Part shown: piece after piece, positions 1 to 64,000 of the stretch
Layout of the letters: each line of letters begins with the position of its first letter
How positions within the stretch are numbered: the first letter of the stretch is position 1
IMG/VR virus record: IMGVR_UViG_2706794662_000007
Direction: 5' to 3' (one strand)
Origin: a virus
Taxonomy: Duplodnaviria > Heunggongvirae > Uroviricota > Caudoviricetes
Length of the DNA: 64,000 bases
Made by a program: the position numbers and the translations under genes
The notes under the pieces: model-generated
The model's input: only the letters and a program-made list of their open reading frames with translations
Databases searched by the model: none
What the model was told of the DNA's origin: nothing

Positions 1-1276
1 TGATCCCTCCCTGCTGGTTACGTGAACCAGCAAAGTAGAGACGAGCCTCTCCTTTCGCTTCTTCTTCTTCGGTTTTGTTGATCGTTATTACCAGGTCAGC
101 AATACGTACTTTTTCGATGTTGTCGGCAGCGTGCATCATTGTGGCAACTTCTGACGCGCCACCTTCACGGTTTGTCTGCGATGCCGTGATCCCAGCAACG
201 TTATGCTTGTCATAAAGAGCACGTAAATCGGTGTAGATACTACGAATGTTGGCGCGATCATCACGAAGGTCATAACTGGCACGCATCAAATCTGCGTAGT
301 CGACAACAACCATGTCAGGCACCATGCCGTTGGCTTTCATGCTGTTAAGCATACGGTCCAGATCTGCCGGTGACATACTTCCTGACGGACGCTCAACCAC
401 CCACAAACTACCAATCCCCTTCGTGGCTCCCAACTCTGCCAACTTACGATGAACCTCATCGCGCCGTTCCACCAGCTTGGACATTTCTGTCTCCGACAAT
501 CTTGCATCAAAACGGTCGGATAAAATGGTGGTGTGAACCTCCAGCGAGAGATACAGAACATTGTAGCCAGCAAGCGTTGCGTTTATGGAAAACTCACCCA
601 TTGCGGTCGATTTACCGGATTTAGCGAACCCCATGAAGAGCACCATTTCACGCTTCGCCCAGCCTTTTTGGTACAGCAACCTATCGAGCAGAGGGAGTCC
701 AGTTGTAATGCTGTTTGGCACATACTCCTCTGAAGCCTCATATTCACGCGCTTTCAATCGCTCACTTGCGGAGGTGTAGTAGTCATAGATTCCGGTCGCT
801 TCGTTCGATCCAATCTGCTGAACCTTAGCCATGATTGCCATCGCTCCCTGAAAGTCGCCTTTCTCTTTCAGTTCAGCAGCCTTAATCAGAGCATCATCAA
901 ACGCTACACTTTTTGCGAAGGTTGATACCTGGTCAACCATGTACGAGGTATCGGACAATTTTTCTGCAAGAATGCGCTTAAACGCAGCAACAACATCGGC
1001 GAATAGTTCCTCACGGATAGTCTTATCGCGTTTCGCACGCTTAAGCATATCCAGAATTGCAGATGAAGAGGGCGCGCTCTTGTACATACGGTAATAGCCC
1101 GAAACCATATTAACCAATATGGCATTGGCCGCATTGGCAAATTGGCTAGGCACAACCAGATCTCCCGCACGAGTAAGAAACTCGTGATCACGACAAAAAT
1201 ATGCCGTCAGTCTGTTCTGGAAATCTTCATCAAACTCTTCGGACAGCCCGCGTCCTGTATGGCAAAGTTCTGTCAT
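1..1276 (-). CDS. DnaB-like replicative helicase / RecA-fold ATPase (partial, C-terminus beyond window start)
   Basis: frame open to position 1; ATG at 1276; Walker A-like FMGFAKSGKST and Walker B-like VVVDYADLM in own translation. Confidence 0.5.
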   Translation of the reverse strand, partial: MTELCHTGRGLSEEFDEDFQNRLTAYFCRDHEFLTRAGDLVVPSQFANAANAILVNMVSGYYRMYKSAPSSSAILDMLKRAKRDKTIREELFADVVAAFKRILAEKLSDTSYMVDQVSTFAKSVAFDDALIKAAELKEKGDFQGAMAIMAKVQQIGSNEATGIYDYYTSASERLKAREYEASEEYVPNSITTGLPLLDRLLYQKGWAKREMVLFMGFAKSGKSTAMGEFSINATLAGYNVLYLSLEVHTTILSDRFDARLSETEMSKLVERRDEVHRKLAELGATKGIGSLWVVERPSGSMSPADLDRMLNSMKANGMVPDMVVVDYADLMRASYDLRDDRANIRSIYTDLRALYDKHNVAGITASQTNREGGASEVATMMHAADNIEKVRIADLVITINKTEEEEAKGEARLYFAGSRNQQGGI

Positions 1277-1295
1277 GTGCTTTCCTTTGTTTTTT

Positions 1296-1312
1296 AAACA
1301 AATTGTTTTCTA
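1296..1312. promoter_or_regulatory. family-1 palindromic motif copy (AAACAAATTGTTTTCTA) 20 nt upstream of helicase start
   Basis: matches recurrent AGAAAACAA-N-TTGTTTTCT element. Confidence 0.5.
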
Positions 1313-1319
1313 GTATTAG

Positions 1320-2069
1320 TTAATTAGATAGGGGATCAATAAACCGCCGTGCTTCTTCCAGTTCTTCTGGAAAGTGGGCGGAAATAAGGCGCTCTGGAAC
1401 GATTTCCATTAGCCAGATAGCGGAGAAAATTGCGCGTATGCGCTTGCTGCGAGGGATGGTGCGCAAACACTCCAGAATCCACTCAAAATAGCTTTCCTGA
1501 ATCGGGTTGAACTGCATGTCTCCCATATGCTTAAAGCTAACAAGAGAGTCATCCAGACGGGTTGTTGCGCGTCTGGCTAATTTCTCTTCGAATATCTCAA
1601 CCAGCTCTGGCTGCCACAAATGCTGTGGGCGCGGCAGCTTGTCCCACAGCCGTCGTGCAGCTGCGGAAAGAACGGTGGAGATAAAGTAGTCGTATGAGCA
1701 GCAATAGCGGTCAGCAAACTGGCGTGCTTTCCATAGAGACGTTTTATTGGCAGTCGACAACTCCTGATAAGGCAGGCGTTTTAACCCGGTGGTGAACGGA
1801 GCTGTTTCAAAGTGTTCGCGACCGTGCGTCAGCATGATATTTGAGTACTGACGTTTGTATGCCTCCGTAAACAGACAGGTGGCCATAAGAGGATGCATGT
1901 CTCGGTAATCAAACCACTTCGTCTCGAAGAGTTCAGCCTCGTCTTTACAGCGCGACAAACCAATGTTTTCAGCGACCCACTTGTCCATAACAGCGGTATT
2001 CCACTCTGTCATGAAGTCGTACTGGTCGTTGTCGATGGTATCGAAAAAGATTTGGCTCATGTGGCTCAC
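1320..2069 (-). CDS. hypothetical protein, 249 aa (GTG at 2069 or ATG at 2060)
   Basis: ORF track; co-oriented just upstream of helicase gene. Confidence 0.45.
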   Translation of the reverse strand: MSHMSQIFFDTIDNDQYDFMTEWNTAVMDKWVAENIGLSRCKDEAELFETKWFDYRDMHPLMATCLFTEAYKRQYSNIMLTHGREHFETAPFTTGLKRLPYQELSTANKTSLWKARQFADRYCCSYDYFISTVLSAAARRLWDKLPRPQHLWQPELVEIFEEKLARRATTRLDDSLVSFKHMGDMQFNPIQESYFEWILECLRTIPRSKRIRAIFSAIWLMEIVPERLISAHFPEELEEARRFIDPLSN

Positions 2070-2176
2070 CTGGTAGGTAGTTACTTACTTATCACAATGG
2101 ACGGATGATAGCGACTGGTGTCAGTTTTTGGAAGTGAAAACGGAAGGGAGTTGTTCTGGTGGTGTCTTTTAAAAGA

Positions 2177-2229
2177 CCTGCTTCCGTATATATTTAATAA
2201 GTTACTTATTATTTATATACAGAAACAGG
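2177..2229. repeat. ~53-bp near-perfect palindrome, copy A (CCTGCTTCCGTATATAT...ATATACAGAAACAGG)
   Basis: inverted arms flank AT-rich centre TTAATAAGTTACTTATTA; near-identical copies at 33069-33123 and 63687-63747. Confidence 0.75.
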
Positions 2230-2334
2230 CTCCTAATGGATACCAAGAACAACATAATTTGACTCCAACTCCAGATGCTATGTCATTGACAGATTTATCA
2301 AGGGAGATCATGTTAGAATTAGTGTTTTAGCCTC

Positions 2335-3408
2335 GTGGATATTGTCACCATGCGCATGAATAGACTTCCAGGATATGGCCTTCCCGAACTGGCTTTTTGG
2401 CCTCAGCCTAAATATGAACGGAATAAATGGTCGATGTTCTGTCTGAAACTCCGTAATGATGGAACCCTTGCTTGGTATCGGCGATATGTTGATCGTGGTA
2501 TGCCAAACCACGCTGTTGATGACGACTACGATAACTATCCTGAAGCAAGAAAAGCGGCATTAGAGCTGAATAAAAACGTGAGCTTTGACATTGAAAAACT
2601 TCCTCTATCTATGTTTCAAAAGAAGTCATTGCGTTTGAAAGTTGACAAAGCACTCAAAGCCAAATCACGTCTCATGGATGAAGAGTATATAATGCTCAAC
2701 GAAGCAATTAAGGCACACGCCAACGATCCGCGAGTGACATTAAATGAGTTAATAATTAACCCAGATTACGAAACTTTGCGTCAACCCCTTTTTGACGTGC
2801 TAAGCGAGATGCCTTACTTACATTTTGTTTTTCTTCCCAAATTCCAAGTTTCACTTCAACTCGTTGCTCCTAACACTTGGGAATGTTCATATAACAACAA
2901 AGCTAAGACAGCGAAGATCTGCTACCAAGAACGCATAGCCAGAGGTTTTGGTTTATCAGGTGCTGCACATTGGGGAAAAACAAAAGCGACTATTCGCTCA
3001 ATGCTTCTGCCGCGTGCTAACCGGTTACTGCAACTCGCCAGCGTAAAAAGAATGCTGGATGAAGCTCTCAGGAATGGGCAAAAGGTACTGGTTGTTGGCA
3101 ACTTTGTTTTCTGGTTTGAGGACAAAAATCAGGTAGGTTGGAGTGTTAAAGTTGCTAGCGAAAGCGAAACCACCTCAAGAGGCAATACGCTCTGGAAAGA
3201 AGGAACTATCATTTCAAAAAATCACGGTCGAATTGTCGTGCTGCCGTATACAAAAGAAAACGGTAAACATGTAAAAGGTTATACCAAGAATGCCCCTAAC
3301 GACGGCAATGCAATTCCGAGACATAAGGATGAGTATGTTGAGTTGCCCTTTGAAATTTTGGATGGTGACTTGATGTTCAGTCTGTTCGGTGAGCTTAACT
3401 ACGAATAG
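2335..3408 (+). CDS. hypothetical protein, 357 aa; AT-richer than flanks (cargo-like)
   Basis: ORF track; only plus-strand gene in a minus-strand region; no motif recognised. Confidence 0.5.
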   Translation: MDIVTMRMNRLPGYGLPELAFWPQPKYERNKWSMFCLKLRNDGTLAWYRRYVDRGMPNHAVDDDYDNYPEARKAALELNKNVSFDIEKLPLSMFQKKSLRLKVDKALKAKSRLMDEEYIMLNEAIKAHANDPRVTLNELIINPDYETLRQPLFDVLSEMPYLHFVFLPKFQVSLQLVAPNTWECSYNNKAKTAKICYQERIARGFGLSGAAHWGKTKATIRSMLLPRANRLLQLASVKRMLDEALRNGQKVLVVGNFVFWFEDKNQVGWSVKVASESETTSRGNTLWKEGTIISKNHGRIVVLPYTKENGKHVKGYTKNAPNDGNAIPRHKDEYVELPFEILDGDLMFSLFGELNYE

Positions 3409-3468
3409 CTTTCATAGAACGAAATATTTCTAAGGCTGTCCAATGCAGACCAGCCTTAGAGATTTATA

Positions 3469-3828
3469 TCAACCTTTCTTCATTAACTCGCGTTTAATTT
3501 CATCGGTACGCATCGTGACATCGGCAGCAGTGATCGCCTCGTTAAGCTTCACGATGTCCTCGATTTCCTGCGGTGACTTCTCTGCCAGATGGAAAATAGC
3601 AGCACGAATCACATCAGAGCGGGTGAATTTCTCGAAGCGAGGGATGAACTTCATCATCTCCAGCAGTTCGAAGTATTCGTCCTCCAGTGACATTGTGCGG
3701 CTTTTAATTTTCTCTTTGCCACGAGTCGGGCGTCCCTGTGGTCTGACTGGTTGGCGCAAAGGAGTTGTGTTCTTAGCCGGTGCATCAGACTCTTTGCGCT
3801 TTGCTAGGTCACCCATTTTCATGGACAT
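3469..3828 (-). CDS. small partition partner candidate (ParG/ribbon-helix-helix-like DNA-binding protein)
   Basis: 119 aa, basic N-terminus, start overlaps parA stop (ATGA-type junction at 3828). Confidence 0.35.
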   Translation of the reverse strand: MSMKMGDLAKRKESDAPAKNTTPLRQPVRPQGRPTRGKEKIKSRTMSLEDEYFELLEMMKFIPRFEKFTRSDVIRAAIFHLAEKSPQEIEDIVKLNEAITAADVTMRTDEIKRELMKKG

Positions 3829-4496
3829 TATTCTTCTTCCTCCAGACTCAACAGATAATCTACAAATTCTTCAAACTCGGCTTCCGCCTTTTTGTCGCGC
3901 TCGCTACCGGTCATTTCAAAGATAGAACGACCAGACTCTTCCGCATCATCATAGACGTTGCGGTTATATAGATTGACTGGCGCAGACTCGATGCCAAACG
4001 TCTCAACAATCTCTTTAGCCGCCAGAATGCGAGACACTTGTGATGGCAAAGCCGGGCACTGGTTCATGACCGCGCGGACCTTCACTTTATCGTTTACATT
4101 GCGAACATTGTCGATAATAGGATCGATGTCACGTAAAGATTTCAAATCACGACGCTTAGGACGCAGCGGGATAATGATAACGTCAGCCATCAGCATCGCT
4201 TGTCGCTGAATTTCGGAGTCGAAGCCACCAGCATCTACCACTACAAACTCAGCTCTACCCTGAAGCGATTTTAGGTGCTTAATGATGTCATCCTGAACGT
4301 ATGCAAAAGGAATCAGCTCAAGGTCTTCGTTCTGTCGACGGTCTTCACACCAGCTCGTTGTCGTGCGCTGAATATCTATATCGGTAATATAAACCTTCTT
4401 CTTCTTTTTGACTTTCAGGCAAACGGCAATTTGCTGGGCAACGGTGGATTTGCCAGGCCCGCCCTTTGTGCCGCCAACCACAAAGATCTTGGTCAT
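3828..4496 (-). CDS. parA: ParA/ParF-type partition ATPase
   Basis: deviant Walker A GGTKGGPGKST at N-terminus; 222 aa. Confidence 0.8.
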   Translation of the reverse strand: MTKIFVVGGTKGGPGKSTVAQQIAVCLKVKKKKKVYITDIDIQRTTTSWCEDRRQNEDLELIPFAYVQDDIIKHLKSLQGRAEFVVVDAGGFDSEIQRQAMLMADVIIIPLRPKRRDLKSLRDIDPIIDNVRNVNDKVKVRAVMNQCPALPSQVSRILAAKEIVETFGIESAPVNLYNRNVYDDAEESGRSIFEMTGSERDKKAEAEFEEFVDYLLSLEEEE

Positions 4497-4530
4497 TGGA
4501 GAGTTTCCTTTGCGTCTATTATTATTGTCT

Positions 4531-4549
4531 GAAACAACTTGTTTTCTTA
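4531..4549. promoter_or_regulatory. family-1 palindromic motif copy (GAAACAACTTGTTTTCTTA) ~35 nt upstream of parA
   Basis: recurrent motif; candidate operator or partition-operon control site. Confidence 0.5.
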
Positions 4550-4630
4550 TATGTGATATAGCCTAAATGCCTACGGCTGCTGTGTAAAGGTTTAATGATA
4601 GGTACATAGATTTGGTAAGGACTTAATAAC

Positions 4631-4650
4631 AAAAAACCCGCCGTAGCGGG
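4631..4650 (-). terminator. rho-independent terminator after 258-aa gene
   Basis: hairpin CCCGCCGTAGCGGG with A-run on plus strand (U-tract on minus). Confidence 0.55.
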
Positions 4651-4658
4651 TTTAGGAA

Positions 4659-5435
4659 TTAGTGGTTGGTAGACCTGGCATCAAATGTTGTAACGCCCAC
4701 TTCAATGTGGCGGTCTTCTTTGGAGATGATGGTGAGAATCTGACTAGATGGGTCTATGCTGACAGCCATAGGGTTCCAGTGACGTAACTGAGCCTCGCTG
4801 TTCAATAGCAGCGCATCCCACGGTTTGACGCCATTCTGCCCAATACCACCTTCAACAAGGACATCTATAAATTCTTTATTTAAATTGTCATAGATTTGGA
4901 CACGACCGACCAAAAGCATACCTACAGCCCAAATTCTGGCACCGTAAACCGTCTGATGGTCATCACATACTACATGGTCATGCCAATTGAGAAGAAAATT
5001 GTAAACTCTTCTAGCAAGTCCCTTTTGTTCCTTTGAAGGGGTTACAAATGCCCCTTTAATCTGGACCCCAAGGTGAGAGCCTTTTTGTGAGCGAAACTGG
5101 AATCGTTTGTAGACGAACCTGGCGATCTGAATGCCGTCATCATCTTCTTGCTCATCACCAACTAATTCACGAACACTATGAACTATCTCTTCTTCTGAAT
5201 GCCCCTGCTCGTCAAGATCCATTGCATGTTCTTGAAGCCAATCTGCATCAGGGTCGCCTACAAATGACACTGTCAAACAGTAATCATAATTAGACCCGAT
5301 CAAGGACCACTCTGTGAGCCGTAAAACAGAAAAATCAGAGTTAACCATGTAGCCAACTCTGATTTTCTCTCTTGCTTCACATTCAGGGAAATCAGACAGT
5401 ACTTTTGAATACTCTGCTATGAATGATGGTGACAT
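4659..5435 (-). CDS. hypothetical protein, 258 aa (acidic central region)
   Basis: ORF track; abuts next ORF with 1-nt gap. Confidence 0.5.
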   Translation of the reverse strand: MSPSFIAEYSKVLSDFPECEAREKIRVGYMVNSDFSVLRLTEWSLIGSNYDYCLTVSFVGDPDADWLQEHAMDLDEQGHSEEEIVHSVRELVGDEQEDDDGIQIARFVYKRFQFRSQKGSHLGVQIKGAFVTPSKEQKGLARRVYNFLLNWHDHVVCDDHQTVYGARIWAVGMLLVGRVQIYDNLNKEFIDVLVEGGIGQNGVKPWDALLLNSEAQLRHWNPMAVSIDPSSQILTIISKEDRHIEVGVTTFDARSTNH

Positions 5436-5834
5436 TTAGTTAGCAAGCCGCATATCCGTAGATGAATCCAGTTTCGCTATTTTAACATCTACGCGGTATT
5501 TATCTTTGATAAATTTAGCTATTTTGCTTTCAATCTCATAGAAAGCATCCTGTTCACAACGCACAACATCGGGAAACTGTTTTTCTGGCTTAACAAGAAA
5601 ACGTAACCGATTGTTGAGCACCATCATTTCTGCAAACAATTTGATGGTAAACTTGCCTTCTTCAACGTCACTTTTAAGGTTAACGATGAAACGCTGATCC
5701 TTAAGCATACCCGGTTTGTTCATTTCACGAATTTGGAGCGAGTCATTCCAATGCCGCAACGGAACCGATGCGATCATCTTGGTACAGTCTCTTATCGTCT
5801 GAATAGAACGAGATGCGTTAAGCGCAGTATGCAT
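5436..5834 (-). CDS. hypothetical protein, 132 aa
   Basis: ORF track; translationally coupled to 4659-5435. Confidence 0.45.
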   Translation of the reverse strand: MHTALNASRSIQTIRDCTKMIASVPLRHWNDSLQIREMNKPGMLKDQRFIVNLKSDVEEGKFTIKLFAEMMVLNNRLRFLVKPEKQFPDVVRCEQDAFYEIESKIAKFIKDKYRVDVKIAKLDSSTDMRLAN

Positions 5835-6008
5835 GTTTCCACCTTAGCCGGTAATAACTTTATGTCATAGCGGCGACCTTGTCGGTTTAGAGGCTACGAG
5901 TATGCGTCGATTTATTAAAACAAGGTATGATTTACTTGACATCCATGCTTCAAATCTACCTTGTGCTCTAATAATATGCAAATTTTATGTTAGAAAATTC
6001 CGCTTTTA

Positions 6009-6239
6009 TTATGGCACTTTTCTGCCCCATCCACACAATCGCTCCCCTATCATATTGTGAAAAAGTACTTCCCTTTCAGTCTCTTCGGTCATGAGATCAT
6101 CACGGCTGATGTATAGCGGTGTAGCCGCATCGCAGAAAAGCACACCAGAGGATTGAGGCTTAATCACGCAACCACTTATTGTGCAACTCATGATGAACAG
6201 TAGAAGCATCTTTGCGCCGTAACTCATCAAGTGTTTCAT
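6009..6239 (-). CDS. o-spanin candidate (Rz1-like lipoprotein), start partly embedded in i-spanin gene
   Basis: signal peptide with lipobox ISGC (MKHLMSYGAKMLLLFIMSCTISGC); start taken at internal Met of 6009..6317 ORF. Confidence 0.4.
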   Translation of the reverse strand: MKHLMSYGAKMLLLFIMSCTISGCVIKPQSSGVLFCDAATPLYISRDDLMTEETEREVLFHNMIGERLCGWGRKVP

Positions 6240-6411
6240 TTTTGACATCCACTGTGCTTTGAAGTCGTTTCCTGTCTTCCTGTTTTGCCTTCTCTTCCAT
6301 TGCTCGTCGCGCCGCATTTCCGCCCATCGTGTAAGCGCCGACCAGAACGAAAAGAACGGCAGCCAGAGTAATCAAAGCAACTTTTAGCTTTATCATCAGG
6401 CTACCTAGCAT
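6160..6411 (-). CDS. i-spanin candidate (Rz-like)
   Basis: N-terminal TM helix then charged coiled-coil; sits after endolysin candidate. Confidence 0.45.
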   Translation of the reverse strand: MLGSLMIKLKVALITLAAVLFVLVGAYTMGGNAARRAMEEKAKQEDRKRLQSTVDVKNETLDELRRKDASTVHHELHNKWLRD

Positions 6412-6412
6412 A

Positions 6413-7132
6413 TTAGGCCATCCCTTTCTGGTGTTTTCTTACCTGCGACCAGGCAATGAATCCTGCCACAACAATAGTGGCAATACCGAAGATGATGCGT
6501 ACTGTATCCCCACTAGAGATATGACCTTGTGCTTTATCCATAGCAGCGGAAACCTGCGGCATAACATCGGCCAGCTGCGCCAGACCAATACCTGCTGTAA
6601 CAGTTGCGCCTGCTGTTTCTTTAGTTACAGGAACAGCCTTCACGGTTTTCACCGGCTTAACGACTCCAGCTCGACGCAGACCTTCCTCAATAACTTCTGC
6701 CGCATACCAGGTGTTCAGCGTTTTTAGCGGACCTCGCCCATTCTCATGGCGAATGATTGCCTCAACCAAAGGTCGAAGGATGTCGTAATCATGCAGATCG
6801 ATGATCATGTCTGCGGTTACACCAACAGCTTTAGACACCTCATTAATGTAGGTGTCAGTGTTGTTTTCATTCGGCGGTGCCCAACGTTCAATAACTTCGC
6901 GAATGGTATCAATACTTGAGCCGTCTTTGGCGCGACGTTTATCGTGGTAGGTAATTAGAGTCACTGCCAGAGCACGAATACCCCAAACAGGGTCTTTAAA
7001 CGTGCAAAAGCGAGGTTCGTCTGGATTCGCAACCAGACCTTGCCACGGTGATCCTTTATCAAGATTACCGGGGTTATTATTACGAATGCCTCTCGGAGTC
7101 TTCATCCTTGTTCTCCTGTTATTGCAGTCCAT
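6413..7132 (-). CDS. putative cell-wall hydrolase (endolysin candidate) with C-terminal TM segment
   Basis: position between holin-like and spanin-like genes; GIRNNNPGNL motif; assignment positional. Confidence 0.35.
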   Translation of the reverse strand: MDCNNRRTRMKTPRGIRNNNPGNLDKGSPWQGLVANPDEPRFCTFKDPVWGIRALAVTLITYHDKRRAKDGSSIDTIREVIERWAPPNENNTDTYINEVSKAVGVTADMIIDLHDYDILRPLVEAIIRHENGRGPLKTLNTWYAAEVIEEGLRRAGVVKPVKTVKAVPVTKETAGATVTAGIGLAQLADVMPQVSAAMDKAQGHISSGDTVRIIFGIATIVVAGFIAWSQVRKHQKGMA

Positions 7133-7442
7133 TTTTTACGCCATATGCGGCTAATCCTAAAATTAGTGCGGTTATAATAAACGACGTCACTTTAGAAATA
7201 ATGCCTCCAAAGAAGCCGCTTGAGATCGAATCTAACCTATTAAGTAGTTTATCCAGATTGGAATGTTGAATACTGTGTTGAGCCGGAGTCATGTCACCAA
7301 AATAGTTTTTCAACTGCTCATGAACCTCATGAACTATCTCCTCTCTGATTTCTTTTCCTAATTTACCAACAACTTCTCTGGCGACAATTTTAGCTATTCT
7401 CTCAACCTGATCATGAGTGACGCCTCCTACGTCATTAGCCAT
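7119..7442 (-). CDS. small membrane protein, holin candidate
   Basis: 107 aa, single C-terminal TM helix, first gene of lysis cassette. Confidence 0.3.
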   Translation of the reverse strand: MANDVGGVTHDQVERIAKIVAREVVGKLGKEIREEIVHEVHEQLKNYFGDMTPAQHSIQHSNLDKLLNRLDSISSGFFGGIISKVTSFIITALILGLAAYGVKNGLQ

Positions 7443-7476
7443 GCTTCCTCCATGAGCAATCTATTTTAATATCCCC

Positions 7477-7494
7477 TTACATAATTTTATGTAA
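7477..7494. promoter_or_regulatory. perfect 18-bp palindrome TTACATAATTTTATGTAA in AT-rich region upstream of lysis cassette
   Basis: read directly; candidate operator or late-promoter element. Confidence 0.4.
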
Positions 7495-7539
7495 TTTAAA
7501 TATCAACTGAAATTTAAATAATATATAACCTTTTATATT

Positions 7540-8052
7540 TTAACTAATTTTCAAATCTTGTGTAACCCCCGTCCTTTTCATTGCCGTTATAAAGGCCGAA
7601 CTAGGTGTTCCTTGCCAGTAATAGTGAAAACCGTTAATAACACTATTGTAAGTAAAAACTTGTGAGACTCCACCAACTGTTACTGTAATATTGCTTGCCC
7701 TTCCCCCTGCGATGTATAAACCCCCAGTGGGCGGTAAACCTGGAACGTAGTGAGCTTGCGTAAGCACGATCCCCACTAAACGACCTAAACCACAGCTCGA
7801 AGCACCAGCAATTGTACCTTGGTTCTTTTCAGCCAATGGCCAATCTGAACCTACAGCCCCCCAGTTTTCGACTTTATCAGGAGGATTCCCTTTATAGTAA
7901 GCGGTTGCAATTTTACAGCCCATAGATCGTCCCACCATTTGACTCATCATAAAAGGTTTACCCAATCCTAACTTAGTACCCGCAGCGCTCATCCATTGTT
8001 CGCCCGTTTCGCTCTTAGCCGAAGAACCGACCCATCCCGACGCTACCCCCAT
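7540..8052 (-). CDS. glycine-rich hypothetical protein, 170 aa, downstream of tail fibre
   Basis: ORF track; Gly-rich segments; position typical of fibre accessory/adhesin genes. Confidence 0.4.
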   Translation of the reverse strand: MGVASGWVGSSAKSETGEQWMSAAGTKLGLGKPFMMSQMVGRSMGCKIATAYYKGNPPDKVENWGAVGSDWPLAEKNQGTIAGASSCGLGRLVGIVLTQAHYVPGLPPTGGLYIAGGRASNITVTVGGVSQVFTYNSVINGFHYYWQGTPSSAFITAMKRTGVTQDLKIS

Positions 8053-8137
8053 TTTACCCCTCCTTTTGAATGCGTGGGGTGAGTATCACCCCCACAATTT
8101 AAATTCAGTAGAAACCAGAAACTCCAACAGCTGTCGT

Positions 8138-11100
8138 TTACTTCTCCCGAAGTTCTTTAATCTCATGACGAAGTGTTTTAAAGCCCTCGACTAACAATGC
8201 AATTATGCCGTTGTAGTTAAGACACAGACGTTTTTCACCAGATATAACGTCTGTGTCTTCAGTTACCAGTTCAGACAATGCTTTTTGTGCATCCTGAGCA
8301 ATTAAACCAACTGACGTTTTCCAACTATCATCAGAGAGTTGGATTTCATAAAGATAACCAGTAAGTGCCTCCAAACGATCTAACGCATTATCTAGCTTTA
8401 CCAGATTACGCTTGTTACGCTTATCTGAGCGGATCTGAACATCATTAAATGAGCCATTTCCATTTACAGTCAAATTACCTGTTATCGTACCCCCACCGAT
8501 AGGCAAAGCACCAATTTGAGCGGCACTTATACTAATATTTTTTGTTCCGTCGAAACTTACTCCATTTATAGTACGTGCTGTTTGTAGCTTAGTTGCTGAT
8601 GCTGCGTTACCAGATGTATTCTGATTTCCTGACGTATTCACACCTGGAAGATTAATGTTTGCGCTACCATCAAATGATACTCCACCTATTGTTCTTGATG
8701 TTTTTAATTTAGTAGCTGTTGCAGCATTACCTGATGTGTTCTGATTTCCAGCTTTGTTAACGCCTGGTAAATCTATATTCGCTGTACCATCAAACGATAC
8801 CCCCCCTATATTTCTCGCTGTTTTCAGTTTCGTAGCCGAAACTGCATTTCCATTTGAGGCAAGGGCGCCTATCTCTGAAGCCGTTGGTTTATTTTGAGAA
8901 CTGTAATTACGACGCCATGTTGGGCTATAGTTATCGCCGTTGTATGTATAAATAAACTCACTATTAAGAACAGCACCAGATGCACCTCCAGATGTTGAAG
9001 GTGTTGTAATGCGTATAGTGTAATTACTTGTACCGGTTGAAAACACCTCAATAACAGAACCAGCAAGAGGTATAACTCCACATCCCGTTGATGCATTTCC
9101 TATATAACAGTTACTACCATAAGACCAGCTACAACGTGTGCTCCACTGAGTTGCATCAAATGCCCCTTGTGAATTTAACCATGCGACAAATTGTGCAGTT
9201 GTCCACTCTTGAGTATTCCCCGTAGCAAGATTAGCAACATATTTTGCTGCACCTAGTTGTTTTGGCGTGATGCTTATATTCTTTGAGCCATCAAAACTGA
9301 CCCCATTTATTTTTCGTGCCGTTGCAAGTTTTGTCGCCGTTGCAGCATTACCTGACGTGTTCTGATTTCCAGCTTTATTGACACCAGGTAAGTCAATATT
9401 TGCAGTGCCATTAAACGATACCCCACCTATTGTTCTTGCCGTTTGCAGTCTCGTTGCGCTCCCTGCATTACCTGTTGTACTCTGATTTCCAACCTTGTTA
9501 ACGCCTGGTAAGTCAATATTTGCAGTGCCGTCAAATAACATTCCACCAATTGAACGAGGTGTTGCTAACTTAGTGGCAGAGGCAGCGTTTCCACTAGTAC
9601 TCTGAGTTCCTGTTGAGTTTACACCTGGTAGATTTATATCTGATGAACCATCAAACGGTACTCCGCCAATTTTTCGTGCTGCTTTTAATTTTGTTGCGGT
9701 ATCGGAATTTCCGTTAAGTGAGCCTGCAAGACCATTACTAAATGTTTGCTTTGCACTCCATGTATTGGCTGTACTCAATAAAGGTATTTTATCGCCACTT
9801 GTTCCATTTTCCTTCAATCCAAGATACTGAATAATCGCCTGTACACTTGCTTTAGAAAGAATATCTCGACCAACAGAAGTTATTGTTGCTAATCCAGCTG
9901 TATCATTCCCTGTAAAATAAGGAAGTTTATTAGCGGCTGTTGTTAGTCCAGCCAGTGCAGTCAGCGTAGCATCAAGAGGTTGTTTTGTGGCCAACTTGTT
10001 CGTCATTGTTGTGGCAAAATCGGGATCATCACCCAAAGCCCTTGCCAACTCATTAAGAGTATCAAGCGCTTCAGGTGATGATCCTACAAGACCTGAGATC
10101 GCTTCTCTTACATAAGCAGTTGTGGCAATTTGCGTATTATTAGTGCCTTGAGTCGCCGTTGGTGCCGTTGGTGTGCCAGTAAATGCTGGGCTGTTGATTG
10201 CTGCTTTTCTATCAGCAAGATCCTTTACACTTTTAACCGCTTTTGTTGTTGCGGCCAATGATTCAGAGGCGTTATTTGTATCGCTACTTAATTGAACCAG
10301 CCCTTTTTGTGAAGTTGTCGCGTCATTTGCAGTATATTTTGATTTAGCAAGATCAAACGCAGCCTTTACTGCTTTTGGTGTTGCTGCAAATTCTTCTGAC
10401 GAACTGCTCGTCTCACTGCTTAATTTGACAATACCCTTCATAGTCAAACTGGCATCATGTAATGATATCGCTGACAAAGCTCTTTCTGCTCTAGTAGCAG
10501 CTATCTCTGCACGCTCTGCCGATGCAAGTGCTGATGTTTGGCTTTGCTTTGCTTCTTCTGCTTTAGCCGCAGATTCAGCTGATTTCGATGATGCGTTACT
10601 AGCACTAGTTGAGGCTTCAGCAGACTTTCGGCTAGCTTCATCCTTCGAAGCTCTAGCAGCAGACGCATAAGTTGAAGCCTGATTAGCGGATGTCTTCGCA
10701 GACCTTGCCGACTCTCTAGCCTGATTTGCAGAAGTTGATGCACTGCCAGCACCAGAAGCAGCATTCATTTCAGATAATTTTGCAGCCTCTTTAGAGACCA
10801 ACGCAGCATTAGCCGAACTTGTGGCTTCTGTTGCCTTAGTGGAAGCTGTTGATGCAGAAATTGCAGCTGCGTTCTTCGCCTCTAAAGCACTTGTTTCTGA
10901 TGCTTTAGCACTTGATGCACTTTTATTTGCTGCATTTTTAGACGCTGTAGCATCCAACGCACTATTAGATGCCTGAGTAGCCTTACTGCTTGCTAGATTC
11001 GCACTCTTCGCCGCAGCCGACGCACTGGCCGCAGCCTGTTTTGCTTTATCTCCTGCGGAATTAATTGCGTTAGTATTATTTTCATACCATTCTACGTGCT

Positions 11101-11509
11101 TATTATGCTCCGCGATAATCTTAGAAAGAGGTTTTACATTAACATTAGTGCCATCTTCTCGCTCAAGAGTAACTTCATCTACGGCAGTTAACCAATTTCG
11201 AACTGTTTTTGCATCACCAGACATTCGTGATAAAAGAGCCGTAAATCTCGCACTAAACTGTGTCAAATCTCCTTCGTAGGTAGTGATGATCCTACATGGT
11301 ATATCACTTTGCGTTTCACCAGTATAGTTTTCAACCAACGTTAAGGTTGTGTCATTTGTTACGCTTTTAATTTCATACAATTTATTATCAGGTGCGACGA
11401 CAATCATGCCAGGCAACACACCATTGGCCGTAACGTTCCATGCTGTCCCAGCACCAACCAGAGTATTGCTGCCTTGTGTAAATGTGATAGTACCTTCCCT
11501 GTACCACAT
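8138..11509 (-). CDS. tail fibre protein with tandem ~38-aa fibre repeats and C-terminal intramolecular chaperone (S74-like) domain
   Basis: repeated ATKLxTARxIGGVSFDGTANIDLPGVN units; Ala/Ser-rich coiled region; C-terminal chaperone-like tail. Confidence 0.85.
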   Translation of the reverse strand: MWYREGTITFTQGSNTLVGAGTAWNVTANGVLPGMIVVAPDNKLYEIKSVTNDTTLTLVENYTGETQSDIPCRIITTYEGDLTQFSARFTALLSRMSGDAKTVRNWLTAVDEVTLEREDGTNVNVKPLSKIIAEHNKHVEWYENNTNAINSAGDKAKQAAASASAAAKSANLASSKATQASNSALDATASKNAANKSASSAKASETSALEAKNAAAISASTASTKATEATSSANAALVSKEAAKLSEMNAASGAGSASTSANQARESARSAKTSANQASTYASAARASKDEASRKSAEASTSASNASSKSAESAAKAEEAKQSQTSALASAERAEIAATRAERALSAISLHDASLTMKGIVKLSSETSSSSEEFAATPKAVKAAFDLAKSKYTANDATTSQKGLVQLSSDTNNASESLAATTKAVKSVKDLADRKAAINSPAFTGTPTAPTATQGTNNTQIATTAYVREAISGLVGSSPEALDTLNELARALGDDPDFATTMTNKLATKQPLDATLTALAGLTTAANKLPYFTGNDTAGLATITSVGRDILSKASVQAIIQYLGLKENGTSGDKIPLLSTANTWSAKQTFSNGLAGSLNGNSDTATKLKAARKIGGVPFDGSSDINLPGVNSTGTQSTSGNAASATKLATPRSIGGMLFDGTANIDLPGVNKVGNQSTTGNAGSATRLQTARTIGGVSFNGTANIDLPGVNKAGNQNTSGNAATATKLATARKINGVSFDGSKNISITPKQLGAAKYVANLATGNTQEWTTAQFVAWLNSQGAFDATQWSTRCSWSYGSNCYIGNASTGCGVIPLAGSVIEVFSTGTSNYTIRITTPSTSGGASGAVLNSEFIYTYNGDNYSPTWRRNYSSQNKPTASEIGALASNGNAVSATKLKTARNIGGVSFDGTANIDLPGVNKAGNQNTSGNAATATKLKTSRTIGGVSFDGSANINLPGVNTSGNQNTSGNAASATKLQTARTINGVSFDGTKNISISAAQIGALPIGGGTITGNLTVNGNGSFNDVQIRSDKRNKRNLVKLDNALDRLEALTGYLYEIQLSDDSWKTSVGLIAQDAQKALSELVTEDTDVISGEKRLCLNYNGIIALLVEGFKTLRHEIKELREK

Positions 11510-11603
11510 GTTGAATCTGCTCCTTTAATCAGGTGGGCTATCCTTGCCCACCATTAAGTATGTAACTACCTATTATTATCGATAAAAATATTTTTTTCCA
11601 TAA

Positions 11604-14600
11604 TCAAAGTCGACCAATTCTTACCCTGAGTACATTATTGTCGTCGTAAACGTCGATTCTCTGCCCATTGATAACTAATCTCCCATTTCCTCCACTGTTA
11701 CCGTTAATCTCAAGCGTTCCGTTTTTGCCAAATCTCCATCCGGCTCGTCCTCTTACGAAGTTTGTTGATTGTAAGTCACCTACCTTTGCGTTTGTGATAG
11801 TGCCATCTTTGATATAAGCACCGTTCATATACGCAACGCTGTTTTCGATAACAAATGGCGTTGTGATCTTCCCATTAACATTGTTGACCAAACCAAATCG
11901 ATCTGCCCGCACCAAAAACTGAGAAAGCCCCGTTGTATCAATACCCAGCGCAATGCCCGCTACATACTTCTGCCCACCACTCGTTGAAGTTTCCATCTTC
12001 AATGTGTACGAGGTTGATACTTTTCTATTAGCGTCAGCTATAGCAGAAGCCTGCTGCTGAATAACGGCAACATTTCCATCTACAGACGCTTTCAGTGTAT
12101 CAATTCGTTTTCCTAGAGCGTTGTCTGCACTTGTTCTGGCCTTTGACTCTGACGTAATCGCTGCATTGATATAATTTGTTGTTTGCGACTGGAGATTAGT
12201 TACCCTTGTCGAAAGCGCTGCATCAGCATCAGTTCTGGCTTTCGTCTCTTCTGCTACAGCAGCCTTTATATCTTTACCTGTTTGTGTCTTTAGTGAGTTA
12301 ATCTGCGACGTCAATGCGGTATCAGCGGCAGCTCTTGCTTGAGTTTCAACCGCAACAGCTGCACTTATATCCTTAGCAGTTTTTGTTTTAAAACTTGCCA
12401 AGTCTTTTGCAATGGCAGAATCCTGACTTGTACGAGATGTCGATTCTCGCTCTATCGAGGACTGAAGATTATTAGCCCTCGTAGTAAGAGAAGAAATTTG
12501 TCTGGATAATGCATCGTTAGCGTCAGTTCTTGCTTTGGTTTCAACTGCTACCGCCGCTGCAATGTCTTTACCTGTTTTTGTTTTTAAACTACTAACTTCT
12601 CTTGATAGTGCACTATCGCCTGATGCTCTGGCTTCTCTTTCCTCATTAATAGCAGCTGATATGTCATCATCTACTTTTGCCTGCAATTGATTAATTTGTG
12701 TGGATAACGCTGAATCGCCGCTAACTCGCGCTTGTTGCTCACTTTTAATAGCAGCAGATATATCGTTATTAACTTTTGTTTGAAGTTGAGTTATTTGCCT
12801 TGATAATGCTTCATCTTGCGTTGCTCTTGTTTGTTGCTCTTCTCTAATAGCGGTTGAAATATCAGTATTTACTTTAGACTCCAGTTGTGTGATCTGCTTT
12901 GAAAGAGTCTCATTGGCCGATGCTCTTGCAGATTGTTCGGTCCTTATTGCGGCACTGATATCACCTTCAAATTTACTCTGTAATTGTGTCACACGATTGG
13001 CTAACGCATTATCACCATCAGTTCTGGCTGTCGCTTCTTCGAGAATAGATGCTCGAATGTTGTCACCAATCTCGGCTCGTATCTCTTCAACCTTAGACGC
13101 CATTGCTGACACATCATCGACAAGAATCTTTTGAGTCGTGGCAATTTTCGCGTTATTTACCAGCTGTCTGTGCTGATCTTCGTCCTGCCGCAACGCAAGA
13201 TCGATATTTGTCTTAGAAATGGCTTCAAGATTAGTTGTGATTTCTGAACTTACTCTTCCTACCTCAGCAACCGTTCTCCGCATTTCTTCTACAGCCGCAA
13301 CACTTTCATCAACCGATGATCTCATCGTTTCTATCTTTTTAGCATTCGCTAGATCTGCTTGTGCACGAACTTTACGCTCTTCGGCAATTAAAGATGATGC
13401 ATTTTCAAGTGCCGCATTTGCTGCTTCTACGACACCAGCAACAGAATCACCTTGTTTTGATACTGTATTACGTAGTTCAATAAGTGCTGCATTTGAATTT
13501 TCAACTTGTCGTAATGCATCATCTACTTTTTCCCGAGTGCTAGAAACTTCCGTTCTAAGCTCGCTTTGCGCATTCTCCAGTGTCTCGCTGCGTTCAGTAA
13601 ACGATGTTTTGAACTCATCGATACTACTCGTTAGCTCCTTATTTAATGCGGAAATTTCACCTTCCAGAGATTCGACGCTCTGATCGATATGATTATTGAT
13701 TTCATCAACAGCTTGTTGAGAAGCCTTACTGTCAATTTCCTCATTTAAAGCCTGGCCAAGTTCTGACGAGGTAATTTTATTGGCTAAAAATGAAAGAACA
13801 TCTCGCGTTGTGGCCTCTGTACCAAGATTTGAGTTTGGGCGACTCAACATGCCACGCTTATTTGCTGATCTAACCCAGTAATACCAAGTTTCACTATCCC
13901 CAAGACCAGAATGTGTAAAGGTGGTGCTTGCAGACTCTGCGATCAGTTTCGCCGTATCCAGATTGTTGGTCTGGGATGCGTAAACATTAATGTGATCAAG
14001 GTCTACCGAATCTGGATTAACCCAATTCAGTATCACATTACGATAGTCTCCAACGGCCGTTAATGACGTTGGTGCATCCGGCGGTGTCATTGTGCCCAGC
14101 ACCTGATAAACGGTACTGATAATCTCTGTTTTTTTACCGTTGAATGAAACCGCATACAGTTGGAAGTCGTAGCGTCCATTCTCCGCGACATTAACGATTT
14201 CGTATTGCTCTTCGGTTACACGTGCCGATTGCCAGTTCGATACATTGTTTTCATCAGAACGTCGCCAACTGATCCAATACTCTGGAGATTTCCCTTCCCA
14301 TGTTGCAGTCAGTTTTACTGACAGGTTGCCTGGGCTTGAGAGATAAGTCCCTTCGGTGATTTGCAAATTAGACGGCTTGGAGTAAGTCGGGTCCAATACC
14401 GTCGTATTCTGCGGGATAAGCGTTGCACCATTGTCGATTGCCTCATATTTAGACGGATTGTTCTCAACAGCGGTGATGTCAAAGCTACCCGACGTTTCCC
14501 CCTGAGCGATGTTAACGATGCGAACGCGCATAGGTTCGAGATCTGGTTCTGTGATTGTCCATACACCGTTCAAAACAGGCGTTTCCGCTGACGACAGAGC

Positions 14601-16316
14601 TTTTGAAAACGTAACCTTTGTTATGTTTTCGCCAGTTTCAAGAACATCGCGTTCAACGATTTTGCCTTCCTGATTCAATATCCGAATAAAGCTGCCGCTT
14701 TTAGCTAACGACACAGGCGCATCGAGAGTGATGCTGTTTTTGGTAAACTCCACAATTCGACCGGAGTTACGTTTACCTGCACGATATTTGTTCTGAATCA
14801 GAACGGTTTCACCGGGCATCAGAAATGAGGCGTCTAAACCGGCAGTAAATGTAATTACATCCGACTCCATTCTGGCGGTATACAAAAGCCACAAACCAAC
14901 TCGGTGAGCCTGGCCTCGGCTTGTACATCCAAATGCTACGACTTCTGTTTTACGCTCACCATAACGGCGCATTGCGTCCTGATCTTCAACGTACTCAATG
15001 TTTTGCTTATAACCGTCCTCCTTGTTGTTGTAGGTTACGAGCGCAACGGATGGGCGATCTTTACGCGCAGAACCTTTATAGGTAAACAATCCATCTTTGA
15101 CGTTCGAGTTGGTAAACATCATTACTGGATCTGATGGGCTATCCTGCATGATGTTAACCATGCCACCAGCCCAAAACACCATGCCGCGGAATGCACCGGC
15201 AATATCCTGAATTAGTCGGTATGCATCCTGTCTACTGGTGATCTGCGTATTGATTGCAAAGCGTTTCTCTTTACCACCAAAGCCATCATCAACCTCTTCG
15301 TCACAATATCGACCGATCTGGTACAGTTGGCCGAGATCAATCATAGATTCCGACACATACTGACCAAGCCCATATCGAGAATTGGTAAGCAAGTCGAAGA
15401 GAATCCACGCAGGGTTTGAAGATGACAACAGCTTAAAAGAGCCATCCCATACGCCATCATAAGTGTTGCTAGCCTCGTTGTAGTTTGATGGTACGCGAAT
15501 TTTTAATCCCCGCACCAGATAGGAACGAGAAGGCATAGAGCCGCCAAACTGCTCAGAATTAACCTTCAGTCCCACCAACGCAGAGTTTGGGTAGTTCATC
15601 GGTGTATCAACGATCTCACCGATTGAGTCCACCCATGTATCGTTATAAAGATACTGACCGCTGTTATCATCAGTAATACGAACTACTCGAACACTGTATG
15701 CCCGACCTGGCTTGGGTAACTTCAGCTCATAACTACGATAATAAGCACCGGTTTTCTTCGCTGTTAACTTAATACCAACGTTTTTTTCACCTTCTGCGAC
15801 CACATCTACAAATGTTGAATCTCCATTTGAGATCTGGAACTTATACTCAACGGTAGTGCCGTTTGTATCACCCGTTTTTTGGTCTATTCTTCGCAGAGAA
15901 GGGAACTTCATGATGACTCGAACACGATCGGCCTCATCGTTATCTATTGAAACCGTCACATAATGCGATTTCTTTAGTTGGATATTGATCGATTTAGGTG
16001 TTTCGACGAAATCAAAGCCAGACATTGGTGTCTGGTCTTGCGAGCCGTCTCGAAAATCCCATGAAATTCCGCTAAAGTTTGAAGAGCCGTCTTCATTTAC
16101 TATGGGCAAATCGTCGACAAAAATAGATCTTGCGCCATTTACCAAGCCGCCAATTACGCCTTCTCCAAGAAGATCGAGAATAGAGGCCATAGCACGAGAA
16201 TTTACGGTATCGTCTGCTTCAACTGGTGTGCGACTAGAGCTTTTGCTACTTTTTTTGCCACCAGAACCTGCAATTAATAGAGGTAACTTTTTCTTCTTGA
16301 ACTGTTCCATGTCCAA
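11604..16316 (-). CDS. host-specificity / central tail tip protein (lambda J-like), 1570 aa
   Basis: N-terminal half aligns by eye with lambda gpJ; C-terminal half has ~28-aa coiled repeats. Confidence 0.85.
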   Translation of the reverse strand: MDMEQFKKKKLPLLIAGSGGKKSSKSSSRTPVEADDTVNSRAMASILDLLGEGVIGGLVNGARSIFVDDLPIVNEDGSSNFSGISWDFRDGSQDQTPMSGFDFVETPKSINIQLKKSHYVTVSIDNDEADRVRVIMKFPSLRRIDQKTGDTNGTTVEYKFQISNGDSTFVDVVAEGEKNVGIKLTAKKTGAYYRSYELKLPKPGRAYSVRVVRITDDNSGQYLYNDTWVDSIGEIVDTPMNYPNSALVGLKVNSEQFGGSMPSRSYLVRGLKIRVPSNYNEASNTYDGVWDGSFKLLSSSNPAWILFDLLTNSRYGLGQYVSESMIDLGQLYQIGRYCDEEVDDGFGGKEKRFAINTQITSRQDAYRLIQDIAGAFRGMVFWAGGMVNIMQDSPSDPVMMFTNSNVKDGLFTYKGSARKDRPSVALVTYNNKEDGYKQNIEYVEDQDAMRRYGERKTEVVAFGCTSRGQAHRVGLWLLYTARMESDVITFTAGLDASFLMPGETVLIQNKYRAGKRNSGRIVEFTKNSITLDAPVSLAKSGSFIRILNQEGKIVERDVLETGENITKVTFSKALSSAETPVLNGVWTITEPDLEPMRVRIVNIAQGETSGSFDITAVENNPSKYEAIDNGATLIPQNTTVLDPTYSKPSNLQITEGTYLSSPGNLSVKLTATWEGKSPEYWISWRRSDENNVSNWQSARVTEEQYEIVNVAENGRYDFQLYAVSFNGKKTEIISTVYQVLGTMTPPDAPTSLTAVGDYRNVILNWVNPDSVDLDHINVYASQTNNLDTAKLIAESASTTFTHSGLGDSETWYYWVRSANKRGMLSRPNSNLGTEATTRDVLSFLANKITSSELGQALNEEIDSKASQQAVDEINNHIDQSVESLEGEISALNKELTSSIDEFKTSFTERSETLENAQSELRTEVSSTREKVDDALRQVENSNAALIELRNTVSKQGDSVAGVVEAANAALENASSLIAEERKVRAQADLANAKKIETMRSSVDESVAAVEEMRRTVAEVGRVSSEITTNLEAISKTNIDLALRQDEDQHRQLVNNAKIATTQKILVDDVSAMASKVEEIRAEIGDNIRASILEEATARTDGDNALANRVTQLQSKFEGDISAAIRTEQSARASANETLSKQITQLESKVNTDISTAIREEQQTRATQDEALSRQITQLQTKVNNDISAAIKSEQQARVSGDSALSTQINQLQAKVDDDISAAINEEREARASGDSALSREVSSLKTKTGKDIAAAVAVETKARTDANDALSRQISSLTTRANNLQSSIERESTSRTSQDSAIAKDLASFKTKTAKDISAAVAVETQARAAADTALTSQINSLKTQTGKDIKAAVAEETKARTDADAALSTRVTNLQSQTTNYINAAITSESKARTSADNALGKRIDTLKASVDGNVAVIQQQASAIADANRKVSTSYTLKMETSTSGGQKYVAGIALGIDTTGLSQFLVRADRFGLVNNVNGKITTPFVIENSVAYMNGAYIKDGTITNAKVGDLQSTNFVRGRAGWRFGKNGTLEINGNSGGNGRLVINGQRIDVYDDNNVLRVRIGRL

Positions 16317-16326
16317 AAATCCTTGA

Positions 16327-16920
16327 TTACATAAGCTGGTCGATGGTGATAGAAGAACTCACGACCTGTGAGCCAACTAAAATTTCCTCGCCATAGATAA
16401 GCTGTACAGGGTTCCCCTGGTTTGTTGTGTTTTGAGGTCCATCAAAGTAATAAGAGTTCGAGTTATCCGCCTGCCTCACACTTTCGTTAGTGGCTTGCGG
16501 AGATATGATTTGCGCTATACCGCCCATCATCAGTGACAAACCGAGAGGGGCAAGAGCGGGCATCATTACCGCCGATACAACCAACAAAGCGGCCCCTACT
16601 ACCGTCTGAAACCACCCAAAAGCAGATCCGCCGCTTCCTCGCGGAACAGGGGTAATGCGGATTTTGGCAATGTTGTCAGACTGCCCCATCATCTGATATT
16701 CACTCTCGTCCACAGACCACTTGTGGCCCTGTTTATTGGTGATCTGGATGTGGTATCTGTCATAGGTTTTGATATTGCGCTTCATCCATGCTTTAAAACC
16801 AGGCTTATTGGCCTCAATTAAATCCAGAGCCTGTTTTGTATTGCGCACCTTTAGATGCCAGTGGCGGCCAAAATGTTTGGCCATAGGGCCGCCAAGCTGC
16901 ACATGAACTAACTCAGACAC
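16327..16920 (-). CDS. tail assembly protein (lambda I-like)
   Basis: 197 aa between K-like and J-like genes; hydrophobic C-terminal half. Confidence 0.6.
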   Translation of the reverse strand: MSELVHVQLGGPMAKHFGRHWHLKVRNTKQALDLIEANKPGFKAWMKRNIKTYDRYHIQITNKQGHKWSVDESEYQMMGQSDNIAKIRITPVPRGSGGSAFGWFQTVVGAALLVVSAVMMPALAPLGLSLMMGGIAQIISPQATNESVRQADNSNSYYFDGPQNTTNQGNPVQLIYGEEILVGSQVVSSSITIDQLM

Positions 16921-17732
16921 GTCTCATCTCCCTTGAGCAAGTCTCTGTGACGCAAGTGATGCGTCGTATGTTTCTGATACATCCCGCCGTAATAAGCACG
17001 ACAACTAAGGCGGTCGATCTGGTGATGAAGAATCATTCCATCGCCGATATAAACCGCACAGTGGTCAGGCATTTTTCCGTATTGGATAAAGAAGACGTCC
17101 CCACGTTGAGGTTCTGTTCCGGGCGCAAGCCGTACCAATCCTTCGTTTCGGTAGTTCTGGTCGAGAATGTCGTTATCGCCGGTGTACCACGATGGAATAT
17201 GCAGGTGTGCGTTCGGGTTTAGTTCGACGTTAAACTCACGCTTCAAATAGTCCCGACACAACATCCAGCAATCGAATACGCCAAATACATACGGTCTGCA
17301 CAGGTATGGCATTTCGAAACCATCAGGTGTGATCACATTCATCTCGCTAAAATGGAAAGGGGCATCTCCCTCAACATTCTTGCGAATAGCCAGAATCATC
17401 CACGGAACTTCCGTCGCTTCGCAGCCTGCACGATCGGCATCAGATGCTTCTGCTGATTCATCAGTATGTGAATGCCAGATTGCGATAACATCACCCGCAT
17501 CCTCAGCCGCCATAATGTCGTCAACGTGCATTACAAAAGTGTTCTGCGGGTTCTCCGAAACATTCCGCGCTTCCATAAAGCGATATTTGTCGCCATTAGT
17601 TCTAACCAGAAAGCCACACGCTTCATTAGGGTAGCGATTTATGGCGCAGAGATAGATTTGCTGCATAACGTCAGAGCCAAGCTCAGGGATTGCTTTATTA
17701 CCCATACCGCGTAGCTCCAATAAATCCACCAA
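16908..17732 (-). CDS. tail assembly protein K-like (JAB/MPN metalloprotease + NlpC/P60 domains)
   Basis: JAMM motif HSHTDESAEASD; conserved Cys/His of NlpC/P60 half. Confidence 0.8.
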   Translation of the reverse strand: MVDLLELRGMGNKAIPELGSDVMQQIYLCAINRYPNEACGFLVRTNGDKYRFMEARNVSENPQNTFVMHVDDIMAAEDAGDVIAIWHSHTDESAEASDADRAGCEATEVPWMILAIRKNVEGDAPFHFSEMNVITPDGFEMPYLCRPYVFGVFDCWMLCRDYLKREFNVELNPNAHLHIPSWYTGDNDILDQNYRNEGLVRLAPGTEPQRGDVFFIQYGKMPDHCAVYIGDGMILHHQIDRLSCRAYYGGMYQKHTTHHLRHRDLLKGDETCLS

Positions 17733-18165
17733 AATGGATCACACCGTCGGCAAAATAATTCCGACGCGCATTACAGGCGTCATAACGTTTTGTGCAGTAA
17801 TCCGCACCAGACATAGACGTCTGCTGGTTATTTTTGTCGAAATATGGACCGGTATAGCCGCATTCTGGCCCTCGGTATTTCCACGGGCAGGTGTTTTTAA
17901 TGATCTGACGATACGGCAGTTGTACCCCCATCAAATCGAACACACTGGACAATTCAAACTCGACAACCTGATGAGTTTCGAGAGTTTTCTGTTCGATAAA
18001 CCACATTTCATCCGGGAAATGTTGGTTTGGATCTGCTGTTGGGTTGCCGTCTTTAAAATTAACGGCATCGAGGAAGCGAGCCAGCGTCATCTTGCGAATA
18101 ATGCGGCAGCCAACAAGATCGTCGTTCGCCTGAACTTCCGCAGAGACGGTTCCGGCAAAGTTCGN
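17698..18165 (-). CDS. minor tail protein L-like (5' part lost in N-run)
   Basis: C-terminal Cys cluster CPWKYRGPECGYTG...C..RYDAC; N-terminus masked. Confidence 0.65.
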   Translation of the reverse strand, partial: XNFAGTVSAEVQANDDLVGCRIIRKMTLARFLDAVNFKDGNPTADPNQHFPDEMWFIEQKTLETHQVVEFELSSVFDLMGVQLPYRQIIKNTCPWKYRGPECGYTGPYFDKNNQQTSMSGADYCTKRYDACNARRNYFADGVIHFGGFIGATRYG

Positions 18166-18414
18166 NNNNNNNNNNNNNNNNNNNNNNNNNNNNNNNNNNN
18201 NNNNNNNNNNNNNNNNNNNNNNNNNNNNNNNNNNNNNNNNNNNNNNNNNNNNNNNNNNNNNNNNNNNNNNNNNNNNNNNNNNNNNNNNNNNNNNNNNNNN
18301 NNNNNNNNNNNNNNNNNNNNNNNNNNNNNNNNNNNNNNNNNNNNNNNNNNNNNNNNNNNNNNNNNNNNNNNNNNNNNNNNNNNNNNNNNNNNNNNNNNNN
18401 NNNNNNNNNNNNNN
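18166..18414. other. run of 249 N (unresolved or masked bases)
   Basis: literal n characters. Confidence 1.
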
Positions 18415-18488
18415 CCTTGAAATAAGTAGGCGCTGACATCCTGTCAGCGCCACAATGATAGTAAATTAGTACTTACTTATCCAGATAC

Positions 18489-18824
18489 TTAAGCCTCAAA
18501 TACTTGTCTGAATGTAGCAGTTAAGACACAGTACCCCTGATATCTCTTGACCGTATGACTGTCACATACAACTACAATCTGCTTGCCTCTTGGATTAACC
18601 CAATAGAACGATTCAACACCTGATCGCTCAGTAAGGAAGTCATCGATTGCATTAATTTCGTTGTATGATCTGGTAAAGGTTAACGACCATTCTTCTTTAA
18701 TACGATTAAGACCTTGAGCCTGTCGCTGCTCGTAGTCATCACCAAAATTAAGTACCGTTACATTCGGTTTTACGCTCTTTTCAGATTCGTAATCTGGATA
18801 CCAATTAAACGTTTGTCTTTCCAT
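18489..18824 (-). CDS. minor tail protein M-like
   Basis: 111 aa directly downstream of tape measure gene. Confidence 0.7.
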   Translation of the reverse strand: MERQTFNWYPDYESEKSVKPNVTVLNFGDDYEQRQAQGLNRIKEEWSLTFTRSYNEINAIDDFLTERSGVESFYWVNPRGKQIVVVCDSHTVKRYQGYCVLTATFRQVFEA

Positions 18825-18866
18825 CTCACATCCTTGTGAGACTGCCCCGACCGGGGCAGTCGATAG

Positions 18867-21800
18867 TTAGTTACGTTGAGTGTTTGGGTTGAGTGATCCG
18901 CCAGGGCGTTTCTCTTGAGCGATAGTCTCAAGCGCGATTGCTTTCATCCGTTGAGCGGCATTGTTCCATATGCTTTCTGTATCGCCGGATTCAGTTGTGC
19001 TACCGTCACTATGGACGTTGATCTCAATTGATACAGGAGAAAGAACATTTCCGCCTCCACTCATACCATCGGTACTGAGCGTTACAGGGATTGTTCGGCC
19101 ATCAGGCAATGGAACATACGCCTCATTCATAGAACCTTCCCCAAACAACGCTAATTGAGGCGAGTTAGCAATACCGCCTTTCTGGTATGCCCGGAGCGGG
19201 ATCACGCCGTCTTTTCCGAATATTCCTCCATTTGCAAACTTCGGGATTGCAGGAATGCCTTTAGTTCCGTCAGCCACACTGCTGGTTGCGGTTTTAGCAG
19301 AGCTTGATGTCAAGCTGTCGAAACCACCGCCAGCCCAAGCTGAAACAAGACCAGATGCAACCGTTGCTCCAAAACTCAACCACTTATTACCAGAGCCGGA
19401 AGCATTAGCTCCAAGCATTGCAAACGCGGCAGACAGCGCGCCGGTAACAGAGCTGAGGTTCTGCATCGAGAAGATGGAGTCCTTCACGGCTTTTGTCTCG
19501 GCATCTTTGGCTTCAGTGCTATCAAATAGCCCTGATACCCAGCTACCAATCGCATTTGTTGCAGTGCCAATTGCGCTGGTGGTCTGCTGTGTTGTTTGCC
19601 CTAATCCAGTTACCGAACTGGACGTCTCCTTCGTGGCTTCTCCTACCGACTTGTCGCCGTTAACAGTGTTGCCCATTCGTACCCCTTGATTGGCAACGGC
19701 GGAAGCAACCCCGGTCAGCAAATTACCACTCTGTGAACTACCAGCTGCGGTGGTTCCCATCCCCAACATGTTCATTAGAGGCAGCGTGATTTGCGACTTC
19801 ACGACCATATTGGTGATATCTTTCAAAATGGACTGAGATAGGCTGGAGAAACTCATCTTCCCGTTAATAACGAAATCAGTCAGGACATCAGTTAAGCCAC
19901 TAAACAAATCAGTCCAGGTGCTTTCGATCTGCTCTGCCAGGTTTTCGTATTCCAGTGCCAACTTCTGCGTCGCAGTCCCCGTCTCTTTAATAAGCGCGGT
20001 ATTGCCAGCAGCAATCAGTTGATTGATTTTCTTTGTATAAAGCGCCACAACTTTAGGATCAGACGCCTTATCACGAAGTTCTATCAACGCTTTGAGATTG
20101 CGGTTGTAGGTGTCTTCGAAATCAGCAACTTTCTCTTCACGAGACGGCGTATAGCCAGCACTAATAATGGAATCCGACTCCGGTGCCCAGGTGGAGATCA
20201 TCTGCTCAACATTGCGGCGATTAAACATCTCGCGATATTCAGGTGTCGCATTTTTGAGGTCTTCAAGACGTTTTTTCGCCTTGTCGATCATCTCTTGAGT
20301 GATGAACTCGTTAGGAACCGCATTAGCCAAATCTGTCAGCGATTTCGTTGTATCGCGAAGAGACTGATCAAACGATACCGTAGCCTTAGAGCTTTCACCC
20401 ATTTGCCCCATAAGCTGATCGGCTTTATCCAGAGCCTTCTGGTATCCGGCTGCCAGTTTCTGTTGCGCTGTCTGTTCTTTCTTGGCCGCACGCTGCGAGG
20501 CATTAGCTGATCGTTGGGCTGCTTTCTCGGCGGCTGCGGCATCCTGTTCACGAGCTTTAGTCAGTGCGGCAATGGCTGCGGCACGCTCTTCATCGCTCAT
20601 TTTCTCCAGAGAGCTGGCACTGGATGCTTTCTGCAAATTAAGCTGCGTCTTGAGTTGTTTAGGCCCAATAATCGGCTTACCTTCGAAGTCCATCATCGGA
20701 GTGCCGTCAGGCAAAGTACGTTGATAAGTCGCAGAATCCATCTGGTTTCGCATATATTGCGCCAGCGCCTTCTGAGCAGCTTTATCAGTTGTACCTAACC
20801 CAAGAACAGTCCCCTGGTTTGACATTACGCCCTTACCAGTTTTGGCCGCGTTATCTCTCTCGAACTCTGCCTGTGTCAGTTCCTGAGCAACGGCTTCCAA
20901 ATGCTCCTGATAACCACGGATACTGCCTTGCAGTTTCTGGATTTGCTCGGTATTTCCATCCTTTTTGGCTTTTTCAAGCTGATCATTAAGAGTCGCTATT
21001 TGCTTCTCGGTAGCATTCTTACGAGAAGAAAATGAATCAACCAGTTTTTGCGCAGGCTCCAGATAGCTTTTGTTTACCGTTTCACGTAACGGTGCCAATA
21101 GCTTGTTCTTTTCGTCATCTGAAAGTGAACCGTCATCATTGATTTTCTGGATCTTATCCAGAGCCTCCTGCCGGGCTTTCACGAATGTTGCCGCGAAAAT
21201 CTGGTTTTCCGCTCGAATTTTCTCAATCTGAGATTCGGCAGCCTCTTTAGCCAAACGCTTTGCTACAGCGCCGTCACCAAGAGCTATCGTGCCGGTTATC
21301 TTTTGATACTCTTCCTGATTTTTTTTCAGGCGTGCTTCGATGTCAGCCTTCGACTCTTTGTGAGTAATAACACCGGCAGAGTTAGATACGTAATTAACAC
21401 CCTCACCAGTTTTTAATGCTCGTTGATCAGCAAGAATCTGCTTTTCGAGCTTTTCTGCGCGGTCGGCCATTTGTGCACGTTTGGCCGCCGTCATCGCCTC
21501 TGGTATTTTCCTAATCTCGTCAACGACCTTTGAAGTTTCGCTGCGGAGCATGGTCATGTACGTGATTAGGCCAGCAACAGCTACAGTGGCAACTGTAAAT
21601 GCTGCCCCTATAGGATTTGCTGCAATGAACGCCGTTAATCCAGCAAAAGCGCCTTTAAGCCCCGTAATCGCCCCACGGATGGCGAAAATAAGAGAGGGGA
21701 TCGGAGCCAGCCCCATACGTGCCGCACGATTGAATCGAGTTACTGCTGTAGCGCCGAGGTTAAATGGAGTCTGTATGGCGGTCGCCATCGTGGCAAAGGT

Positions 21801-23444
21801 GCTAACCATCTTGCTGCCTGCGCCAACTACTCCCATGATCCCTGCTCGCATCAGTTTGAACGCAACCATCGCGGCCACGACCTTACCGAGATTAATTACC
21901 AGCTCTTGGTTCTTTGCTAACCATTGAGCAAGCTGACGCAACCCATCGATTGCCGTCGTTAACCCCGAACCTAAAGAATTGGCAAACGAAATCCCTTCGG
22001 CGCTATTCATGATTGAAGCCAGTTCTTTCATCCCCTTCGATAGAGAATCCAGATATCCGGCCTGACCAACCCGATCAGCAAATAACGTGAATGACGTCTG
22101 AAGTTGCGCCAGCGCACCTGTGTAGGTTTGCATCATGTCTTTCGCTGCGTTCTCATTCTCCGCACGCAGACCAACAAACATCAGAGACAACGCCTGTTTT
22201 GCCTCAACCGTACCGCTGGCAACGGCTTTAGTCAGTTCCCCCATAGTGATGCCTGCGGCGTCTGCCATTGCCTGCATCGCGTTAGGAACGGCTTCACCTA
22301 ATTGCTGACGTAGCTCTTCCATTGACACAACGCCCTTACCGGACATCTGCTGAACGGCCACAGCCGCACGTTTCAACAGCTCACTATCACCACCAAAACG
22401 AGCAACGGAGTCCACCAGCGCCTTCAGAGAACCATCGGTTGGATCTAAGCCAGCAGAACGAAACTTCACGAAGGAGTCTGTTAACGCCTGCATCGCGAAC
22501 GGCGCATTTTGAGCCATGTCTACGATGTACTTCATATCATCAGCGGCAGCCTGGCCCGGGTTGGACTTCTCCTTATTCAACCCTCGAAGCATCACCCGCA
22601 TACGTTCCATTTCGGCCGCAGCTTCAATAATAGGCTTCTGCCAACCAAACATGATACTGGTGACGGTTCTTGCAGCATCTCCGATCTCACCAAGCAGGAA
22701 AATGTTGCCACGAAGGCCAGAGAACATACTGCCTTCGTTATTTTTACCGATATGCCAAGAGTAACCACCACGTCCACCGCTACCCCCACCATTTCCGCTT
22801 CCTGATGTGCGAACGCGTACAGGCTTGTTAATGAGTTGCTGACGTCCGATAACTTCGTCCATCTGCTCACGAACTTTTTTTAGTCCCTCGGCAGCCTGGC
22901 TTGTTGTCACACCCCAATTACTGAGTCGCTTCGTCGTGGTGTTAAGGCGCGTATTCATGCCACTCACGGACGCAGAGGCTTCTTTGACCTCCGTACCAAA
23001 ACGGCTTGCGCTTTTGCTTGCATAGGTCGCCCAGTCAGAGAAATCATTTAGCTCTGATTGCACTTTACGTAATGACGCGGTGAGTTTATCTACTGAAGAA
23101 GTTGTCGTATCGACGCGCTCAATCAGAGCTTTAAGACCAGAATTGAGGCTGGTGATGTTGCCACGCATTTTACGCGTAGCATCTGAAGCAAGCTCAAAAC
23201 CGACAGCTACATCCTGTAGTTTATCTGCCGTAGAATCGAGCTTGCTTTCCAGAACGCCAATGATACGGGCGACCGAACCCAAAGAGCGTTCAAAGGTTTG
23301 GATTTTTTGAGCAGGCTTTGTTACCTGCTCACCAAATCGAGTAAGCAGTTTTCCCGCACGATCGATTGACGCTGTAAACTGTTTGTCTTCCAGCGACAGG
23401 ATAAACTCTACGTTTTGTGACATTCCCTTGTCATCCTCTGCCAA
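18867..23444 (-). CDS. tail tape measure protein, 1525 aa
   Basis: very long coiled-coil/helical protein with Gly-rich stretch and hydrophobic central segments; canonical position. Confidence 0.9.
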   Translation of the reverse strand: MAEDDKGMSQNVEFILSLEDKQFTASIDRAGKLLTRFGEQVTKPAQKIQTFERSLGSVARIIGVLESKLDSTADKLQDVAVGFELASDATRKMRGNITSLNSGLKALIERVDTTTSSVDKLTASLRKVQSELNDFSDWATYASKSASRFGTEVKEASASVSGMNTRLNTTTKRLSNWGVTTSQAAEGLKKVREQMDEVIGRQQLINKPVRVRTSGSGNGGGSGGRGGYSWHIGKNNEGSMFSGLRGNIFLLGEIGDAARTVTSIMFGWQKPIIEAAAEMERMRVMLRGLNKEKSNPGQAAADDMKYIVDMAQNAPFAMQALTDSFVKFRSAGLDPTDGSLKALVDSVARFGGDSELLKRAAVAVQQMSGKGVVSMEELRQQLGEAVPNAMQAMADAAGITMGELTKAVASGTVEAKQALSLMFVGLRAENENAAKDMMQTYTGALAQLQTSFTLFADRVGQAGYLDSLSKGMKELASIMNSAEGISFANSLGSGLTTAIDGLRQLAQWLAKNQELVINLGKVVAAMVAFKLMRAGIMGVVGAGSKMVSTFATMATAIQTPFNLGATAVTRFNRAARMGLAPIPSLIFAIRGAITGLKGAFAGLTAFIAANPIGAAFTVATVAVAGLITYMTMLRSETSKVVDEIRKIPEAMTAAKRAQMADRAEKLEKQILADQRALKTGEGVNYVSNSAGVITHKESKADIEARLKKNQEEYQKITGTIALGDGAVAKRLAKEAAESQIEKIRAENQIFAATFVKARQEALDKIQKINDDGSLSDDEKNKLLAPLRETVNKSYLEPAQKLVDSFSSRKNATEKQIATLNDQLEKAKKDGNTEQIQKLQGSIRGYQEHLEAVAQELTQAEFERDNAAKTGKGVMSNQGTVLGLGTTDKAAQKALAQYMRNQMDSATYQRTLPDGTPMMDFEGKPIIGPKQLKTQLNLQKASSASSLEKMSDEERAAAIAALTKAREQDAAAAEKAAQRSANASQRAAKKEQTAQQKLAAGYQKALDKADQLMGQMGESSKATVSFDQSLRDTTKSLTDLANAVPNEFITQEMIDKAKKRLEDLKNATPEYREMFNRRNVEQMISTWAPESDSIISAGYTPSREEKVADFEDTYNRNLKALIELRDKASDPKVVALYTKKINQLIAAGNTALIKETGTATQKLALEYENLAEQIESTWTDLFSGLTDVLTDFVINGKMSFSSLSQSILKDITNMVVKSQITLPLMNMLGMGTTAAGSSQSGNLLTGVASAVANQGVRMGNTVNGDKSVGEATKETSSSVTGLGQTTQQTTSAIGTATNAIGSWVSGLFDSTEAKDAETKAVKDSIFSMQNLSSVTGALSAAFAMLGANASGSGNKWLSFGATVASGLVSAWAGGGFDSLTSSSAKTATSSVADGTKGIPAIPKFANGGIFGKDGVIPLRAYQKGGIANSPQLALFGEGSMNEAYVPLPDGRTIPVTLSTDGMSGGGNVLSPVSIEINVHSDGSTTESGDTESIWNNAAQRMKAIALETIAQEKRPGGSLNPNTQRN

Positions 23445-23817
23445 ATATTTGCATCAGTTGCTCTTTGGCGTCAGGGTCTGCCCTATCCTGGCTTGGATCG
23501 TAGACTTTATCTGTTACGACTGGTCTTCCAATCCTGAGTTGCAAACCCTCCATGAACGCCTTCACGCCCTCGCCATCTGCCTGAGCAGCGCGAGCGACTT
23601 GCAGGTTGCGGACATCCTCTTCCGCACGTAGACGGTCGATGTTGCGACTGAGCATCCAGAACATCGTGAGAGGGATGTTCAGTAGTTCTAACGGCGACAC
23701 GGCGTAGTGAGCAACTATACGACTGAAATAGAATCCGAGATCTATTGAGACGGTCCTTGTCCCGGATTCATCGCGGGAAATTACTTTGCCCCTTCGCCAG
23801 CCGCTTTTTCGTTTTCT
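23431..23817 (-). CDS. tail assembly chaperone -1 frame extension (gpT-like)
   Basis: -1 frame open from 23817 across stop of 23781..24098; no canonical slippery heptamer identified. Confidence 0.3.
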   Translation of the reverse strand, partial: RKRKSGWRRGKVISRDESGTRTVSIDLGFYFSRIVAHYAVSPLELLNIPLTMFWMLSRNIDRLRAEEDVRNLQVARAAQADGEGVKAFMEGLQLRIGRPVVTDKVYDPSQDRADPDAKEQLMQIFGRG

Positions 23818-24098
23818 TCATCAATCACTTCCATAGCGAAGGTGAAGATCTGCTGAAGTTGCGGAACAGTCAGTTTTTCAAGAACTTCGTCGGGCACTGA
23901 AGGGATAACCTTGCGAACCAGATCTGCATAAGCTGTCACTTGCTCAACAGGAGACATATTGGTCAGATCTTTACCTTCCATCTGCTTAATGGAAACGAAC
24001 AGACCTACCGTCATTTCAACGATGGGATATTCCTGGCCGCCAAATTTGACACTTTTTTTAGGAGGTAGGATGGAGTCGAGATCGAGTAATTTTGTCAT
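23781..24098 (-). CDS. tail assembly chaperone (gpG-like)
   Basis: 105 aa acidic protein between major tail and tape measure genes. Confidence 0.45.
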   Translation of the reverse strand: MTKLLDLDSILPPKKSVKFGGQEYPIVEMTVGLFVSIKQMEGKDLTNMSPVEQVTAYADLVRKVIPSVPDEVLEKLTVPQLQQIFTFAMEVIDEENEKAAGEGAK

Positions 24099-24165
24099 TT
24101 GTTAAAATCCTTTTAAAAGAGAGGCCCATCATGAGCCTCAATTTATAGATTAATAAGTTGCTTGA

Positions 24166-24903
24166 TTATTGATTAACCGTCACTAATTTGGTTACTTTCT
24201 TGCTACCGCTATTGCTGGTGAATGATATGTTTGCAGAACCTTGTTCCACACCACGCACAAGACCAGTGTGATCAACAGTGGCTTTTTTATTATCAGATGA
24301 CCATACGCCTGTTTTATCAACTACATCATCTGGGGTGAAATTAGCAGTCAGTTGAACTGTCGCCCCGACCTTTACACTCGGAGATTCAGGTGTAATCGTC
24401 ACGTTTTTCACCGGTTTTGGGCCACTCATTTTGCCAAGAACCCCCTCATCATCAGGGTACGCGTTGAACTGAACAGAGAACACACGTACATCATCAGACT
24501 GGTAGGACATAGTGAAGTTGCCAGCGGTTGCCGCTTTCGGGAGCGTCAACACATAGTCGGTGGTGTCCTGCGGTGTCAGGACGAGTTCCTTCGCCACGTT
24601 GATCAGATTTACGCCCTGTGCAGATGTGATGGTGACGGAGTTGTCATCTTCGCTCAAAGTAGAACCAGGCATAAGATCGACCATGTTTTTGAGCACAGAC
24701 TCGGCCAGAGGTGCGGTAATGGTAATGTTACGCCCCTGAACCAATTCAGAGATTACTGTCTGACCTTGTTGATCGACTGTAACTTTAAGCGTTTCAGTGG
24801 CTACTTCAACCTGAACACCACCTTTGGTGTAACCCAGATCCACACCACCAAATGATACCTTGCAGGCACCAAGCTTGATGTTTTTTACATGGGTATTAGA
24901 CAT
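24166..24903 (-). CDS. major tail protein with C-terminal Ig-like domain
   Basis: position upstream of chaperones; C-terminal beta-rich segment. Confidence 0.65.
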   Translation of the reverse strand: MSNTHVKNIKLGACKVSFGGVDLGYTKGGVQVEVATETLKVTVDQQGQTVISELVQGRNITITAPLAESVLKNMVDLMPGSTLSEDDNSVTITSAQGVNLINVAKELVLTPQDTTDYVLTLPKAATAGNFTMSYQSDDVRVFSVQFNAYPDDEGVLGKMSGPKPVKNVTITPESPSVKVGATVQLTANFTPDDVVDKTGVWSSDNKKATVDHTGLVRGVEQGSANISFTSNSGSKKVTKLVTVNQ

Positions 24904-24976
24904 TGATGGAAACTCCTTTTTCCGTTAATTTCACGCATTCATTGCGCTATATTTAAGTATATACTTACCTATTTAT

Positions 24977-25465
24977 TTAATTCAATAAATAGCCAGCAAA
25001 TTCAACTGGAATACCGGCTTCTATTAACGATCCATCATTTTTCGGATAAACGACAGGCATAGCCATAGGCCGTACAAGTCGAAAATAGACCTCTCCAGAT
25101 TCCGTTTCCTCTACGGGAAACATATCAATGATCTTACGCGCTTTCTCAATAGTCGTTGTAATTGACGAGCCACGCACAATGATTGTGAACGACTCATGAT
25201 AAAAGCCCTGTAACTCATGATCGATACTGATACCGGTATTTGGGTTAATAAGCAGGACACCGGATTTGACATAGGCAGGTAAGTAATGACAGAAAATGTC
25301 TGTCCCTACCGTGCCAATCTTTGCCTTCTGCATCAAATTTGCAAATGCTTCAATAAACACATTAACCTCTCGTAAACCCGGCTTTTTTGGCAGCCTCAAG
25401 AATCGCTTCGGAGAACTGCTTCTCGCTAATTTCCACCGCTCTTTCCAGAAAGTGTGGACCAACAC
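24977..25465 (-). CDS. tail completion / terminator protein candidate (start uncertain)
   Basis: ORF track; overlaps upstream ORF by ~100 nt so true start is probably an internal Met. Confidence 0.35.
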   Translation of the reverse strand: MLVHTFWKERWKLARSSSPKRFLRLPKKPGLREVNVFIEAFANLMQKAKIGTVGTDIFCHYLPAYVKSGVLLINPNTGISIDHELQGFYHESFTIIVRGSSITTTIEKARKIIDMFPVEETESGEVYFRLVRPMAMPVVYPKNDGSLIEAGIPVEFAGYLLN

Positions 25466-25835
25466 GAGGTTTTACACCTTCAATTGGTGGGTTTGTCACG
25501 TTCTTCATTCGAGAAAGATAACCGAGACGGTATTTGCCCAGCTCCATGTACTTAGCATAGTCACCTACTTCTACGCCAGGATGCCCCTGACGTGGCTTTG
25601 CTCCAGACACAGAAAGCTCAATGCGCAGCCCTGAATAACCTTCTTTAATCACCCTAGCAAAGATGGCTGTCTCCAGAGATCCGGTTTCCAGCGGGGCCAT
25701 TGCACGGCTGAGGCGCTCAACCAAACGCGCCAGCTTTTCCATATCCCGAATAAGATATCGCTTAAATGCTTTCTGGCTGTTGTTGAGTCTATTCCCCGCA
25801 CGTTTGAACTGATGCGCATCGTATTTCAGACCCAT
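25362..25835 (-). CDS. head-tail joining protein candidate
   Basis: 157 aa in head-tail connector block. Confidence 0.35.
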   Translation of the reverse strand: MGLKYDAHQFKRAGNRLNNSQKAFKRYLIRDMEKLARLVERLSRAMAPLETGSLETAIFARVIKEGYSGLRIELSVSGAKPRQGHPGVEVGDYAKYMELGKYRLGYLSRMKNVTNPPIEGVKPRVGPHFLERAVEISEKQFSEAILEAAKKAGFTRG

Positions 25836-26170
25836 ATATTCGCCCCTACTTCAAGATGCCCAGGTCTTCCTCGTAGCCCCCAGCGGCGATGAACACTGGA
25901 CACCTTTAATTTTTGACCTTCAAGGATCAGTACATCATCAAGTTGTACAGCCGATTCCAAAGGGACAACTAACACAGCATCAAACAGCTCCAGACTCGCC
26001 TTGCCACGACTACCAGAGCTATCAGCACGAACTGACGATTTCTCATTACTCTGTTCGAATTTAACTACACCGACATTCGTCTTCCTGACGAACTGCAATT
26101 GCGCTTCACCGTAGACGTTCTTTGTGCCAAAGCGGTAGATCGCAATTTCTGTTTGCCATGAAATATTCAC
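25826..26170 (-). CDS. head-tail adaptor / head closure protein candidate
   Basis: 114 aa, position. Confidence 0.35.
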   Translation of the reverse strand: MNISWQTEIAIYRFGTKNVYGEAQLQFVRKTNVGVVKFEQSNEKSSVRADSSGSRGKASLELFDAVLVVPLESAVQLDDVLILEGQKLKVSSVHRRWGLRGRPGHLEVGANIWV

Positions 26171-26241
26171 GCTCTCTCCCTGTTGTCGATCTCATTGCCA
26201 GCCAAAACTATTGCTTCCAAAACCAAATAATGAGAAAGACA

Positions 26242-27075
26242 TTACGAACGTCGAACAATCATACGATTGTCTATATAACGGATCAGTAAACGCCAGGTGC
26301 TGCGAGCAACATGCACGTTTGCTGATTTACCTGTACGATACATGTTGGTCGTTTCACCGATCGATTCTGACAAAATGCCATCCTCTCGTGCTGCGACGAT
26401 ATCATTGCCATTTGCTATCTCACACGCTTCATTAACAACGGCTAGCATTAACGCTTCTTTGAAGTAGTCAGGGAACTCTTCAAACTTCTCCTGAGTCATC
26501 TTTTCCCAATCGACTAAATCATGCCGGTACGCTCCATCTGCTCCCCACGGAATGTCATACACATTCAGCATATTTTGAGGGCGATCGTATCGGTCAAAGT
26601 CGATACGTAGAATTTTGCGGATTGAGAACGGTAAAGTTTTAATACGTCTTGTAGCCTCAATGAGACGCTTGCGCATTAAGCCTTCACCATCCGACAGCAA
26701 AGTGTCCCCATTCAGCATATCGATCGCCTGCATTTGAGCATCAGCGACAGTTGCAAACGACTGTTCTGGTATCGACAGTTCAAAAGTATTCAGCAGAACA
26801 TACATTTGACGCTCTTCATGCGTAAGGCCCGATGCAACAGCCTTCACAATGACGTACCGCAGATCTCGTTCTTTCTCAGAGAGCTGGTTATATTCAGCCG
26901 ACACGACAACCGGAATCGACATTTGACCGCTGGTAATTTCTAGCGGCTCGCCATCAACGAGAATAGCCCCGGTGCTGTCCTTTACTGTGTAGGTGGCAGA
27001 TTCGATATCCAGCACGTTGAAGGCAAATGAAAGAGAAACAGCTTCACCGCTACGATACGAGTCGATCTGCGCCAT
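26242..27075 (-). CDS. hypothetical structural protein, 277 aa
   Basis: ORF track; inside morphogenesis operon. Confidence 0.4.
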   Translation of the reverse strand: MAQIDSYRSGEAVSLSFAFNVLDIESATYTVKDSTGAILVDGEPLEITSGQMSIPVVVSAEYNQLSEKERDLRYVIVKAVASGLTHEERQMYVLLNTFELSIPEQSFATVADAQMQAIDMLNGDTLLSDGEGLMRKRLIEATRRIKTLPFSIRKILRIDFDRYDRPQNMLNVYDIPWGADGAYRHDLVDWEKMTQEKFEEFPDYFKEALMLAVVNEACEIANGNDIVAAREDGILSESIGETTNMYRTGKSANVHVARSTWRLLIRYIDNRMIVRRS

Positions 27076-27509
27076 TACTCACCGCCTTGTGCTTTCATGA
27101 TGCCGTCAATCATTTCGACAATTCCTTTCGCCTTAACACCAATCTTATTCCCAATTAAACGTAAACCGGCAATACCCTCACTATCAGCAATTGACTCCAG
27201 TTCTTCCCGTGTGAAAGTTTGAATTGGTTTAGCTGGTTCATCTGCCGTTCCGCGCTTCATTGGAACAATGTCAGGTGCTGATGGCTCAACAATCTGATCT
27301 ACGTTCAGATCATTACGTTCGCCATATGCAGCAGATGGAGAAACGTTTTTACCCTCAACAGTTGATGCGCGCATTGATGCACAAATCCTCTGCTGGTCGA
27401 TAAAAGGTAACTCGGAAACGGATACCCCATTCTCAAACTTAACTCCACACAACATTCCCGAATAATCAGAAAATTGCGGTTCCAATAAACGAATTTTTGC
27501 TGGTTTCAT
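27075..27509 (-). CDS. hypothetical structural protein, 144 aa
   Basis: ORF track; first gene after capsid terminator. Confidence 0.4.
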   Translation of the reverse strand: MKPAKIRLLEPQFSDYSGMLCGVKFENGVSVSELPFIDQQRICASMRASTVEGKNVSPSAAYGERNDLNVDQIVEPSAPDIVPMKRGTADEPAKPIQTFTREELESIADSEGIAGLRLIGNKIGVKAKGIVEMIDGIMKAQGGE

Positions 27510-27545
27510 TACGCTTTCTCGCTATACAGGCATATTTAAAACCTA

Positions 27546-27572
27546 CAAAAAGGGTGGGCGTATAGCCCACCC
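27546..27572 (-). terminator. rho-independent terminator after major capsid gene
   Basis: hairpin GGGTGGGC-GTATA-GCCCACCC followed by U-tract on minus strand. Confidence 0.65.
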
Positions 27573-27606
27573 TTAAGCATAGGTAATTACACACCTATTA
27601 TTTTAG

Positions 27607-28527
27607 TTAAATTTTTACATTGTTCAGTGCAGCGATAGCCTTATCGTGCTTATTCGCCAGAGAGCAGTACCATTTCACACGAGTACGTACTGCATCTTTA
27701 TTCTGTACCGTGCCAATGTTCTCCACAACGATACCAGCATTGTCACCGCCATACAGACCGGTAAGACCATTTTCTTCTGACAAATGCAGACAATAAATGT
27801 TAGCAGTGCCTTCCTGGCCTTCCGTTTTCTGCTCTGAATCTTCAGTAACTTTAACCCCATTTTTAGGAATGAAGTCGTTAACAATAAATGGAATACCATT
27901 ATGGCACAGCATAGGACGACCGAAGTTCTCCATCATGATTTCAGACGGGCCTACGTTTACTGTACGCAGCAGCGCACGGTAAGCACGCAGGTGCTCTGAA
28001 CGCATCATGATGCAGTCAGCGCCCAAATCTTTCACCGCATCGACCAGCTCGTCGAACATAGAGAAAGTCATAGATGCACCAGCAATGTCGATCTTCTGAT
28101 CTTTGTGCATCAGACGCGGAATACCATCAAACGCTTTGGTATTAGTTTCAGAATTACCCAAGATCAGATTTCGACGGAATGCACGAGCCAGACCTTTAAC
28201 TTTCTGGCGAACCTGAACAGCCAACTGATTGTTAGTATCGGACATAGTTGTTGCTAAGAATTTATCAACGTCAACGTCACCAGCCAGAATACGCAGTTTT
28301 GCAACATGTTCGCTGAATGTTGCTGCGCCTTCCGCAATAGTATCGTTTACATCAATAAAGGTCGCTTCACTAAGCGTTGCTTCGCGATTATAAAGATATG
28401 CCTTCGAGTTAATCTTCATAAAAGGCAGAATCGCAAACAGGTCATCGCGATCGATGATAGTTTCGATCACACCCTGTTCAAGTTCATTATTGGATAGCTT
28501 TTCAGCTTCTTCACGCAGTAATGGCAT
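27607..28527 (-). CDS. major capsid protein candidate
   Basis: 306 aa directly after scaffold-like gene and followed by strong terminator. Confidence 0.55.
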   Translation of the reverse strand: MPLLREEAEKLSNNELEQGVIETIIDRDDLFAILPFMKINSKAYLYNREATLSEATFIDVNDTIAEGAATFSEHVAKLRILAGDVDVDKFLATTMSDTNNQLAVQVRQKVKGLARAFRRNLILGNSETNTKAFDGIPRLMHKDQKIDIAGASMTFSMFDELVDAVKDLGADCIMMRSEHLRAYRALLRTVNVGPSEIMMENFGRPMLCHNGIPFIVNDFIPKNGVKVTEDSEQKTEGQEGTANIYCLHLSEENGLTGLYGGDNAGIVVENIGTVQNKDAVRTRVKWYCSLANKHDKAIAALNNVKI

Positions 28528-28552
28528 CTATCAATTCCCTTTGATTTAGATG

Positions 28553-29440
28553 TTACTTAAGTCCAATTTTCCCAAGACCAGAGGTCAACTTGTCCATCGT
28601 CGACTTAGACTTCTGTTGGACTACCTTATGGGTTGGTTTGCTATTAGAACCAGCACCCTGTTTGGCTTCGCTGCGCATGACTGCGTCAGCCTCTGGATCT
28701 GCCCGCACAATGCGTTCAATCGCAGATTCAAATGACAACGTGTTTCCTTCACCGTCAACCAGAACAGCTCGATCTTTGTGGCCTGCCGGTTTGTCATAAC
28801 CCACTACGCTACCGTCATCACCGACTTCAAAATGAGAACCGTAGATCACGCGAGCTTTCGCGGGAGTCATTAGAACTTTGTCACGAAGGAAGGCAGAATT
28901 ACTAAATGACGCGCCAACGGTCATCTCAACTAATTGAGATTTCAGTGATGCGTTTTCACTTTCCAGTGCTGCATAACGTTCGTCACGCTGTGCCAGCTCT
29001 GCCTGGTGTGCTTCGATCATCTGTTTTTTAACAGCATCGAACTCACCACGACGCTCCAGTTCAGCTTGCTCCGCCTCACGACGTGTGTTTTCTGCGGCCT
29101 GTTCAGCCTCTAAAAGCTGGCGAGCACGCGCCGGGTCGATATCACCGTACTGAGCAAGCTGATCGGCCAATGTGCGCTCTTTCTCTTTGCGCTTCATGTT
29201 CTCCTTCAGCAGTTCAGCACCAGCTTTCTTGGTTTTACGAAGTTCGGCCAGTAACTCTTCCTGAGTCATGCCAGCGTATTCGTCATCGCCCTTCGGCTGC
29301 TCTTTTTGTTCACCCTGTTTGTCAGGATCTTGTGTACTCTGCTCATTATCAGCAGCTACACCGCCAGCGCCTCCACGCTCATGCGCTTCAGCGACATCCA
29401 TCAGACCACGACGGGCCAAAAGCATTTGCCACAGATTCAT
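28553..29440 (-). CDS. scaffolding protein candidate
   Basis: 295 aa, charged/helical central region, between portal and capsid genes. Confidence 0.5.
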   Translation of the reverse strand: MNLWQMLLARRGLMDVAEAHERGGAGGVAADNEQSTQDPDKQGEQKEQPKGDDEYAGMTQEELLAELRKTKKAGAELLKENMKRKEKERTLADQLAQYGDIDPARARQLLEAEQAAENTRREAEQAELERRGEFDAVKKQMIEAHQAELAQRDERYAALESENASLKSQLVEMTVGASFSNSAFLRDKVLMTPAKARVIYGSHFEVGDDGSVVGYDKPAGHKDRAVLVDGEGNTLSFESAIERIVRADPEADAVMRSEAKQGAGSNSKPTHKVVQQKSKSTMDKLTSGLGKIGLK

Positions 29441-29461
29441 AAAAATTCCTTTTGTTACTTA

Positions 29462-31036
29462 TCACTCGTTCTCTTGAGTAGATGAGTCCCCATTCCCTCG
29501 GGGTTGATCTTGCCCGCTTTCTTGGGCTGCACCACGATCATAAGTAAGTACTGACTTATTTTCAAGGGTATTTAGATCATTTTTTGGAGGAAAATTCAAG
29601 AGATCTTTATCAAATTCCTTTTTCATCGCCTCAGTAATGTTCGGGAAAATCTTCTCAATAAGCATTTCCATCTGGTGACGACGTACAGAGTCCGGTGCCT
29701 GAAGTAATGACAGTTTCTCGGCAACAGAAAATTCATCAGTAAGGCCACGAATATCGAAACTTTCTGGATACGCAATTAAAGAGTGGTCTTCGTCCAGATC
29801 TACCCCCATCCATTTCGCAACCAGTAGCATGATTTGGCGTTCAGCCCTTTCCAGACGCTCTGCTTTTGTGACAAGCAAGCTATTTACACGCTGGAAGTCA
29901 TACATTTTTGCGGCACCAGATGAATTATCGATTCCCTGTGCGTTGTCCTGCTTCGTTCGCTCACCAGCTACACCAACTGAATGGTAGATTTCGTTAATCA
30001 CCGTCTTAATCGTAGTGATGATCATCTGAGCTTGTTTCGGGTCTGGTGACAGATAAAACGGCTGGTTTCCACCTTCAGAATCGTAGGTGAAGACTCGCTT
30101 TGTGCCCATTTCAAGCACTTTAGTGTGGTTTTCATCACCAGGTAAAAGCGACTGTACCGGTATAGCCAACTGGCTAAATGTCTGATCCTGAATAATGGCA
30201 TCAAGGTTTGACAGATAGTTTGCAACCGCACGATCAAGATAAGCGATATCATCGATCAACGATGGGCTGAAATACGGTGATTCACTTTCTCCAATACAAT
30301 CAACAGGAAACACAGGAACTACGCCGAGATTATGCTCACCGCTATCCTCTAAAATAACTTTTGCCTGACGGCGACCTGCTCCACCAGCGCCCTTCTTCAC
30401 TTCCTCACGGAACAGATACCACTCGTTTTGTGTCCACAGACGATAACGTTGGTATTCCTGACCTGTAGAAGTAAAAGGATCTGCGTCATCACGAGCGACT
30501 TCCACAATTAACGCCCACAACATATTCCCGTCGTCGTCCCATGCCACATCCAGCATTTGCTGAGGTGAAATCCAGTAGGCGTAGGCGCGAGCATCTTTCT
30601 TTTTCTCGTCAGCTACTGACTCAACATCACCACTCATCGTGCTATCGACAACAACCCATATGCGACCGTAAATAGACGACTGCAAATCAATAGCGGCCAT
30701 AAATGAGTCAATAGAGGCATTCTGGCGAGTCGCACGTTTCCAGAAATTGCGGATCTGCTCTGGTGCCTCTTCGATATTTCTATGAATGTCTTCTTTAAAG
30801 AGATATTTGTTGATGAGGTTTACCACCTCACGAGTGTGGTTGAAGCGATAAGCACGTTCAACTCGCTCCTTAAACTCCTGATCTCCCTCTTTAAAGTAAC
30901 GAAAGATATTGTCTGTAAACCAACCACGCCCGCCAGCGTAAGTGCTGGCGAGGAAGTCCCAATGTTCTTTTTTCTTTTCGTATTCCGGGTGGCGTCGCGC
31001 CACCAGATCCTTAATTTGTTTGTCGTTCAATTCCAT
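29462..31036 (-). CDS. portal protein
   Basis: 524 aa immediately downstream of TerL. Confidence 0.7.
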   Translation of the reverse strand: MELNDKQIKDLVARRHPEYEKKKEHWDFLASTYAGGRGWFTDNIFRYFKEGDQEFKERVERAYRFNHTREVVNLINKYLFKEDIHRNIEEAPEQIRNFWKRATRQNASIDSFMAAIDLQSSIYGRIWVVVDSTMSGDVESVADEKKKDARAYAYWISPQQMLDVAWDDDGNMLWALIVEVARDDADPFTSTGQEYQRYRLWTQNEWYLFREEVKKGAGGAGRRQAKVILEDSGEHNLGVVPVFPVDCIGESESPYFSPSLIDDIAYLDRAVANYLSNLDAIIQDQTFSQLAIPVQSLLPGDENHTKVLEMGTKRVFTYDSEGGNQPFYLSPDPKQAQMIITTIKTVINEIYHSVGVAGERTKQDNAQGIDNSSGAAKMYDFQRVNSLLVTKAERLERAERQIMLLVAKWMGVDLDEDHSLIAYPESFDIRGLTDEFSVAEKLSLLQAPDSVRRHQMEMLIEKIFPNITEAMKKEFDKDLLNFPPKNDLNTLENKSVLTYDRGAAQESGQDQPRGNGDSSTQENE

Positions 31037-31062
31037 TTGAATAACCTTAGATAATTACTTAC

Positions 31063-32319
31063 CTATCGAGAACCACCAAGAATAACACGATTTTTTACTG
31101 GATACCTACGATGTACTGGATAGCCCAATGCGTCTGCACTATGCTCAATGCCACCTGTCTTATCCATATCTCGTGTTCCAGGCTTGTAGATGACTTTTTC
31201 CAGTGAATCAATCAAATGCTTGCACTTCGGATCGATATACAGCCGGATATCTCCAGATGCGGACATCAGCATTCGGTTAACAGCATTAACACGATCCGCA
31301 ATTGGCGGGTGCTTTTTCGAATAATCGACACGTAAGAATCCCTTCTCTTTGAATATGTCTACGTCAGACTCCCCACGAGCATGTTGGCGATAAGCACCTG
31401 CCGGATCTGGAAATACCGTTACCTGTGATTTCCAGCGCCAGAAGCGTCTCTCAAGCTCATCACAAACTTCTGCCGTGTTAGAGGAAAAGAGCACCAATTC
31501 ATCAATTGCCCATAGCTCACCATTTGGCTGAGGTTGCAAAATTACTGAAGACATCGGGTCAATGTTGAAGTCCTGCCCTACCCATATAGGCAACCGAGGG
31601 TTGAACTGAAGCGGTTTTACATGCACGTTACGATCGAACGGGTAGTAAACGCGCCCGGACATGTTCTCAAAGCTCGCCAGGTACTCCTGAGCGAACGATT
31701 TCGGGTCCATATCGTTCTTAGCAGCTTCAATTTCCGCCGTAGGTACAAACGGAGAATCGGCAGTTACAAACTGCCAGCTCTTCCACTGTCCCTTTCTTTG
31801 CAGCTCTACGTTCTGGCCTATAGTCCACAGTTTGTGAAATTCCGAGAAGCCTTTTGGCGTACCAATGATCAGTGCACCGCCGCGTGTCGATGAAAGAGTA
31901 GGTCGTAACACCTTGTACCAGGTGTCAGCCTTCATATCCTGAAATTCATCAAGCACTACAAAATGCAACGCTACGCCGCGCAGAGTGTCAGGCTTATCAG
32001 CACCTTTGAGGGCGATCTCCGAACCGTTCTTCAACACGATTGTCATCGTGGTGTCGTTCTTTTTCCTAACCCACTTACGAGGCAGAACTTCCTGTAGATC
32101 GTCCCACAAAATCTGGCGAGCCATCTGGTAAGTAGGAGCGACATACCAGACTCTTTGCTTTTTTTCCTTTGCCGCCGCACGAATAATAGTGGAGATCGAC
32201 AACCGGGATTTTCCCCAGCGTCGACCAGCACAAACAACTTTAAATCGATGCGGAGACTGGAAGACTTTCATCTGTCCAGAATGCAGTTGCACAAGACTGA
32301 GCGAGGACGGGATTGCCAT
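31063..32319 (-). CDS. terminase large subunit
   Basis: Walker A CAGRRWGKS and Walker B VVLDEFQD; C-terminal nuclease-like acidic residues. Confidence 0.85.
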   Translation of the reverse strand: MAIPSSLSLVQLHSGQMKVFQSPHRFKVVCAGRRWGKSRLSISTIIRAAAKEKKQRVWYVAPTYQMARQILWDDLQEVLPRKWVRKKNDTTMTIVLKNGSEIALKGADKPDTLRGVALHFVVLDEFQDMKADTWYKVLRPTLSSTRGGALIIGTPKGFSEFHKLWTIGQNVELQRKGQWKSWQFVTADSPFVPTAEIEAAKNDMDPKSFAQEYLASFENMSGRVYYPFDRNVHVKPLQFNPRLPIWVGQDFNIDPMSSVILQPQPNGELWAIDELVLFSSNTAEVCDELERRFWRWKSQVTVFPDPAGAYRQHARGESDVDIFKEKGFLRVDYSKKHPPIADRVNAVNRMLMSASGDIRLYIDPKCKHLIDSLEKVIYKPGTRDMDKTGGIEHSADALGYPVHRRYPVKNRVILGGSR

Positions 32320-32951
32320 TATTCGTCCTCCCCTTCACTTCCATCATCTGTCGCATCAAATTCGCTTAGAGCTTCTTCTTCCAACGTCTCAAGCAATTCG
32401 TCATCGATGATTTCAGGCTCGTCGTCTTCCTGACGTAATTTCGCCACCTGGGAAGGCGTAAGCTCACCAAATACCAGGTTCGGAATTTCTTCCTCGTCAT
32501 TTTCCGCATGATCCATGCCCAATGCTTTGGACGAAACTTCAAAGCATTTTGCAAGAGTATTACTGGCTCTCTGTAAGCTCTTGAGAGAATCCTCAATCGC
32601 CCCTAAAGGCTTACCCTCACGTTTGGCCGTAGTGACTTCGACCATCACCATCTGCCCCAACGCATACGCCCAGCCGTCATAACGTGTACGACGTTCTTCT
32701 ATCTTTTCCGCACGGGCTTTAGCGCGAAGCTCTGCGTCAGATTTAAGAGACTCACGAACCATCTTCCCAACAGAGTCCGCGCCTTTCTCTAATCCTCGCT
32801 TTTTGAAATGTCTGGAGAGTGTTTCACGACGAATGCCGTACTCTTCCTCCAGCTTTGAGAGTGTATATTCGCCTGACGTCCATTTGGCTTCAGCTTCGGC
32901 CCACTCCGCTGGTGTCAGGCGAGTTTTTACCTCGTCTTTTTCGACCGTCAT
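32319..32951 (-). CDS. terminase small subunit candidate
   Basis: 210 aa, helix-turn-helix-like N-terminus, acidic tail, overlaps TerL start. Confidence 0.55.
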   Translation of the reverse strand: MTVEKDEVKTRLTPAEWAEAEAKWTSGEYTLSKLEEEYGIRRETLSRHFKKRGLEKGADSVGKMVRESLKSDAELRAKARAEKIEERRTRYDGWAYALGQMVMVEVTTAKREGKPLGAIEDSLKSLQRASNTLAKCFEVSSKALGMDHAENDEEEIPNLVFGELTPSQVAKLRQEDDEPEIIDDELLETLEEEALSEFDATDDGSEGEDE

Positions 32952-33068
32952 AGATCCCTCTAAAACACACAGAGCGCGTCCATGCGCTCTAAAACAACTT
33001 GTTTACTGCATATGCTAACCAACTTGTTTTCTGGGGTGTTTAATTAGGTCTGGGCATGTCTTACTAAG

Positions 33069-33123
33069 CCTGCTTCTGTATATATTTAATAAGTTACTTA
33101 TTATTTATATATACAGAAGCAGG
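33069..33123. repeat. ~55-bp palindrome, copy B
   Basis: CCTGCTTCTGTATATATTTAATAAGTTACTTATTATTTATATATACAGAAGCAGG. Confidence 0.75.
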
Positions 33124-33147
33124 TCTTTAAATAAGCTCCCAGACCGA

Positions 33148-33414
33148 TTACATCACCAGTAACTTCGCTTTGGCTCGACCTAAAGTGGTTAACCCAAGAG
33201 TCCGGCGGTGATAGCGATTGTCACTGCGTTGGCGCGTATGTCCTTTCTCCACCAGCCCCTTTTTTATCAGAGCGCGAATTGAGAACTGGATGCTTTGCTT
33301 GGTTGTCTTGTACGGCAAAACTTCAAGCAATTCGTCCAGATCAAGTAGATGACCTCGCTCATAACCGAGATTGAGCGTTTTGATGATGTCCTTTTGTTTG
33401 TCGGTTAACGTCAT
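33148..33414 (-). CDS. winged-helix DNA-binding protein candidate
   Basis: 88 aa; helix-turn-wing pattern; sits beside palindrome B. Confidence 0.4.
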   Translation of the reverse strand: MTLTDKQKDIIKTLNLGYERGHLLDLDELLEVLPYKTTKQSIQFSIRALIKKGLVEKGHTRQRSDNRYHRRTLGLTTLGRAKAKLLVM

Positions 33415-33423
33415 GGCAAATCC

Positions 33424-34323
33424 TTATGCCGGTAAAGCAATTTCTAACGGTTTATCCAAAGGTTGTTTGTCGAATGCCAGCAGTGGCAGCGTGTCAGGCA
33501 GTCGACGACCAAAGTCAGGGTTTCGGTACACACCATACAACGGAGACGTAAAGCTCAGGTTGTGAATGTCCTTGAGCAGCTTCACAATGCTGGCCTCGTC
33601 CACCAGACTGTCGGCAATGTCCTGAATCGTCGTGCCACGATTCCGCCCAGCTTTTGCCAGGGAACTGTTCTTGTGGTAGTCCGCCACCAGATCACGCAGT
33701 GCACGGCGACGACGAGACTCGCTCATTGCGAACAACTCTTTGACGATCGCCTCGTTATCACCAGGGTCGGAACGGAAATGGCGCTGGAATACACGCAGTG
33801 CACTTTCATAGCTCTTCGGTCGCTCAGGGCGGATGAACTTAAACCCTGCTTTCATGGCGAAGGGATTGTATTTGCTCATCGAGGACTGGATCTCAATGAT
33901 TGGCCGGTCATGCATCCTGCTAACCAGGTTAATCATTCGATAAGAGACGCCTACGCCACGATACTGAGTATCCACAACTGAGCGACTGATCACCGCAAAG
34001 TTGTTATTCACGTACCGACCCCAGTACTGGTTAGCTACGGTGGTATTAGTGGTTGGTTTCAACTTAGGAAACATGCGGTGGCGAGGTGCCAACAGTAGTT
34101 TCGGGTAAGCCATAACCACGACGCCCACCAGACGGTCATCAAGTTCGCAGCGATAGTAAGTTGGCGCGAAAGGTTTGCCGTCTGTTTTGTAGTGAAGCGA
34201 CTTAAGAGCGTGCCAGTCCTCTACAGTTCCCTTTGTGACAGTCATTCGCTCCAGAAAGTCCAGATGACGCGGAAACTCTTCAGGGCGGTAGCGTTTGATG
34301 ATGATATCTGCCATGTCGATCAC
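33424..34323 (-). CDS. GNAT-fold acyltransferase-like protein with ~130-aa C-terminal extension
   Basis: motif-A-like segment VISRSVVDTQYRGVGVSYRMINL. Confidence 0.45.
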   Translation of the reverse strand: MIDMADIIIKRYRPEEFPRHLDFLERMTVTKGTVEDWHALKSLHYKTDGKPFAPTYYRCELDDRLVGVVVMAYPKLLLAPRHRMFPKLKPTTNTTVANQYWGRYVNNNFAVISRSVVDTQYRGVGVSYRMINLVSRMHDRPIIEIQSSMSKYNPFAMKAGFKFIRPERPKSYESALRVFQRHFRSDPGDNEAIVKELFAMSESRRRRALRDLVADYHKNSSLAKAGRNRGTTIQDIADSLVDEASIVKLLKDIHNLSFTSPLYGVYRNPDFGRRLPDTLPLLAFDKQPLDKPLEIALPA

Positions 34324-34574
34324 CTGCGCTCGATATTGGCATTGATGAAATCCAGGCGAAGAGACTCCATCGCCCCTACCATGACATACGGGCGCCCGCC
34401 GTTATGCCAGCAATCAAGAACACTGCCGTCGTTGTTGATCATCAACAGCGCCAGGCTCTGGCTTTTTCCTTCTCTGGCGTGCTGAAGTGCTTCTTCCAGC
34501 AGGCGGATGACTTCCACGTTGTTGTTATCAGTCTCTTTCGATGGCTTCAGCTCTACGATCTTCAAATCAGGCAT
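34320..34574 (-). CDS. hypothetical protein, 84 aa
   Basis: ORF track; coupled between ATPase and GNAT-like genes. Confidence 0.4.
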   Translation of the reverse strand: MPDLKIVELKPSKETDNNNVEVIRLLEEALQHAREGKSQSLALLMINNDGSVLDCWHNGGRPYVMVGAMESLRLDFINANIERR

Positions 34575-35205
34575 ATTCCACCTTCACGCGTTCTTTGTAG
34601 TGCTTGGTGATCTGCATATCCGGGCGCAGCGCGTTCTTCAGGTCTTCGTGAGTCGTCGCCACCATTACCGTCGCACCAACCTTTCGAGCGGCACGCTGGA
34701 GGTTAGACGCCACAACCTGAGCGGTTACACGGTCTAGAACAGCGCCGAACTCGTCAGCAGCCCATACTTTAGCGCCTGACTCAATCAGTTTGGCAATCTT
34801 GAGACGATATTTCTGGCCGTCTGACATTTCAGAAGGCTTGCGAACAAACAGATATGCATCGTTCAGACCAGCCATAGATAACAACCCAAGCGCATCACTG
34901 GTCGTTTTGCCCAACTGATCGATGACGTTAACCTCATTATCGAAGGTAAAATCATCGATGGAGGCTACAGACAGCCCTTCATCCTTCATCTGTCGTTGCA
35001 ACTCGCGCAGCACAACGGATTTGCCGGAACCGGATTGGCCGGTGATGTACACCACATCGCCCTGCTTCACTTCCAGCTCCAGATTGTCGTAAAGCGTCCA
35101 CTCTTTTTCGTCCAGGCCAAGCCCGAACGACTCAGCGATTTCCAACGTGCGCGTGGTTTTATTTACGCGTGTCTGAAACGATACGTTGATGATGTATTTG
35201 CTCAT
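34567..35205 (-). CDS. stand-alone ABC-type ATPase (nucleotide-binding domain only)
   Basis: Walker A GQSGSGKS, signature-like MSDGQKYR, Walker B VWAADEFG, H-loop TTHE; no membrane partner nearby. Confidence 0.6.
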   Translation of the reverse strand: MSKYIINVSFQTRVNKTTRTLEIAESFGLGLDEKEWTLYDNLELEVKQGDVVYITGQSGSGKSVVLRELQRQMKDEGLSVASIDDFTFDNEVNVIDQLGKTTSDALGLLSMAGLNDAYLFVRKPSEMSDGQKYRLKIAKLIESGAKVWAADEFGAVLDRVTAQVVASNLQRAARKVGATVMVATTHEDLKNALRPDMQITKHYKERVKVEYA

Positions 35206-35870
35206 GCAGCCATCTCCCCGGAAGAGATTTTCTCCGCATATGCCACAAATGCGTCTACCCCGCTTTCTCCCGTCATTTCTTCCATGTGGGCAAGCAAATC
35301 ACCAACAACAATGGCAGAGCCAGCAGGAAGCGTTTTAAAGCCCAATACGTCGACAACACGTACTTCTTCCGCTGCAACTTCACGACTGATCTCGGTGTGT
35401 TCATCCTTCTGTCGTTTAGTTTCTTCGCCAAGATCGATAACTAGCGAGTCGGTGTCCATTTCTTCTGTCATACTGCCAACGAGAACATTCAACTCACGCT
35501 CTTCGAAGCCGAAAACCTCGATATCGTCCAGAACAAGCGACTCAAGCTCTTTCTGTAGCTTAATTGCATCGTAATCAATGCTGGCAAGTCGGTTATCTTC
35601 AAGGCGCTTCGCACGAACCTCGTCATCACTGAGATCATCGCGAACAATAACCGGTACACGCTCAAGTCCAGCAAAAATTGCAGCCTCACGACGGCCGTGG
35701 CCAGTAATAATTACGTCGTTCTTATCGACCGTAATTGGCTGGTCAAATCCGCGCTTTTTAATGGCTGCGGCCAGATCTCTGATCTGCTGTTCATCATGCT
35801 TTTTGGCATTCATCTCATAGGGAATAAGATCTGCCGGGTCGCGATATACGATTTCAAACTTTTTGGTCAT
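35202..35870 (-). CDS. ParB N-terminal (ParB/Srx fold) domain protein
   Basis: ParB box-like ITGHGRREAA; start taken at Met giving TAATG junction with upstream gene. Confidence 0.6.
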   Translation of the reverse strand: MTKKFEIVYRDPADLIPYEMNAKKHDEQQIRDLAAAIKKRGFDQPITVDKNDVIITGHGRREAAIFAGLERVPVIVRDDLSDDEVRAKRLEDNRLASIDYDAIKLQKELESLVLDDIEVFGFEERELNVLVGSMTEEMDTDSLVIDLGEETKRQKDEHTEISREVAAEEVRVVDVLGFKTLPAGSAIVVGDLLAHMEEMTGESGVDAFVAYAEKISSGEMAA

Positions 35871-36550
35871 TACATACGCTCCTTGTAGTAGTCGACCAGC
35901 CACACCAGAGCCTCACCAGCGTTCTCCATTTCATTACCGGTGTTAATAGCCTGCTCTTTGATGATGTTTTTTATGGTTTCTGCAACACGATCTGACGCAT
36001 CGAAAGTTACTTTGAAGCGCATGGTCTGATGTTCCGCCCCCACACGTTCGGTTTTCTCTCGTTTGTCGGTATCGACAGGCTCATCACTACCACGAGACAA
36101 CGCCTCCAGTGCTTCAAGGTCGATTGCCGCCTCTTTTGCTAAAACCATCGAGATTTCGTCGTCATACGGGGCGATTTCAGACAGTTGATAGTCAAGTTCT
36201 GACTGAATTTCTTCAATGAAGCGTTGCAATGCGATTTGGTCGTCTTCACCGTATCGCTCGTTGTCCACCAGTGACATCTGTTTAGCTACGACATCGCTAA
36301 TTTTGCCCACAGAAAGCACTGGAACCGTTGAAATTCCTTGCTCAATAGCGGCACGCCAGCGATGTTCGCCGCCGAGGATTTCAAAAAATCCATCTTCAAG
36401 TTCACGAGCCAAAATTGGCTTAAAAAAGCCCAATTTTTCGATAGAACCTTTCAGTTTTTCGAAATTCTGCGCACCAACCGAATTGGTGTTCCAGGTATTC
36501 GGGCGAAGGTTGGCAACATCAACCTGCAAAATCGTGATTTTTACGTCCAT
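35870..36550 (-). CDS. ParB N-terminal domain protein, paralogous neighbour
   Basis: ParB box II-like ILGGEHRWRAA; ATG at 36550 preferred over GTG at 36568. Confidence 0.6.
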   Translation of the reverse strand: MDVKITILQVDVANLRPNTWNTNSVGAQNFEKLKGSIEKLGFFKPILARELEDGFFEILGGEHRWRAAIEQGISTVPVLSVGKISDVVAKQMSLVDNERYGEDDQIALQRFIEEIQSELDYQLSEIAPYDDEISMVLAKEAAIDLEALEALSRGSDEPVDTDKREKTERVGAEHQTMRFKVTFDASDRVAETIKNIIKEQAINTGNEMENAGEALVWLVDYYKERM

Positions 36551-36632
36551 TTTATTGCTACAATCCACTAAGTAATCACTTACTTATTATAATAGCCAAA
36601 TAACATACAAAAGGCACTAAGGAAAGAGGTTT

Positions 36633-38192
36633 ATGACTGTTCGGATTGTATCTAACGCAGTAAATGCGCTTATTTCTGGCGCAGATGACAAGGTAAAGCA
36701 ACTGGTGCAGCAAATGTTGAGCTACGAAGTCGAGGCTGGCGACTGGAAGGGCACAAGCACAATGTTCAACTGGAGCAAAAACTCGTTCCCTGCTGGCTTT
36801 GCCAAGCCCGTGGCGGCTAATTTGAACAAGGCGGGCATCAAATGTGTTCATATCCGCAAAGACAAAGCCCCGGCGCTTGGTAAACCAAATCCGGCGGTTA
36901 ACCCATTCCCATACAATCCTGATTATGCGTATCAGGATCAGACTGTGGAAACACTGGTTCGAGAGGGAATGATGATTGCGCAGATCGCTACTGGTGGCGG
37001 GAAATCTAACGTTGCCTGCAAAGCAGCTGCACGTATCGGTCGAATGACATTATTTTTAACAACCCGCTCTGTTCTGATGTTTCAAATGGCCGAAAACTTC
37101 CAGAGATCCATCGACTACCGCGCCAAAAATGGCGAACCGTGGTTAAAAGACCAAAAGGTTGGAGTCATTGGCTCGGGTGAGTTCCAGGTATCACGACATA
37201 TCAACGTCGCTACAGTTCAAACTCTTGCAAGTTTCCTCGAAGAACCACCACGCGATGCAACACCAGATAAGAAAAGCTACCACCTCAAACGTCGGGAGTT
37301 GGTGAAACGCTTCCTTTCAAGTGTCTCTCTTCTTATTCTGGAAGAGGCGCATGAGTCTTCAGGCTCAAATTTCTATGACATCGCCAGATTATGTGTGAAC
37401 GCAGACTATCGTCTGGCGCTTACAGCCACGCCGTTCATGAAGGATTCGACGGAAGCCAACATGCGCCTGATGGCGGTGGCCGGGCGAATTGAAATTAAAG
37501 TCACAGAAAAGTATCTGATTGATCGAGGCATTCTGGCAAAGCCGTACTTCCTTTATCATAAAGTTGCCTACAAGCCAGACGAGGCCAGAATCAAGGCCGA
37601 ACTTGCCAACAAACACCTCAATTTTAGAGTTGGTATGAGCACCGCCTACCAAAAGGCTTATCAGTTGGGGATCGTGTATAATTTGGGACGTAACGAGGCC
37701 ATTGTGCGCGAAGCATTGCTCTATAAGCAACATTCTCTCAATTGTATGACTCTGGTTCGCCTTAAACGCCACGGGCAAATCCTGATGGAAATGATGAAAG
37801 AGTCCGGCCTTAGAGTTGACTTCATCTATGGGGAATCTAACCAGGCGACAAGGCAAGCAAAGCTGAACAGTTTAGCGTCTGGAGAAATAGATGTTTTAAT
37901 AGGCTCGACTATTCTGGATGTCGGTGTTGATGTGCCAAGCGTTGGTGCGGTCATTCTTGCTGGTGGTGGGAAAGCAGAAGTTGAAATGAGGCAGCGTGTC
38001 GGTCGTGGCTTACGAGCCAAGAAGAATCAGGCAAACGTGTGTTTTATCACTGATTTCATTGACATTAGCAACAAATACCTGTTGTCTCACTCTTATGAGC
38101 GAAAACACATCATCGACACCACACCTGGCTTTGCAGAAGGTGTATTGCCTATTGATGGCGCATTCGATTTTGGAGTTCTGAAACGAGATTAG
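36633..38192 (+). CDS. superfamily-2 DEAD/DEAH-box helicase
   Basis: motif I ATGGGKS, motif II LILEEAHE, motif III TATP, motif VI QRVGRGLR. Confidence 0.7.
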   Translation: MTVRIVSNAVNALISGADDKVKQLVQQMLSYEVEAGDWKGTSTMFNWSKNSFPAGFAKPVAANLNKAGIKCVHIRKDKAPALGKPNPAVNPFPYNPDYAYQDQTVETLVREGMMIAQIATGGGKSNVACKAAARIGRMTLFLTTRSVLMFQMAENFQRSIDYRAKNGEPWLKDQKVGVIGSGEFQVSRHINVATVQTLASFLEEPPRDATPDKKSYHLKRRELVKRFLSSVSLLILEEAHESSGSNFYDIARLCVNADYRLALTATPFMKDSTEANMRLMAVAGRIEIKVTEKYLIDRGILAKPYFLYHKVAYKPDEARIKAELANKHLNFRVGMSTAYQKAYQLGIVYNLGRNEAIVREALLYKQHSLNCMTLVRLKRHGQILMEMMKESGLRVDFIYGESNQATRQAKLNSLASGEIDVLIGSTILDVGVDVPSVGAVILAGGGKAEVEMRQRVGRGLRAKKNQANVCFITDFIDISNKYLLSHSYERKHIIDTTPGFAEGVLPIDGAFDFGVLKRD

Positions 38193-38194
38193 TT

Positions 38195-38473
38195 ATGAGC
38201 GAAAAGAAAACAACTTATTGTCAGGTGGCATTGTCCGATAAGGCCAATGACAAACTTGGAAAGTTTCAAATGAAACTAAAAGAAAAAAACATCAAAATGT
38301 CTAAGGCTGAAGTTATCAATACCATTCTGGAGACGATGACGATGGCTGAATTTGACAAAGTTTCATCTGCCGTTGGAGTCTCTGCTAAGGCTCGTGAGAA
38401 AATCATGCGCATCTATGAGAACTCTAATATGACAAAGGAAGATTTAGAGCAAATTCTAAGCAAACTGCCGTAA
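38195..38473 (+). CDS. hypothetical protein, 92 aa, AT-rich
   Basis: ORF track; 3-nt gap after helicase gene. Confidence 0.4.
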   Translation: MSEKKTTYCQVALSDKANDKLGKFQMKLKEKNIKMSKAEVINTILETMTMAEFDKVSSAVGVSAKAREKIMRIYENSNMTKEDLEQILSKLP

Positions 38474-38654
38474 TATTGGATTCTTAGTCAATTTCAGAAT
38501 TGCCAGACTTGAAGAGCTAATAGACAGAGTGCGGCAACAACGCCTTTGCCGCACAGCTTTTAGAGAAAACACGTCTGCTATTTACAGTTGAAAACTTATC
38601 GTTTGAGACTATTGGATATTTATAATTCTACTTTGCAATAATCGCTGTATAAAA

Positions 38655-39248
38655 ATGAAACGTTCGTTACTTCTTGCTTGTATATACCTCTCGTCATTTT
38701 CCGCCAATGCGTTGTCAGATATCGTCTCCGACATGCAAAAAACGTACAGCATGTATACTTCTGAAGACGTACTAAAATACGAATCACGAGGTCTGATTCA
38801 ACCAGTCTGGTTCAGATTCTCAGATAACGCAGAAGAAACAATACTTAATGCAGGAAAAGAAAGATTACGGTTGCAAATTAACGGAACCGCTGTACCAGAA
38901 AACGTTAATGTAAGCTCTGACGAAGCCATGAAGCCATCTGGAATTGTTTTGGAAGTTCAAGACGGCACACTTTACTGTGATGAAATGGCTACAACAGGTT
39001 GCCAAGTAAACATTAGGGTTGGCAATGAAGAGCCTATCGTTACTTACGCCAAGGCTGAAGGGAATACAAGTGGAAAGGTATTGTTTATCGATGAAAATAC
39101 CTCAAAACGTATCGTTCGTGACATACAGAAAACAGCGAACTCTAAATCCGTCGATAAAAAAATCTATGTTGAGGTTCCCTTCTTTGTCGTTGGTAACAAA
39201 GAATTTAAATTTGGGTTGCTGAAAACACCTCTAAGAGTATCAGAATGA
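38655..39248 (+). CDS. secreted/periplasmic protein with signal peptide
   Basis: N-terminus MKRSLLLACIYLSSFSANA with AxA cleavage site. Confidence 0.5.
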   Translation: MKRSLLLACIYLSSFSANALSDIVSDMQKTYSMYTSEDVLKYESRGLIQPVWFRFSDNAEETILNAGKERLRLQINGTAVPENVNVSSDEAMKPSGIVLEVQDGTLYCDEMATTGCQVNIRVGNEEPIVTYAKAEGNTSGKVLFIDENTSKRIVRDIQKTANSKSVDKKIYVEVPFFVVGNKEFKFGLLKTPLRVSE

Positions 39249-39766
39249 GAACATTGGACATCACCTACGGCATACCGGCTGAAGTATGGCCGCGAGACTA
39301 CGAACATGCTGAACGTACCTTGCTCTTCTGGCGGAGTGCAAAATTTCCTGTAAGAGTCACTCTCGAAGACGGCCAAGTGTTTTGCATGTATGTCTACGGG
39401 CTATTGAGCGCAAGAAATAAGCTGAACCTCACACCAGATCCGCTTAGCAACACAAATCGTATAAGGCTCCCTCTTGAGCGCATTAGCACAATTGAGTCGG
39501 GCATAGAAGAGGTTGACACTTCATTCACAGGTCGACTAACGCTAAACAATGAACAGATGGTTAATCAGCCATCACGTCGTGACTTTTTTAAGATATGTCG
39601 TCAGGCTTACCAAAACGGCAAATCTATAAGGGTCTACATGGCAGACGGTCGCGAAATTGAGGGAACGTCAGATGGCGTTGACGCCTGTCTAGTCACACTT
39701 AAGTTGGAAGACGGTAGAAAAATACTTATTTTCTTCGATTGGGTTGAACGAATCCTTCCGTTTTAA
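39245..39766 (+). CDS. hypothetical protein, 173 aa
   Basis: ATGA overlap with preceding secreted-protein gene. Confidence 0.45.
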   Translation: MRTLDITYGIPAEVWPRDYEHAERTLLFWRSAKFPVRVTLEDGQVFCMYVYGLLSARNKLNLTPDPLSNTNRIRLPLERISTIESGIEEVDTSFTGRLTLNNEQMVNQPSRRDFFKICRQAYQNGKSIRVYMADGREIEGTSDGVDACLVTLKLEDGRKILIFFDWVERILPF

Positions 39767-39959
39767 TTTCTATAAGGGTAATAACCGGCTAAGTCCGGTT
39801 ATTATTTTACATGCCATTCATTTTATACTCTTTCAATTCTACCCCGTATAAATATATAAGGTCTAAAGCCGGAATCGATTATTTATTTAGGGAACACCCT
39901 CGACGATCTAACATTTATTTCTAGGACTTTCATCCCTGCAAAAAAACTTAAAAAAACAC

Positions 39960-39988
39960 TTGCAATCTTTTTTCGCGTATCGATAATT
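39960..39988 (+). promoter_or_regulatory. sigma70-like promoter (TTGCAA, 17-bp spacer, ATAATT)
   Basis: hexamers read directly; ~75 nt upstream of 40064 gene. Confidence 0.45.
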
Positions 39989-40063
39989 GAACGCATCAGG
40001 AACGAGTGCAAAACACTTTCTTTCTTGAGTTAAATTTTAATATTTATACTAAGGAATAAAATC

Positions 40064-40714
40064 ATGGCTAACATTATCATTTCTAAAAAGTCCATCATTG
40101 AAGCTGCATCTATTGTATCCGACGAACTGCGCGAAAAAGCAGATCTGGCAACTCAAACATATAACGAACATTATAAAAATGGTACGCACACTAAAGCAGA
40201 CAAAGCAAATATGCAAGCTGCGACCACTAAACTTGCTTACTTCATCAACAACGTCGTAAACGCTGTAGAAGACGAAAAATTATGCTCTGTTTTCTACTAT
40301 GCGATTAAAGCAAGCAAACAAGCGCCAGAAGTATTTTTTCGTGACGCTATGACTAATAGTTATTCACTGGAAAAACTGGTTTATCTGGTTAAATCAATTA
40401 AAGCTGGAAAATGTGTTTATTCCGTCGCTGATATGTCTGGATCTCGTGTATTCGCTTTAATCGATATGATTAACGACGAGATCGACACGTTCACGAATGG
40501 CGCTGTTTTCGATTTAATGAATGAAGCCAAAAAAGCGTGTGAAATTAAATTGGACGCTGGCTATACTCAAGCTAACCAGCTAATCAATCTTTGCGAACGT
40601 CTCGGACTTGTTGAGAAAGTCAAAGGAATGGGAAGCGCCAAAGCTGGTACACAGCAATATCGCTTTATCAAGAATGATTTCTACAATTATCTAGCTGACG
40701 CTTTCAAAGCGTAA
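40064..40714 (+). CDS. hypothetical protein, 216 aa, AT-rich cargo gene
   Basis: ORF track; own promoter and downstream hairpin. Confidence 0.5.
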   Translation: MANIIISKKSIIEAASIVSDELREKADLATQTYNEHYKNGTHTKADKANMQAATTKLAYFINNVVNAVEDEKLCSVFYYAIKASKQAPEVFFRDAMTNSYSLEKLVYLVKSIKAGKCVYSVADMSGSRVFALIDMINDEIDTFTNGAVFDLMNEAKKACEIKLDAGYTQANQLINLCERLGLVEKVKGMGSAKAGTQQYRFIKNDFYNYLADAFKA

Positions 40715-40763
40715 TTAATGGAATCAAGCGCCCACTATGGGCGCTTTAAAGGAGCTTTAAAAA

Positions 40764-40967
40764 ATGGTCAGCTATGACAAGATCCGCGCGGAATATCGCG
40801 CAAAGTATCGCGCTTATAAACTAGAATTAATCAATGATTTAATCGCGCAACGCGACCAATTAAATTTTACGTTTTCTGATTTGCTTAACAGCAAACGAGA
40901 TTGCAAGCGTAAACGTGAATACTTACGTTTAAGCGCATTAATCGGAAAACTTCATAATTCTATTTAA
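40764..40967 (+). CDS. small hypothetical protein, 67 aa
   Basis: ORF with SD AAAGGAG upstream. Confidence 0.35.
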   Translation: MVSYDKIRAEYRAKYRAYKLELINDLIAQRDQLNFTFSDLLNSKRDCKRKREYLRLSALIGKLHNSI

Positions 40968-40987
40968 TTTTTTTAAGGAGCTTAATC

Positions 40988-41215
40988 ATGGTTATTTTCA
41001 TCTCTGGCGTAAATATCAATAATCATACTCTTGTTTATGATATTGCTGGTTTAGCTGGATATGCTCTAAGTTCTGAAGTGGTTGATGAAACAACGTTTAA
41101 AATAAACATCAATGACGTAGAACATAGAGCGCGCGCAGGAATCAATGAAGCAGATGTTACTTTAATGCTTCAAGAATTTTTAAACGCTGGTTTTAATATT
41201 CGCTTAGAAAAATAA
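40988..41215 (+). CDS. small hypothetical protein, 75 aa
   Basis: ORF with SD TAAGGAG upstream. Confidence 0.35.
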   Translation: MVIFISGVNINNHTLVYDIAGLAGYALSSEVVDETTFKININDVEHRARAGINEADVTLMLQEFLNAGFNIRLEK

Positions 41216-41223
41216 AAACAATA

Positions 41224-41246
41224 GCGCCCATAGTGGGCGCTTTTTT
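41224..41246 (+). terminator. rho-independent terminator
   Basis: GCGCCCA-TAG-TGGGCGC hairpin followed by TTTTTT. Confidence 0.65.
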
Positions 41247-41268
41247 CGTTTCCAATACTCCCACCATA

Positions 41269-41293
41269 ACGCGCCAATGATGGCGCGTTTTTT
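41269..41293 (+). terminator. second tandem terminator-like hairpin
   Basis: CGCGCCAATGATGGCGCG followed by TTTTTT. Confidence 0.55.
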
Positions 41294-41579
41294 ATTGTCT
41301 TTGACTCACTCCAACAACATAAAAATAAGCGCCAAAATAACGCCATAGACGCGCTTTTATATCCTTGCCAGTACATACCCATTACTTAACACATTAACGC
41401 GCTTAAAACGCGTTATATTGCGCTATAGCGCATAGTTAATCATTGGCTTTTAGTCTTGCTATGTGATCCGCGTTTATTTGTCGGCGCGGATCGGCATTTT
41501 GTTTTGTTCCGTATCCGCTCGCGTATTATGTGCGCGTGATTTTTCACATAATCACACCACTTAATCACGTATGCGATTA

Positions 41580-41843
41580 NNNNNNNNNNNNNNNNNNNNN
41601 NNNNNNNNNNNNNNNNNNNNNNNNNNNNNNNNNNNNNNNNNNNNNNNNNNNNNNNNNNNNNNNNNNNNNNNNNNNNNNNNNNNNNNNNNNNNNNNNNNNN
41701 NNNNNNNNNNNNNNNNNNNNNNNNNNNNNNNNNNNNNNNNNNNNNNNNNNNNNNNNNNNNNNNNNNNNNNNNNNNNNNNNNNNNNNNNNNNNNNNNNNNN
41801 NNNNNNNNNNNNNNNNNNNNNNNNNNNNNNNNNNNNNNNNNNN
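41580..41843. other. run of 264 N
   Basis: literal n characters. Confidence 1.
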
Positions 41844-42324
41844 ACACGCCATCAAGGATGTGGATGCGGTTGCTTGCGTATACATTCAGCATAAAGTTAG
41901 CGCAAAACAGTTTCCATGTATCAACGCCAGCGGTATACGTAATGTTTTTGCATTTAATTGCATTGTTGGCGATCCGCATCCCCTGCGATACTGCTTCATC
42001 GTCGGAAAATTTGAACGACGATTGAGTTTTAATCCAGACAGAAATCTGCGTAGCGAACTCAATCAGCTTGGACTGGCAGAATCGCCCGGAGCGCACCGGA
42101 AAGACGAACGTTCCGAATCCAGAATTTACCACATACGCTTTCTCAAATACCCGCGAGTAACGACGATTGCCAATGATGTCGCGTGCAATAATGCATTTTT
42201 CTTGTGCTGACAGTTCTACCGTCTCATTGTCGCGCCATGCACCAAGTACTCGTTTTTCAATGTCAGAGAACGTTACAGCGATATTGCCATGTGCGGGTGC
42301 GTTTACAGTAGCGATAAAATTCAT
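41844..42324 (-). CDS. hypothetical protein (N-terminal 160 aa visible, 3' part masked)
   Basis: ORF from ATG 42324 into N-run; family-1 motif 20 nt upstream. Confidence 0.45.
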
Positions 42325-42528
42325 GATTAATTCCTTATCGTAAATAACAAATTGTTTTCTTGTTGGCGTTAATTATCGTTGTACGAATAAGGCGTCAAAG
42401 TGGAAAGTTGCGGTAGCCGGACGGGAACAGGTGGGTTTGTCGGTTGCCTGGAGGTAAGAGGTTGGTGTTTTTAGCCTGCGGGAAACAGGATGGTCATTTA
42501 AGGCCACCAGCAGTGGTGGCCTTAATAA

Positions 42529-42672
42529 TTATCGACCGATTACGCTAAGGATCTTTTCCTCAACTGATTTGTTGTTGCGACTAAACTGCCTTGCGTATCT
42601 GATGACAGAAGAGGCGTTTTGCTTTCTGACTATCTCGGCTCTTTCCTTCAGGCGTTTCTTGAAATCGCCCAT
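42529..42672 (-). CDS. small basic ORF, 47 aa (below ORF-track threshold)
   Basis: own translation MGDFKKRLKERAEIVRKQNASSVIRYARQFSRNNKSVEEKILSVIGR; followed by hairpin at 42500-42523. Confidence 0.25.
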   Translation of the reverse strand: MGDFKKRLKERAEIVRKQNASSVIRYARQFSRNNKSVEEKILSVIGR

Positions 42673-42674
42673 AT

Positions 42675-43049
42675 TTACCACCAGGCGCAGAAGGTCAGTC
42701 TGTTATTGTGAAAGTCGTGGTTCTTAATCAGCTCTTCCACAAGTTTTTTCAACTCCCCCACGTCATGCCAGTACCCTTCATCGTACTCCTGACTGCCGAA
42801 GAAAAAACCTTCACAGGTAGGTAAGTACTCTTCGCAGTTACTTTCGTTCATGTGCATCAAATGAGCTTTCAGAGCACAAATGTCATTCATCGTTAATTCT
42901 AAAAGCTCACAATTTTTGACTTCACCTACGTTGCGTTCCATCCACCCAAAGAGAGCATTGAACTTACGGAAGTAAGCAACCTTCTTTCTGGATGCATCGT
43001 TATTCAGATCGTTTTTTGGTTGCGTCTCAATGTAGATATCAAGTCCCAT
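42675..43049 (-). CDS. hypothetical protein, 124 aa (Cys-containing)
   Basis: ORF track. Confidence 0.45.
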   Translation of the reverse strand: MGLDIYIETQPKNDLNNDASRKKVAYFRKFNALFGWMERNVGEVKNCELLELTMNDICALKAHLMHMNESNCEEYLPTCEGFFFGSQEYDEGYWHDVGELKKLVEELIKNHDFHNNRLTFCAWW

Positions 43050-43167
43050 GATGGTTTCCTTATCAAGTTGCTTTCAGTGAAAGCATTTTCACAAATCAGA
43101 TAAGGCAGAAAACAAATTGTTATCGGGCATAAGAAAATGGCGCGGTTTACGCGCCATTCAAAGAGGA

Positions 43168-43575
43168 TTAAGCGAATACGCTTTCAGGGATTAAGGTGTC
43201 AGCAGGAATGCCGGAGGTAATGCGCAGACCATACTGACCAATCCAGGTAGTGTTAGTGTTCAGACTGGAAGCGAATACGGTGTTAACCATATTCATCATG
43301 GTTTCAAACACCTCTTTATTCACCTTACGGAAGTAACTTTCAATTTTCAACAACAACGGGTCCGTTGCATCAAAAATGGACTGATATTGCGCCTCATATT
43401 CCCCGCCTGATGTATCTCCTTTACGCACAATAGTACTTGCCTGAACTTCAGTTCCAGTTTCGGTGTTGTACGTAACGACGGTGATTTTAGCTACATTCTT
43501 ACCTTCGGCGCTTTCTGAAGCATAGTAGACATCAACTGTCAGGTTTTCTCGTTTAACGCTCATATCACTCTCCAT
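43168..43575 (-). CDS. hypothetical protein, 135 aa
   Basis: ORF track. Confidence 0.45.
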   Translation of the reverse strand: MESDMSVKRENLTVDVYYASESAEGKNVAKITVVTYNTETGTEVQASTIVRKGDTSGGEYEAQYQSIFDATDPLLLKIESYFRKVNKEVFETMMNMVNTVFASSLNTNTTWIGQYGLRITSGIPADTLIPESVFA

Positions 43576-43627
43576 AGTGTCTTGGTTATTTTTCTATTTT
43601 ATAGACATAGGTATGTACTTACAATAC

Positions 43628-43652
43628 AAAAAACCCCGTAAGGATGGCGGGG
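43628..43652 (-). terminator. rho-independent terminator
   Basis: CCCCG...CGGGG hairpin with U-tract on minus strand. Confidence 0.6.
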
Positions 43653-43688
43653 CTGTCGTACTGTCGACTAATTACCACTTGCACATTA

Positions 43689-44000
43689 TCAGGCTATTGC
43701 CATCACTGATGCTCTCTGAATCTCTTGCTGGGCCACGCGGTTAACTTCCATCAAAGCCAGTTCGAGCTGATGTTCCGGCCACATTCTTTGAAATGCCATC
43801 CAGCCTTTTCCACGCTGGCGACGAACATTCATTACATAACGAGTAAAGGTGTTTTTATCGAAAGACACCGCTGTTTCACGGAACAGACGAATAGAGGTTC
43901 CATTGGCAACGATGTCCAGCAAAGTTAATTGAGCAACCAGTGCAGGCTTCTCTTTTCTCTTCTGGTCTTTGTCCAGACCAAGAACCAATGATTTTTTCAT
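43689..44000 (-). CDS. hypothetical protein, ~103 aa (start at ATG 44000)
   Basis: track ORF began at TTG inside family-1 motif; ATG 44000 more plausible. Confidence 0.4.
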   Translation of the reverse strand: MKKSLVLGLDKDQKRKEKPALVAQLTLLDIVANGTSIRLFRETAVSFDKNTFTRYVMNVRRQRGKGWMAFQRMWPEHQLELALMEVNRVAQQEIQRASVMAIA

Positions 44001-44154
44001 CACAACTCCGTAAACAACTTGTTTTCTCAATGGCGTAAATAATACCAGTAAGAAAACGGCTACAAAGCATATTGATCAGGCGCATGAGCGATATGCAGGT
44101 TCTTCCCTGCGGCTACAGATGAAGTTAAGCCAGCAATGCTGGCTTTGGTTGGGC

Positions 44155-44484
44155 TTACGCGAATATCGCAAGGAAGTCCTGAACGTCCCAATGCTGGACG
44201 AGGTGAAGATAGACCTTAGAAATCACGTCATTTTCGCTATCGCATGTGAAGTAGTACTTCTGGCTGCGGTTGTATGTGTCCACACAAAATTCGCTCATAT
44301 CCATAAAGTCAGCATCTTCACCCATGTCGCAAATCATCAAAGCAGGTGCGTCATCACGAGTCATCAGCTCCAGCACCCATCTTGAATTAATCAGAGTGGA
44401 AGACCAACCTTCCAGCTCATAAAACTGGTCAAACTCTTTTTGAGTCAATTTCTTAATTTGGTTGATGTCGATATTTGCAAACAT
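44155..44484 (-). CDS. hypothetical protein, ~109 aa (start at ATG 44484 with AAGGA SD)
   Basis: ORF track adjusted; family-1 motif 14 nt upstream. Confidence 0.4.
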   Translation of the reverse strand: MFANIDINQIKKLTQKEFDQFYELEGWSSTLINSRWVLELMTRDDAPALMICDMGEDADFMDMSEFCVDTYNRSQKYYFTCDSENDVISKVYLHLVQHWDVQDFLAIFA

Positions 44485-44622
44485 AAAGCAATCCTTAAAC
44501 ATGTTGTTTTCTGAATTACGTAAACAATACCAGTAAGAAAACGGCCACAAAGTATATCGTTACGGTGCTGCGCTGCCCCGAGGTTAATAGCGACAAAAGC
44601 CACCGTGCTGGTGGCCTCACTC

Positions 44623-44841
44623 TTAATCTTGGTCGTCCGGGAACTCGCTGTGTACCGCGCCCACCAGCTCCCGCTTTTCATCTTCACTCAGCAGGTGCCA
44701 GATATCCTTCCCTTTGGGCGATTCCCCTTCTGCCGGGACGAACGACCACAACTTGCGGTACAACTCCGGCCCCACTGCATCCAGACACTCAGCCAGGGAA
44801 TCCACGCCCCACACCTCAACCGTCACAGGCATCTTAATCAT
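44623..44841 (-). CDS. hypothetical protein, 72 aa
   Basis: ORF track. Confidence 0.35.
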   Translation of the reverse strand: MIKMPVTVEVWGVDSLAECLDAVGPELYRKLWSFVPAEGESPKGKDIWHLLSEDEKRELVGAVHSEFPDDQD

Positions 44842-45226
44842 CTCTTCATCCTCACTTCGTTTCTATAACGTCTAAATATGCTGTTTACTTGTTGGTGTTA
44901 TTATCGCAATAAGATAAAGGCGAAAAAGGATTTTATGTCGGGAAAGCCAGGCTGGGCAGTGAATATCCGGGAACGACACGAGAGCCAGTATTTACGATAT
45001 TCTGCTCTACGCGCGCCGCGGGGCTGGTGGGTAGAATAATCCTCTCCCCGAAAACCTACTGAAATCGATTGTGACCCGCTGGCTGTCTGGCACAATTACG
45101 CTGTATCTGGCATTCAGAGGGAATCCAGCGGTAAGCAAGTCAGCCTGCACGTGAGCGCCTCTCTTCTTCCCGCACATTACAGGTGGGTAGCTGCAACTCT
45201 CTCTCTCTCGCTATACCGGTACGCCG

Positions 45227-45362
45227 CCGTTCCAGAACCGGCATCGAGCCTTTTCCCGAAATCCACACAGGCAACTCGACCGTTTCCCTGAAAATCCCCA
45301 GCCGTTCCCCCGAAGGCAACCCAGCCGTTTCTGTAGCTGGATGCAACCTTTTCCCTGTATGG
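45227..45362. repeat. iteron-like array: six direct repeats of CCGTT(T)CC-type units at ~22-bp spacing
   Basis: copies near 45227, 45249, 45280, 45302, 45325, 45347 read directly; inside ORF-poor region. Confidence 0.5.
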
Positions 45363-46412
45363 ACCGAAGGCTGACCGTAGGGGGTGTTACGGGGGATAAA
45401 ATCAGGAGTTGAATAAATACGAAAAAGGAGGCGACCCCCCTCCTTCCCTCTCCACTTATACATACCTGGCTTCTTCGCTATACATGTTGTGTTTTATCTG
45501 TCTCAACCTCTCTATAGGCGTTAATGCTCACTCCTTCCAGAATGTTCTATACGGCGACTATTTCTGTTGGTGAATTGGGTGTGTTGTTTTCTCTGTCGGT
45601 GTATGTGGTTTCGTTAGTTTTGCGGTGGTTCTTCTATGGGGGTGTTCTCGTCGTTTTGGTGATTGTTCTTCTCCGTGTATGGAGTAATGGCAGGTGGGCG
45701 ATTGCTTTCGTTATTGTGTTTGAGTTGTTTGTCTGGAGTGTGTGAAGGCTTTTGTAGTTATTCGTGTATTGGGTAATGGCGTTTCCCGTGATTGTTATGT
45801 TTCGTGTCTTTTGGGATTGAGAGAAACCTTGCGGTTACAGGCTTCGTTAGGGTTTCAGCGGTTCAGGTGTTTCTTCGCTGTTTGGGTAATGGCGTGTCGT
45901 GGGTATCGCGCGTATGAATGTTTTCGGATTGCCTGTGAAAGTTAGGTTGGTTGTCCGGTAGCCTGGGGAGAAGAGGTGGGTCTTTTCGGTAGCCTGCCAT
46001 AAAGAGGTTGGTTGTTTTGGGTAATGGCATATGTGTTATTTGGTTGTTTTGTTATGCCTGAAAATAAGTTGTTTATATGGTTGTGTAACGCAACGGGAGC
46101 GATTTTGAGCGTGTGTTTTTGTTGGTAGTGTGTTGAGTCGTCTGTGGTGAAATTTGGACGCTGTGGCGCTATCTGCTGCGTAGAATTACGGGTATAAGAA
46201 GTGATGTGTGATAACGTCAATTTTTTAGACCAAATCGGGAGAAAGCGTTGATGTTTCGTTGATCTGTTATTTAGTTGTTTTCTTATTGGTATAAACAACC
46301 ATAACCTATTGATATTTAATGATGTGATTGCTGGTATGGGAGGGTAGTAGTGGCGATCAACGGGTTCTTATAGAAAAGAATCAAATTGTGACCGCCATTA
46401 TCAACGGTTTGA

Positions 46413-46598
46413 TTAGATGAGATGGTCTAATTCATCATCTATCATGGCTTTGACGCTGGAGTCGTTCACTCCATATTTATTTATGAGCTGTTTCAGCTCT
46501 GTCGAAAACTGAAGGTAGATATCGTGAGCGTTTTTCACTGTAGGTTCAACGCCACTCATTTCAAGCGCCTTTAGTAGATATGAGTCTTCTTTAAGCAT
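46413..46598 (-). CDS. small hypothetical protein, 61 aa
   Basis: ORF track. Confidence 0.3.
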   Translation of the reverse strand: MLKEDSYLLKALEMSGVEPTVKNAHDIYLQFSTELKQLINKYGVNDSSVKAMIDDELDHLI

Positions 46599-46634
46599 AA
46601 ATTCTCCGTTATCTAGTATGAAGCGATTGCCGGA

Positions 46635-46934
46635 TTACCATTGCCAGCACTCAAGCCCTTCAACGACCGGTGCGCCACAATCAAAATGTACAGAGTTAAA
46701 GCCTACATCAAGTACTTTCTGAATGTTCGCAATCGCACCCTCGGATATACCATATCGACGCAACTCATCTTTCCAGTCATCGTCCTGTAACCCGGCGTGG
46801 ACAATGCAACCGTACTCAATTTGTGAAACCCAATCCAGCTCATTGCTTGCGATCATGAATCGGCGAGCATCTTCCTCTGATGTATGAGATGAACTGATCA
46901 ATGCCACCTGGTAGGCTTGGGTAATGTTCAACAT
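46635..46934 (-). CDS. hypothetical protein, 99 aa
   Basis: ORF track; two family-1 motif copies upstream. Confidence 0.4.
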   Translation of the reverse strand: MLNITQAYQVALISSSHTSEEDARRFMIASNELDWVSQIEYGCIVHAGLQDDDWKDELRRYGISEGAIANIQKVLDVGFNSVHFDCGAPVVEGLECWQW

Positions 46935-46988
46935 TTCAACTACTCCAAAACAAGTTGTTTTCTTATGTGGCTTATTATCTCAATCAAC

Positions 46989-47011
46989 AAAAGGTAGAAA
47001 ACAAATTGTTT
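46989..47011. repeat. 23-bp element AAAAGGTAGAAAACAAATTGTTT, left copy of exact direct repeat flanking metG-apbC
   Basis: identical 23-mer at 50832-50854. Confidence 0.8.
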
Positions 47012-47047
47012 TAGGGCTTGTGTAAATCAGGAGGGATTGTGTCTATA

Positions 47048-47075
47048 TGAAAATGCCCGGCGTGTTGCCGGGCAT
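47048..47075 (-). terminator. metG rho-independent terminator
   Basis: GCCCGGC-GTGTT-GCCGGGC hairpin plus U-tract on minus strand. Confidence 0.6.
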
Positions 47076-47095
47076 TGCGAAGAGAGGTTGTTTAA

Positions 47096-49034
47096 TTACT
47101 TAACCTGGTGGCCAGGTTTAGCACCAGCATCCGGGCTTAACAGGAAGATATCTTTCCCGCCAGGACCGGCAGCCATCACCATGCCTTCAGAGATACCGAA
47201 GCGCATTTTACGTGGTGCCAGGTTAGCCACCATAATGGTGTGACGACCAATCAGTGCCTGTGGATCTGGATAAGCGGAACGGATGCCTGAGAAGACATTA
47301 CGCTTTTCACCACCGAGATCCAGCGTCAGGCGAAGCAGTTTGTCAGAACCTTCGACAAACTCCGCGTTTTCAATCAGCGCCACACGCAGGTCAACTTTGG
47401 CGAAGTCGTCAAAGGTGATGGTTTCCTGAATCGGTTCGTCAGCCAGTGGGCCAGTTACCGGTGCAGCTGTGGCTTTCACTTCTTCTTTGGATGCTTCCAC
47501 CAGTGCTTCCACCTGTTTCATATCGATACGGTTATACAGTGCCTTGAACGGATTCACTTTATGGCCCAGAAGCGGTTGCTGGATACCATCCCAGGTCAGT
47601 TCTGTATTCAGGAATGCTTCTGCACGTTCAGTCAGTTTCGGCAGTACCGGTTTCAGGTACGTCATCAGCACGCGGAACAGGTTAATGCCCATAGAGCAAA
47701 TCGCCTGCAGATCTGCATCGCGACCTTCCTGCTTCGCCACCACCCACGGAGCCTGTTCATCGACATAGCGATTAGCCAGGTCAGCCAATGCCATGATTTC
47801 ACGGATAGCTTTACCAAATTCGCGGCTTTCCCATGCTTCGCCAATCACTTCAGCGGCATCAGTAAAGGTTTTGTACAGTTGCGGGTCAGCCAGTTCGCTT
47901 GTCAGCACGCCGTCAAAACGCTTGTTGATAAAGCCTGCATTACGGGAGGCCAGGTTAACCACTTTGTTCACGATATCGGCATTCACGCGCTGAACGAAAT
48001 CTTCCAGGTTGAGATCGATATCATCAATGCGCGAAGAGAGTTTCGCAGTGTAGTAGTAACGCAGGCTGTCAGCGTCAAAATGATTCAGCCAGGTGCTGGC
48101 TTTAATAAAGGTGCCGCGAGACTTGGACATCTTCGCGCCGTTCACCGTCACATAGCCGTGAACAAACAGGTTGGTCGGCTTGCGGAAGTTGCTGCCTTCC
48201 AGCATGGCAGGCCAGAACAGACTGTGGAAGTAAACGATATCTTTGCCGATGAAGTGGTACAGCTCGGCGGTGGAGTCTTTCTTCCAGTATTCGTCGAAGC
48301 TTACGCTGTCGCCGCGCTTGTCGCACAGATTCTTGAAAGAACCCATGTAGCCAATCGGCGCGTCCAGCCAGACGTAGAAATATTTGCCCGGCGCGTTCGN
48401 NNNNNNNNNNNNNNNNNNNNNNNNNNNNNNNNNNNNNNNNNNNNNNNNNNNNNNNNNNNNNNNNNNNNNNNNNNNNNNNNNNNNNNNNNNNNNNNNNNNN
48501 NNNNNNNNNNNNNNNNNNNNNNNNNNNNNNNNNNNNNNNNNNNNNNNNNNNNNNNNNNNNNNNNNNNNNNNNNNNNNNNNNNNNNNNNNNNNNNNNNNNN
48601 NNNNNNNNNNNNNNNNNNNNNNNNNNNNNNNNNNNNNNNNNNNNNNNNNNNNNNNNNNNNNNNNNNNNNNNNNNNNNNNNNNNNNNNNNNNNNNNNNNNN
48701 NNNNNNNNNNNNNNNNNNNNNNNNNNNNCTCTTCGCTGTGCGTCGAGTGATAGTTGTCATAGCTGATGTTAAAGCCTGCGAAATCAGTCTGATGTTCCTG
48801 ACTCATTTCGCCAATCATCTGTTCCGGTGTGATACCAAGCTGCTGTGCTTTCAGCATGATTGGCGTACCGTGGGCATCGTCGGCACAGATGAAATTAACC
48901 TCGTGGCCGCGCATTCGCTGGTAACGAACCCAGACATCAGCCTGGATGTGCTCCAGCATATGGCCGAGGTGGATTGAGCCGTTAGCGTACGGCAGCGCGC
49001 ACGTCACCAGAATTTTCTTCGCGACTTGGGTCAT
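47096..49034 (-). CDS. metG: methionine--tRNA ligase (interrupted by N-run; frame differs on the two sides of the mask)
   Basis: N-terminus [29 protein letters not shown] and C-terminus ...[24 protein letters not shown] recognised as enterobacterial MetRS. Confidence 0.9.
48390..48728. other. run of 339 N inside metG
   Basis: literal n characters. Confidence 1.
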
Positions 49035-49191
49035 AGTAGGCATTACTTCTTTGTAGTGAAAAGGGGCTTGATAGTAACAAAATGGCCTTATGTCTGCCAT
49101 GTGATAACAGCATTTCTCATAAATGATTAAATGTCGTAGCTGGAGTACACTACAAGGCGACAATTGCGCAAATTAAAATAAAGGAGACGGG

Positions 49192-50292
49192 ATGAGCGAG
49201 TCCAAATCGCCGGATGCCCTGAGAGCAATGGTAGCCGGTACGCTGGCTAATTTTCAGCACCCAACCCTGAAACACAACTTGACTACGCTTAAAGCGTTAC
49301 ACCATGTTGCGTTGATGGATGACACACTGCATGTCGAACTAATCATGCCTTTCGTGTGGAATAAGCCTTTTGAAGACCTGAAAGAGCAATGTAGTGGTGA
49401 TCTGCTCCGTATCACTGGCGCAAAGGCTATTGACTGGAAGCTGTCGTACAACATTGCCACGCTTAAGCGCGTCAAAAACCAACCAGGCATTAATGGCGTT
49501 AAGAACATTATCGCCGTCAGCTCAGGCAAGGGCGGCGTGGGTAAATCCTCCACAGCAGTAAACTTGGCACTGGCTTTGGCTGCTGAAGGTGCGAAAGTTG
49601 GTATTTTGGATGCCGATATCTATGGTCCATCAATTCCAACCATGCTGGGCGCGGAAAACCAACGTCCAACCTCACCGGACGGTACTCACATGGCACCTAT
49701 CATGTCTCATGGCCTGGCAACCAACTCTATTGGTTATCTGGTCACCGATGACAATGCAATGGTGTGGCGTGGACCGATGGCGAGCAAGGCGCTGATGCAG
49801 ATGTTGCAGGAAACACTGTGGCCTGATCTGGACTATCTCGTTCTCGATATGCCACCGGGCACTGGTGATATTCAATTGACGCTGGCGCAGAACATTCCTG
49901 TAACTGGTGCGGTTGTGGTAACTACGCCGCAAGACATCGCGCTGATCGATGCGAAGAAAGGCATTGTGATGTTCGAAAAAGTCGAAGTGCCGGTACTGGG
50001 TATCGTTGAAAACATGAGTGTGCATATTTGCAGTAACTGCGGTCATCACGAGCCAATTTTTGGCACCGGTGGAGCACAGAAACTGGCCGAGAAATACAAC
50101 ACGCAGTTGTTAGGCCAAATGCCACTTCATATCTCTCTTCGTGAAGATCTGGATAACGGAACACCAACCGTTATTAGTCGTCCAGATAGCGAATTTACGG
50201 CTATTTATCGTGACCTCGCAGATCGCGTTGCTGCCCAAATGTATTGGCAAGGTGAAGTAATACCTGGCGAAATCGCATTCCGCGCAGTGTGA
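49192..50292 (+). CDS. apbC: iron-sulfur cluster carrier protein ApbC/Mrp
   Basis: 366 aa, Walker A SGKGGVGKS, CxxC near C-terminus; divergent from metG as in enterobacterial chromosomes. Confidence 0.9.
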   Translation: MSESKSPDALRAMVAGTLANFQHPTLKHNLTTLKALHHVALMDDTLHVELIMPFVWNKPFEDLKEQCSGDLLRITGAKAIDWKLSYNIATLKRVKNQPGINGVKNIIAVSSGKGGVGKSSTAVNLALALAAEGAKVGILDADIYGPSIPTMLGAENQRPTSPDGTHMAPIMSHGLATNSIGYLVTDDNAMVWRGPMASKALMQMLQETLWPDLDYLVLDMPPGTGDIQLTLAQNIPVTGAVVVTTPQDIALIDAKKGIVMFEKVEVPVLGIVENMSVHICSNCGHHEPIFGTGGAQKLAEKYNTQLLGQMPLHISLREDLDNGTPTVISRPDSEFTAIYRDLADRVAAQMYWQGEVIPGEIAFRAV

Positions 50293-50298
50293 TAAAAA

Positions 50299-50317
50299 GG
50301 CGGTGCATTGCACCGCC
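50299..50317. terminator. hairpin GGCGGTGCATTGCACCGCC; U-tract only on minus strand
   Basis: read directly; lies between apbC stop and UmuD'-like gene stop. Confidence 0.45.
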
Positions 50318-50329
50318 TAATCAGTTCTC

Positions 50330-50719
50330 CTACATCACAGGACAATCATCAAACTCGCCACTTCTTGCGTCGTTGATAATGTGAGTGATCACACCAAACA
50401 CGGCATTGCTGCCCGTGCATCCATCGTCATCCTTTGGCAATGCTTCCTTCTTACCGGTTCTTAAATCCTCCAGATGCTGACGTGGAGACTTCCGGTATCT
50501 TTTTACGCGATATTCCCCATCCAGAGCGCATACAAGCAGAGAACCATCAACCGGGGTAAGTGAGGAATCAACCACCAGCAATGCACCCTGTAATATTCCC
50601 TCACGATGATGACTATCAGCTGCTCTCATGAAGTAGGTCGCTGAAGGATGTCTAATTATCTGCTGATCAAGAGAAATACGGCTCTCAGCATAATCCGCCG
50701 CAGGAGAAGGGAAGCCCAT
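50330..50719 (-). CDS. UmuD'-like S24 peptidase-fold protein (starts at the position equivalent to the UmuD self-cleavage site)
   Basis: MGFPSPAADY...HPSATYF matches UmuD from Gly25 onward; Ser and Lys of dyad retained (AADS, RVKR). Confidence 0.75.
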   Translation of the reverse strand: MGFPSPAADYAESRISLDQQIIRHPSATYFMRAADSHHREGILQGALLVVDSSLTPVDGSLLVCALDGEYRVKRYRKSPRQHLEDLRTGKKEALPKDDDGCTGSNAVFGVITHIINDARSGEFDDCPVM

Positions 50720-50735
50720 AGCGTTTTGCCCTCAA

Positions 50736-50755
50736 TACTGTTCATTTACACAGTA
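50736..50755. promoter_or_regulatory. LexA (SOS) box TACTGTTCATTTACACAGTA
   Basis: perfect CTGT-N8-ACAG core 17-36 nt upstream of UmuD'-like start; in-frame TGA upstream excludes longer ORF. Confidence 0.7.
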
Positions 50756-50831
50756 TACATGAAAGAAGCTCACTCAGTGCAACTGATCGGTACATAGCAC
50801 CAGACAAAGGAACGTTATTTTCTCGAACAAG

Positions 50832-50854
50832 AAAAGGTAGAAAACAAATTGTTT
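50832..50854. repeat. 23-bp element AAAAGGTAGAAAACAAATTGTTT, right copy of direct repeat, followed by hairpin 50855-50875
   Basis: identical to 46989-47011. Confidence 0.8.
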
Positions 50855-50904
50855 AAGGCCACAACTAGTGGCCTTAATGGAGAAGGGATGCTTATTGGCT
50901 ATGG

Positions 50905-51423
50905 CTAAAAATCAAANNNNNNNNNNNNNNNNNNNNNNNNNNNNNNNNNNNNNNNNNNNNNNNNNNNNNNNNNNNNNNNNNNNNNNNNNNNNNNNNNNNN
51001 NNNNNNNNNNNNNNNNNNNNNNNNNNNNNNNNNNNNNNNNNNNNNNNNNNNNNNNNNNNNNNNNNNNNNNNNNNNNNNNNNNNNNNNNNNNNNNNNNNNN
51101 NNNNNNNNNNNNNNNNNNNNNNNNNNNNNNNNNNNNNNNNNNNNNNNNNNNNNNNNNNNNNNNNNNNNNTTTAAAGGAAGATAGGTTCCCCATAGTAGCT
51201 GTCTGCCGTGCGCTCGTGTGAAATACCGGGCCATCTTCGGATTGCTATGCTGCTTAGGAGCGCCTGGTCTGTATGTCTGATACCCGGCCAACATCCCATC
51301 AAACCTGTATAGAGGGAATGTAACAACTCCTTCGCTTTCATCGATCCACTGTCTATATGGATGCACATCATAGCGGTAGTTACGAGTTAGCAAATGAGCT
51401 TCCAGCTTTCCAAATTTAGTCAT
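50905..51423 (-). CDS. hypothetical protein interrupted by N-run
   Basis: N-terminal part MTKFGKLEAHLLTRNYRYDVHPYRQWIDESEG... visible; start at internal Met. Confidence 0.4.
   Translation of the reverse strand: MTKFGKLEAHLLTRNYRYDVHPYRQWIDESEGVVTFPLYRFDGMLAGYQTYRPGAPKQHSNPKMARYFTRAHGRQLLWGTYLPLXXXXXXXXXXXXXXXXXXXXXXXXXXXXXXXXXXXXXXXXXXXXXXXXXXXXXXXXXXXXXXXXXXXXXXXXXXXXXXXXXXXXXFDF
50917..51169. other. run of 253 N
   Basis: literal n characters. Confidence 1.
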
Positions 51424-51436
51424 AACTTCGCATCCC

Positions 51437-52291
51437 TCATAACACTTCCCATTTATCACCATATTTCTCCATAGCTCTTAGCCAATAAACATGGCCACTA
51501 GGCATAGTGATGTGAGGCTCGCCAAACTCTTCTCCATGTACATCAAAGATGTCCCCAACAGAAAATTGGGGGATTTCTGTTCCGTTTTCACCTATATGTG
51601 TAATTCGTATACGTTTCGGTTGGGATTGTCCACCTTTGAGCGAGTTGTTCACTGCTCTGGCAATTTTCTCCCGCAATTGCTGCGTTCCGTGATACGTAAC
51701 CGCAATATCCCGCAACTCATTCACTAGTTCTCGAATTTGGTGATCTTTAAGCTCATTATTTGGGTGATTGGTAACAACTCTGGTTAATTCCCCATTGTCT
51801 TTTGCTCTTACGTATGCAGCTCTTGTGCATTCGCCCCATGTATTACCGCCTACATTAACTTCGTAGATTAGGCTGGACTTATCTGTCAATTCGGAACAAA
51901 TACGGGCCGTGGTCTGGCAACTAGAGCATTCGCAGTTATCGCGGAAACCGTGGTCTACTGGCTTCGGTTTAACATCATCAACTTTTTCTACCCTATTGGA
52001 ATTTAAATACTTCGAAGCCTTGCTATGCCAATCGCTGGTTTTAGGATCTTGTCCATCCATCAAACGCCAGGCTTCAGCTATTAACTCATAACTAGTGACT
52101 GTAGCTTCCTGCGCATCACCAATAAGTCGTGTAATCTCTCTTTCAAGCCGACCGCCTAACTCCGTTTTAGTGCAATGTTCTGACCAATCGCCAGTCTCAA
52201 GAAGCGCGAGAATGCTTAAAATATCGTCCAATAGAACGGTAGTATTATCGACTTCCTTCTGAAACTCACCGGCTACTGATTTATGCATCAT
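51437..52291 (-). CDS. hypothetical protein, 284 aa (Cys cluster CECSSC)
   Basis: ORF track. Confidence 0.5.
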   Translation of the reverse strand: MMHKSVAGEFQKEVDNTTVLLDDILSILALLETGDWSEHCTKTELGGRLEREITRLIGDAQEATVTSYELIAEAWRLMDGQDPKTSDWHSKASKYLNSNRVEKVDDVKPKPVDHGFRDNCECSSCQTTARICSELTDKSSLIYEVNVGGNTWGECTRAAYVRAKDNGELTRVVTNHPNNELKDHQIRELVNELRDIAVTYHGTQQLREKIARAVNNSLKGGQSQPKRIRITHIGENGTEIPQFSVGDIFDVHGEEFGEPHITMPSGHVYWLRAMEKYGDKWEVL

Positions 52292-52569
52292 TCGTCATCC
52301 TCATCCGAGTCATCCTCATCACAGGATGAGAGTAGTGGGTTAGTCATTCGCCCTACTTGAGTGGCGTAGCAACGCCGACAGAGATTGCGCAGCACACTGT
52401 ATATTTCGAACATCTCGGTTCGTTCATCGCCAACATCAAGCTCAGATGCTATAGCGTGGCATTCAGTCGCGAGAGCCGATATTTTCTGAAATAACTCTGC
52501 TTTATTCACTCTTCGACTCCTGCGGAGGTTCTGGTAGCGGCATCCAGTGAGTTGCTTGCTCAATACCAT
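52288..52569 (-). CDS. small hypothetical protein with acidic C-terminus (start uncertain)
   Basis: ORF track; 5' part overlaps upstream gene so true start likely internal. Confidence 0.3.
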   Translation of the reverse strand: MVLSKQLTGCRYQNLRRSRRVNKAELFQKISALATECHAIASELDVGDERTEMFEIYSVLRNLCRRCYATQVGRMTNPLLSSCDEDDSDEDDE

Positions 52570-53119
52570 TACCCGGCTTAATCGTTACATCTCCGCGCCG
52601 AAAGGTGATTCCGGTATAGCGTGCGGAGCATATTAGCGGTTCAACCAGAGAGCTATCGAAATTCACCGAAATAAGCACGTTCTGGCCCTTTTCAGGCATT
52701 CGCTCACTACAGCTTATCCAACCATCCGGAGTTACCGGATGGGGTCCAGCGAACTCGGGAATGTCAGGACCTTTTCTGATAGCTTTAGCCAGATCCAGCG
52801 GGTCATCGTAAAGCCAGTCGCCAGTTTGTGGGTGATTTGCTTCTGCAAGCTGCGCAGCCCATTCAAGACCATCTTTTTGACCTTGGAGATAATCAAGCGG
52901 CAACTCTTCATGATTACTTGCAGGTTCTGCACTATCAGCTTCGCGCCGCTTCTGTAGCTCTGCTGCCATCGCTCTCACGACTTCAACTGGTGCCCTTGCA
53001 GCAAACTCTATGTTGGTGATCAGCTCATTAAGATATTGCTCGCCTGGATACTGTTTCTTATCGGTTATAGTGGTCATATCACTCTCCTTTTCCCTGAAGC
53101 ATAGCAGCGCGGCAGGCAT
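52502..53119 (-). CDS. DUF551-like prophage protein
   Basis: C-terminal ATHWMPLPEPP signature segment. Confidence 0.5.
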   Translation of the reverse strand: MPAALLCFREKESDMTTITDKKQYPGEQYLNELITNIEFAARAPVEVVRAMAAELQKRREADSAEPASNHEELPLDYLQGQKDGLEWAAQLAEANHPQTGDWLYDDPLDLAKAIRKGPDIPEFAGPHPVTPDGWISCSERMPEKGQNVLISVNFDSSLVEPLICSARYTGITFRRGDVTIKPGNGIEQATHWMPLPEPPQESKSE

Positions 53120-53465
53120 TCCAGCCTCTCACCTCTGCAATAGCGGCAACAGCATCAACCGCGTACATGCTAAGAGGATTAGGCATTGGTTTTTCTTCCG
53201 GTACTACTGGAACGGGTGGAGCGGCGTAGACCTCAATAATTCCATTATCAATAGGCCATTCTCCATCCTTGAGGTAGTCACTTGTGCCGTCAACTTGCTG
53301 TTCTGCAATGTGGAATGCACCTATTGGTTTTGCTTCCAGCGATGCCAGAGCAATTCGTGCCAGTTCTTCCGCTTCTTCTGCTGGCAGTACAACGTTGCTA
53401 CCAGGTCCGTATGTTTCGCGCCACTGTTTGATTGTCAGTAGTCGCTCTTTGGTAATAGTGGTCAT
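53079..53465 (-). CDS. Ea22-like early-region protein candidate
   Basis: 128 aa, N-terminus MTTITKERLL shared with neighbouring ORFs. Confidence 0.4.
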   Translation of the reverse strand: MTTITKERLLTIKQWRETYGPGSNVVLPAEEAEELARIALASLEAKPIGAFHIAEQQVDGTSDYLKDGEWPIDNGIIEVYAAPPVPVVPEEKPMPNPLSMYAVDAVAAIAEVRGWNACRAAMLQGKGE

Positions 53466-53489
53466 GTGTTACTCCTTAACCCGCAGTGC

Positions 53490-53739
53490 NNNNNNNNNNN
53501 NNNNNNNNNNNNNNNNNNNNNNNNNNNNNNNNNNNNNNNNNNNNNNNNNNNNNNNNNNNNNNNNNNNNNNNNNNNNNNNNNNNNNNNNNNNNNNNNNNNN
53601 NNNNNNNNNNNNNNNNNNNNNNNNNNNNNNNNNNNNNNNNNNNNNNNNNNNNNNNNNNNNNNNNNNNNNNNNNNNNNNNNNNNNNNNNNNNNNNNNNNNN
53701 NNNNNNNNNNNNNNNNNNNNNNNNNNNNNNNNNNNNNNN
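53490..53739. other. run of 250 N
   Basis: literal n characters. Confidence 1.
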
Positions 53740-53749
53740 AGTTGCCATA

Positions 53750-54271
53750 TCACTCTCCTTTGATGCGAATGCCTGCTGCAATGCTGTTTATGATGCTGTC
53801 AGTGCATGGAGTAGAAAGCTGGGCATCTCCAGCAATTTTCATGACCTCAACATCCGCATATCGAATACCGAGGTGTATCAGACCGGCTATACCTGACTTA
53901 AGTCGAACATTTTCCATAAACAGATCTTTTTCCCGCTGTTTAGCGGCTTCCAACTCCATCGACAATTTTTCCAACTGCTCTTTATGCTTCTTGTATTCCT
54001 GATACGCGTGCCAAGACTGACCTTTGCGCACACTATCAGTGATATCAGCAACCTGCTCCGGTGTTAGCGTGGTCAGTGGCTGTGCTGGAAAAATCATCAC
54101 TTTCCCGGCATCCCAATCAAAACCCGCCTGAATTGACTGAACCTCAACTGATGGTGTTGAACCGATGCGACCAGGCGAATGAACAACGATCGTTACATCC
54201 ATATCGCGACGATGGCTGTGGTTGTTGGACAAAATACGATTCACCAACTCAGAAAATTTGGAAAATTTCAT
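53750..54271 (-). CDS. Ea22-like protein (start at MKFSKF)
   Basis: C-terminus AAGIRIKGE identical to 54593..55123 product. Confidence 0.45.
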
Positions 54272-54591
54272 GCTGATCCCTCTTTCTCTCCCCGGATAAT
54301 TCTGTTGCACACATCCACACACTCGTCGCAGATGAAAACGGCGTCCCCAGCAATTAACTTTTTGACGGCGTACTGGGATTTGTTGCAGAAGCTGCAACAA
54401 AGTGTTCGCCTGACTGATAAGGATGGAGCGCCAGATGTCAGCCGCTCCATATCGTTCTTGCGACGCAATATCACACGGCTGAACTCAACCAGTTTCTCCG
54501 GGGATATCTCCTCCTCCGTAGCAAGCGCCTCTAATCGTTCGAGTATGTGGAAGGCTTTTTTCTGGGTAATTGCAGAATGCGATGTGGTCAT
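54268..54591 (-). CDS. ClpX-type C4 zinc-finger protein (domain-only)
   Basis: [34 protein letters not shown] parallels the ClpX N-terminal zinc-binding domain. Confidence 0.55.
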
Positions 54592-54592
54592 C

Positions 54593-55123
54593 TCACTCTC
54601 CTTTGATGCGAATGCCAGCGGCGCGGGAATCATTCCATCGCTTTACTTCTTCACGAATTACGTCAATGCATTCTTTCGAATCCATTAGGTAATCTTCATC
54701 AAAAAGACGTTCCTGTTCGTTTTCTATCGCAACAATGATTGCTTCAACTAACTTTTGTGCCTGAGAATCACTTTCTAACTCTGCTATGCGCTTACTTCCA
54801 TCCGAGATAACGCCCTCGTAATACTCACGCTGCTCGTTGAGTTTTGATTTTGCCAACTCCAGTTGTTTTGTTAGTTCCGCAATACGGCAAACATCGTTGA
54901 TACGCGTTTCCTCTAATGCGTTGATCTCATCCAGTAGTGCCAGCACGGTTTCTGGTCCGGCCAGAAATTTGAAGGCGTTGAGGGCATCAATATCAACACC
55001 GCTATCTTTAAGTTCCTGTTCACTTAACAAGTCATCATCAGCTGGCAACATTAACAGGCGTTCCATTGCTGGAATTGCACGTTCCGCCACCTCACGCAGT
55101 GCCTGGTAATTAATTTCGCTCAC
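54593..55123 (-). CDS. Ea22-like coiled-coil protein
   Basis: 176 aa; C-terminus AAGIRIKGE; stop-start junction duplicated at 53745. Confidence 0.45.
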
Positions 55124-55364
55124 TGGCTGCCTCCTGCTTTTCTGCCTTCAACACCATGCGAGAACCATCATCCAGCTCCCACACTATCTCACCACCTTCA
55201 GCCATGACCAGTTGCCACACCAATTGAGCAGCCTCATTGGTAACATCACGACCTGGATCATTGCCAACGCGCATACGTCCACCTTCAACATCGCGCATTT
55301 TTGCCAGCATGATAGTTTTTGATAGCGGTGAAAAACCAAGCTGTAGTCGTGCTGAATTACTCAC
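55110..55364 (-). CDS. small hypothetical protein, 84 aa
   Basis: ORF track. Confidence 0.4.
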   Translation of the reverse strand: MSNSARLQLGFSPLSKTIMLAKMRDVEGGRMRVGNDPGRDVTNEAAQLVWQLVMAEGGEIVWELDDGSRMVLKAEKQEAASERN

Positions 55365-55903
55365 TGGTTGCCTCCTTTGCGAAGCTGGGCAGCAAAGTCA
55401 ACTAACCACTCAGTCATTTCAACCTTCCCTACCAGGTCTGAACCAGGGTGCATACAGCAATCACTCTGCGCCGCTTTGAAATCCTTATACTCATATTCTT
55501 GGGCCACCAGATTTTTTGCAGCTTCTATAGCAGCATCCACCCCCTGCGCACGTACTTCAGCCAGAAAAGCATCGGTGGCTGGAGTCTCCGTTAATTCGCT
55601 AACCCAATTATCTCCGTGTTCCTCGGCACACATCGCATCGAATGCTCGCTCAGATTCTTTCAGGGCTGCATTCTCCGCCGCTAATGCGTCTCTCTGCGCC
55701 CGCAACTTCTCAATTTCGGCAGCCATGTAGTAACCAACCATAGCGAAGACGGCAAAAGAGTTGTCTGCCTCATCAGGCGACACTGAGGCCATTAGCAGAC
55801 CATCGTAATAATCGTGACTCCCATTGGTGATCGCCACCTCATAGGAGTCGTGGTTCTCACGCTTGTGAATGAGAACTACGGGGTTTTCGATTTTGTTACT
55901 CAT
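55361..55903 (-). CDS. Ea22-like protein, 180 aa
   Basis: ORF track; coiled-coil centre. Confidence 0.45.
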   Translation of the reverse strand: MSNKIENPVVLIHKRENHDSYEVAITNGSHDYYDGLLMASVSPDEADNSFAVFAMVGYYMAAEIEKLRAQRDALAAENAALKESERAFDAMCAEEHGDNWVSELTETPATDAFLAEVRAQGVDAAIEAAKNLVAQEYEYKDFKAAQSDCCMHPGSDLVGKVEMTEWLVDFAAQLRKGGNQ

Positions 55904-56041
55904 GTGTTTTTCTCTTCTTTGCTGTTACATAAGCACTACCAAGTGCTGGTTTATTTTCACAAATAAGAAAATGTAGAAAACAATTTATTTAAGGCCACAA
56001 CTTATGGCCTTTATTTATTCATGCCGAAGGATTTGTAGCGT

Positions 56042-56422
56042 CTAATTGCCGTATAAAATGGGGTGAGGTGCTTGCCAGTAGGCTCCACCGGTCCATGTGA
56101 ACCCCATGCGAATAAGAGTGTTTATTGCGGCTTTGGTAGACTCCGATTCGACACTGGCTTTACGAAACTCTTGAACCTCTTTCGCCAACCTGTATGTAAT
56201 TGTGCAGGGGACGATTGCAGCCCAGCCTTTCTCATGACTGTTAATGACCATCTGGATGTGACCATCCAGAATAGGTTGATTAGACATGTTATTGAAAATG
56301 TCTGCCTGTTTTTGAATGTGAAGAAAAAGCCTTGCCAGCTCCATTTGCTCACTACGAGACAAGGGATTATCAAGAGGGCTTTTTGCAAAAGCGGCTATAC
56401 GCTGTGCGTCAATGCCAAACAT
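56042..56422 (-). CDS. hypothetical protein, 126 aa
   Basis: ORF track. Confidence 0.45.
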   Translation of the reverse strand: MFGIDAQRIAAFAKSPLDNPLSRSEQMELARLFLHIQKQADIFNNMSNQPILDGHIQMVINSHEKGWAAIVPCTITYRLAKEVQEFRKASVESESTKAAINTLIRMGFTWTGGAYWQAPHPILYGN

Positions 56423-57126
56423 CAGCGCACCTCACCATCTTTATGGCTGGAGTTAACTTCCGCCATTAAATGTCTGACGTAATCGACAAGAGAGCCACCT
56501 GGTGGAATCTGGCATTCCTCAACTAACTGGAAGTAGATATCCGCAGCATTACGTGTATTGCTACCCGCGCATATTCTTTCTTCCCGAAGTGCATGAAGCT
56601 CGTTGATCAAACGGTCACACTCTCCGTTACGCTGATCCACAACAGCCTCAAGTTCTGCGACGCGTTCACCTGGCGTCTTACCTTCTTCGCGTTGGATGGT
56701 AACGACGAAATCGCCAATTGCAGGGACGTTGTAATCCAGCTCAAGGTAGTTTTTGGCACCGCTGCGGACGAACTCACCCGCGAACATGGTGGCGAACATC
56801 TCAGAGGCCATTGTGCTGTTGAAAAGTGACTCCAGATCTAACGGAGTCCCGGCAGCCAGAGCCTCTTTTGCTGTATCCATTGTATCCATGAACCGATCAA
56901 ACTCATTAGCGCGCTTTTCCAGGTCTTTCCATTGCTCGCTCCAACGTTTGGCAATGAAGTCTATGAATGTTTTCGCGGATTCATCAAAATCCCCCTCAAA
57001 CTTAACGATGCCTTTATCAATAATGATCTGGCCTACCGCATCCTCTGCATAACCTTTCAATGTAAACTTGAAAGGAAAATCAGAATGGCCTGTGACGTTA
57101 AAATGCTCTAACTGGAGGTTGTTCAT
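56422..57126 (-). CDS. hypothetical coiled-coil protein, 234 aa
   Basis: ORF track. Confidence 0.45.
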   Translation of the reverse strand: MNNLQLEHFNVTGHSDFPFKFTLKGYAEDAVGQIIIDKGIVKFEGDFDESAKTFIDFIAKRWSEQWKDLEKRANEFDRFMDTMDTAKEALAAGTPLDLESLFNSTMASEMFATMFAGEFVRSGAKNYLELDYNVPAIGDFVVTIQREEGKTPGERVAELEAVVDQRNGECDRLINELHALREERICAGSNTRNAADIYFQLVEECQIPPGGSLVDYVRHLMAEVNSSHKDGEVR

Positions 57127-57187
57127 ATGTTTTTCTCTTATCGTTTAGTTATTACATTCTTACACAAATTAAGTAAGTATTTACCTA

Positions 57188-58892
57188 TCATTTAACGCGT
57201 TTGAAAACGTATACGCTGACTGTGATCCCTGTGTCTTCAAACTCGTTGGTAAACGACTTCCCTCTGGCATAAACGTAATTATCCATCGTCATCCAGTCCA
57301 GTATTGGCGCNNNNNNNNNNNNNNNNNNNNNNNNNNNNNNNNNNNNNNNNNNNNNNNNNNNNNNNNNNNNNNNNNNNNNNNNNNNNNNNNNNNNNNNNNN
57401 NNNNNNNNNNNNNNNNNNNNNNNNNNNNNNNNNNNNNNNNNNNNNNNNNNNNNNNNNNNNNNNNNNNNNNNNNNNNNNNNNNNNNNNNNNNNNNNNNNNN
57501 NNNNNNNNNNNNNNNNNNNNNNNNNNNNNNNNNNNNNNNNNNNNNNNNNNNNNNNNNNNNNNNNNCCAGATCGGCGTTAATATAGGCCAGAAGATCCCCA
57601 CGTCCGGCTTGAGGCTCCAACAGCTTCTCACCAGGCTTCAATTCAGTGGCTCTGGCAACGTACTCAGCAATCAAGCGTGGGGTAGGGTAGAACTGGTGTG
57701 ATTTTGTATCCGGTATTAAACCGGTAGCCACAATCGTATTTAGCGTATGGCCGATCTCATACGGGAACTGCCAGTGCTTTTTCTCCTGCACGCCGCCAAT
57801 GAAGCTCAGTGTGCGCTCAAGCTCTTCCACCTGCGACTTCTGGAGAGCTGAATCAGAGAAGTACCATACGCCTTTGTCTTTGCTCAATCGCCCGTCACGA
57901 AGCGCAGTGCGAACCGGCACGGAGATCGTCTTCTGGATTAACCCGAACTGCTTTGGTGCCCGTGTTTTTGGCGCAGTTCGGCATGGCGCGGGGATTGCAG
58001 CAGGCATACTGTAAGCCAGCACCTCATTCAACTTCCAGGCCACGTCAGGATGTATTTCAAAGTGAACGTTGCCGTTCTTGAACATCTTCACGCGCATCAG
58101 ATTTCCATCGACGTTCATCCAGTCACCGGTCTGGCAGTCGTTTGCCCGATACGCAGCTGATAGCACCTCAGCAGTGCGGTTGATGGTAATAAATTCTTTG
58201 TGCGCGAAGAAATGAAGCAAGACACGCAGATCGTCGATGTAGTCCTCTTTGCGATAGTTCACGCTAACGCTGTCACGCCAGAAATCAGAAATGCAGTCAG
58301 CGATTATCAGACGCTCGCTGAAACCGTTTGTCTTATTTGTCTTGTGCGCAGGACTCAGCGCCTTAAACAAGCCATACACGCGCTCAGAGAGATATTTGTG
58401 CCTGTCATTCAGCAAATTAAGCATCGTTGGTATGACCGTTTCTGCTTTGAACTCCGGTACACCAACGAACTCTTTAACCTTCATCTGATAGCCGGTTCTG
58501 TCAGTTTTGATGACTTCCTGCTTGCCCTCGATAAATAGCTCACGCCACTCGTCGCGACGGGAAGCTGGCATGATCAGCAGAACGTTAGTCATATCCGTAA
58601 CCTTCCTCCAGTACTCGGCCCAAATATTCTGTTTCACCCATTCCAGATCGACGTTATCCAGCCAGACTCGATTCAAACGTGAGCGATCTTCATCTGGTCG
58701 GTGGTTTAGTCGAAGCAGGCGATTAATCATGTTGTGGCGTTCATCGCCATAAACGAAGTCGTGTACCTGATACATGAAGGAGATCTCTTTCTCGCACTCG
58801 GCCACAATTTCGTGGATGACGTTCATTTCCTGTCGATAGTCGATAGCAGTGTTTGAGCTGGCATCGCCCATGATGGAAAGGGCTGTATTCAT
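57188..58892 (-). CDS. gamma-class N6-adenine DNA methyltransferase-like protein with ~390-aa N-terminal extension (interrupted by N-run; C-terminal frame uncertain)
   Basis: motif X-like QFYPTPR and motif I-like LEPQAGRGDL just before mask. Confidence 0.5.
57311..57565. other. run of 255 N
   Basis: literal n characters. Confidence 1.
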
Positions 58893-58995
58893 AATTGCAC
58901 CATTAAGAAATGATTTGTTTAATGATGCAATTATTTCAAAAATAAAAAGGTGCTAAATAGAAATTAACAGGCAATACTTAAAATAAAGGCATTGA

Positions 58996-59670
58996 CTAAT
59001 CATACTTGGATGTATTTATAACCAGGACTTTATTTGTATATAGTTTTTTTACATTCCATGTAACATTACTTGAATACCATTCACCATTATATATTTGGTT
59101 TCCCGTTGCGCCTGTCATTGTTACGTATACAGGTCTGTCGTAAGGTGTTCGTCTATAGTTATATACTCCAACCATTGCAGGCATTATCGCACACGGGTAT
59201 CCCATATTTATGGTAAATTGAGGATTTGTAATAGTGATAATCTCTGCATCAAGGGGCATCATCTCACCGTGATATACCATTTTACCTGCGCTATTATACA
59301 TGGCAATACCATATCCTGAATGTGGTAACACCATATCAGAAAAAGCATAAACTGTTATCGTTCCGGGGTTTCCTCCAACCTGATTCAGTCTGAGAACATT
59401 ATACCCATCTCTAAATTCATGAACGAACATCATATTCGCCTTATTACTGCTTTTTATAAAGAAAAAACATGATTTGTTCGACGGTATTGAAGTCTTAAAA
59501 ACAGAACCTTTAGACGTGGACATTGTCCCCCTATTAATCAAATTTTGCGGTGTAAATTCTGGACTCATCCACACATTACCATTTGACTGAGTAATTGACA
59601 TCCCGAACATTATTGTTATCCCCAATATGTATATATATAAGATCCAAGTCCCTTGTATAAATTTGACCAA
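58996..59670 (-). CDS. hypothetical protein in strongly AT-rich island, N-terminal TM segment
   Basis: ORF track; overlaps 59616..59897 in another frame. Confidence 0.35.
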   Translation of the reverse strand: MVKFIQGTWILYIYILGITIMFGMSITQSNGNVWMSPEFTPQNLINRGTMSTSKGSVFKTSIPSNKSCFFFIKSSNKANMMFVHEFRDGYNVLRLNQVGGNPGTITVYAFSDMVLPHSGYGIAMYNSAGKMVYHGEMMPLDAEIITITNPQFTINMGYPCAIMPAMVGVYNYRRTPYDRPVYVTMTGATGNQIYNGEWYSSNVTWNVKKLYTNKVLVINTSKYD

Positions 59671-59897
59671 CTTACTGTATTGCCGTTAATAGTGATAGTT
59701 GGTGTAGGTATATTTACATGGTTATCGTTATTTAAAGGCATCAATGAGCACACAGCATGTAATGATTTGCCAGGTGGTGGATTTGGGTAAGTCTTAGAGC
59801 CTGACGTGGTTGTAAATCGATCAAGAAAAAAAATAGGAGTAAGGAAGCCGGTAACGTTAACTCCCTTATTATTGTAGATCCCTGTACCGTATGCCAT
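59616..59897 (-). CDS. hypothetical ORF, possibly 5' part of a frameshifted gene continuing into 58996..59670
   Basis: 55-nt overlap in different frames. Confidence 0.3.
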   Translation of the reverse strand: MAYGTGIYNNKGVNVTGFLTPIFFLDRFTTTSGSKTYPNPPPGKSLHAVCSLMPLNNDNHVNIPTPTITINGNTVSWSNLYKGLGSYIYTYWG

Positions 59898-59951
59898 TTT
59901 TCATCCTTGTTTTTATCAACATAATATGGCCGATCATGCGGCCATATCAGA

Positions 59952-60521
59952 TCAATTAGAGCTTTGAAAGGCTTTGTGTGGCTGTGTTGCGAGGTTATGT
60001 CGATGGCTTAACTCACGCATCATGTCTTCAAGGCGACTCTTTGTGTCGTCGAGTTGGTCAGCCATTGCTCCTAAAAGCTGACGAACTACCATCGGATCGT
60101 CGCTGTTTAGTGATGGCATTTTATAACCCGCCTGAGAAGACATCAGATTGAATGCTGACATCAACATCGTTAGAGAGGATTTAAGCCCGGCAATTTCACG
60201 ATCTTTGCTGGCAATAATCGTCTCACTTTTGTTACTGTCATGAGTTCCTTGAGTCTCGATCACCATATCCAAAGTCTCTTGCAACTTATCAGCTCTCTGT
60301 TTTTCAGCAAGATAATGAACACCGAAATGATGTGCTAAAGCTACAACCTGAGTTGGCTCTTCAAAGGTGGACTCAAAATTAAGTGCTGTAACCACTCTCT
60401 CAAAAATGGAAACGTCTTCTATTCCTCGAAGAATGGCTAACATTTTGACAAGTTCATTAGCATCCATTTCTTCGAATAGGGCGTTTTGTTCATCAGCTAT
60501 TGCTTTGCATTTCTCGCACAT
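59952..60521 (-). CDS. hypothetical protein, 189 aa
   Basis: ORF track; family-1 motif 17 nt upstream. Confidence 0.45.
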   Translation of the reverse strand: MCEKCKAIADEQNALFEEMDANELVKMLAILRGIEDVSIFERVVTALNFESTFEEPTQVVALAHHFGVHYLAEKQRADKLQETLDMVIETQGTHDSNKSETIIASKDREIAGLKSSLTMLMSAFNLMSSQAGYKMPSLNSDDPMVVRQLLGAMADQLDDTKSRLEDMMRELSHRHNLATQPHKAFQSSN

Positions 60522-60818
60522 ATGTTTTCCTTAATGCTTAAACAAGTTGTTTTCTTATTGGCTTTATTGTGATGTGGCATAAAAGGGGAGCAAGCTAAAC
60601 GTAAAGGTGCAAACTCTCTATTTCGGTCAACGAAACACAATGGCCATTTGACCCTTGTCATTAACACGTTGCTTTACGGACTAGCGGATAAGCGAAGTAG
60701 ATCGCCAGACCAATGAGGACGCCATCAGAAATGACAGACATCATCTTTCCCGTAAAATCCACCAACACCGCCATCACCAGAAGAGCAATGACGGTCACAA
60801 GCCGGAATCTCTCAAGCA

Positions 60819-61244
60819 TTAGAGATAAGCATCCAGTGACAACTGAAGCGCCTGGGCGATCTTTTTCAGCGCCTGCTCTTCTGGTTCATCAATGCCGTCT
60901 TGGTCGGCAATATCAAGGCACAGACAAAGTACATCTACTGCATCATCAGTCCCGGCCACATCCGCCAGCTCACGTAAAGCCTGGGCATTAGCACGGCGCG
61001 GTGAGGCTTCGTATTGAGCGCGGATATTGGCGCTCATCTGGGCTATCTCACCAGCAAAAGGAGAAAATGCAGGCAGAGCTGCAATTGTTTTCTCAAGAAT
61101 GGAAATTTCTTTTGCATCGCATGTACCGTTGGCATAGGAGATCATGTACCCACCCCACACGGTGGCTTCAACCGCATCACGGTTCTCCATTTTTTTGACT
61201 TCGATAACTGCTTTACGAGTTTTCTTTTTGAAGAAACCTAACAT
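60819..61244 (-). CDS. TerB-like protein candidate
   Basis: 141 aa; N-terminus MLGFFKK and acidic D-x-D-E C-terminal helices resemble TerB. Confidence 0.4.
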   Translation of the reverse strand: MLGFFKKKTRKAVIEVKKMENRDAVEATVWGGYMISYANGTCDAKEISILEKTIAALPAFSPFAGEIAQMSANIRAQYEASPRRANAQALRELADVAGTDDAVDVLCLCLDIADQDGIDEPEEQALKKIAQALQLSLDAYL

Positions 61245-61337
61245 GTGTTTTCCTTTTGTTATTGGTCAAAACAAGTTGTTTTCTAGTTAAATAAATTGCT
61301 TACGCAAAGACGGTCAATGCATATGCACTAACAACCG

Positions 61338-61526
61338 TCAGAAATAACCAAGTACCGAACCGACTGGAAAAATAAAAATCCCAACTACACGAGCCAAGGT
61401 CATGCCAGCCTGAAACTGGAGATCGCCAGAGCAAACAAGTTTTATAATGTTCGATACCCAACCGGCGGCCATGAGGGCAAGAATTGCCAGCCAAATTTTT
61501 CCAAAGTGATTTGAAAACCAGTTCAT
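61338..61526 (-). CDS. small membrane protein, 62 aa
   Basis: two hydrophobic helices. Confidence 0.3.
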   Translation of the reverse strand: MNWFSNHFGKIWLAILALMAAGWVSNIIKLVCSGDLQFQAGMTLARVVGIFIFPVGSVLGYF

Positions 61527-61774
61527 ACAACCGCCTTAGTCACAGCATGATCCTGAGTAACTGGATGAACTTGAGGTATCGCATCCACCGTCATCCCATC
61601 CAGAGTGACAGGTCGCTCTACTGGAGTGGTGGTAATTGTCGTCGACGGAGGTGTGGTGATGGATGAATCCGGCATCAAAAGGCTCTGACCGGCTGGAACG
61701 GCTACCGTCGCCAGTGAAACTATAATGAGAACGTAGGCCATTGGTTTCAGCCTCTTTCTTTGAAAATTTTCCAT
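61523..61774 (-). CDS. small secreted/membrane protein, 83 aa
   Basis: N-terminal hydrophobic segment MAYVLIIVSLATVAVPA. Confidence 0.35.
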   Translation of the reverse strand: MENFQRKRLKPMAYVLIIVSLATVAVPAGQSLLMPDSSITTPPSTTITTTPVERPVTLDGMTVDAIPQVHPVTQDHAVTKAVV

Positions 61775-62051
61775 TCGAACTGTCCTTGTTGTTTTTCTCC
61801 TTCACTAAAGGCCGTGCATTTTTCGCTTCGCGTGAAGAACCAGAGGCAACAATCGCCCACACGTTCGCAACAACTGACGCTTGATTATCTAAACGTTCAT
61901 TCAGCAACCGAACGGTAGTCTCTAGTTCATCAAGGCGTGACATAACACGACCGCTAAATAATTCGGCCAAAATTTGACGTAAAGAACGAGGACGTTTAGT
62001 TACAGAAGTGAAATAGGTTTGACGTGCCATGTGGACTCCATCCAGTGTCAT
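61536..62051 (-). CDS. hypothetical ORF; only N-terminal ~85 aa look protein-like
   Basis: overlaps 61523..61774 in another frame. Confidence 0.25.
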   Translation of the reverse strand: MTLDGVHMARQTYFTSVTKRPRSLRQILAELFSGRVMSRLDELETTVRLLNERLDNQASVVANVWAIVASGSSREAKNARPLVKEKNNKDSSNGKFSKKEAETNGLRSHYSFTGDGSRSSRSEPFDAGFIHHHTSVDDNYHHSSRATCHSGWDDGGCDTSSSSSYSGSCCD

Positions 62052-62175
62052 AAAGAGTTGCGGCTGGCAATCGCCAGCCGCCTTTCTCGTTCCATCCTGG
62101 AACTGTGTCTTACCGACACATTGTCATCCTGACGCCGATAAGATACATGATTTATAATGATAGGTAAACACTTAC

Positions 62176-62769
62176 TTACTGTTTGTTATAAACAAAACCA
62201 ATATCTTTCTTGTGAGGCATATCTGCTGCTGAAAAAGCTGCGATCTTCGCGAGTCGATCACATATTTCATTTTCACGATGCCCGGCGTGACCTTTAACCC
62301 ACTTCCAGCGAACATTATGTCGACTTGCGGCCTCATCCAGACGCTTCCACAGATCAACATTCTTTACCGGTTTTTTGTCAGAAGTCATCCATCCATTGCG
62401 TTTCCACCATTTCATCCACTGTGTCATGCCGTTTTTCAGATACTGGCTATCAGAGTGCAAAATAACGTTGCATGGATATTTCAAACGCTCCAGCCCGATA
62501 AGTGCCCCCATCATCTCCATGCGGTTATTGGTGGTGCTATGAAAACCATCTGAGAACTCGCGTTCCTCGCCACGATACTGGAGAACGATACCGTAACCGC
62601 CCGGGCCACCCGGATTTTTAAGGCAAGAGCCATCACTAAAGATTTTCACGGTTTTAAGCTGGGGATTGAACTCTACGACAGGCGTTGTGGGATTGGTGCG
62701 GGGAGAATTTTTGTTTTTGTCTTTTTTGCGAGTTTTTGCTTGCGGTCGGGCTGGTGTCTTCGTTGTCAT
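62176..62769 (-). CDS. ribonuclease HI homologue with basic N-terminal extension
   Basis: FSDGSC, NNRME, HSDSQY, ENEICD segments match RNase HI catalytic DEDD positions; start at [10 protein letters not shown]. Confidence 0.8.
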
Positions 62770-62892
62770 ATAAACTCCTGAATCAAGCGCCGCGCCGATT
62801 TTTCCTCGCGCGTGCGCACACGCGTGCGTGTTAATAATTATTAAAATAAACAAATTACTTCCCAGAACAGGTTTTTATAAACCTGAACTGAA

Positions 62893-62930
62893 CGAACGAA
62901 GTGAGTGAAGTTCACCTCGAACGAAGTGAG
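62893..62930. repeat. direct repeats CGAACGAAGTGAG (x2, 25 bp apart) flanking palindrome GTGAAGTTCAC
   Basis: read directly in 490-bp ORF-free region. Confidence 0.6.
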
Positions 62931-63350
62931 AGGTTGTCTTTTCAGGTAATACTCTCCCAGGGAGGTGAGTATAAAATTCCTCACCAACCTGGTCGTTTCA
63001 TAACCTGAAAAGCTATGGTCTAAGTCTACTGCCAGCTTAGACTTGGGAAGTTATGGATGACAGCACCCCAGAACCGAGATCTTCCCACACTTTATGAAGG
63101 GGAGTACTGGATTCAACCTCTCGAAACACCCCAGACTCGACAATCATAAAGTGACCCTTGTCTCCGCTCACTTTGGTTCCCCCTTCCCCGACACCTAAAC
63201 GGCACCGGTTCTACGCTGGTAGTGAGCTTTTTTAAACCTGACGCCAGTGACGCTTACCCCCACCCATCAGGTCGAGTCTCCAGTCTACGACTGGAAACTA
63301 TCAGATCTTAGCACTTACAATTCATCTTATGAATAGTTTGTACTTATCTA

Positions 63351-63605
63351 TCATTTCGATTGATTATTTTCTCGACCATGTAGTTGAACATTCAAGGCAA
63401 ACACCTCGTTGATCAACTCACCTAAAAGCTGTTCAACAAGTTCGCGATGCTCCCCAAGATGCAAGCACTTAATTGCCCACTCGTACAAGTTGAAAGCCTG
63501 CTCACGATCTTTCATCATTTCACGAGCCTGGGCCAGAAAATCGCTGTCTACGAGCGCAACGACATTAGTCGGGTATGACATGTTGGTTTCCTTAAAGTGG
63601 TTCAT
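63351..63605 (-). CDS. hypothetical protein, 84 aa
   Basis: ORF track. Confidence 0.4.
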   Translation of the reverse strand: MNHFKETNMSYPTNVVALVDSDFLAQAREMMKDREQAFNLYEWAIKCLHLGEHRELVEQLLGELINEVFALNVQLHGRENNQSK

Positions 63606-63686
63606 AAAATCGATTTTAAAGCGTCTGGGAAGGGGGTCTAGTGGATTCTGTAGTGATGTTCAGGTCTGGAGTCTCTGATACAAAAC

Positions 63687-63747
63687 AGCCTGCTTCCGTA
63701 TATTAATAATTAATATGTAGTTATTTATATATATACAGAAGCAGGCT
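63687..63747. repeat. ~60-bp palindrome, copy C
   Basis: AGCCTGCTTCCGTATAT...ATATATACAGAAGCAGGCT. Confidence 0.75.
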
Positions 63748-63776
63748 AATTACAGACGCCAGAACAAACTAAGCAG

Positions 63777-64000
63777 CCTTCTTTGATGGTCTTTTTTTCC
63801 TGATCACATTCGCAGGATCATACCCTCCCAGACTTTTCATGACGTCCAAAGGGATCTTGCTTATAGAGTGCCCAGCGTCCTGACAGAATCCTCGAAAAAC
63901 AACGAGCATACTGCCACCGGGGTTGATGTTTACTTCTACCTGACCCAAATTGACGTCAGGCTCGACAAACGCTACGCGGCCACCAGACAGAATAATCGTC
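63777..64000 (-). CDS. partial ORF entering from beyond window end
   Basis: own translation ...VEVNINPGGSMLVVFRGFCQDAGHSISKIPLDVMKSLGGYDPANVIRKKRPSKKAA; stop at 63777. Confidence 0.3.

What the first reader, a model, noticed from the sequence alone, without database searches (positions are those of the whole stretch)
4659..5834. Two-gene cassette of unknown function downstream of parA
A 258-aa acidic protein and a 132-aa protein are translationally coupled, with their own terminator at 4631-4650. Pairs in this position next to partition loci are commonly addiction or defence modules, but no toxin-antitoxin signature is evident.
Basis: inference. Interest (0 to 1): 0.4.

Follow-up and report, generated by a model that had tools for sequence, protein, structure and literature searches.

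The report
Mobile two-gene GNAT-fold module, TA-like
A self-contained two-gene unit in a Shigella/E. coli phage-plasmid encodes a small basic protein and a very divergent acetyltransferase-fold protein; it sits in the same slot where sister plasmids carry a classical acetyltransferase toxin-antitoxin pair, so it is probably an undescribed addiction or defence module.

Summary
The two ORFs are real. They lie on the minus strand: orfS 5834..5436 (132 aa, pI 9.5) and orfL 5435..4659 (258 aa, pI 5.0). They are joined as TAA-ATG and end at a terminator at 4653..4634.

The window is an SSU5-type phage-plasmid, 100% identical over the cassette to a Shigella sonnei plasmid. The cassette (4604-6026) is a discrete replaceable unit between the lysis genes and parA. 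Among 79 related phage-plasmid loci:
- 30 carry this pair, never one gene alone.
- 42 carry a canonical TacA/GNAT-toxin pair.
- 5 carry other ORFs.
- 2 are empty.

The pair also occurs as an isolated two-gene island between unrelated housekeeping genes in Erwinia and Pectobacterium, and in a Pantoea conjugative element.

- **orfS:** an orphan family. Solo copies occur in several other phages; orfL was never found alone.
- **Leader:** a promoter and a structured 5' leader that appears to sequester the ribosome-binding site are conserved. No Rfam family matches.

Best reading (about 0.45): a new toxin-antitoxin-like addiction or defence module. Toxicity is untested.

The parts
5953..5981 (-). 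Putative sigma-70 promoter of the cassette: -35 TTGCAT (5981..5976), 17-nt spacer, -10 TAGATT (5958..5953)
   Evidence: It is a weak consensus match and was not listed by the scan. A TTGNNN-17-TA(G/A/T)NTT motif nevertheless sits at a fixed distance (-71 to -83) upstream of the leader box in 14 of 14 distinct upstream regions from different hosts and contexts. Function as a promoter is inferred.
5835..5907 (-). Conserved structured 5' leader. Invariant box GCAUACUCGUAGCC, hairpin P1, hairpin P2 (GCCG...CGGC), then invariant GGCUAAGGUGGAAAC containing the Shine-Dalgarno sequence (5846..5839). The outer helix pairs GUAGCCUCU with GGUGGAAAC.
   Evidence: Alignments A7 and A9. RNAalifold consensus. 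98% of cells paired against 34-55% with slid partners, and 4 pairs show compensatory changes. Covariance model R1 hits the 64-kb window only here (85.7 bits) and also hits an unseen locus, L100 (87 bits). No Rfam family matches. The leader is 64-86% identical in nucleotides where the coding DNA is 51-64% identical. Single-sequence folding energy is not exceptional.
5436..5834 (-). orfS: 132-aa basic protein (pI 9.45), an orphan family with the invariant N-terminal motif R-S-I-Q-T-I-R-D-x-T. Proposed neutralising or regulatory partner.
4659..5435 (-). orfL: 258-aa acidic protein (pI 4.96) with a predicted GNAT (acyl-CoA N-acyltransferase) fold. Proposed effector.
5330..5367 (-). Strong hairpin (12-bp perfect arms, about -20 kcal/mol) inside the 5' coding part of orfL, followed by a T-rich stretch
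   Evidence: Flagged as terminator-like. A comparably strong hairpin lies in the first 150 nt of orfL in 8 of 12 diverse homologues, where it is the strongest in the gene. Its role, possibly lowering orfL relative to orfS expression, is inferred.
4624..4653 (-). Intrinsic terminator of the cassette: stem-loop 4653..4634 plus T-run
   Evidence: It is also conserved in SSU5, where homology with the window runs to 4654.
4604..6026 (.). The replaceable accessory slot: the whole cassette as an exchange unit between parA and the Rz/Rz1 lysis genes
   Evidence: Homology between the window and sister phage-plasmids with other slot contents (TacAT type, 403-aa ORF, empty) stops at 4602-4605 and resumes at 6027-6033 in every case.
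5076..5107 (+). Protospacer: exact 32-nt match to a spacer in the type I-E CRISPR array of E. coli SC418
   Evidence: The adjacent trinucleotide is GTG.

Best explanation
Window 4604-6026 is an autonomous, horizontally mobile two-gene operon, a 'moron' with its own promoter, leader and terminator. It sits in the accessory slot between the lysis genes and parAB of an SSU5-type phage-plasmid.

Proposed mechanism:
- A conserved promoter drives an mRNA whose roughly 110-nt leader folds into a three-way structure. That structure sequesters the Shine-Dalgarno sequence of orfS and so limits expression.
- orfL has no ribosome-binding site of its own and is translated by coupling to orfS.
- OrfL is a very divergent, acidic GNAT-fold protein that most likely uses an acyl-CoA to modify a cellular target, and it is the effector.
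- OrfS is a basic protein of a new family that acts as its cognate neutraliser and/or regulator.
- Together they work like a type II toxin-antitoxin module. They stabilise the plasmid prophage (post-segregational killing) and/or abort infection by other phages, as the TacA/TacT-type pair in the same slot of sister elements is presumed to do.

What is shown: gene structure, strict pairing, autonomy and mobility, slot alternation, GNAT fold, and conservation of the leader.

What is inferred: acyl transfer, toxicity, neutralisation by OrfS, the regulatory role of the leader, and the biological role.
For: (1) Discrete exchange unit. Homology with sister phage-plasmids breaks at 4603 and 6027 whatever fills the slot.

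(2) Mutually exclusive slot contents in 79 loci with ParA at least 89% identical: 30 orfS+orfL, 42 TacA (PF08681, 6e-26) plus a GNAT toxin (Acetyltransf_1/7), 3+2 other ORFs, 2 empty. Phage Cyrano annotates its pair as KacT toxin and antitoxin.

(3) Autonomy. The same small-then-large pair, with a 16-nt overlap, is an isolated island in several unrelated sites:
- between an mglC-like gene and the malic enzyme gene (Erwinia sp.);
- between rsmI and ygiD (P. colocasium);
- between tldD and aaeR (P. brasiliense);
- between rep and gppA (E. pyrifoliae);
- in a Pantoea conjugative element;
- in integrase-flanked islands next to Zeta and AHH toxins.

(4) Strict co-occurrence out to the most distant orfL homologues. 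Upstream partners match the orfS profile at 5e-20 and 3e-17. Every leader hit with enough downstream sequence has both genes.

(5) Asymmetry typical of antitoxin and toxin. Solo orfS homologues occur in phage D6/RCS47, PhiR12 phages, prophages and a large phage-like contig. No solo orfL was seen in about 45 loci.

(7) Tight expression control. There is a conserved promoter, a leader that sequesters the Shine-Dalgarno sequence and shows covariation, and no SD for orfL.
Against: - No toxicity, stability or defence phenotype is known or testable here.
- OrfL is uniformly acidic (family median pI 4.88). The tRNA-acetylating GNAT toxin in the alternative slot has pI 8.7, so the TacT mechanism is unlikely to apply unchanged.
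- By my manual alignment of the motif after beta5, the position of the usual GNAT alpha4 tyrosine holds a near-invariant Trp (W169), so catalysis is uncertain.
- There is no significant sequence similarity to KacT (hhalign probability 0.4%), and OrfS is unrelated to TacA.
- PADLOC gives no hit. A published DefenseFinder v1.3.0 screen reported no defence system in the closely related S. sonnei pWPMR2-like plasmids (bioRxiv 10.1101/2025.09.12.675607). This is expected for an undescribed system but gives no support.
- Basic small plus acidic large is the reverse of the commonest antitoxin/toxin charge pattern.
Confidence: 0.45

Rival explanations
1. Counter-defence or host-modifying module. OrfL is a phage/plasmid acyltransferase that modifies and inactivates a host defence or other host protein, as the GNAT anti-CRISPR AcrVA5 does to Cas12a (from my own knowledge). 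OrfS is its regulator or chaperone. The module is not toxic.
For: It is carried by a temperate phage-plasmid as a moron. It has a GNAT fold. The protein is acidic. orfS homologues are widespread in other phages.
Against: Isolated chromosomal copies between housekeeping genes, outside any mobile element, are hard to explain for an anti-defence gene. The slot alternates with a TA pair, not with known anti-defence genes. Solo orfS without the enzyme would then have no obvious purpose.
Confidence: 0.17
2. Reversed or enzymatic-antitoxin polarity (type VII-like). The small basic OrfS is the harmful, nucleic-acid-binding component, and the acidic GNAT-fold OrfL neutralises it, possibly by acylating it.
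For: The charge pattern fits: basic small, acidic large. The first gene would be the toxin, as in hicAB, higBA and mqsRA (from my own knowledge). The predicted alpha-beta-beta-beta-alpha core of OrfS is compatible with an RNA-binding fold, though the model is of low confidence.
Against: Solo orfS homologues with an intact N-terminal motif persist in at least four phage types without orfL, which a toxin should not tolerate. orfL was never found alone, whereas a free antitoxin should be tolerated.
Confidence: 0.12
3. Com/Mom-like nucleic-acid modification module. OrfL is a GNAT-fold enzyme that modifies DNA or RNA (Mu Mom also has this fold). OrfS is a translational activator acting on a structured mRNA, giving protection from restriction.
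Against: Mom ranks only 56th. OrfS has no conserved Cys or zinc-finger motif. The structured element precedes orfS, not orfL. Chromosomal islands and alternation with TacAT are not expected for an anti-restriction gene.
Confidence: 0.08
4. Neutral or niche accessory enzyme, for example detoxification or metabolite acylation, with a dedicated regulator. There is no addiction or immunity role.
Against: The strict two-gene mobility, tight translational control, location in an addiction slot and solo orfS copies in phages are not typical of metabolic genes. The family is small: 49 clusters among 1.84 billion representatives.
Confidence: 0.13

Closest known systems
GNAT/DUF1778 type II toxin-antitoxin systems (TacAT, KacAT, AtaRT, ItaRT, GmvAT)
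   Different: - The partner is not a DUF1778/RHH protein.
- OrfL is 258 aa rather than about 175, with extra N- and C-terminal parts, and is acidic (pI 5.0 against 8.7).
- OrfL has no Pfam GNAT hit, and hhalign to KacT is not significant.
- The usual alpha4 Tyr position appears to hold Trp.
- The pair has a conserved structured RNA leader, which as far as I know is not described for TacAT systems.
- The orientation in the slot is opposite.
GNAT (Gcn5-related N-acetyltransferase) superfamily enzymes, e.g. M. tuberculosis Rv0802c (2vzy)
   Different: 12% identity or less. The window protein has no significant sequence match. The first motif A position is Glu instead of Gln or Arg. Donor and acceptor are unknown.
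Phage Mu com-mom
   Same: A small upstream gene coupled to a potentially harmful GNAT-fold modification enzyme, with translation held back by an mRNA structure.
Phage-encoded orphan antitoxins or antitoxin mimics (e.g. T4 Dmd, from my own knowledge)
   Same: Solo orfS homologues without orfL occur in D6/RCS47, PhiR12 phages, prophages and a large phage-like contig. Phages that carry a neutraliser against a host toxin-type defence would give this pattern.
   Different: No evidence that these solo proteins neutralise OrfL. They lack the leader.

Membership tests
GNAT acyl-CoA N-acyltransferase superfamily | Mixed alpha/beta GNAT core fold | tested here: met
GNAT acyl-CoA N-acyltransferase superfamily | Motif A (Q/R-x-x-G-x-G/A) between beta4 and alpha3 | tested here: inconclusive
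   The window protein has E136-Q-K-G139-L-A141. G-x-A is present but the first position is Glu. G139 is kept in roughly 60% of family members (A6). The distant member P0086 has the canonical R-G-R-G-L-A.
GNAT acyl-CoA N-acyltransferase superfamily | Significant sequence match to a GNAT profile | tested here: not met
   No Pfam or NCBIfam hit for the window protein at E up to 0.1 and 1. A profile search of PDB gives only E 0.1-0.7 to GNATs. Only the distant family member P0086 passes Acetyltransf_1 (25.2 bits against a cut-off of 20.7).
GNAT acyl-CoA N-acyltransferase superfamily | Acyl-CoA binding and transfer activity | not testable with these tools
   Needs biochemistry.
GNAT/DUF1778 (TacAT/KacAT/AtaRT) type II TA | Antitoxin with DUF1778/TacA ribbon-helix-helix domain | tested here: not met
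   orfS has no Pfam hit. hhalign of the orfS family against the slot TacA gives probability 0.5%. The predicted topology is not RHH.
GNAT/DUF1778 (TacAT/KacAT/AtaRT) type II TA | Compact (about 160-180 aa), basic GNAT toxin recognisable by sequence | tested here: not met
   258 aa, pI 4.96, family median 4.88. hhalign against Cyrano KacT is not significant.
GNAT/DUF1778 (TacAT/KacAT/AtaRT) type II TA | Acetylation of aminoacyl-tRNA, with toxicity neutralised by the partner | not testable with these tools
   Needs expression and LC-MS experiments.
Type II toxin-antitoxin modules in general | Adjacent, co-oriented, co-transcribed small genes with coupled or overlapping translation | tested here: met
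   TAA-ATG junction in the window. 16-nt overlap (29 nt in L102) in most other copies looked at; in L101 and L103 the genes are adjacent with a 23-35 nt gap. One promoter and one terminator.
Type II toxin-antitoxin modules in general | Autonomous, patchy distribution in unrelated genomic contexts and mobile elements | tested here: met
   At least nine distinct contexts. It behaves as an exchangeable cassette in the phage-plasmid slot.
Type II toxin-antitoxin modules in general | Orphan antitoxins tolerated, orphan toxins not | tested here: met
   Solo orfS in four phage or prophage types. No solo orfL in about 45 loci. The sample is limited.
Type II toxin-antitoxin modules in general | Toxicity of one component, relieved by the other | not testable with these tools
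   Needs experiments.
Catalogued anti-phage defence systems (PADLOC-DB v2.0.0) | Match to a model of a known or candidate defence protein | tested here: not met
   No hit at E up to 1 for either protein. DefenseFinder v1.3.0 reported no system in pWPMR2-like S. sonnei phage-plasmids.
Mu Com/Mom | Zinc-finger Com activator and Mom-type GNAT-like enzyme | tested here: not met
Any Rfam RNA family (for the leader) | Match to a curated covariance model | tested here: not met
   cmscan of 4500-6100 at E up to 10 gives no hit over 5835-5946.

The most novel reading that the evidence does not exclude
This is a previously undescribed family of toxin-antitoxin / abortive-infection modules. Its features would be:
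- an acidic GNAT-fold acyltransferase effector that does not target tRNA, with a new target class;
- an antitoxin with a new fold;
- a dedicated, highly conserved structured RNA leader (a new cis-regulatory RNA, possibly the binding site of OrfS) that controls expression;
- counter-measures in temperate and large phages (D6, RCS47, PhiR12 and others), which have captured orphan orfS copies.
Probability: 0.25. Interest if true: 0.75.

Novelty: new variant of a known kind. Interest (0 to 1): 0.58.

Why it matters
SSU5-type phage-plasmids are common in clinical Enterobacterales.
- The exact small protein is recorded on at least 1000 contigs, and the source names it from Shigella sonnei.
- A Klebsiella variant is indexed in more than 4600 assembly blocks.
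- 187 PLSDB plasmids carry related cassettes.

These elements persist stably and carry resistance genes, yet published screens report no defence or addiction system in the S. sonnei lineage. If this pair is the maintenance or immunity module of those plasmids, three things follow:
- It would explain their stability.
- It would add a new effector/neutraliser pair to the GNAT toxin theme.
- It would provide a compact system of two genes and one RNA leader for studying how translation of a harmful enzyme is gated.

The hypothesis can be tested directly with standard expression, plasmid-loss and phage-challenge assays.

Tried and rejected
- **Sequence searches with no result.** Pfam, NCBIfam, PADLOC and PDB gave nothing for either window protein. 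Profile searches against PDB gave nothing significant.
- **Direct homology to the TacAT pair.** hhalign of the orfL family against Cyrano KacT, and of the orfS family against the slot TacA, was not significant. Direct homology to the TacAT pair is therefore rejected.
- **Viral structure library.** Foldseek of the orfL model against viral structures gave no hit at E 0.001 or better. The afdb50 library was unavailable.
- **Collection scans with the leader pattern.** One true hit among 15 in genome contigs; the other 14 look like chance matches. In viral and metagenome contigs, every hit that has an orfS homologue downstream and enough sequence beyond it also has orfL. The rest are unrelated and include one recurring moss-metagenome element.
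- **The search for related loci** with the broad orfS alignment failed because no stretch was conserved enough.
- **Single-sequence folding of the leader** is not more stable than shuffles (z -0.2 and -1.1). The window-specific alternative pairing UCGUAGC/GCUAUGA is not conserved in other variants and was dropped.
- **A leaderless-mRNA promoter** reading inside the leader (ATGACA-16-TAAGGT) was considered and rejected because it is not conserved in Pectobacterium or Erwinia.
- **Literature searches** found no description of the pair.

Full report
**1. The observation**

Two ORFs lie on the minus strand of the window: orfS at 5834..5436 (132 aa) and orfL at 5435..4659 (258 aa). The TAA stop of orfS abuts the ATG of orfL, and orfL has no Shine-Dalgarno sequence of its own. 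OrfL is acidic (pI 4.96) and OrfS is basic (pI 9.45). An intrinsic terminator follows orfL: stem-loop 4653..4634 with a T-run. One point needs correcting: in the direction of transcription the cassette lies upstream of parA (4496..3828) and is insulated from it by the terminator.

**2. The element**

The window is an SSU5-type phage-plasmid.
- Region 4400-6100 is 98.5% identical to Escherichia phage PhiR41_1.
- Region 4630-6010 is 100% identical to Shigella sonnei plasmid LR213459.1, 108 kb.
- The neighbours on one side are holin, endolysin and Rz/Rz1. On the other side are ParA, a 119-aa partner, and replication genes.

**3. A replaceable slot**

Only PhiR41_1 shares the cassette at the nucleotide level among phage records. 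SSU5, Cyrano and CMS-2020a match only the parA flank. Phage Cyrano carries a KacT-type toxin and its antitoxin in the same place, on the other strand.

I collected 80 IMG/VR loci encoding a ParA at least 89% identical and delimited the slot between Rz and parA in 79 of them. The contents were:

| Slot content | Loci |
|---|---|
| orfS + orfL (always both; several variants only 30-48% identical in protein to the window's) | 30 |
| TacA (PF08681, 6e-26) + 173-179 aa GNAT toxin (Acetyltransf_1/7) | 42 |
| 397-403 aa ORF | 3 |
| 183 aa ORF | 2 |
| empty | 2 |

Whatever the content, homology with the window stops at 4602-4605 and resumes at 6027-6033. The exchange unit is therefore window 4604-6026: promoter, leader, both genes and terminator.

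**4. Autonomy of the pair**

The same small-then-large pair, with a 16-nt overlap, occurs as an isolated two-gene island in several unrelated places:
- between an ABC permease gene and the malic enzyme gene in Erwinia sp.;
- between rsmI and ygiD in Pectobacterium colocasium;
- between tldD and aaeR in P. brasiliense;
- between rep and gppA in E. pyrifoliae;
- inside a Pantoea conjugative element;
- in very common Klebsiella SSU5-like plasmids.

An exhaustive profile search found only 49 clusters of orfL relatives among 1.84 billion representatives, all about 240 aa. Four distant relatives that I looked up each have an adjacent upstream gene of 111-132 aa. Three of these match the orfS profile (1.5e-52, 5e-20, 3e-17). 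Two of the four loci lie in integrase-flanked islands next to Zeta or AHH toxins.

In contrast, orfS homologues occur alone in:
- phage D6 (orf106) and RCS47;
- PhiR12 phages;
- a prophage early region next to hot, phd and doc;
- a 245-kb phage-like contig.

I saw no orfL without orfS in about 45 loci.

**5. The proteins**

Neither protein hits Pfam, NCBIfam, PADLOC or PDB sequences.

OrfL:
- The AlphaFold model built from 18 homologues has pLDDT 74.9 and pTM 0.74.
- Residues 124-145 (VQIKGAFVTPSKEQKGLARRVY) resemble the beta4-alpha3 motif A.
- Q125 and D158 are invariant across the 39 aligned family members. Y145, Q161, W169 and W206 are nearly invariant.
- One distant member, P0086, shares the family motifs and also passes the Pfam Acetyltransf_1 threshold. 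It links the family to GNATs by sequence.
- hhalign against Cyrano KacT is not significant.
- The family is uniformly acidic (median pI 4.88). The TacT in the alternative slot has pI 8.7.
- By my manual alignment, the usual alpha4 tyrosine position holds W169.

I conclude that OrfL has a GNAT fold but is not a member of the TacT/KacT family. Its substrate is unlikely to be tRNA.

OrfS:
- It belongs to an orphan family of 109 clusters restricted to Enterobacterales.
- It has an invariant N-terminal R-S-I-Q-T-I-R-D-x-T motif.
- It has no Pfam, PDB or TacA similarity.

**6. The leader**

Upstream regions from eight contexts align.

Promoter. A TTGNNN-17-TAGATT motif sits at a fixed distance from the leader box in 14 of 14 distinct sequences. 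In the window the -35 is at 5981..5976 and the -10 at 5958..5953.

Conserved core. It runs 5907..5835 and consists of:
- an invariant GCAUACUCGUAGCC box;
- hairpin P1, whose stem covaries (ACC/GGT, CCCC/GGGG, CUUCC/GGAAG, AUCCC/GGGAU);
- hairpin P2 (GCCG/CGGC, changing to GCUG/CAGC in Pectobacterium);
- an invariant GGCUAAGGUGGAAAC-AUG.

Structure. RNAalifold pairs GUAGCCUCU with GGUGGAAAC, which would sequester the Shine-Dalgarno sequence. On 14 distinct sequences, 98% of cells are paired against 34-55% with slid partners, and four pairs carry compensatory changes.

Specificity. A covariance model hits the 64-kb window only at this site. It also hits an unseen locus (L100), but not the TacAT-type phage Cyrano locus, the solo-orfS loci or the most distant modules. 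No Rfam family matches.

Conservation. The leader is 64-86% identical in nucleotides where the coding DNA is 51-64% identical. In distant plasmids the leader and the first codons of orfS are the only part detectable by blastn.

Caveat. Single-sequence folding energy is unremarkable. The evidence for structure is comparative and moderate. The two invariant boxes suggest recognition by a protein or the ribosome, beyond simple pairing.

Internal hairpin. A further strong hairpin lies in the first 150 nt of orfL in 8 of 12 variants, at 5367..5330 in the window. It may lower orfL relative to orfS expression.

**7. Interpretation**

The shown facts are:
- an autonomous bicistronic unit;
- strict pairing;
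- patchy, mobile distribution;
- a location next to a partition locus, in a slot that otherwise holds a GNAT toxin-antitoxin pair;
- an effector-sized protein with the GNAT fold;
- tight translational control;
- orphan copies of the small gene only.

These fit a toxin-antitoxin-like addiction or abortive-infection module with OrfL as effector and OrfS as neutraliser or regulator.

The inferred steps are acyl transfer, toxicity, neutralisation, and the biological role.

The main counter-arguments are the acidic nature of OrfL, the uncertain catalytic residues, and the complete absence of phenotype data.

The rival readings are listed separately with the results that would discriminate between them:
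- a counter-defence acyltransferase;
- reversed or enzymatic-antitoxin polarity;
- a Com/Mom-like modification module;
- a neutral accessory enzyme.

**8. Novelty**

I found no description of the pair in the literature searched. A large DefenseFinder survey reports no defence system in the closely related S. sonnei plasmids. I rate it a new variant of a known kind: a TA-like module on the GNAT theme with a new partner, a non-canonical effector and a new RNA leader. It is of moderate to good interest because it is abundant in clinical phage-plasmids and directly testable.

Noticed in passing
window 5835-5981 (- strand): A conserved promoter plus a structured 5' leader that appears to sequester the Shine-Dalgarno sequence. 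It has two invariant boxes (GCAUACUCGUAGCC and GGCUAAGGUGGAAAC), is specific to this module and is absent from Rfam. The leader is more conserved than the coding DNA. This is a candidate new cis-regulatory RNA.
   Followed up: yes
window 5330-5367 (- strand); the first 150 nt of orfL in L010, L022, L025, L100-L103: A strong hairpin (about -19 to -22 kcal/mol in 45 nt) recurs early in the orfL coding region in 8 of 12 diverse variants, in a poorly conserved protein segment. It could be an attenuator or a site that sets the orfS:orfL ratio.
   Followed up: partly
L186 3501-3851 (phage D6 orf106); L187 360-701 (PhiR12_1); L015-L018 6001-6354; L185 4001-4339: Solo orfS homologues without orfL and without the leader, in P1/D6-type phage-plasmids, lambdoid phages or prophages (next to hot, humD, phd-doc), and a 245-kb phage-like contig with nucleotide-metabolism genes. 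They may be captured neutralisers.
   Followed up: partly
window 5076-5107; L188 402-433: A 32-nt spacer in the type I-E CRISPR array of E. coli SC418 (NZ_LR778147.1) matches orfL exactly. The adjacent trinucleotide in the window is GTG.
   Followed up: partly
L151 and L153 (slot, 397-403 aa ORF); L173 and L177 (slot, 183 aa ORF): Two further alternative occupants of the same slot have no Pfam or PADLOC hit. They may be additional uncharacterised addiction or defence genes.
   Followed up: partly
L004 7190-7380 and 8845-9110: In Erwinia sp. the chromosomal two-gene island is flanked by direct repeats of roughly 170 nt from an intergenic repeat element. This hints at how the module was inserted.
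   Followed up: no
L066, L067, L076, L089, L090, L093, L096, L099: Metagenome contigs, which I take from the sample accessions to be moss-associated, share a conserved sequence: ACTCGTAGCCATAGATAAGAATCGTGGC...GGGCTAAGGTGGCTACGAAAGTAAG. It matched the leader search pattern, but no orfS or orfL lies downstream. It could be an unrelated structured element or a chance match.
   Followed up: no
window 3469-3828 (- strand): The 119-aa ORF directly after parA (phrog_5111, no Pfam hit) is annotated 'RelE/ParE putative toxin' in phage Cyrano (CYRAN_29). By position it is more likely the centromere-binding partner of ParA. The annotation looks doubtful.
   Followed up: no

Follow-up and report, generated by a model that had tools for sequence, protein, structure and literature searches.

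SSU5-supergroup phage-plasmids have been found in 18% of surveyed Shigella sonnei genomes (10.1101/2025.09.12.675607). Plasmid p09EL50 of Escherichia coli O104:H4 2009EL-2050 (NC_018651.1) has been grouped with pECOH89, pHCM2 and the phage SSU5 (PMC3999498). The DNA analysed here, a single stretch of 64,000 nucleotides that we call the window, has the gene content of this supergroup and is collinear with p09EL50, with no notable differences. It is interrupted by runs of N that fall largely within genes and across which reading frames and coordinates jump. We conclude that these N-runs are placeholders, an artefact without biological meaning, whether they were introduced by masking after the fact or are gaps carried over from a scaffolded draft. 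Features of the runs, the genes that they touch and the evidence on their origin are set out in the following sections.

Identity of the window

The non-N bases of the window match positions 28347-92388 of LR213459.1, which is plasmid 2 (108,101 bp) of Shigella sonnei AUSMDU00008333, at 62,399 of 62,399 positions, with no mismatches and no gaps. The alignment consists of seven blocks, each of which stops exactly at the edge of an N-run. A sister record, NZ_CP045933.1, from which the gene annotation was taken, differs from the window by four mismatches and ten gap positions, and the best matches in the plasmid collection are S. sonnei plasmids. The window is also collinear over nearly its full length with p09EL50, at 90-99.98% identity.

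In BLAST searches of complete E. coli genomes, the tail region, the surroundings of run 2, the metG-apbC pair and the segment that had been called a prophage block all led to plasmids of ~105-115 kb. No chromosomal match was found in these genomes for the tail region or for the run 2 region. Genes annotated within the window include those for tape measure, tail L, head, portal, terminase and ParB-like proteins, and the gene for the RepB initiator sits outside it. Membership of the SSU5 supergroup is marked by collinearity with its members, by a phage structural module combined with plasmid maintenance genes and by an extrachromosomal replicon of ~100-110 kb, and we observe all of these features. 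Judged by its sequence, the window is assigned to a ~108-kb SSU5-supergroup phage-plasmid with its own metG and apbC, and a chromosome with a prophage is excluded. The preliminary description of this DNA had named metG and a prophage block; this is no chromosomal context, and the whole window is one SSU5-like phage-plasmid. A search of the species-representative genome collection with a 284-aa protein encoded at 51437..52291 yielded no relative.

Positions and lengths of the N-runs

Ambiguous bases occur in the window as six N-runs and nowhere else (Table 1). This is the number that the preliminary description had given, although its figures need slight correction: it placed the start of the first run at 18166 and the lengths at 249-339 N, whereas we measure 18165 and 250-329. 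Hidden lengths were taken from LR213459.1, which is free of N in the stretch used.

Table 1. N-runs and affected genes in window coordinates, with the unmasked counterpart of each
Feature	Coordinates	Strand	Length in window	Unmasked counterpart	Length difference or remark
Run 1	18165..18414		250 N	240 nt (LR213459.1 46511-46750)	+10
Run 2	41580..41843		264 N	256 nt (LR213459.1 69916-70171)	+8
Run 3	48400..48728		329 N	424 nt (LR213459.1 76728-77151)	-95
Run 4	50917..51169		253 N	246 nt (LR213459.1 79340-79585)	+7
Run 5	53490..53739		250 N	241 nt (LR213459.1 81906-82146)	+9
Run 6	57311..57565		255 N	236 nt (LR213459.1 85718-85953)	+19
Minor tail protein L gene, visible 3' part	17698..18164	-		232 aa	Pfam Phage_tail_L
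Hypothetical gene	visible 41844..42324; true extent 41842..42324	-		160 aa	only two stop-codon bases missing
Plasmid-borne metG	47096..49034	-	1,939 positions	677 aa, 2,034 nt	
Toprim-domain protein gene	50892..51423	-		174 aa	
Hypothetical ORF, nearly all hidden	53476..53748	-		87 aa	module common to chromosomal lambdoid prophages
DUF4942-domain, methyltransferase-like gene	57188..58892	-		561 aa	

A length-preserving hard mask writes one N for each base that it replaces, and none of the six runs has this property. The earlier suspicion that at least two runs do not preserve length is thus borne out in a stronger form. The reading phase changes at five of the six runs and is kept only at run 5, where the difference is a multiple of three. 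Relative to LR213459.1 the cumulative offset after runs 1 to 6 is +10, +18, -77, -70, -61 and -42, and as a net result 64,042 bases of the record correspond to 64,000 window positions. The caution that coordinates downstream of the runs are not directly comparable with a reference was therefore justified, and the ~100 nt thought to be missing from metG amount to 95 nt.

The same hidden lengths recur in relatives, where they were measured as the distance between both exact 22-nt flanks in the fetched loci. All lengths in p09EL50 equal those in LR213459.1, and the 240 nt of run 1 are also present in NZ_CP045933.1. Other fetched loci with both flanks gave 240 nt at run 1 (2 loci), 256 nt at run 2 (5), 424 nt at run 3 (28), 246 nt at run 4 (19), 241 nt at run 5 (58, plus one of 242 nt) and 236 nt at run 6 (17). 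The length of the N-run itself was seen between the flanks in none of the fetched loci, and no N-run of at least 20 occurs in them. We also tried to derive N-run length from hidden length by a floor at 250, a fixed pad or a fixed ratio, and rejected these formulas since none fits all six runs.

If the masks were taken to preserve length after all, the source would have to differ truly from all of its relatives beneath them, by indels, pseudogenes or a foreign insert. On that reading, six independent indels, of which five would break the frame, would all have to fall within the masked intervals and nowhere else, in a molecule whose 62,399 flanking bases are without difference from LR213459.1 and whose relatives all have invariant lengths at the six sites. 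We regard it as extremely improbable. Equally, there is next to no likelihood that the hidden bases are truly different in the sense of engineered or variant segments, or of frame-breaking indels in metG and in the tail L, toprim and methyltransferase-like genes. Were such differences real, what lies under the Ns would be something biological instead of ordinary sequence. As we read the data, ordinary and intact sequence identical to LR213459.1 would lie beneath all six runs, and each run would stand for 236-424 nt, its own length of 250-329 N being an approximation.

Genes beneath the runs

In the unmasked records, as in many drafts, the genes under the runs are full-length and in frame. Frames and coordinates jump at the runs because the length of each run is only approximate, and the genes beneath are whole. 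In-frame continuity together with equal length in unmasked sequence had been named in advance as the observation that would speak against the preliminary description; the genes do prove to be in frame, but equal length is found at none of the six runs.

The statement that six N-runs interrupt genes holds for five of them, while run 2 is essentially intergenic. Run 1 covers codons 1-78 of the tail L gene, with its ATG and 8 nt upstream. The sequence 'MSAPTYFK', on the right-hand side of run 1, was considered as the start and rejected, the true start being inside the hidden stretch. Run 2 contains two bases of the stop codon of the 160-aa gene, and the rest is intergenic except for a small ORF of 50 aa that is annotated only in a twin record of the plasmid. 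On the strand of the 160-aa gene, the sequence hidden here has a GC-rich hairpin with T-rich sequence behind it, an arrangement that reads as terminator-like. The 'unknown gene' reported at run 2 was an ORF of 294 aa (41440..42324) that arises by reading through N, and the real gene is the one of 160 aa. This ORF is one of eight such read-through products in the mechanical ORF list, the others being 17698..18453, 47096..48760, 48102..49163, 50905..51462, 53476..53781, 57188..57631 and 57279..58892.

Translation of the flanks shows that the open frame of metG changes from phase 2 on the right-hand side of run 3 to phase 1 on the left-hand side. The same discontinuity is seen in the methyltransferase-like gene, with phase 2 on one side of run 6 and phase 1 on the other. 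Both frame breaks had been recognised before, as had the likelihood that important motifs are hidden, and we can now name these motifs. Run 3 covers MetG residues 103-243, including the zinc-knuckle cysteines CPKC...CEVC. Judging from the visible translation and from E. coli MetRS numbering, the class I signature motifs of MetG, HLGH and KMSKS, are outside run 3 and readable. Run 4 covers codons 85-167 of the toprim gene, with the IGDNDAAGE motif, and run 5 covers codons 4-84 of the 87-aa ORF. Codons 443-521 of the DUF4942 protein, including NPPY, are covered by run 6, and the AdoMet-type motif LEPQAGRGDL just upstream is visible.

Repeats and insertion sequences

The preliminary description had asked whether the masked segments correspond to repeats or insertion sequences. 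They are mostly unique, and none is an insertion sequence. The hidden stretches have ordinary G+C, contain no transposase or annotated insertion sequence, do not repeat within the plasmid and show no likeness to one another. Among 5,426 complete E. coli genomes, stretches 1, 2, 4 and 6 have zero chromosomal copies and occur, with a median of one place per genome, exclusively on plasmids. Second copies exist only for stretch 5, as part of the prophage module, and for stretch 3, in the metG paralogue. No Rfam family was found in the whole unmasked 67 kb.

It is these two stretches that lend some appeal to the idea of hard-masked repeats. Stretch 5 is within the module shared with chromosomal lambdoid prophages, and 979 E. 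coli genomes have it on the chromosome, at 1,106 places in all. A 39-mer adjoining run 5 matched more than 120 unrelated lambdoid prophage contigs in IMG/VR, in which the distance of 241 nt could again be read. However, the sequence on either side of run 5 is shared no less widely than the stretch beneath it, so that the run delimits no repeat unit. Stretch 3 is the part of the plasmid metG nearest to the chromosomal metG, with 98.3-98.6% identity compared with ~94% for the rest of the gene and an uninterrupted identical stretch of up to 344 nt. The zone of high identity nevertheless extends over ~900 nt, and a random stretch of 424 nt falls inside it ~30% of the time. In addition, repeat masking would keep the length. 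We reject the repeat or insertion-sequence idea for stretches 1, 2, 4 and 6 and find it unconvincing for stretches 3 and 5; as an account of the runs it is very unlikely.

Origin of the N-runs

Two origins of the Ns deserve weight. In the one that we prefer, the Ns would have been placed by a data preparer over sequence that was already finished, with a length decoupled from that of the bases replaced, and would not stem from the assembly. In the other, they would be native gaps in a paired-read draft of the same S. sonnei clone, with the N-runs as estimated gap sizes.

The runs resemble hard-masking in that short stretches of finished sequence are replaced by N. They differ from it in that length is altered at all six sites and in that the content is not made up of repeats, insertion sequences, vector or an Rfam family. 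Scaffold gaps of estimated size offer a likeness of another kind, namely N in otherwise perfect sequence, approximate lengths, and shifted frames and coordinates. They would be expected where assembly is difficult, whereas the stretches here have ordinary G+C, are mostly unique, all measure at least 236 nt and are unbroken in other drafts, and a record free of N is identical to the window over all visible bases.

The lengths are a point in favour of scaffold gaps. Each N-run approximates the true length with an error, coming near to it and never equalling it, and the excess of +7 to +19 at five of the six sites gives way to a large deficit at the longest. The ranks agree at the top, the longest N-run standing for the longest hidden stretch and the second for the second. 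Gap estimates limited by insert size typically shrink towards a common value and underestimate long gaps, which the pattern seen here resembles. It is moreover usual for the N-runs of scaffolds to change length, and uncommon for those of masks. Masking is correspondingly disfavoured because a deliberate mask is normally made base for base, while here the length is always altered, and because the N-run lengths loosely track the hidden lengths in the manner of a measurement of scaffold gap size.

Other evidence points towards masking. It is favoured because a finished record without N is identical over all visible bases and because all relatives show the same hidden lengths without N-runs. Further support comes from the fact that other drafts are unbroken in this region and that the hidden stretches are mostly unique, four of the six being single-copy in the E. 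coli genomes surveyed. The flanks contain no errors, up to the very edges of the runs. The set of hidden lengths, which includes no short ones, would also be unlike random coverage gaps. Finally, according to the documentation of the genome collection, a small number of stretches in it are masked and appear as N-runs, which we count on the side of masking.

We also looked for a copy of the window that bears the Ns. No copy of the exact 50-mer abutting run 3 is followed by N in the viral, genome or metagenome collections, a further point for masking and against native gaps. The only matches to this 50-mer in the genome collection are two contigs, a distant one of Salmonella and one of E. coli, both without N, and the relatives in IMG/VR and in the metagenomes all have 424 nt and no N. 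In NCBI drafts, as read in 24 of ~2,480 index blocks, the part of the plasmid with runs 3-6 is found on contigs of 61-110 kb and its genes are full-length; the index holds 1,595 blocks whose longest contig with the gene is 50-200 kb. A scaffolded draft with these gaps was found neither in the three collections nor in the NCBI draft contigs read, which are part of the index, and a gapped public draft may therefore exist among the remaining blocks.

On balance we rank masking after the fact above native scaffold gaps. Masking over intact, mostly single-copy phage-plasmid sequence is the best explanation of the runs and a moderately probable one. Native gaps in a draft of the same clone are a serious possibility, to which we give a lower probability.

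Implications

The finding is a matter of data handling and reveals no biological feature. ORF calls, frame analysis and coordinate comparison across the runs are unreliable, and the hidden sequence can be recovered from LR213459.1. The apparent frameshifts in metG and in the methyltransferase-like gene must not be counted as pseudogenisation, and the window should be treated as phage-plasmid DNA and not as a chromosome that contains a prophage.

Comparison with p09EL50

Alignment of the window with p09EL50 (NC_018651.1), the collinear plasmid of E. coli O104:H4 2009EL-2050, leaves two stretches, 2230-3467 and 4604-6026, without a counterpart in the reference. The first holds a 357-residue open reading frame, and at the place matching the second p09EL50 carries a DUF1778/GNAT toxin-antitoxin pair, in place of which two hypothetical genes are present on the S. 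sonnei plasmid. Off-diagonal BLAST hits in the comparison of the window with p09EL50 also reveal diverged repeats at 8529-9715, inside the tail fibre gene, which are 69-78% identical over 160-300 nucleotides.

Features of the phage-plasmid (window coordinates)
Feature	Coordinates	Strand	Remark
357-aa ORF	2335..3408		within a stretch absent from p09EL50
Hypothetical gene, S. sonnei plasmid	4659..5435		at place of DUF1778/GNAT pair
Hypothetical gene, S. sonnei plasmid	5436..5834		at place of DUF1778/GNAT pair
Tail fibre gene	8138..11509	minus	
metG and apbC	47096-50292		both full-length; own copies of the phage-plasmid
Accessory block	50300-59000		toprim, DUF551, Ead/Ea22, ClpX zinc-finger, DUF4942

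To the left of run 2, the N-run at 41580-41843, the window departs furthest from p09EL50: over 38648-41579 the identity is 89.8%, with 38 gap positions. The 256 nucleotides hidden by the run are 100% identical to the O104:H4 plasmids and are found at 99% identity or more in only two E. coli records, which marks a mosaic boundary of the phage-plasmid near run 2. Segments of the accessory block are common to chromosomal prophages in 3,429 of the 5,426 complete E. coli genomes searched, and the region matching this block is the insertion site of ISEcp1-blaCTX-M-15 in related plasmids.

Relationship of plasmid and chromosomal metG

The plasmid metG is approximately 94-95% identical overall to chromosomal E. 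coli metG. However, its central portion of approximately 900 nucleotides is closer to the chromosome (96-100% identity) and includes an exact shared stretch of up to 344 nucleotides. This mosaic pattern of identity suggests recombination with a host copy.

Some large contigs of 370-570 kb (L141, L144 and L150) carry a plasmid-type metG-apbC-S24 peptidase segment at positions of about 7500-11600, which is 96-97% identical to the plasmid and approximately 92% identical to E. coli chromosomal metG. There the segment adjoins chromosomal DUF4132 neighbours, followed by phage-plasmid-like genes. The locus could be the donor of the plasmid genes, or could reflect integration via metG-apbC homology. 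In L142, L146 and L147 the plasmid segment lies within contigs of 2.7-5.6 Mb.

What the first reader, a model, noticed from the sequence alone, without database searches (positions are those of the whole stretch)
33148..36568. Accessory cluster beside terS: wHTH - GNAT-like - small ORF - stand-alone ABC ATPase - two tandem ParB-N-domain proteins
Six co-oriented, tightly coupled genes sit between palindrome B and a divergent SF2-helicase operon. The ATPase has all ABC nucleotide-binding motifs but no transporter partner. Both ParB-like proteins keep the GxxRxxA arginine-rich box of CTP-binding/nuclease ParB domains, and are separate from the ParA partition locus 30 kb away. GNAT-fold enzymes and ParB-like proteins occur in DNA-modification and anti-restriction systems, and ParB-like nucleases occur in packaging initiation. 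This combination next to the terminase is not a module I can name, so it is a candidate undescribed DNA-modification, anti-defence or packaging-associated system.
Basis: partly seen in the sequence, partly recalled or inferred. Interest (0 to 1): 0.7.

Follow-up and report, generated by a model that had tools for sequence, protein, structure and literature searches.

The report
Terminase-linked ParB / ABC-ATPase / acyltransferase phage module
The six genes are real, but they are a conserved core module of a whole phage lineage rather than an accessory cluster: an ABC ATPase and a GNAT acyltransferase that form one split enzyme, plus ParB-like partners, a type already predicted in silico (never tested) to put an acyl group on viral DNA.

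Summary
Six co-oriented, translationally coupled minus-strand genes (33148-36568) lie between a palindrome upstream of terS and a divergent SF2 helicase. The window is an SSU5-family phage-plasmid.

- The cluster is not accessory. The same gene order occurs in virulent ~110-kb siphoviruses of Pseudomonas, Rhizobium and Stenotrophomonas, and in an Ectothiorhodospira genome contig. The ABC ATPase is as conserved as TerL (55-59% vs 55-62% identity).
- The ATPase is not an orphan transporter subunit. With the 299-aa GNAT-fold protein it forms a split version of the "ABC ATPase fused to acetyltransferase" family, which is fused in archaeal proviruses, actinophages and Pseudoalteromonas phage SL25.
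- Three archaeal proteins are ParB-ABC-GNAT fusions. The fused gene abuts TerL in 40 of 68 assessable, mostly archaeal loci.
- In phage Jace the pair sits beside aspartate decarboxylase and a CoA-transferase.
- The ParB-like proteins are not partition proteins.

The Aravind group had already predicted ABC-GNAT systems to acylate a DNA base, so this is a new member of a known but experimentally untested kind. My best mechanism is a lytic-cycle, ATP-driven, acyl-CoA-dependent acylation of phage DNA before packaging (confidence about 0.45). Interest is moderate.

The parts
35870..36568 (-). ParB-like protein 1 (GEHR type; likely true start 36550, 226 aa). ParB/Srx NTP-binding fold, acidic linker and a small C-terminal domain.
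   Evidence: PF02195 E 3e-13, phrog_723 E 2e-79. Spo0J/Noc/ParB PDB hits E 3e-9. TIGR00180 43 bits, below the 58.45 cutoff. Orthologues in nickie, RHEph10, BUCTxx99 and L086. Same type as the ParB domain fused to ABC-GNAT in archaeal proteins.
35202..35870 (-). ParB-like protein 2 (GHGR type, 222 aa). Resembles the N-terminal ParB domain of phage ParB-methyltransferase fusions but has no methyltransferase domain.
   Evidence: PF02195 E 1.5e-8, phrog_930 E 1e-112, phrog_498 'DNA methyltransferase' N-terminal region E 5e-32, PADLOC MTase_II E 3e-17. Net charge about -22. The same type sits upstream of ABC-GNAT in phage SL25.
34567..35205 (-). ABC-type ATPase (212 aa, nucleotide-binding domain only). 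It is the ATPase half of a split ABC-GNAT enzyme.
   Evidence: PF00005 E 5e-13 with all motifs intact. phmmer E ~1e-64 to the ABC domain of fused ABC-GNAT proteins, sharing the N-terminal FGLG.DE motif. 55-59% identical in distant phages, equal to TerL.
34320..34574 (-). 84-aa ORF of unknown function (phrog_796). It occupies a variable insertion slot between the two enzyme halves and is probably not part of the core.
   Evidence: Absent in phage Cyrano, where ABC and GNAT genes abut. The slot holds unrelated small ORFs in nickie, RHEph10 (DUF2829) and L086 (Phage_gp49_66, RyR). No Pfam or NCBIfam hit.
33424..34323 (-). GNAT-fold acyltransferase half (299 aa; PGAP start 34314). It carries conserved insertions (residues 73-108 and ~172-258) and an intact acyl-CoA site.
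33148..33414 (-). 88-aa winged-helix DNA-binding protein (phrog_900), last gene of the operon.
   Evidence: AF2 pLDDT 81. Foldseek hits to MarR, MepR, AF1382 and APE_0880a winged helices, TM 0.68-0.77. Net charge +9. A small ORF is in the same position in relatives; 37% identity in BUCTxx99.
33068..33126 (.). Palindrome B (~56 nt, AT-rich centre, core TAATAAGTTACTTATTA) between the operon and terS. Candidate operator or packaging-site element. Specific to the SSU5 group, not to the module.
   Evidence: The SSU5 homologue has compensatory arm changes. Absent from nickie, RHEph10, BUCTxx99 and L086.
32970..32991 (-). Terminator-like hairpin (8-bp GC-rich stem followed by a T-rich tail) just upstream of the terS start.
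   Evidence: consensus scan only.
36569..36632 (.). Divergent intergenic region between ParB-like 1 and the helicase; presumed promoter region. It holds a third, imperfect copy of the palindrome core (36573-36589).
31063..32951 (-). terS (32319-32951) and terL (31063-32319). These are the conserved downstream neighbours with which ABC-GNAT genes are linked in several virus lineages.
   Evidence: Terminase_6N E 3e-9, phrog_867 and phrog_2. TerL adjacency in archaeal proviruses, SL25 and L088.

Best explanation
The operon encodes a lytic-cycle, multi-subunit acyltransferase machine of the ParB / ABC-ATPase / GNAT type.

Shown:
- The ABC ATPase and the 299-aa GNAT-fold protein are two halves of one enzyme. 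They are a single polypeptide in archaeal proviruses, actinophages and phage SL25, sometimes with a ParB domain fused in front.
- The ATPase motifs and the acyl-CoA-binding motifs are intact.
- The module is a conserved core feature of the SSU5/nickie/RHEph10 phage lineage.
- In several unrelated virus lineages it is linked to terS/terL.

Inferred:
- ATP-driven dimerisation of the ABC domains engages DNA, as in other soluble nucleic-acid-binding ABC ATPases.
- The two acidic ParB-fold proteins have no evident DNA-binding domain. They act as NTP-dependent activators or loaders, as shown for ParB-dependent phage thymine dioxygenases and for DpdB with DpdA.
- The GNAT subunit transfers an acyl group from an acyl-CoA to an exocyclic amine of a base in replicated phage DNA, shortly before or during packaging.
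- The winged-helix protein supplies targeting or autoregulation.
- The modification would protect packaged DNA from host nucleases or mark it.

I put membership in the ABC-GNAT family at about 0.85. DNA as the acyl acceptor is about 0.45; that is the figure given as the confidence.
For: 1. Fusions. The A1 profile finds ~450-500-aa ABC+GNAT proteins. The window ABC matches their ABC domain at E ~1e-64 and the window GNAT matches all 80 fetched loci. Three single ORFs of ~640 aa are ParB-ABC-GNAT (ParB HMM E 1e-41 to 1e-29).
2. GNAT fold with invariant RxxGxG/A-like and motif-B residues.
3. Core status and conservation equal to TerL.
4. Dedicated donor synthesis. In phage Jace the order is ParB, ABC-GNAT, aspartate decarboxylase (E 2e-33), CoA-transferase III (E 2e-8). 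This is a plausible route to beta-alanyl-CoA.
5. ParB-like 2 is the ParB type normally fused to phage DNA methyltransferases. The ParB domain is therefore attached either to a methyltransferase or to ABC-GNAT.
6. Linkage to terminase genes, the usual place for late DNA-modifying genes:
   - TerL abuts the fused gene in 40 of 68 assessable, mostly archaeal loci.
   - In SL25, ParB/ABC-GNAT/terS/TerL have overlapping stop and start codons.
   - The Firmicute prophage L088 shows the same linkage.
7. Not expressed above background in the Cyrano lysogen, whereas the ParA-like gene is (PMC9928086).
8. Precedents. ParB as an obligatory activator of a phage DNA dioxygenase (PMC13229309). ParB-fold fusions to methyltransferases and acetyltransferases (PMC12704722). 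GNAT-fold Mom as a DNA adenine acyltransferase, and the published prediction for ABC-GNAT (PMC7824862).
Against: - No experiment on any member was found in the library searches.
- The acyl acceptor is inferred only from context.
- SSU5-family genomes carry no obvious acyl-CoA-generating gene in the operon.
- Most archaeal ABC-GNAT loci lack any ParB, so ParB is not obligatory for the enzyme.
- Both ParB-like proteins are strongly acidic, so direct DNA binding by them is doubtful.
- No report of unusual bases or restriction resistance was found for SSU5-like phages. The one targeted search returned nothing relevant.
- The tight terminase linkage fits a packaging role equally well.
Confidence: 0.45

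Rival explanations
1. Packaging accessory. The ParB/ABC/GNAT proteins assist the terminase directly, for example by recognising or preparing the packaging site or by clearing or remodelling DNA for the motor. Acyl transfer would be secondary or directed at a packaging protein.
For: ABC-GNAT genes sit next to terS/TerL in at least four unrelated virus groups, often with overlapping stop and start codons. In the window the operon ends at a palindrome immediately upstream of terS, and the SSU5 and Cyrano records are linearised inside that palindrome. The ATPase is as conserved as TerL.
Against: These phages already have a canonical terS and TerL. Nothing in known packaging mechanisms needs an acyl-CoA enzyme. 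Jace couples the module to aspartate decarboxylase and a CoA-transferase, which points to chemistry rather than mechanics. In pT24 and EastWest no terminase gene is annotated within the 4-5 kb shown on either side of the module. The palindrome is not conserved with the module.
Confidence: 0.17
2. Protein or small-molecule acylation on DNA. The complex acetylates DNA-bound host proteins (nucleoid proteins, RNA polymerase), phage structural or packaging proteins, or polyamines. This would be host takeover or DNA condensation control rather than DNA modification.
For: The closest structural neighbours are protein N-terminal/lysine and polyamine or amine acetyltransferases. Phage GNATs that modify host RNA polymerase are known (Rac of phiKMV, cited in PMC7824862).
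Against: This does not explain the recurrent ParB and ABC-ATPase coupling, the methyltransferase-type ParB partner, or the terminase linkage. The family-specific conserved insertions suggest a dedicated, unusual substrate.
Confidence: 0.15
3. RNA/tRNA acylation analogous to TmcA/NAT10 (ATPase + GNAT making N4-acetylcytidine).
For: There is a mechanistic analogy of an NTPase coupled to a GNAT. The window also encodes a methionyl-tRNA synthetase (47087-49120), and nickie has tRNA-Met/Asn genes near the module.
Against: No sequence relationship to TmcA was detected. ParB fusion and terminase linkage point to DNA. The tRNA and MetRS genes are not conserved neighbours in the relatives examined.
Confidence: 0.06
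4. Plasmid partition. The two ParB-like proteins segregate the phage-plasmid, as assumed in plasmid annotations and in a phage-plasmid survey.
For: They have a ParB N-terminal domain. Pfeifer et al. list two ParB copies in related Acinetobacter phage-plasmids under partition (PMC7969092).
Against: - Both genes are conserved in virulent phages without a plasmid stage (no temperate behaviour observed for Nickievirus psageB1, PMC8537276).
- Both score below the canonical ParB model cutoff.
- Neither has an LG[KR]GL ParA-binding motif or an evident HTH.
- The ParA-type ATPase is 30 kb away with its own small partner gene.
- They are not among the genes expressed in the Cyrano lysogen, whereas the ParA-like gene is.
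Confidence: 0.03
5. Anti-defence or defence cassette. Examples would be acidic ParB-like DNA mimics, or an ABC-ATPase-based abortive system carried by the phage-plasmid.
For: Both ParB-like proteins are very acidic. There are weak PADLOC P-loop hits to mad3/mad8/PtuA.
Against: The PADLOC hits cover only the Walker A region. No known system architecture is matched. Strict synteny and TerL-level conservation across phages of distant hosts are atypical of fast-evolving counter-defence genes.
Confidence: 0.08

Closest known systems
ABC-ATPase-coupled GNAT system predicted to acylate a DNA base (Iyer, Zhang, Burroughs & Aravind 2013, as summarised in PMC7824862; COG label 'ABC-type ATPase fused to a predicted acetyltransferase domain', MK0520-like)
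   Same: Same two catalytic domains with family-specific motifs: FGLG.DE before Walker A, and DW..HY plus RxxGxG/A in the GNAT. Homology to fused members is strong. The system occurs in phages. Cyrano's annotators already used the MK0520 label.
   Different: - Here the enzyme is split into two genes with a variable ORF between them.
- It is accompanied by two ParB-fold paralogues and a winged-helix protein.
- It is a core, terminase-adjacent module of a ~110-kb siphovirus / phage-plasmid lineage.
- The prediction itself has never been tested.
Phage Mu Mom (GNAT-fold DNA adenine N6 acyl/carbamoylmethyl transferase)
   Different: There is no detectable sequence relationship and no family hit. 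Mom works without an ATPase or ParB partner. The structural score is no better than to unrelated GNATs.
ParB-dependent phage thymine dioxygenases (5mYOX + ParB; PMC13229309) and DpdA/DpdB
   Same: A ParB-fold protein with an N-terminal NTP-binding domain, a linker and a small C-terminal domain, without an obvious DNA-binding domain. It is encoded next to, and in those systems required by, a DNA-modifying enzyme.
   Different: The catalytic partner here is an ABC-GNAT acyltransferase, not a dioxygenase or transglycosylase. Two ParB paralogues are present. Dependence has not been tested.
Phage ParB-DNA methyltransferase fusions (phrog_498 type)
   Same: ParB-like 2 matches their N-terminal ParB region at E 5e-32.
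   Different: No methyltransferase domain is present. The associated catalytic activity is an acyltransferase encoded separately.
TmcA / NAT10 RNA cytidine acetyltransferases
   Same: An NTPase is coupled to a GNAT to acetylate a nucleobase in a polynucleotide. This is a functional analogy only.
   Different: The ATPase class differs (helicase-type vs ABC). No homology was detected. The substrate there is RNA, and there is no ParB.

Membership tests
ABC-ATPase + GNAT predicted DNA-acylation system (COG 'ABC-type ATPase fused to acetyltransferase') | ABC nucleotide-binding domain of the family-specific clade, with intact catalytic motifs | tested here: met
   phmmer E ~1e-64 to the ABC domain of fused proteins. 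Shared N-terminal FGLG.DE motif. Walker A/B, signature and H-loop are present.
ABC-ATPase + GNAT predicted DNA-acylation system (COG 'ABC-type ATPase fused to acetyltransferase') | GNAT-fold domain homologous to the C-terminal half of the fused proteins, with an acyl-CoA-binding motif | tested here: met
ABC-ATPase + GNAT predicted DNA-acylation system (COG 'ABC-type ATPase fused to acetyltransferase') | The two domains are fused or encoded by neighbouring co-oriented genes | tested here: met
   They are separated only by an 84-aa ORF here and are directly adjacent in Cyrano. They are fused in SL25, Jace and archaeal loci.
ABC-ATPase + GNAT predicted DNA-acylation system (COG 'ABC-type ATPase fused to acetyltransferase') | Acyl group actually transferred to a DNA base | not testable with these tools
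   This needs nucleoside mass spectrometry or in vitro assays. No experimental report was found.
ParABS partition system | Adjacent cognate ParA and a ParA-interaction motif at the ParB N-terminus | tested here: not met
   The ParA-type gene is at 3828-4496 with its own small partner. Neither protein has an LG[KR]GL-type motif (sequences).
ParABS partition system | Canonical ParB architecture (TIGR00180-positive, HTH DNA-binding domain, parS sites) | tested here: not met
   TIGR00180 43.3 and 43.1 bits against a 58.45 cutoff. Only ParB_N is detected. The alignment shows an acidic linker plus a small C-terminal domain. The only repeated palindrome is not conserved with the genes.
ParABS partition system | Expression in, and restriction to, the plasmid/lysogenic state | tested here: not met
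   Present in virulent phages. Not among the lysogen-expressed Cyrano genes (PMC9928086).
ABC transporter | Membrane permease partner, or a coupling helix-binding NBD within a transporter operon | tested here: not met
   The operon has no membrane protein. The partner is a GNAT domain, shown by fusions.
Mom family DNA acyltransferases | Sequence membership in the Mom family | tested here: not met
Known anti-phage defence systems (PADLOC) | Match of several components to one system's models | tested here: not met
   Only P-loop-level hits for the ATPase, and methyltransferase N-terminal (ParB) hits.

The most novel reading that the evidence does not exclude
Tailed viruses of both bacteria and archaea carry a terminase-linked, ATP- and ParB-assisted GNAT enzyme. 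It installs a so-far-undescribed acyl or aminoacyl adduct (acetyl in SSU5-like phages, possibly beta-alanyl in phage Jace) on a DNA base just before packaging. Hundreds of clinical Enterobacteriaceae phage-plasmids (757 PLSDB plasmids carry the cluster) would then package chemically modified DNA that nobody has looked for.
Probability: 0.35. Interest if true: 0.8.

Novelty: new member of a known kind. Interest (0 to 1): 0.5.

Why it matters
If the prediction is right, this would be a second class of enzymatic DNA acylation after Mom. It would come with an unusual requirement for an ABC ATPase and ParB-fold cofactors.

The module sits in one of the commonest phage-plasmid families of E. coli, Klebsiella, Salmonella, Shigella and Yersinia (757 PLSDB plasmids), in plant-pathogen biocontrol phages (Nickievirus), and in archaeal proviruses.

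It also corrects routine mis-annotations: 'ABC transporter', 'ParB partition protein', 'DNA methyltransferase'. And it gives a tractable E. coli/Salmonella system (SSU5, Cyrano) for testing a 2013 in-silico prediction.

If the module instead proves to be a packaging factor, it would be a new conserved component of the terminase machinery.

Tried and rejected
- Direct family searches of the 299-aa, 84-aa and 88-aa proteins (Pfam, NCBIfam, PDB sequences) gave nothing significant. PHROGs gave only family numbers, plus a misleading 'ABC transporter' label for the GNAT protein.
- PADLOC gave no system-level match.
- The IMG/VR scan with the GNAT alignment returned only close relatives.
- The AFDB Foldseek library was unavailable.
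- I tested whether the palindrome core (TAATAAGTTACTTATTA) is a cis-site belonging to the module. It occurs three times in the window and is conserved in close relatives. It is absent from the equivalent regions of nickie, RHEph10, BUCTxx99 and the Ectothiorhodospira element. I therefore rejected it as a module-defining site.
- Literature searches for SSU5 + ParB-like + terminase, COG2401, the fused-protein name, Nickievirus/RHEph10 biology and phage aspartate decarboxylase found no functional study. A search for restriction resistance of SSU5 DNA was uninformative.
- Iyer et al. 2013 itself is not in the library. Its content is cited only through the 2021 review.
- The profile-profile link between the Jace gp86 GNAT half and the window family is weak (hhalign probability 35%). 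Jace is tied in mainly through its ABC half (E 3e-19) and shared motifs.
- Partition, transporter and defence readings were considered and rejected (see the membership tests).

Full report
**What the window is.** The 3.4-kb region is 100% identical to ~108-kb Shigella sonnei plasmids and 98-99% identical to E. coli phage-plasmids such as Cyrano. It is 86% identical to Salmonella phage SSU5. The window is therefore an SSU5-family phage-plasmid. In PLSDB, 757 plasmids match the region, 715 of them over at least 80% of its length.

**Observation.** All six ORFs exist on the minus strand as described. PGAP and SSU5 annotations agree, apart from slightly shorter starts for three genes: ParB-like 1 at 36550, ParB-like 2 at 35870 and the GNAT-like gene at 34314. 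Gene junctions overlap or are separated by 9 nt or less.

Each fold assignment was checked:
- The ATPase hits ABC_tran (E 5e-13). It has Walker A, the SDGQ signature, Walker B and the H-loop.
- Both ParB-like proteins pass the ParB_N gathering score and match Spo0J/ParB/Noc structures.
- Within that protein, the R122-G-V-G125-V-S segment (the RxxGxG/A acyl-CoA site) and the NPFA..AGF motif B are invariant or nearly so.
- The 88-aa protein models as a MarR/Lrs14-like winged helix.
- terS, terL and portal follow downstream. An SF2 helicase is divergent upstream. A ParA-type ATPase with its own small partner lies at 3828-4496.

**Not accessory: a core, syntenic module.** The same order recurs in four distant relatives. 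The order is helicase (divergent), ParB-like 1, ParB-like 2, ABC, variable small ORF(s), GNAT-like, a small ORF (a wHTH homologue was detected only in BUCTxx99), a gap, then terS, terL and portal. The relatives are Pseudomonas phage nickie, Rhizobium phage RHEph10, Stenotrophomonas phage BUCTxx99 and a phage-like region of a 295-kb Ectothiorhodospira genome contig.

Identity to these relatives, measured against the window:

| Protein | Identity |
|---|---|
| ABC ATPase | 55-59% |
| TerL | 55-62% |
| Portal | 46-55% |
| GNAT-like | 40-45% |
| ParB-like 2 | 38-43% |
| ParB-like 1 | 29-39% |
| terS | 27-33% |

The two ParB-like proteins form two distinct orthologous groups, a GEHR type and a GHGR type. 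Among cultured phages, the split GNAT protein is found only in this ~105-122-kb siphovirus lineage (31 records). The 84-aa ORF is dispensable. It is missing in Cyrano and is replaced by unrelated small ORFs elsewhere.

**The ATPase and the GNAT protein are one split enzyme.** A profile of the GNAT protein, searched against 1.84 billion representative proteins, found 926 with E ≤ 0.001. Many are 450-500 aa with the GNAT region in the C-terminal half. Pfam shows an N-terminal ABC_tran domain in them. One carries an intein inside the ABC domain. Others carry N-terminal family-B DNA polymerase or C-terminal TFIIB segments.

A genome scan with 30 such fusions returned 80 loci, mostly Bathyarchaeia and Nitrososphaeria MAGs, plus Thermincola and a Bacillaceae prophage. 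The window ABC protein matches their ABC domain at E ~1e-64. The window GNAT protein matches all 80 loci.

Three loci encode single ~640-aa ParB-ABC-GNAT polypeptides (ParB HMM E 1e-41 to 1e-29). By the Rosetta-stone argument, ParB, ABC and GNAT act together. The PHROG and GenBank labels 'ABC transporter', 'ParB-like partition protein' and 'DNA methyltransferase' are therefore misleading.

**Linkage to the terminase.**
- In 40 of the 68 (mostly archaeal) loci with enough upstream sequence, a Terminase_6N-type TerL gene abuts the fused gene on the same strand. Fifty of 80 loci have a TerL-like gene nearby. Tail-tube and HK97 gp10-like genes mark these as tailed proviruses.
- In the Bacillaceae prophage the order is ABC-GNAT, Amidoligase_2, a weakly terminase-like 571-aa ORF (Terminase-T7 RNaseH-like domain, E 3e-4, below the Pfam cutoff), then an SPP1-type portal.
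- In the 34-kb Pseudoalteromonas phage SL25, an unannotated stretch encodes a GHGR-type ParB, a fused ABC-GNAT and a small ORF that I read as terS by its position. TerL and portal follow. Successive stop and start codons overlap through TerL.
- Actinophages Jace and EastWest carry a ParB-like gene plus ABC-GNAT near the right genome end.

**Context that points to chemistry.** In Jace the order is ParB (gp85), ABC-GNAT (gp86; Acetyltransf_1 E 1e-8), aspartate decarboxylase (gp87; E 2e-33) and a family III CoA-transferase (gp88; E 2e-8). That is a plausible route to beta-alanyl-CoA as a dedicated donor. In Thermincola, a weakly Dam-like gene precedes ABC-GNAT.

ParB-like 2 is the ParB type normally fused to phage DNA methyltransferases (phrog_498 E 5e-32; PADLOC MTase_II E 3e-17). 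The same adaptor domain is thus attached either to a methyltransferase or to ABC-GNAT.

**Not partition.**
- Both ParB-like proteins fall below the canonical ParB model cutoff.
- They lack a ParA-binding motif and an evident HTH.
- They are strongly acidic, with net charges of about -18 and -22. The GNAT protein (+14) and the winged-helix protein (+9) are basic.
- They occur in virulent phages.
- In the Cyrano lysogen the ParA-like gene is expressed more than 5-fold above background, but the module genes (CYRAN_119-123) are not listed (PMC9928086).

[quoted passage not shown] It cites Iyer et al. 2013 and gives Tenacibaculum phage pT24 as an example (PMC7824862). The pT24 ABC gene is a detectable homologue of the window gene.

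Recent experiments give precedents for the ParB partners:
- A ParB-fold protein lacking a DNA-binding domain is an obligatory activator of a phage DNA thymine dioxygenase (PMC13229309).
- ParB folds bind CTP, ATP or GTP and are fused to methyltransferases and acetyltransferases (PMC12704722).
- DpdB is a ParB-like ATPase partner of the DNA transglycosylase DpdA (PMC12839542).

I found no experimental work on the ABC-GNAT module itself. Iyer et al. 2013 could not be read.

**Mechanism proposed.**

Shown:
- It is a lytic-cycle operon.
- ABC plus GNAT form one enzyme with intact ATP and acyl-CoA sites.
- ParB-fold partners are present.
- It is linked to terS/terL.

Inferred:
- ATP-dependent ABC dimerisation engages DNA.
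- The ParB-like proteins act as NTP-dependent activators or loaders.
- The GNAT transfers an acyl group from an acyl-CoA to an exocyclic amine of a base on replicated DNA before packaging.
- The winged-helix protein targets or autoregulates.

I rate family membership at about 0.85 and DNA as the acceptor at about 0.45. The main rivals are a direct packaging role (0.17) and protein or small-molecule acylation (0.15). tRNA acylation, anti-defence and partition are less likely.

**Verdict.** The finding is real and the components were read correctly. However, the cluster is a conserved core module of a previously predicted but untested kind, not an undescribed accessory system. It is a new member of a known kind and of moderate interest (0.5). 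SSU5 and Cyrano offer an easy genetic system for finally testing whether phages acylate their DNA in this way.

Noticed in passing
window 2176-2232, 33068-33126 and 36573-36589: Two near-identical ~56-nt AT-centred palindromes lie 31 kb apart. Their shared core TAATAAGTTACTTATTA is exact at 2195-2211 and 33087-33103. A third copy of the core, with 2 mismatches, lies in the ParB1/helicase divergent region. That is 3 matches against 0.27 expected. All three sit in promoter-like intergenic regions, so this may be an operator of a dimeric regulator or a packaging-site element.
   Followed up: partly
L001 1-62 with L170 1-30 (SSU5 record ends); L002 3-17 (Cyrano): The linear GenBank records of SSU5 and Cyrano are cut inside the homologue of palindrome B. 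The SSU5 arms differ from the window by a compensatory pair of changes (cttcCgt / acGgaag versus cttcTgt / acAgaag), which implies selection for the inverted repeat. The core is conserved in E. coli-type relatives but not in the ~80-90% identity groups.
   Followed up: partly
window 32970-32991 (-): A terminator-like hairpin (8-bp stem followed by a T-rich tail) lies about 20 nt upstream of the terS start. It may separate, or attenuate read-through between, the module operon and the packaging operon.
   Followed up: no
window 34320-34574; L003 5591-5926; L004 5339-5841; L086 8961-9999: The junction between the ABC and GNAT genes, which is the linker position in fused homologues, is a variable insertion slot. 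It holds an 84-aa ORF here and nothing in Cyrano. Relatives carry a DUF2829 ORF, a Phage_gp49_66 ORF or a RyR-domain ORF there.
   Followed up: partly
window 47087-49120 and 49278 onward: The phage-plasmid encodes a full-length methionyl-tRNA synthetase (metG) and an ApbC-like iron-sulfur carrier ATPase, according to PGAP annotation of the identical Shigella plasmid.
   Followed up: no
window 3469-4496: The real partition candidate is a 222-aa ParA-type ATPase with a ~119-aa downstream partner. In Cyrano, a gene annotated 'septum site-determining protein' (CYRAN_99), which I take to be the homologous ParA-type gene (correspondence not checked), is expressed in the lysogen.
   Followed up: partly
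L168 5947-8712 (Rhodococcus/Gordonia phage Jace gp85-88): ParB-like, fused ABC-GNAT, aspartate decarboxylase (PanD) and a family III CoA-transferase form one co-oriented block. This suggests phage-encoded synthesis of beta-alanyl-CoA for the GNAT.
   Followed up: partly
P0165, P0173, P0192, P0155 (representative proteins): Unusual architectures occur among ABC-GNAT homologues: an intein with a LAGLIDADG domain inside the ABC domain, N-terminal family-B DNA polymerase segments, and a C-terminal TFIIB repeat. Some of these may be gene-call run-ons.
   Followed up: no
L087-L166, e.g. contigs of MAG CAYRSV01 (L105, L108, L122, L150, L152, L156): Single Bathyarchaeia MAGs carry several copies of the ABC-GNAT gene (TerL-adjacent in L122 and L152, where I checked) on different contigs. 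This implies multiple related proviruses or a proliferating element.
   Followed up: no
L088 8510-9400: In a Fredinandcohnia (Bacillaceae) prophage, an Amidoligase_2 (PF12224, E 2e-47) gene lies between the ABC-GNAT gene and a weakly terminase-like ORF that precedes the portal gene.
   Followed up: no
L173 3359-5402 (Pseudoalteromonas phage SL25): A 2-kb stretch with no annotated genes in the GenBank record encodes ParB-like, ABC-GNAT and terS-like ORFs directly upstream of TerL.
   Followed up: yes

What the first reader, a model, noticed from the sequence alone, without database searches (positions are those of the whole stretch)
38195..41460. AT-rich plus-strand cargo cluster with its own sigma70 promoter and a hairpin array
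Six plus-strand ORFs of unknown function, including a signal-peptide protein, lie in markedly AT-rich DNA. A near-consensus promoter sits at 39960-39988. Two copies of GCGCCCA-N3-TGGGCGC (40728-40746 and 41224-41240) bracket the two smallest ORFs, followed by further GC-rich palindromes at about 41269, 41394 and 41420. This looks like a moron or immunity-type insert; the hairpins could be terminators or recombination sites.
Basis: seen in the sequence. Interest (0 to 1): 0.55.

Follow-up and report, generated by a model that had tools for sequence, protein, structure and literature searches.

The report
Phage-plasmid genes with terminator-bounded cassettes
This AT-rich stretch of an SSU5-type phage-plasmid from Shigella sonnei is not one imported cargo island: it mixes conserved regulator-like genes, two slots that swap small accessory genes, and ordinary transcription terminators, so it is mostly ordinary with a few modestly new details.

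Summary
The sequence features are real. The window is an SSU5/pHCM2-type phage-plasmid, 100% identical to Shigella sonnei plasmids.

The six ORFs are not one insert. In 84 related loci, O1, O3 and O4 keep a fixed order with the flanking helicase and the minus-strand gene D1. O2 sits in a hypervariable slot full of signal-peptide and lipoprotein genes. O5 and O6 are optional cassettes.
- O3 is a full-length FljA-family protein (Pfam PF03614, E 1e-68).
- O4 is lineage-restricted, with a modelled C-terminal winged helix.
- O6 has relatives in virulent T5-like and PAK_P1-like phages.

In the related phage-plasmid Cyrano, published RNA-seq puts the O4 and O6 homologues at the detection floor in lysogens. 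The O1 homologue is about 12-fold above background. So the promoter-driven O4-O5-O6 unit is not a lysogen-expressed moron.

The hairpins at 41223 and 41268 are tandem, two-way intrinsic terminators where opposing transcription meets. The copy at 40726 is the same stem without its U-tract. In 71 versions of the slot, the last stem always keeps the T-run and internal stems are followed by a ribosome-binding site. Cassettes therefore lie between stem and U-tract. This resembles T4-type PeSL shuffling more than integrons.

Interest is low to moderate.

The parts
36633..38192 (+). DEAD/ResIII (UvsW-like) helicase. It is context: O1 starts 2 nt after its stop codon, so O1 belongs to this transcription unit.
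   Evidence: Pfam ResIII, DEAD and Helicase_C. RefSeq annotation. The Cyrano homologue CYRAN_118 reads 46 against a background of 9.8.
38195..38473 (+). O1, 92 aa. Conserved but strongly allelic small protein, expressed in lysogens of a relative. A ribbon-helix-helix-like N-terminus is possible but weakly supported.
   Evidence: Present in about all relatives at 53-100% identity. phrog_1466. CYRAN_117 is 11.7x background. dN/dS 0.12-0.17. No Pfam or PDB match. AF2 model pLDDT 54.6, helices only.
38529..38554 (.). GC-rich hairpin after O1 (GTGCGGCAA-N8-TTGCCGCAC, -16 kcal/mol), terminator-like on both strands.
38613..38642 (+). Promoter-like site TGGATA-18-AATAAT with an extended -10 TG, upstream of O2.
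   Evidence: consensus match only
38655..39248 (+). O2, 197 aa, Sec-type signal peptide. Accessory gene occupying hypervariable slot A between O1 and O3.
   Evidence: Present in a minority of relatives. In other relatives slot A is 115-2943 nt and holds other lipoprotein or signal-peptide genes. Only one phage record carries it. No Pfam or PADLOC hit.
39245..39766 (+). O3, 173 aa, FljA-family protein (repressor of phase-1 flagellin family). Its start overlaps the O2 stop (ATGA).
   Evidence: Pfam PF03614, E 1.4e-68, full length, 230 bits against a cutoff of 24. phrog_1444. Always directly upstream of O4. CYRAN_114 reads 18, rising about 8-16x in growing or intracellular cells.
39780..39803 (+). 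Terminator-like hairpin after O3 (AATAACCGG-CTAAGT-CCGGTTATT, then ATTTTA).
   Evidence: Conserved at 90% or more in 72 distinct relatives. -15.3 kcal/mol.
39960..39987 (+). Sigma-70-type promoter TTGCAA-16-GATAAT with an upstream A-tract. Drives O4-O5-O6 through a leader of about 70 nt.
   Evidence: Cyrano has identical hexamers, yet its downstream genes are silent in lysogens.
40064..40714 (+). O4, 216 aa. Backbone gene restricted to SSU5-type elements. Modelled as an N-terminal helical bundle plus a C-terminal winged helix; likely a DNA-binding protein.
40726..40746 (+). H1: AAGCGCCCA-CTA-TGGGCGCTT hairpin with no U-tract, followed directly by the O5 ribosome-binding site. A displaced terminator stem, now an intercistronic hairpin.
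40764..40967 (+). O5, 67 aa, optional cassette found only in SSU5-type elements.
   Evidence: phrog_6145, whose 'MIT transporter' label is not credible for a 67-aa soluble helical protein.
40988..41215 (+). O6, 75 aa, optional cassette. The family also occurs in virulent phages.
   Evidence: 37-42% identical homologues in Providencia T5-like phages (inside the terminal repeat, as a promoter-gene-terminator unit) and in Pseudomonas PAK_P1-like phages.
41223..41246 (.). H2: AGCGCCCA-TAG-TGGGCGCT plus T6. Intrinsic terminator of the O4 operon. The A-run on its left makes it terminator-like on the minus strand too.
   Evidence: (T-run after the last stem in 70 of 70 versions)
41268..41294 (.). T2: AACGCGCCA-ATGA-TGGCGCGTT plus T6, a second tandem terminator.
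   Evidence: (present in 68 of 69 distinct relatives; loops flip TTGT/ACAA and ATGA/TCAT)
41395..41432 (.). Palindromes TAACGCG-N7-CGCGTTA and TGCGCTATAGCGCA. In Klebsiella/Enterobacter-type relatives the homologous place holds 2-5 tandem 11-mers GCGCGTTTTAG.
41465..41492 (.). Palindrome GATCCGCG-N12-CGCGGATC (-18 kcal/mol), just outside the finding.
41580..41843 (.). Masked run (N). In identical plasmids its right half holds conserved block A: four GCCGTT(T/C/A)C(C/T) repeats 22, 33 and 48 nt apart, plus a hairpin abutting the D1 stop. A paralogous block B lies at 45225-45445.
   Evidence: No RNA-structure signal.
41842..42324 (-). D1, 160 aa. First gene of the converging minus-strand block; syntenic in relatives.

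Best explanation
The finding covers three backbone transcription units of an SSU5-type phage-plasmid, plus two accessory-gene slots. It ends at the point where plus-strand and minus-strand transcription converge.

(1) Helicase-O1 unit. It is transcribed in lysogens and stops at the 38529 hairpin.

(2) O2-O3 unit. Slot A carries a strain-specific exported protein, here O2. It is followed by the conserved FljA-family protein O3. By family analogy, O3 is an RNA-binding translational repressor.

(3) O4-O5-O6 unit. The conserved promoter at 39960 drives O4, a lineage-specific protein with a winged-helix C-terminal domain, and then the optional small genes O5 and O6. This unit is kept off in lysogens, so it most likely acts after induction or infection. 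O6-type proteins are also carried by virulent phages, in T5-like phages inside the terminal repeat.

The 'hairpin array' is mainly transcription termination. H2 and T2 are tandem intrinsic terminators that work in both directions at the convergence point. H1 is the same terminator stem separated from its U-tract, because the promoterless cassettes (ribosome-binding site, ORF, stem) sit between stem and U-tract. Transcription therefore reads through H1 into O5 and O6.

Recombination between the identical 17-21 nt stems, and possibly the shared TTTAAGGAGCTT ribosome-binding module, adds, removes or swaps cassettes.

Shown: the anatomy, synteny, variability, family membership of O3, the stem and T-run rule, and expression in a relative. 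Inferred: read-through at H1, stem-mediated recombination, early timing, and the molecular targets of O1, O3 and O4.
For: - Identity of the element: 100% match to S. sonnei plasmids and 80-93% to SSU5, Cyrano and Klebsiella phage-plasmids.
- Synteny of helicase, O1, O3, O4 and D1, with patchy O2, O5 and O6, in 84 loci.
- Slot B architectures in 71 distinct versions: H (8), H-O5-H (25), H-O6-H (16), H-O5-O6-H (17), H-O6-H-O6-H (2).
- The last stem is followed by a T-run in 70 of 70 versions. Internal stems are followed by a ribosome-binding site in 61 of 63.
- All states occur within each O4 clade.
- The base pair flanking the stem changes from A-T to G-C, and the stem extends to CAGC...GCTG in some relatives.
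- Stem energies are -14 to -16 kcal/mol. H1 has no U-run.
- The motif is non-random: 2 found against 0.01 expected.
- T2 is conserved in 68 of 69 versions.
- The O5 and O6 ribosome-binding modules are shared.
- O3 matches Pfam PF03614 at E 1.4e-68.
- O4 model and winged-helix matches.
- Cyrano RNA-seq with background 9.8: O4 homologue 5.9, O6 homologue 5.0 (the floor), O3 homologue 18, O1 homologue 114. Cyrano has the same promoter hexamers.
- O6 homologues occur in virulent phages, in PR1 inside the terminal repeat.
- Purifying selection on O1, O3, O4 and O5.
- Slot A diversity.
Against: - Expression evidence comes from one relative. Cyrano lacks O2 and O5, its O3 is 75% identical, and only LB and macrophage conditions were measured. 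No transcript ends are mapped anywhere.
- Silence of O4 could reflect H-NS silencing of AT-rich DNA rather than a phage lytic programme.
- Only two cassette families occupy slot B. In 18 of 20 two-cassette versions no stem separates the cassettes, so 'stem-mediated insertion' is a parsimonious reading, not a demonstrated mechanism.
- A perfect 7-3-7 palindrome could also be a protein operator.
- The winged-helix call for O4 rests on moderate structural scores, with no significant BFVD hit.
- No function is established for O1, O2, O4, O5 or O6.
Confidence: 0.6

Rival explanations
1. The whole 3.3 kb is one horizontally acquired moron or immunity island, with its own promoter and terminators. 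It would be expressed from the prophage to benefit or protect the host.
For: It is the lowest-GC 3.3-kb stretch of the window. It has a promoter and terminators. O2 carries a signal peptide. O1 and O3 homologues are expressed in Cyrano lysogens. The O1-O3 segment is strongly allelic between otherwise 99%-identical elements.
Against: O1, O3 and O4 are syntenic backbone genes across genera. O3 has average GC. There are at least three transcription units with internal terminators. The promoter-driven O4 unit is at the detection floor in lysogens. No PADLOC defence match.
Confidence: 0.08
2. The GCGCCCA-N3-TGGGCGC stems are sites for a site-specific recombinase. On this reading slot B is an integron-like cassette array.
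For: The cassettes are promoterless and each is bounded by the same palindrome. An extra stem lies between cassettes in H-O6-H-O6-H versions. Loop orientation flips between relatives.
Against: No integrase is adjacent; the only tyrosine recombinase is about 47 kb away in the plasmid record. The stems are 17-21 nt perfect palindromes, not 57-141 nt attC sites with extrahelical bases. Only two cassette families exist. The terminal stem always carries a T-run (70 of 70), as a terminator would. T2, which bounds no cassette, flips its loop in the same way, so flipping is a general palindrome property.
Confidence: 0.06
3. O4 plus the downstream non-coding zone (palindromes, 11-mer repeats, GCCGTTTCC block A) form a replication or segregation module. 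O4 would be a winged-helix initiator or adaptor that binds the repeats, insulated from transcription by the tandem terminators.
For: O4 has a winged-helix domain. O4 stays AT-rich in all relatives. It is silent in lysogens. The repeats are spaced by whole helical turns (22 and 33 nt) and are conserved in sequence while the spacers vary. The 11-mer copy number varies. There is no RNA-fold signal. Block B sits next to four GGGTAATGGC repeats in a 1.5-kb gene-free stretch. No Rep gene is annotated in the PLSDB table, which is incomplete.
Against: O4 has no homology to any known initiator. The repeats are not shown to bind anything. These elements type as IncFIB (PMC7969092), which implies a RepFIB-type replicon elsewhere. 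The synonymous-site constraint in O4 is only slightly above that of its neighbours.
Confidence: 0.15
4. The biologically important activity is lysogenic conversion of motility. O3, like Salmonella FljA, would shut off host flagellin (fliC) translation, with O2 as an accompanying envelope factor.
For: O3 is a full-length FljA-family member. [quoted passage not shown] The O3 homologue is expressed in lysogens and rises in macrophages.
Against: O3 is conserved next to O4 in elements of Klebsiella, Yersinia pestis and Shigella. From my own knowledge these hosts make no flagella. No flagellin or invertase gene is linked. O3 alleles diverge to 63-75% between close relatives, which suggests co-evolution with an element-borne target. 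No direct comparison with chromosomal FljA was possible. The one 'chromosomal' hit, P0175, looks like an integrated SSU5-type remnant.
Confidence: 0.25

Closest known systems
SSU5 / pHCM2 / pMT1 supergroup of enterobacterial phage-plasmids (Pfeifer et al. 2021, PMC7969092); closest studied relative Escherichia phage Cyrano (pLF82; PMC9928086)
   Same: 80-100% DNA identity and the same gene order. All six ORFs fall in PHROG families built from these elements.
   Different: Nothing differs at the level of the element. This copy carries the O2 allele of slot A and the O5+O6 state of slot B. About 40 nt of its O4 leader are replaced relative to most relatives.
FljA, repressor of phase-1 flagellin (Pfam PF03614)
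   Same: O3 matches the profile over its full length, far above the family threshold.
   Different: O3 is not linked to fljB or hin. It is carried by a phage-plasmid and conserved in non-flagellated hosts. It is always paired with O4. Its target is unknown.
PeSL regulatory cassettes of T4-type phages (Arbiol et al. 2010, PMC2839356; PMC4122927)
   Same: Short conserved stem-loop terminators flank small non-essential ORFs in a plastic region. Closely related genomes differ by gain, loss or swap of the ORFs between repeats.
   Different: PeSLs combine an early promoter with the stem-loop. Here the repeated unit has no promoter: only a stem at the 3' end and a shared ribosome-binding module at the 5' end. 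The cassettes depend on read-through from the O4 promoter. Only one slot and two cassette families are involved. Mini-circles were not tested.
Phage morons (extra gene with its own promoter and terminator, expressed from the prophage; definition from my own knowledge of Hendrix/Juhala, not fetched here)
   Same: O2 and the other slot A genes are strain-specific insertions between conserved genes, and many encode envelope proteins. In a T5-like phage, O6 is a promoter-gene-terminator unit.
   Different: O5 and O6 lack their own promoters and are not expressed in lysogens of the relative. O1, O3 and O4 are not optional.
Integron gene cassettes with attC sites
   Same: Promoterless ORFs, each ending in an imperfectly conserved palindrome, are expressed from one upstream promoter.
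   Different: There is no integron integrase. The stems are far shorter than attC and are perfect palindromes. The terminal stem is a canonical terminator.

Membership tests
FljA / Flag1_repress (PF03614) | Full-length match to the family profile above the curated threshold | tested here: met
   O3 residues 5-170 match profile positions 1-170 of 170, 230.5 bits against a cutoff of 24, E 1.4e-68. All 80 homologues carry PF03614.
FljA / Flag1_repress (PF03614) | Operon or linkage with a phase-2 flagellin gene (fljB) and an invertase (hin or pinR) | tested here: not met
   No flagellin or invertase appears in the annotated plasmid. The neighbours are O2 and O4.
FljA / Flag1_repress (PF03614) | Binds the fliC mRNA leader and blocks flagellin translation | not testable with these tools
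   Needs RIP or EMSA and FliC immunoblot or motility assays. Conservation in non-flagellated hosts argues for another or an additional target.
Rho-independent (intrinsic) terminator | GC-rich stem, short loop, and an immediately following U-tract | tested here: met
   H2 (41223-41241 plus T6) and T2 (41268-41289 plus T6). A T-run follows the last stem in 70 of 70 relatives. T2 is present in 68 of 69.
Rho-independent (intrinsic) terminator | The same features for the upstream copy H1 (40726-40746) | tested here: not met
   The stem is intact (-15.4 kcal/mol) but is followed by TAAAGGAGC, the O5 ribosome-binding site. Internal stems are followed by a ribosome-binding site in 61 of 63 cases.
Moron | Present in some members of a phage group and absent from close relatives | tested here: met
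   Met for O2, O5 and O6. Not met for O1, O3 and O4.
Moron | Own promoter and terminator, and expressed from the repressed prophage | tested here: not met
   The O4-O5-O6 unit has a promoter and terminators, but its Cyrano homologues are at the detection floor in lysogens. O5 and O6 have no promoter of their own. For O2 this is not tested, because Cyrano lacks it.
Integron cassette array | Adjacent integron integrase and attC sites (57-141 nt, R''/L''-L'/R' with extrahelical bases) | tested here: not met
   No integrase lies within the window. The only one is about 47 kb away in the record. The repeats are 17-21 nt perfect palindromes.
PeSL-type mobile regulatory cassette (T4-type phages) | A composite early-promoter plus stem-loop motif repeated around ORFans | tested here: not met
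   The stem-loop is repeated but no promoter accompanies it. The only promoter-like site of the operon is at 39960.
PeSL-type mobile regulatory cassette (T4-type phages) | Indels or replacements between close relatives are bounded by the repeats | tested here: met
   All slot B states are bounded by the stem after O4 and by the stem plus T-run.
Winged helix-turn-helix DNA-binding proteins (O4) | Winged-helix fold in a confident model, with matches to solved winged-helix regulators | tested here: inconclusive
Iteron-type origin or centromere (non-coding zone right of the finding) | Clustered direct repeats conserved in sequence, with helical-turn spacing | tested here: met
   Four GCCGTT(T/C/A)C(C/T) repeats spaced 22, 33 and 48 nt. 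They are conserved across 20 diverged relatives while the spacers vary.
Iteron-type origin or centromere (non-coding zone right of the finding) | A cognate initiator or ParB binds the repeats, and replication or segregation depends on them | not testable with these tools
   Requires EMSA or ChIP and origin mapping.

The most novel reading that the evidence does not exclude
The lysogen-expressed, highly allelic pair O1 (possible ribbon-helix-helix protein) and O3 (FljA-family RNA-binding repressor) form a specificity or immunity-like switch. The switch would keep the adjacent O4 operon off partly at the translational level. O4 would be a new winged-helix initiator or activator acting on the neighbouring iteron zone (palindromes, 11-mers, GCCGTTTCC blocks A and B) to start lytic development or replication. 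On this reading the FljA family is ancestrally a mobile-element post-transcriptional regulator, later borrowed for flagellar phase variation.
Probability: 0.1. Interest if true: 0.65.

Novelty: new variant of a known kind. Interest (0 to 1): 0.3.

Why it matters
SSU5-type phage-plasmids are among the commonest phage-plasmids in clinical Enterobacteriaceae, yet their lysogeny and lytic control is essentially uncharted.

This analysis turns six 'hypothetical proteins' into a testable map. It shows which genes are backbone regulators (O1, O3, O4), which positions accept accessory genes (slots A and B), and where transcription units end. It also corrects a tempting misreading: AT-rich DNA plus a promoter does not by itself make a moron.

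Placing promoterless cassettes between a terminator stem and its U-tract is a simple, general way for a phage to add genes to an operon. The stem is kept as a recombination handle. The pattern may be worth looking for elsewhere.

Conservation of an FljA-family protein in elements of non-flagellated hosts suggests that the family does more than control flagellin.

Tried and rejected
- Known RNA families. Rfam found nothing at gathering score in the window. A permissive scan of the locus gave only sub-threshold terminator look-alikes: MicX 34 bits against 75, Hrs1 32 against 56.
- Structured RNA in the masked conserved block. Fold z-scores were -1.4 and -0.5. Sequence is conserved with variable spacers, so an RNA gene is rejected in favour of protein-binding repeats.
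- Defence systems. There were no PADLOC hits for O1-O6 or D1.
- NCBIfam: nothing.
- O1 as ribbon-helix-helix. Profile searches of PDB and Pfam gave nothing credible. The AF2 model has pLDDT 54.6, too poor for a fold search. This is kept only as a by-eye lead.
- O4. There was no PDB sequence match and no significant BFVD match. The afdb50 library was unavailable. The exhaustive HMMER search found only 23 clusters, none with a Pfam domain.
- DNA-level constraint inside O4, such as an internal origin. Synonymous divergence (pS 0.56-0.71) is only slightly below that of the helicase (0.75-0.80), so there is no clear signal.
- Comparison with a genuine chromosomal FljA. The word-indexed search returned only phage-plasmid-borne relatives. 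The single chromosomal hit, P0175, looks like an integrated SSU5-type remnant: its locus also carries 92-, 76- and 124-aa genes, the sizes of O1, O6-type and D2.
- Integron or attC link for SSU5-type elements. PMC9892861 does not mention one.
- Shared terminator between O6 and its T5-like homologue. The hairpins are unrelated.

Full report
**What the window is.** The 38195-41579 stretch is 100% identical to plasmids of Shigella sonnei of about 107-109 kb. It is 80-93% identical to Salmonella phage SSU5, Escherichia phage Cyrano (pLF82) and Klebsiella phage-plasmids. In all, 764 plasmid records match, nearly all typed non-mobilizable. The surrounding annotation fits this. A minus-strand virion and packaging module ends with two ParB-like genes at 36550. 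A short plus-strand island follows, made of a DEAD/ResIII helicase and the six ORFs. A minus-strand block of small genes starts at D1, 41842-42324. The finding therefore ends where plus- and minus-strand transcription converge.

**Checking the observation.** All six ORFs are present and are annotated in RefSeq. The region is 38.8% GC against 45.7% for the window, and it is the lowest of all 3266-nt windows. The AT-richness is uneven: O3 is 45.8%, O4 38.7%, O5 36.8% and O6 32.9%.
- The promoter is TTGCAA-16-GATAAT at 39960-39987, matching 9 of 12 consensus positions. The scan found fewer such sites than in shuffles (7 against 11.2), so the consensus match alone carries no weight.
- Its -10 region, part of its -35 and an upstream A-tract are conserved in 72 distinct relatives.
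- The motif GCGCCCA-N3-TGGGCGC occurs exactly twice, at 40728-40744 and 41224-41240, against 0.01 expected.
- The further palindromes are at 41268-41289, 41395-41415 and 41419-41432.
- A run of 264 N at 41580-41843 hid the next 256 nt. I read that sequence from the identical plasmid CP104415.

**The cluster is a mosaic, not one insert.** I fetched 84 related loci: 79 IMG/VR contigs and species-representative genomes including Yersinia pestis, Kluyvera and Buttiauxella. I mapped each protein onto them.
- Helicase, O1, O3, O4 and D1 are present in the same order in essentially all loci. Identities are 90-100% for the helicase, 74-100% for O4 in most relatives (53% in the most distant locus, L084), 57-100% for O3 and 53-100% for O1.
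- All four tested genes are under purifying selection, with dN/dS 0.02-0.19.
- O2 is present in a minority. The O1-O3 interval (slot A) ranges from 115 to 2943 nt. In other relatives it holds at least ten unrelated ORF families, several with lipoprotein or Sec signals.
- O5 and O6 are optional.
- Between elements whose helicase and D1 are 99% identical, O1 drops to 86% nucleotide identity and O3 to 70%. The O1-slot A-O3 segment is therefore exchanged as alleles.
- O4 keeps 39-42% GC in every relative, even where the backbone is 50-54%. Its AT-richness is an intrinsic conserved property, not a sign of recent import.

**What the proteins are.**
- O3 matches Pfam PF03614 (repressor of phase-1 flagellin, FljA) over its full length, E 1.4e-68. 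[quoted passage not shown] O3 is not linked to a flagellin or invertase gene. It is conserved next to O4 in Klebsiella, Y. pestis and Shigella elements. From my own knowledge these hosts make no flagella, so an element-borne target is plausible.
- O6 has 37-42% identical homologues in virulent Pseudomonas PAK_P1-like phages and in Providencia T5-like phages. In phage PR1 the homologue is a promoter-gene-terminator unit inside the terminal repeat. From my own knowledge, that is the pre-early region of T5-like phages.
- O5 is confined to SSU5-type elements.
- O1 has no detectable family, and its model is unreliable. Its N-terminal pattern resembles a ribbon-helix-helix by eye only.
- O2 has a Sec-type signal peptide and no homologues outside a few E. 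coli and Shigella elements.
- None of the proteins matches a PADLOC defence model.

**Expression in a relative.** For Cyrano, Table S1 of PMC9928086 gives a background of 9.8 normalised reads in LB lysogens.
- O4 homologue (CYRAN_113): 5.9. O6-type homologue (CYRAN_112): 5.0. Both are at the detection floor. They rise to log2 values of only about 4.4-5.7 inside macrophages at 6 h.
- O3 homologue (CYRAN_114): 18, rising about 8-16-fold in growing or intracellular cells.
- O1 homologue (CYRAN_117): 114, or 11.7 times background.
- Helicase: 46.

Cyrano has the same TTGCAA-16-GATAAT promoter, so this promoter is held silent in lysogens. The O4 unit is not a moron. It is more likely an induction or infection-phase operon. 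H-NS silencing of AT-rich DNA is an alternative that I cannot exclude.

**The hairpins.** H2 (41223-41241 plus T6) and T2 (41268-41289 plus T6) are canonical intrinsic terminators. A-runs on their left make them terminator-like on the minus strand too. H1 (40726-40746) has the same stem (-15.4 kcal/mol) but no U-tract. The O5 ribosome-binding site follows it directly.

Across 71 distinct versions of the O4-D1 interval, the architectures are:

| Architecture | Versions |
|---|---|
| H | 8 |
| H-O5-H | 25 |
| H-O6-H | 16 |
| H-O5-O6-H | 17 |
| H-O6-H-O6-H | 2 |
| H-O6-O6-H | 1 |

Two more versions did not fit this scheme: the hairpin search pattern missed a stem in each.

- The last stem is followed by a T-run in 70 of 70 versions. 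Internal stems are followed by a ribosome-binding site in 61 of 63.
- Where no cassette is present, the single stem abuts the T-run directly after O4.
- All states occur within each O4 clade, so gain and loss are recurrent.
- The pair flanking the stem changes from A-T to G-C, and the stem extends to CAGC...GCTG in some relatives. This supports selection for pairing.
- O5 and O6 start with a shared TTT(A)AAGGAGCTT module, which resembles O4's own TAAGGA...ATCATG start region.
- The loops of both H and T2 flip between reverse-complementary forms in relatives: CTA/TAG, TTGT/ACAA and ATGA/TCAT. The two window copies being exact reverse complements is therefore a general palindrome flip, not evidence for an invertible segment.

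The simplest reading is that promoterless cassettes lie between the terminator stem and its U-tract. That converts the upstream stem into a read-through intercistronic hairpin. The repeated stems serve as short homologies for cassette gain, loss and exchange.

**Comparison with known systems.** The closest described mechanism is modular shuffling between PeSL promoter-plus-stem-loop motifs in T4-type phages (PMC2839356). Here the repeat lacks a promoter and only one slot with two cassette families is involved. It is not integron-like. There is no nearby integrase; the only one is about 47 kb away. The stems are too short and too perfect to be attC sites.

**Beyond the finding.** The non-coding zone 41290-41843 is conserved in blocks.
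- It contains AGTACATACCCATTAC, several palindromes, and, in Klebsiella/Enterobacter-type relatives, 2-5 tandem 11-mers GCGCGTTTTAG.
- Inside the masked run lies a block of about 150 nt with four GCCGTT(T/C/A)C(C/T) repeats spaced 22, 33 and 48 nt, plus a hairpin at the D1 stop.
- A paralogous block lies at 45225-45445, 69% identical in a longer pairwise alignment spanning both blocks. It is followed by four GGGTAATGGC repeats in a 1.5-kb GT-rich stretch without annotated genes.
- Both blocks are conserved throughout the family. One relative (L081) lacks the 3.3-kb gene block between them.
- There is no RNA-structure or Rfam signal.

These look like protein-binding iterons for an origin, a centromere or an operator. 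Their binder is unknown, and O4 is one candidate.

**Verdict.** The terminators and recombination-prone hairpins hold, and O2, O5 and O6 are accessory. The cluster as a whole is backbone, and its promoter-driven unit is lysogen-silent. Novelty is modest. It lies in a terminator-stem-bounded, promoterless cassette slot, and in an FljA-family protein fixed in phage-plasmids of non-flagellated hosts.

Noticed in passing
window 41580-41843 (masked; read from L002 7386-7641): The N-run hides a family-wide conserved block of about 150 nt. It has four GCCGTT(T/C/A)C(C/T) repeats spaced 22, 33 and 48 nt, and a hairpin GAGAAAGGGCC-GTTAC-TGGCCCTCTTCTC at the D1 stop. The N-run is 264 nt, but the identical plasmid has 256 nt there, so coordinates to its right are shifted by 8 relative to that plasmid.
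   Followed up: partly
window 45225-45445 and 45680-46030 (within the gene-free stretch 44832-46403): A paralogue of the masked block (69% identical in a longer pairwise alignment spanning both blocks, same repeat order) lies here. It is followed by four GGGTAATGGC repeats at 45682, 45771, 45884 and 46019, in a 1.5-kb GT-rich stretch with strong strand asymmetry and no annotated CDS. It is conserved in all relatives checked and is a candidate origin, centromere or regulatory region.
   Followed up: partly
L081 (IMGVR_UViG_2869154154_000004), 1700-2400 nt after the O4 start: This relative lacks the 3.3-kb minus-strand gene block (D1-D3 and others). It goes from one GCCGTTTCC block straight into the GGGTAATGGC repeats, as expected from a deletion between the two directly repeated blocks.
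   Followed up: no
window 41223-41241 and 41268-41289; relatives L004-L088: The loops of both terminator hairpins flip between reverse-complementary forms in closely related elements (CTA/TAG, TTGT/ACAA, ATGA/TCAT) while the stems stay constant.
   Followed up: yes
region homologous to window 41390-41430 in Klebsiella/Enterobacter-type loci (e.g. L058, L049): Tandem 11-nt repeats GCGCGTTTTAG occur in 2-5 copies. The copy number differs between relatives. The Shigella/E. coli type has palindromes there instead.
   Followed up: no
window 38195-39766 compared with L012, L014, L030: Allelic replacement of O1-slot A-O3. O1 is 86% and O3 70% nucleotide-identical, while the flanking helicase and D1 are 99% or more identical. 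At least four O3 allele classes (100, 84, 75 and 67% amino-acid identity) occur among otherwise near-identical E. coli elements.
   Followed up: partly
window 40005-40044: About 40 nt of the O4 leader differ from nearly all relatives (35-50% identity, flanked by 80-100%). The segment partly repeats the promoter region (AAAACACTTGCAATCTT against AAAACACTTTCTTTCTT). Most relatives have CATCGAAAGCGA...CGCTAACGA there.
   Followed up: partly
window 47087-50380: The phage-plasmid encodes a full-length methionyl-tRNA synthetase (metG) and an ApbC/MinD-like ATPase. Both are also present in Cyrano (CYRAN_100, CYRAN_99), so they belong to the element rather than being a recent chromosomal capture. The ATPase is 9x above background in Cyrano lysogens.
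   Followed up: no
L093 (E. coli chromosome CP125919.1, 386158-396682): A 48%-identical FljA-family gene lies in an E. coli chromosome among genes of 92, 76 and 124 aa. These are the sizes of O1, O6-type and D2, so this looks like an integrated and degraded SSU5-type segment.
   Followed up: no
window 40764-40967 (O5; PHROG 6145; SSU5 annotation): The label 'MIT family metal ion transporter CorA', propagated from the SSU5 record into PHROGs, sits on a 67-aa soluble, helical, highly charged protein. It is almost certainly an annotation error.
   Followed up: partly
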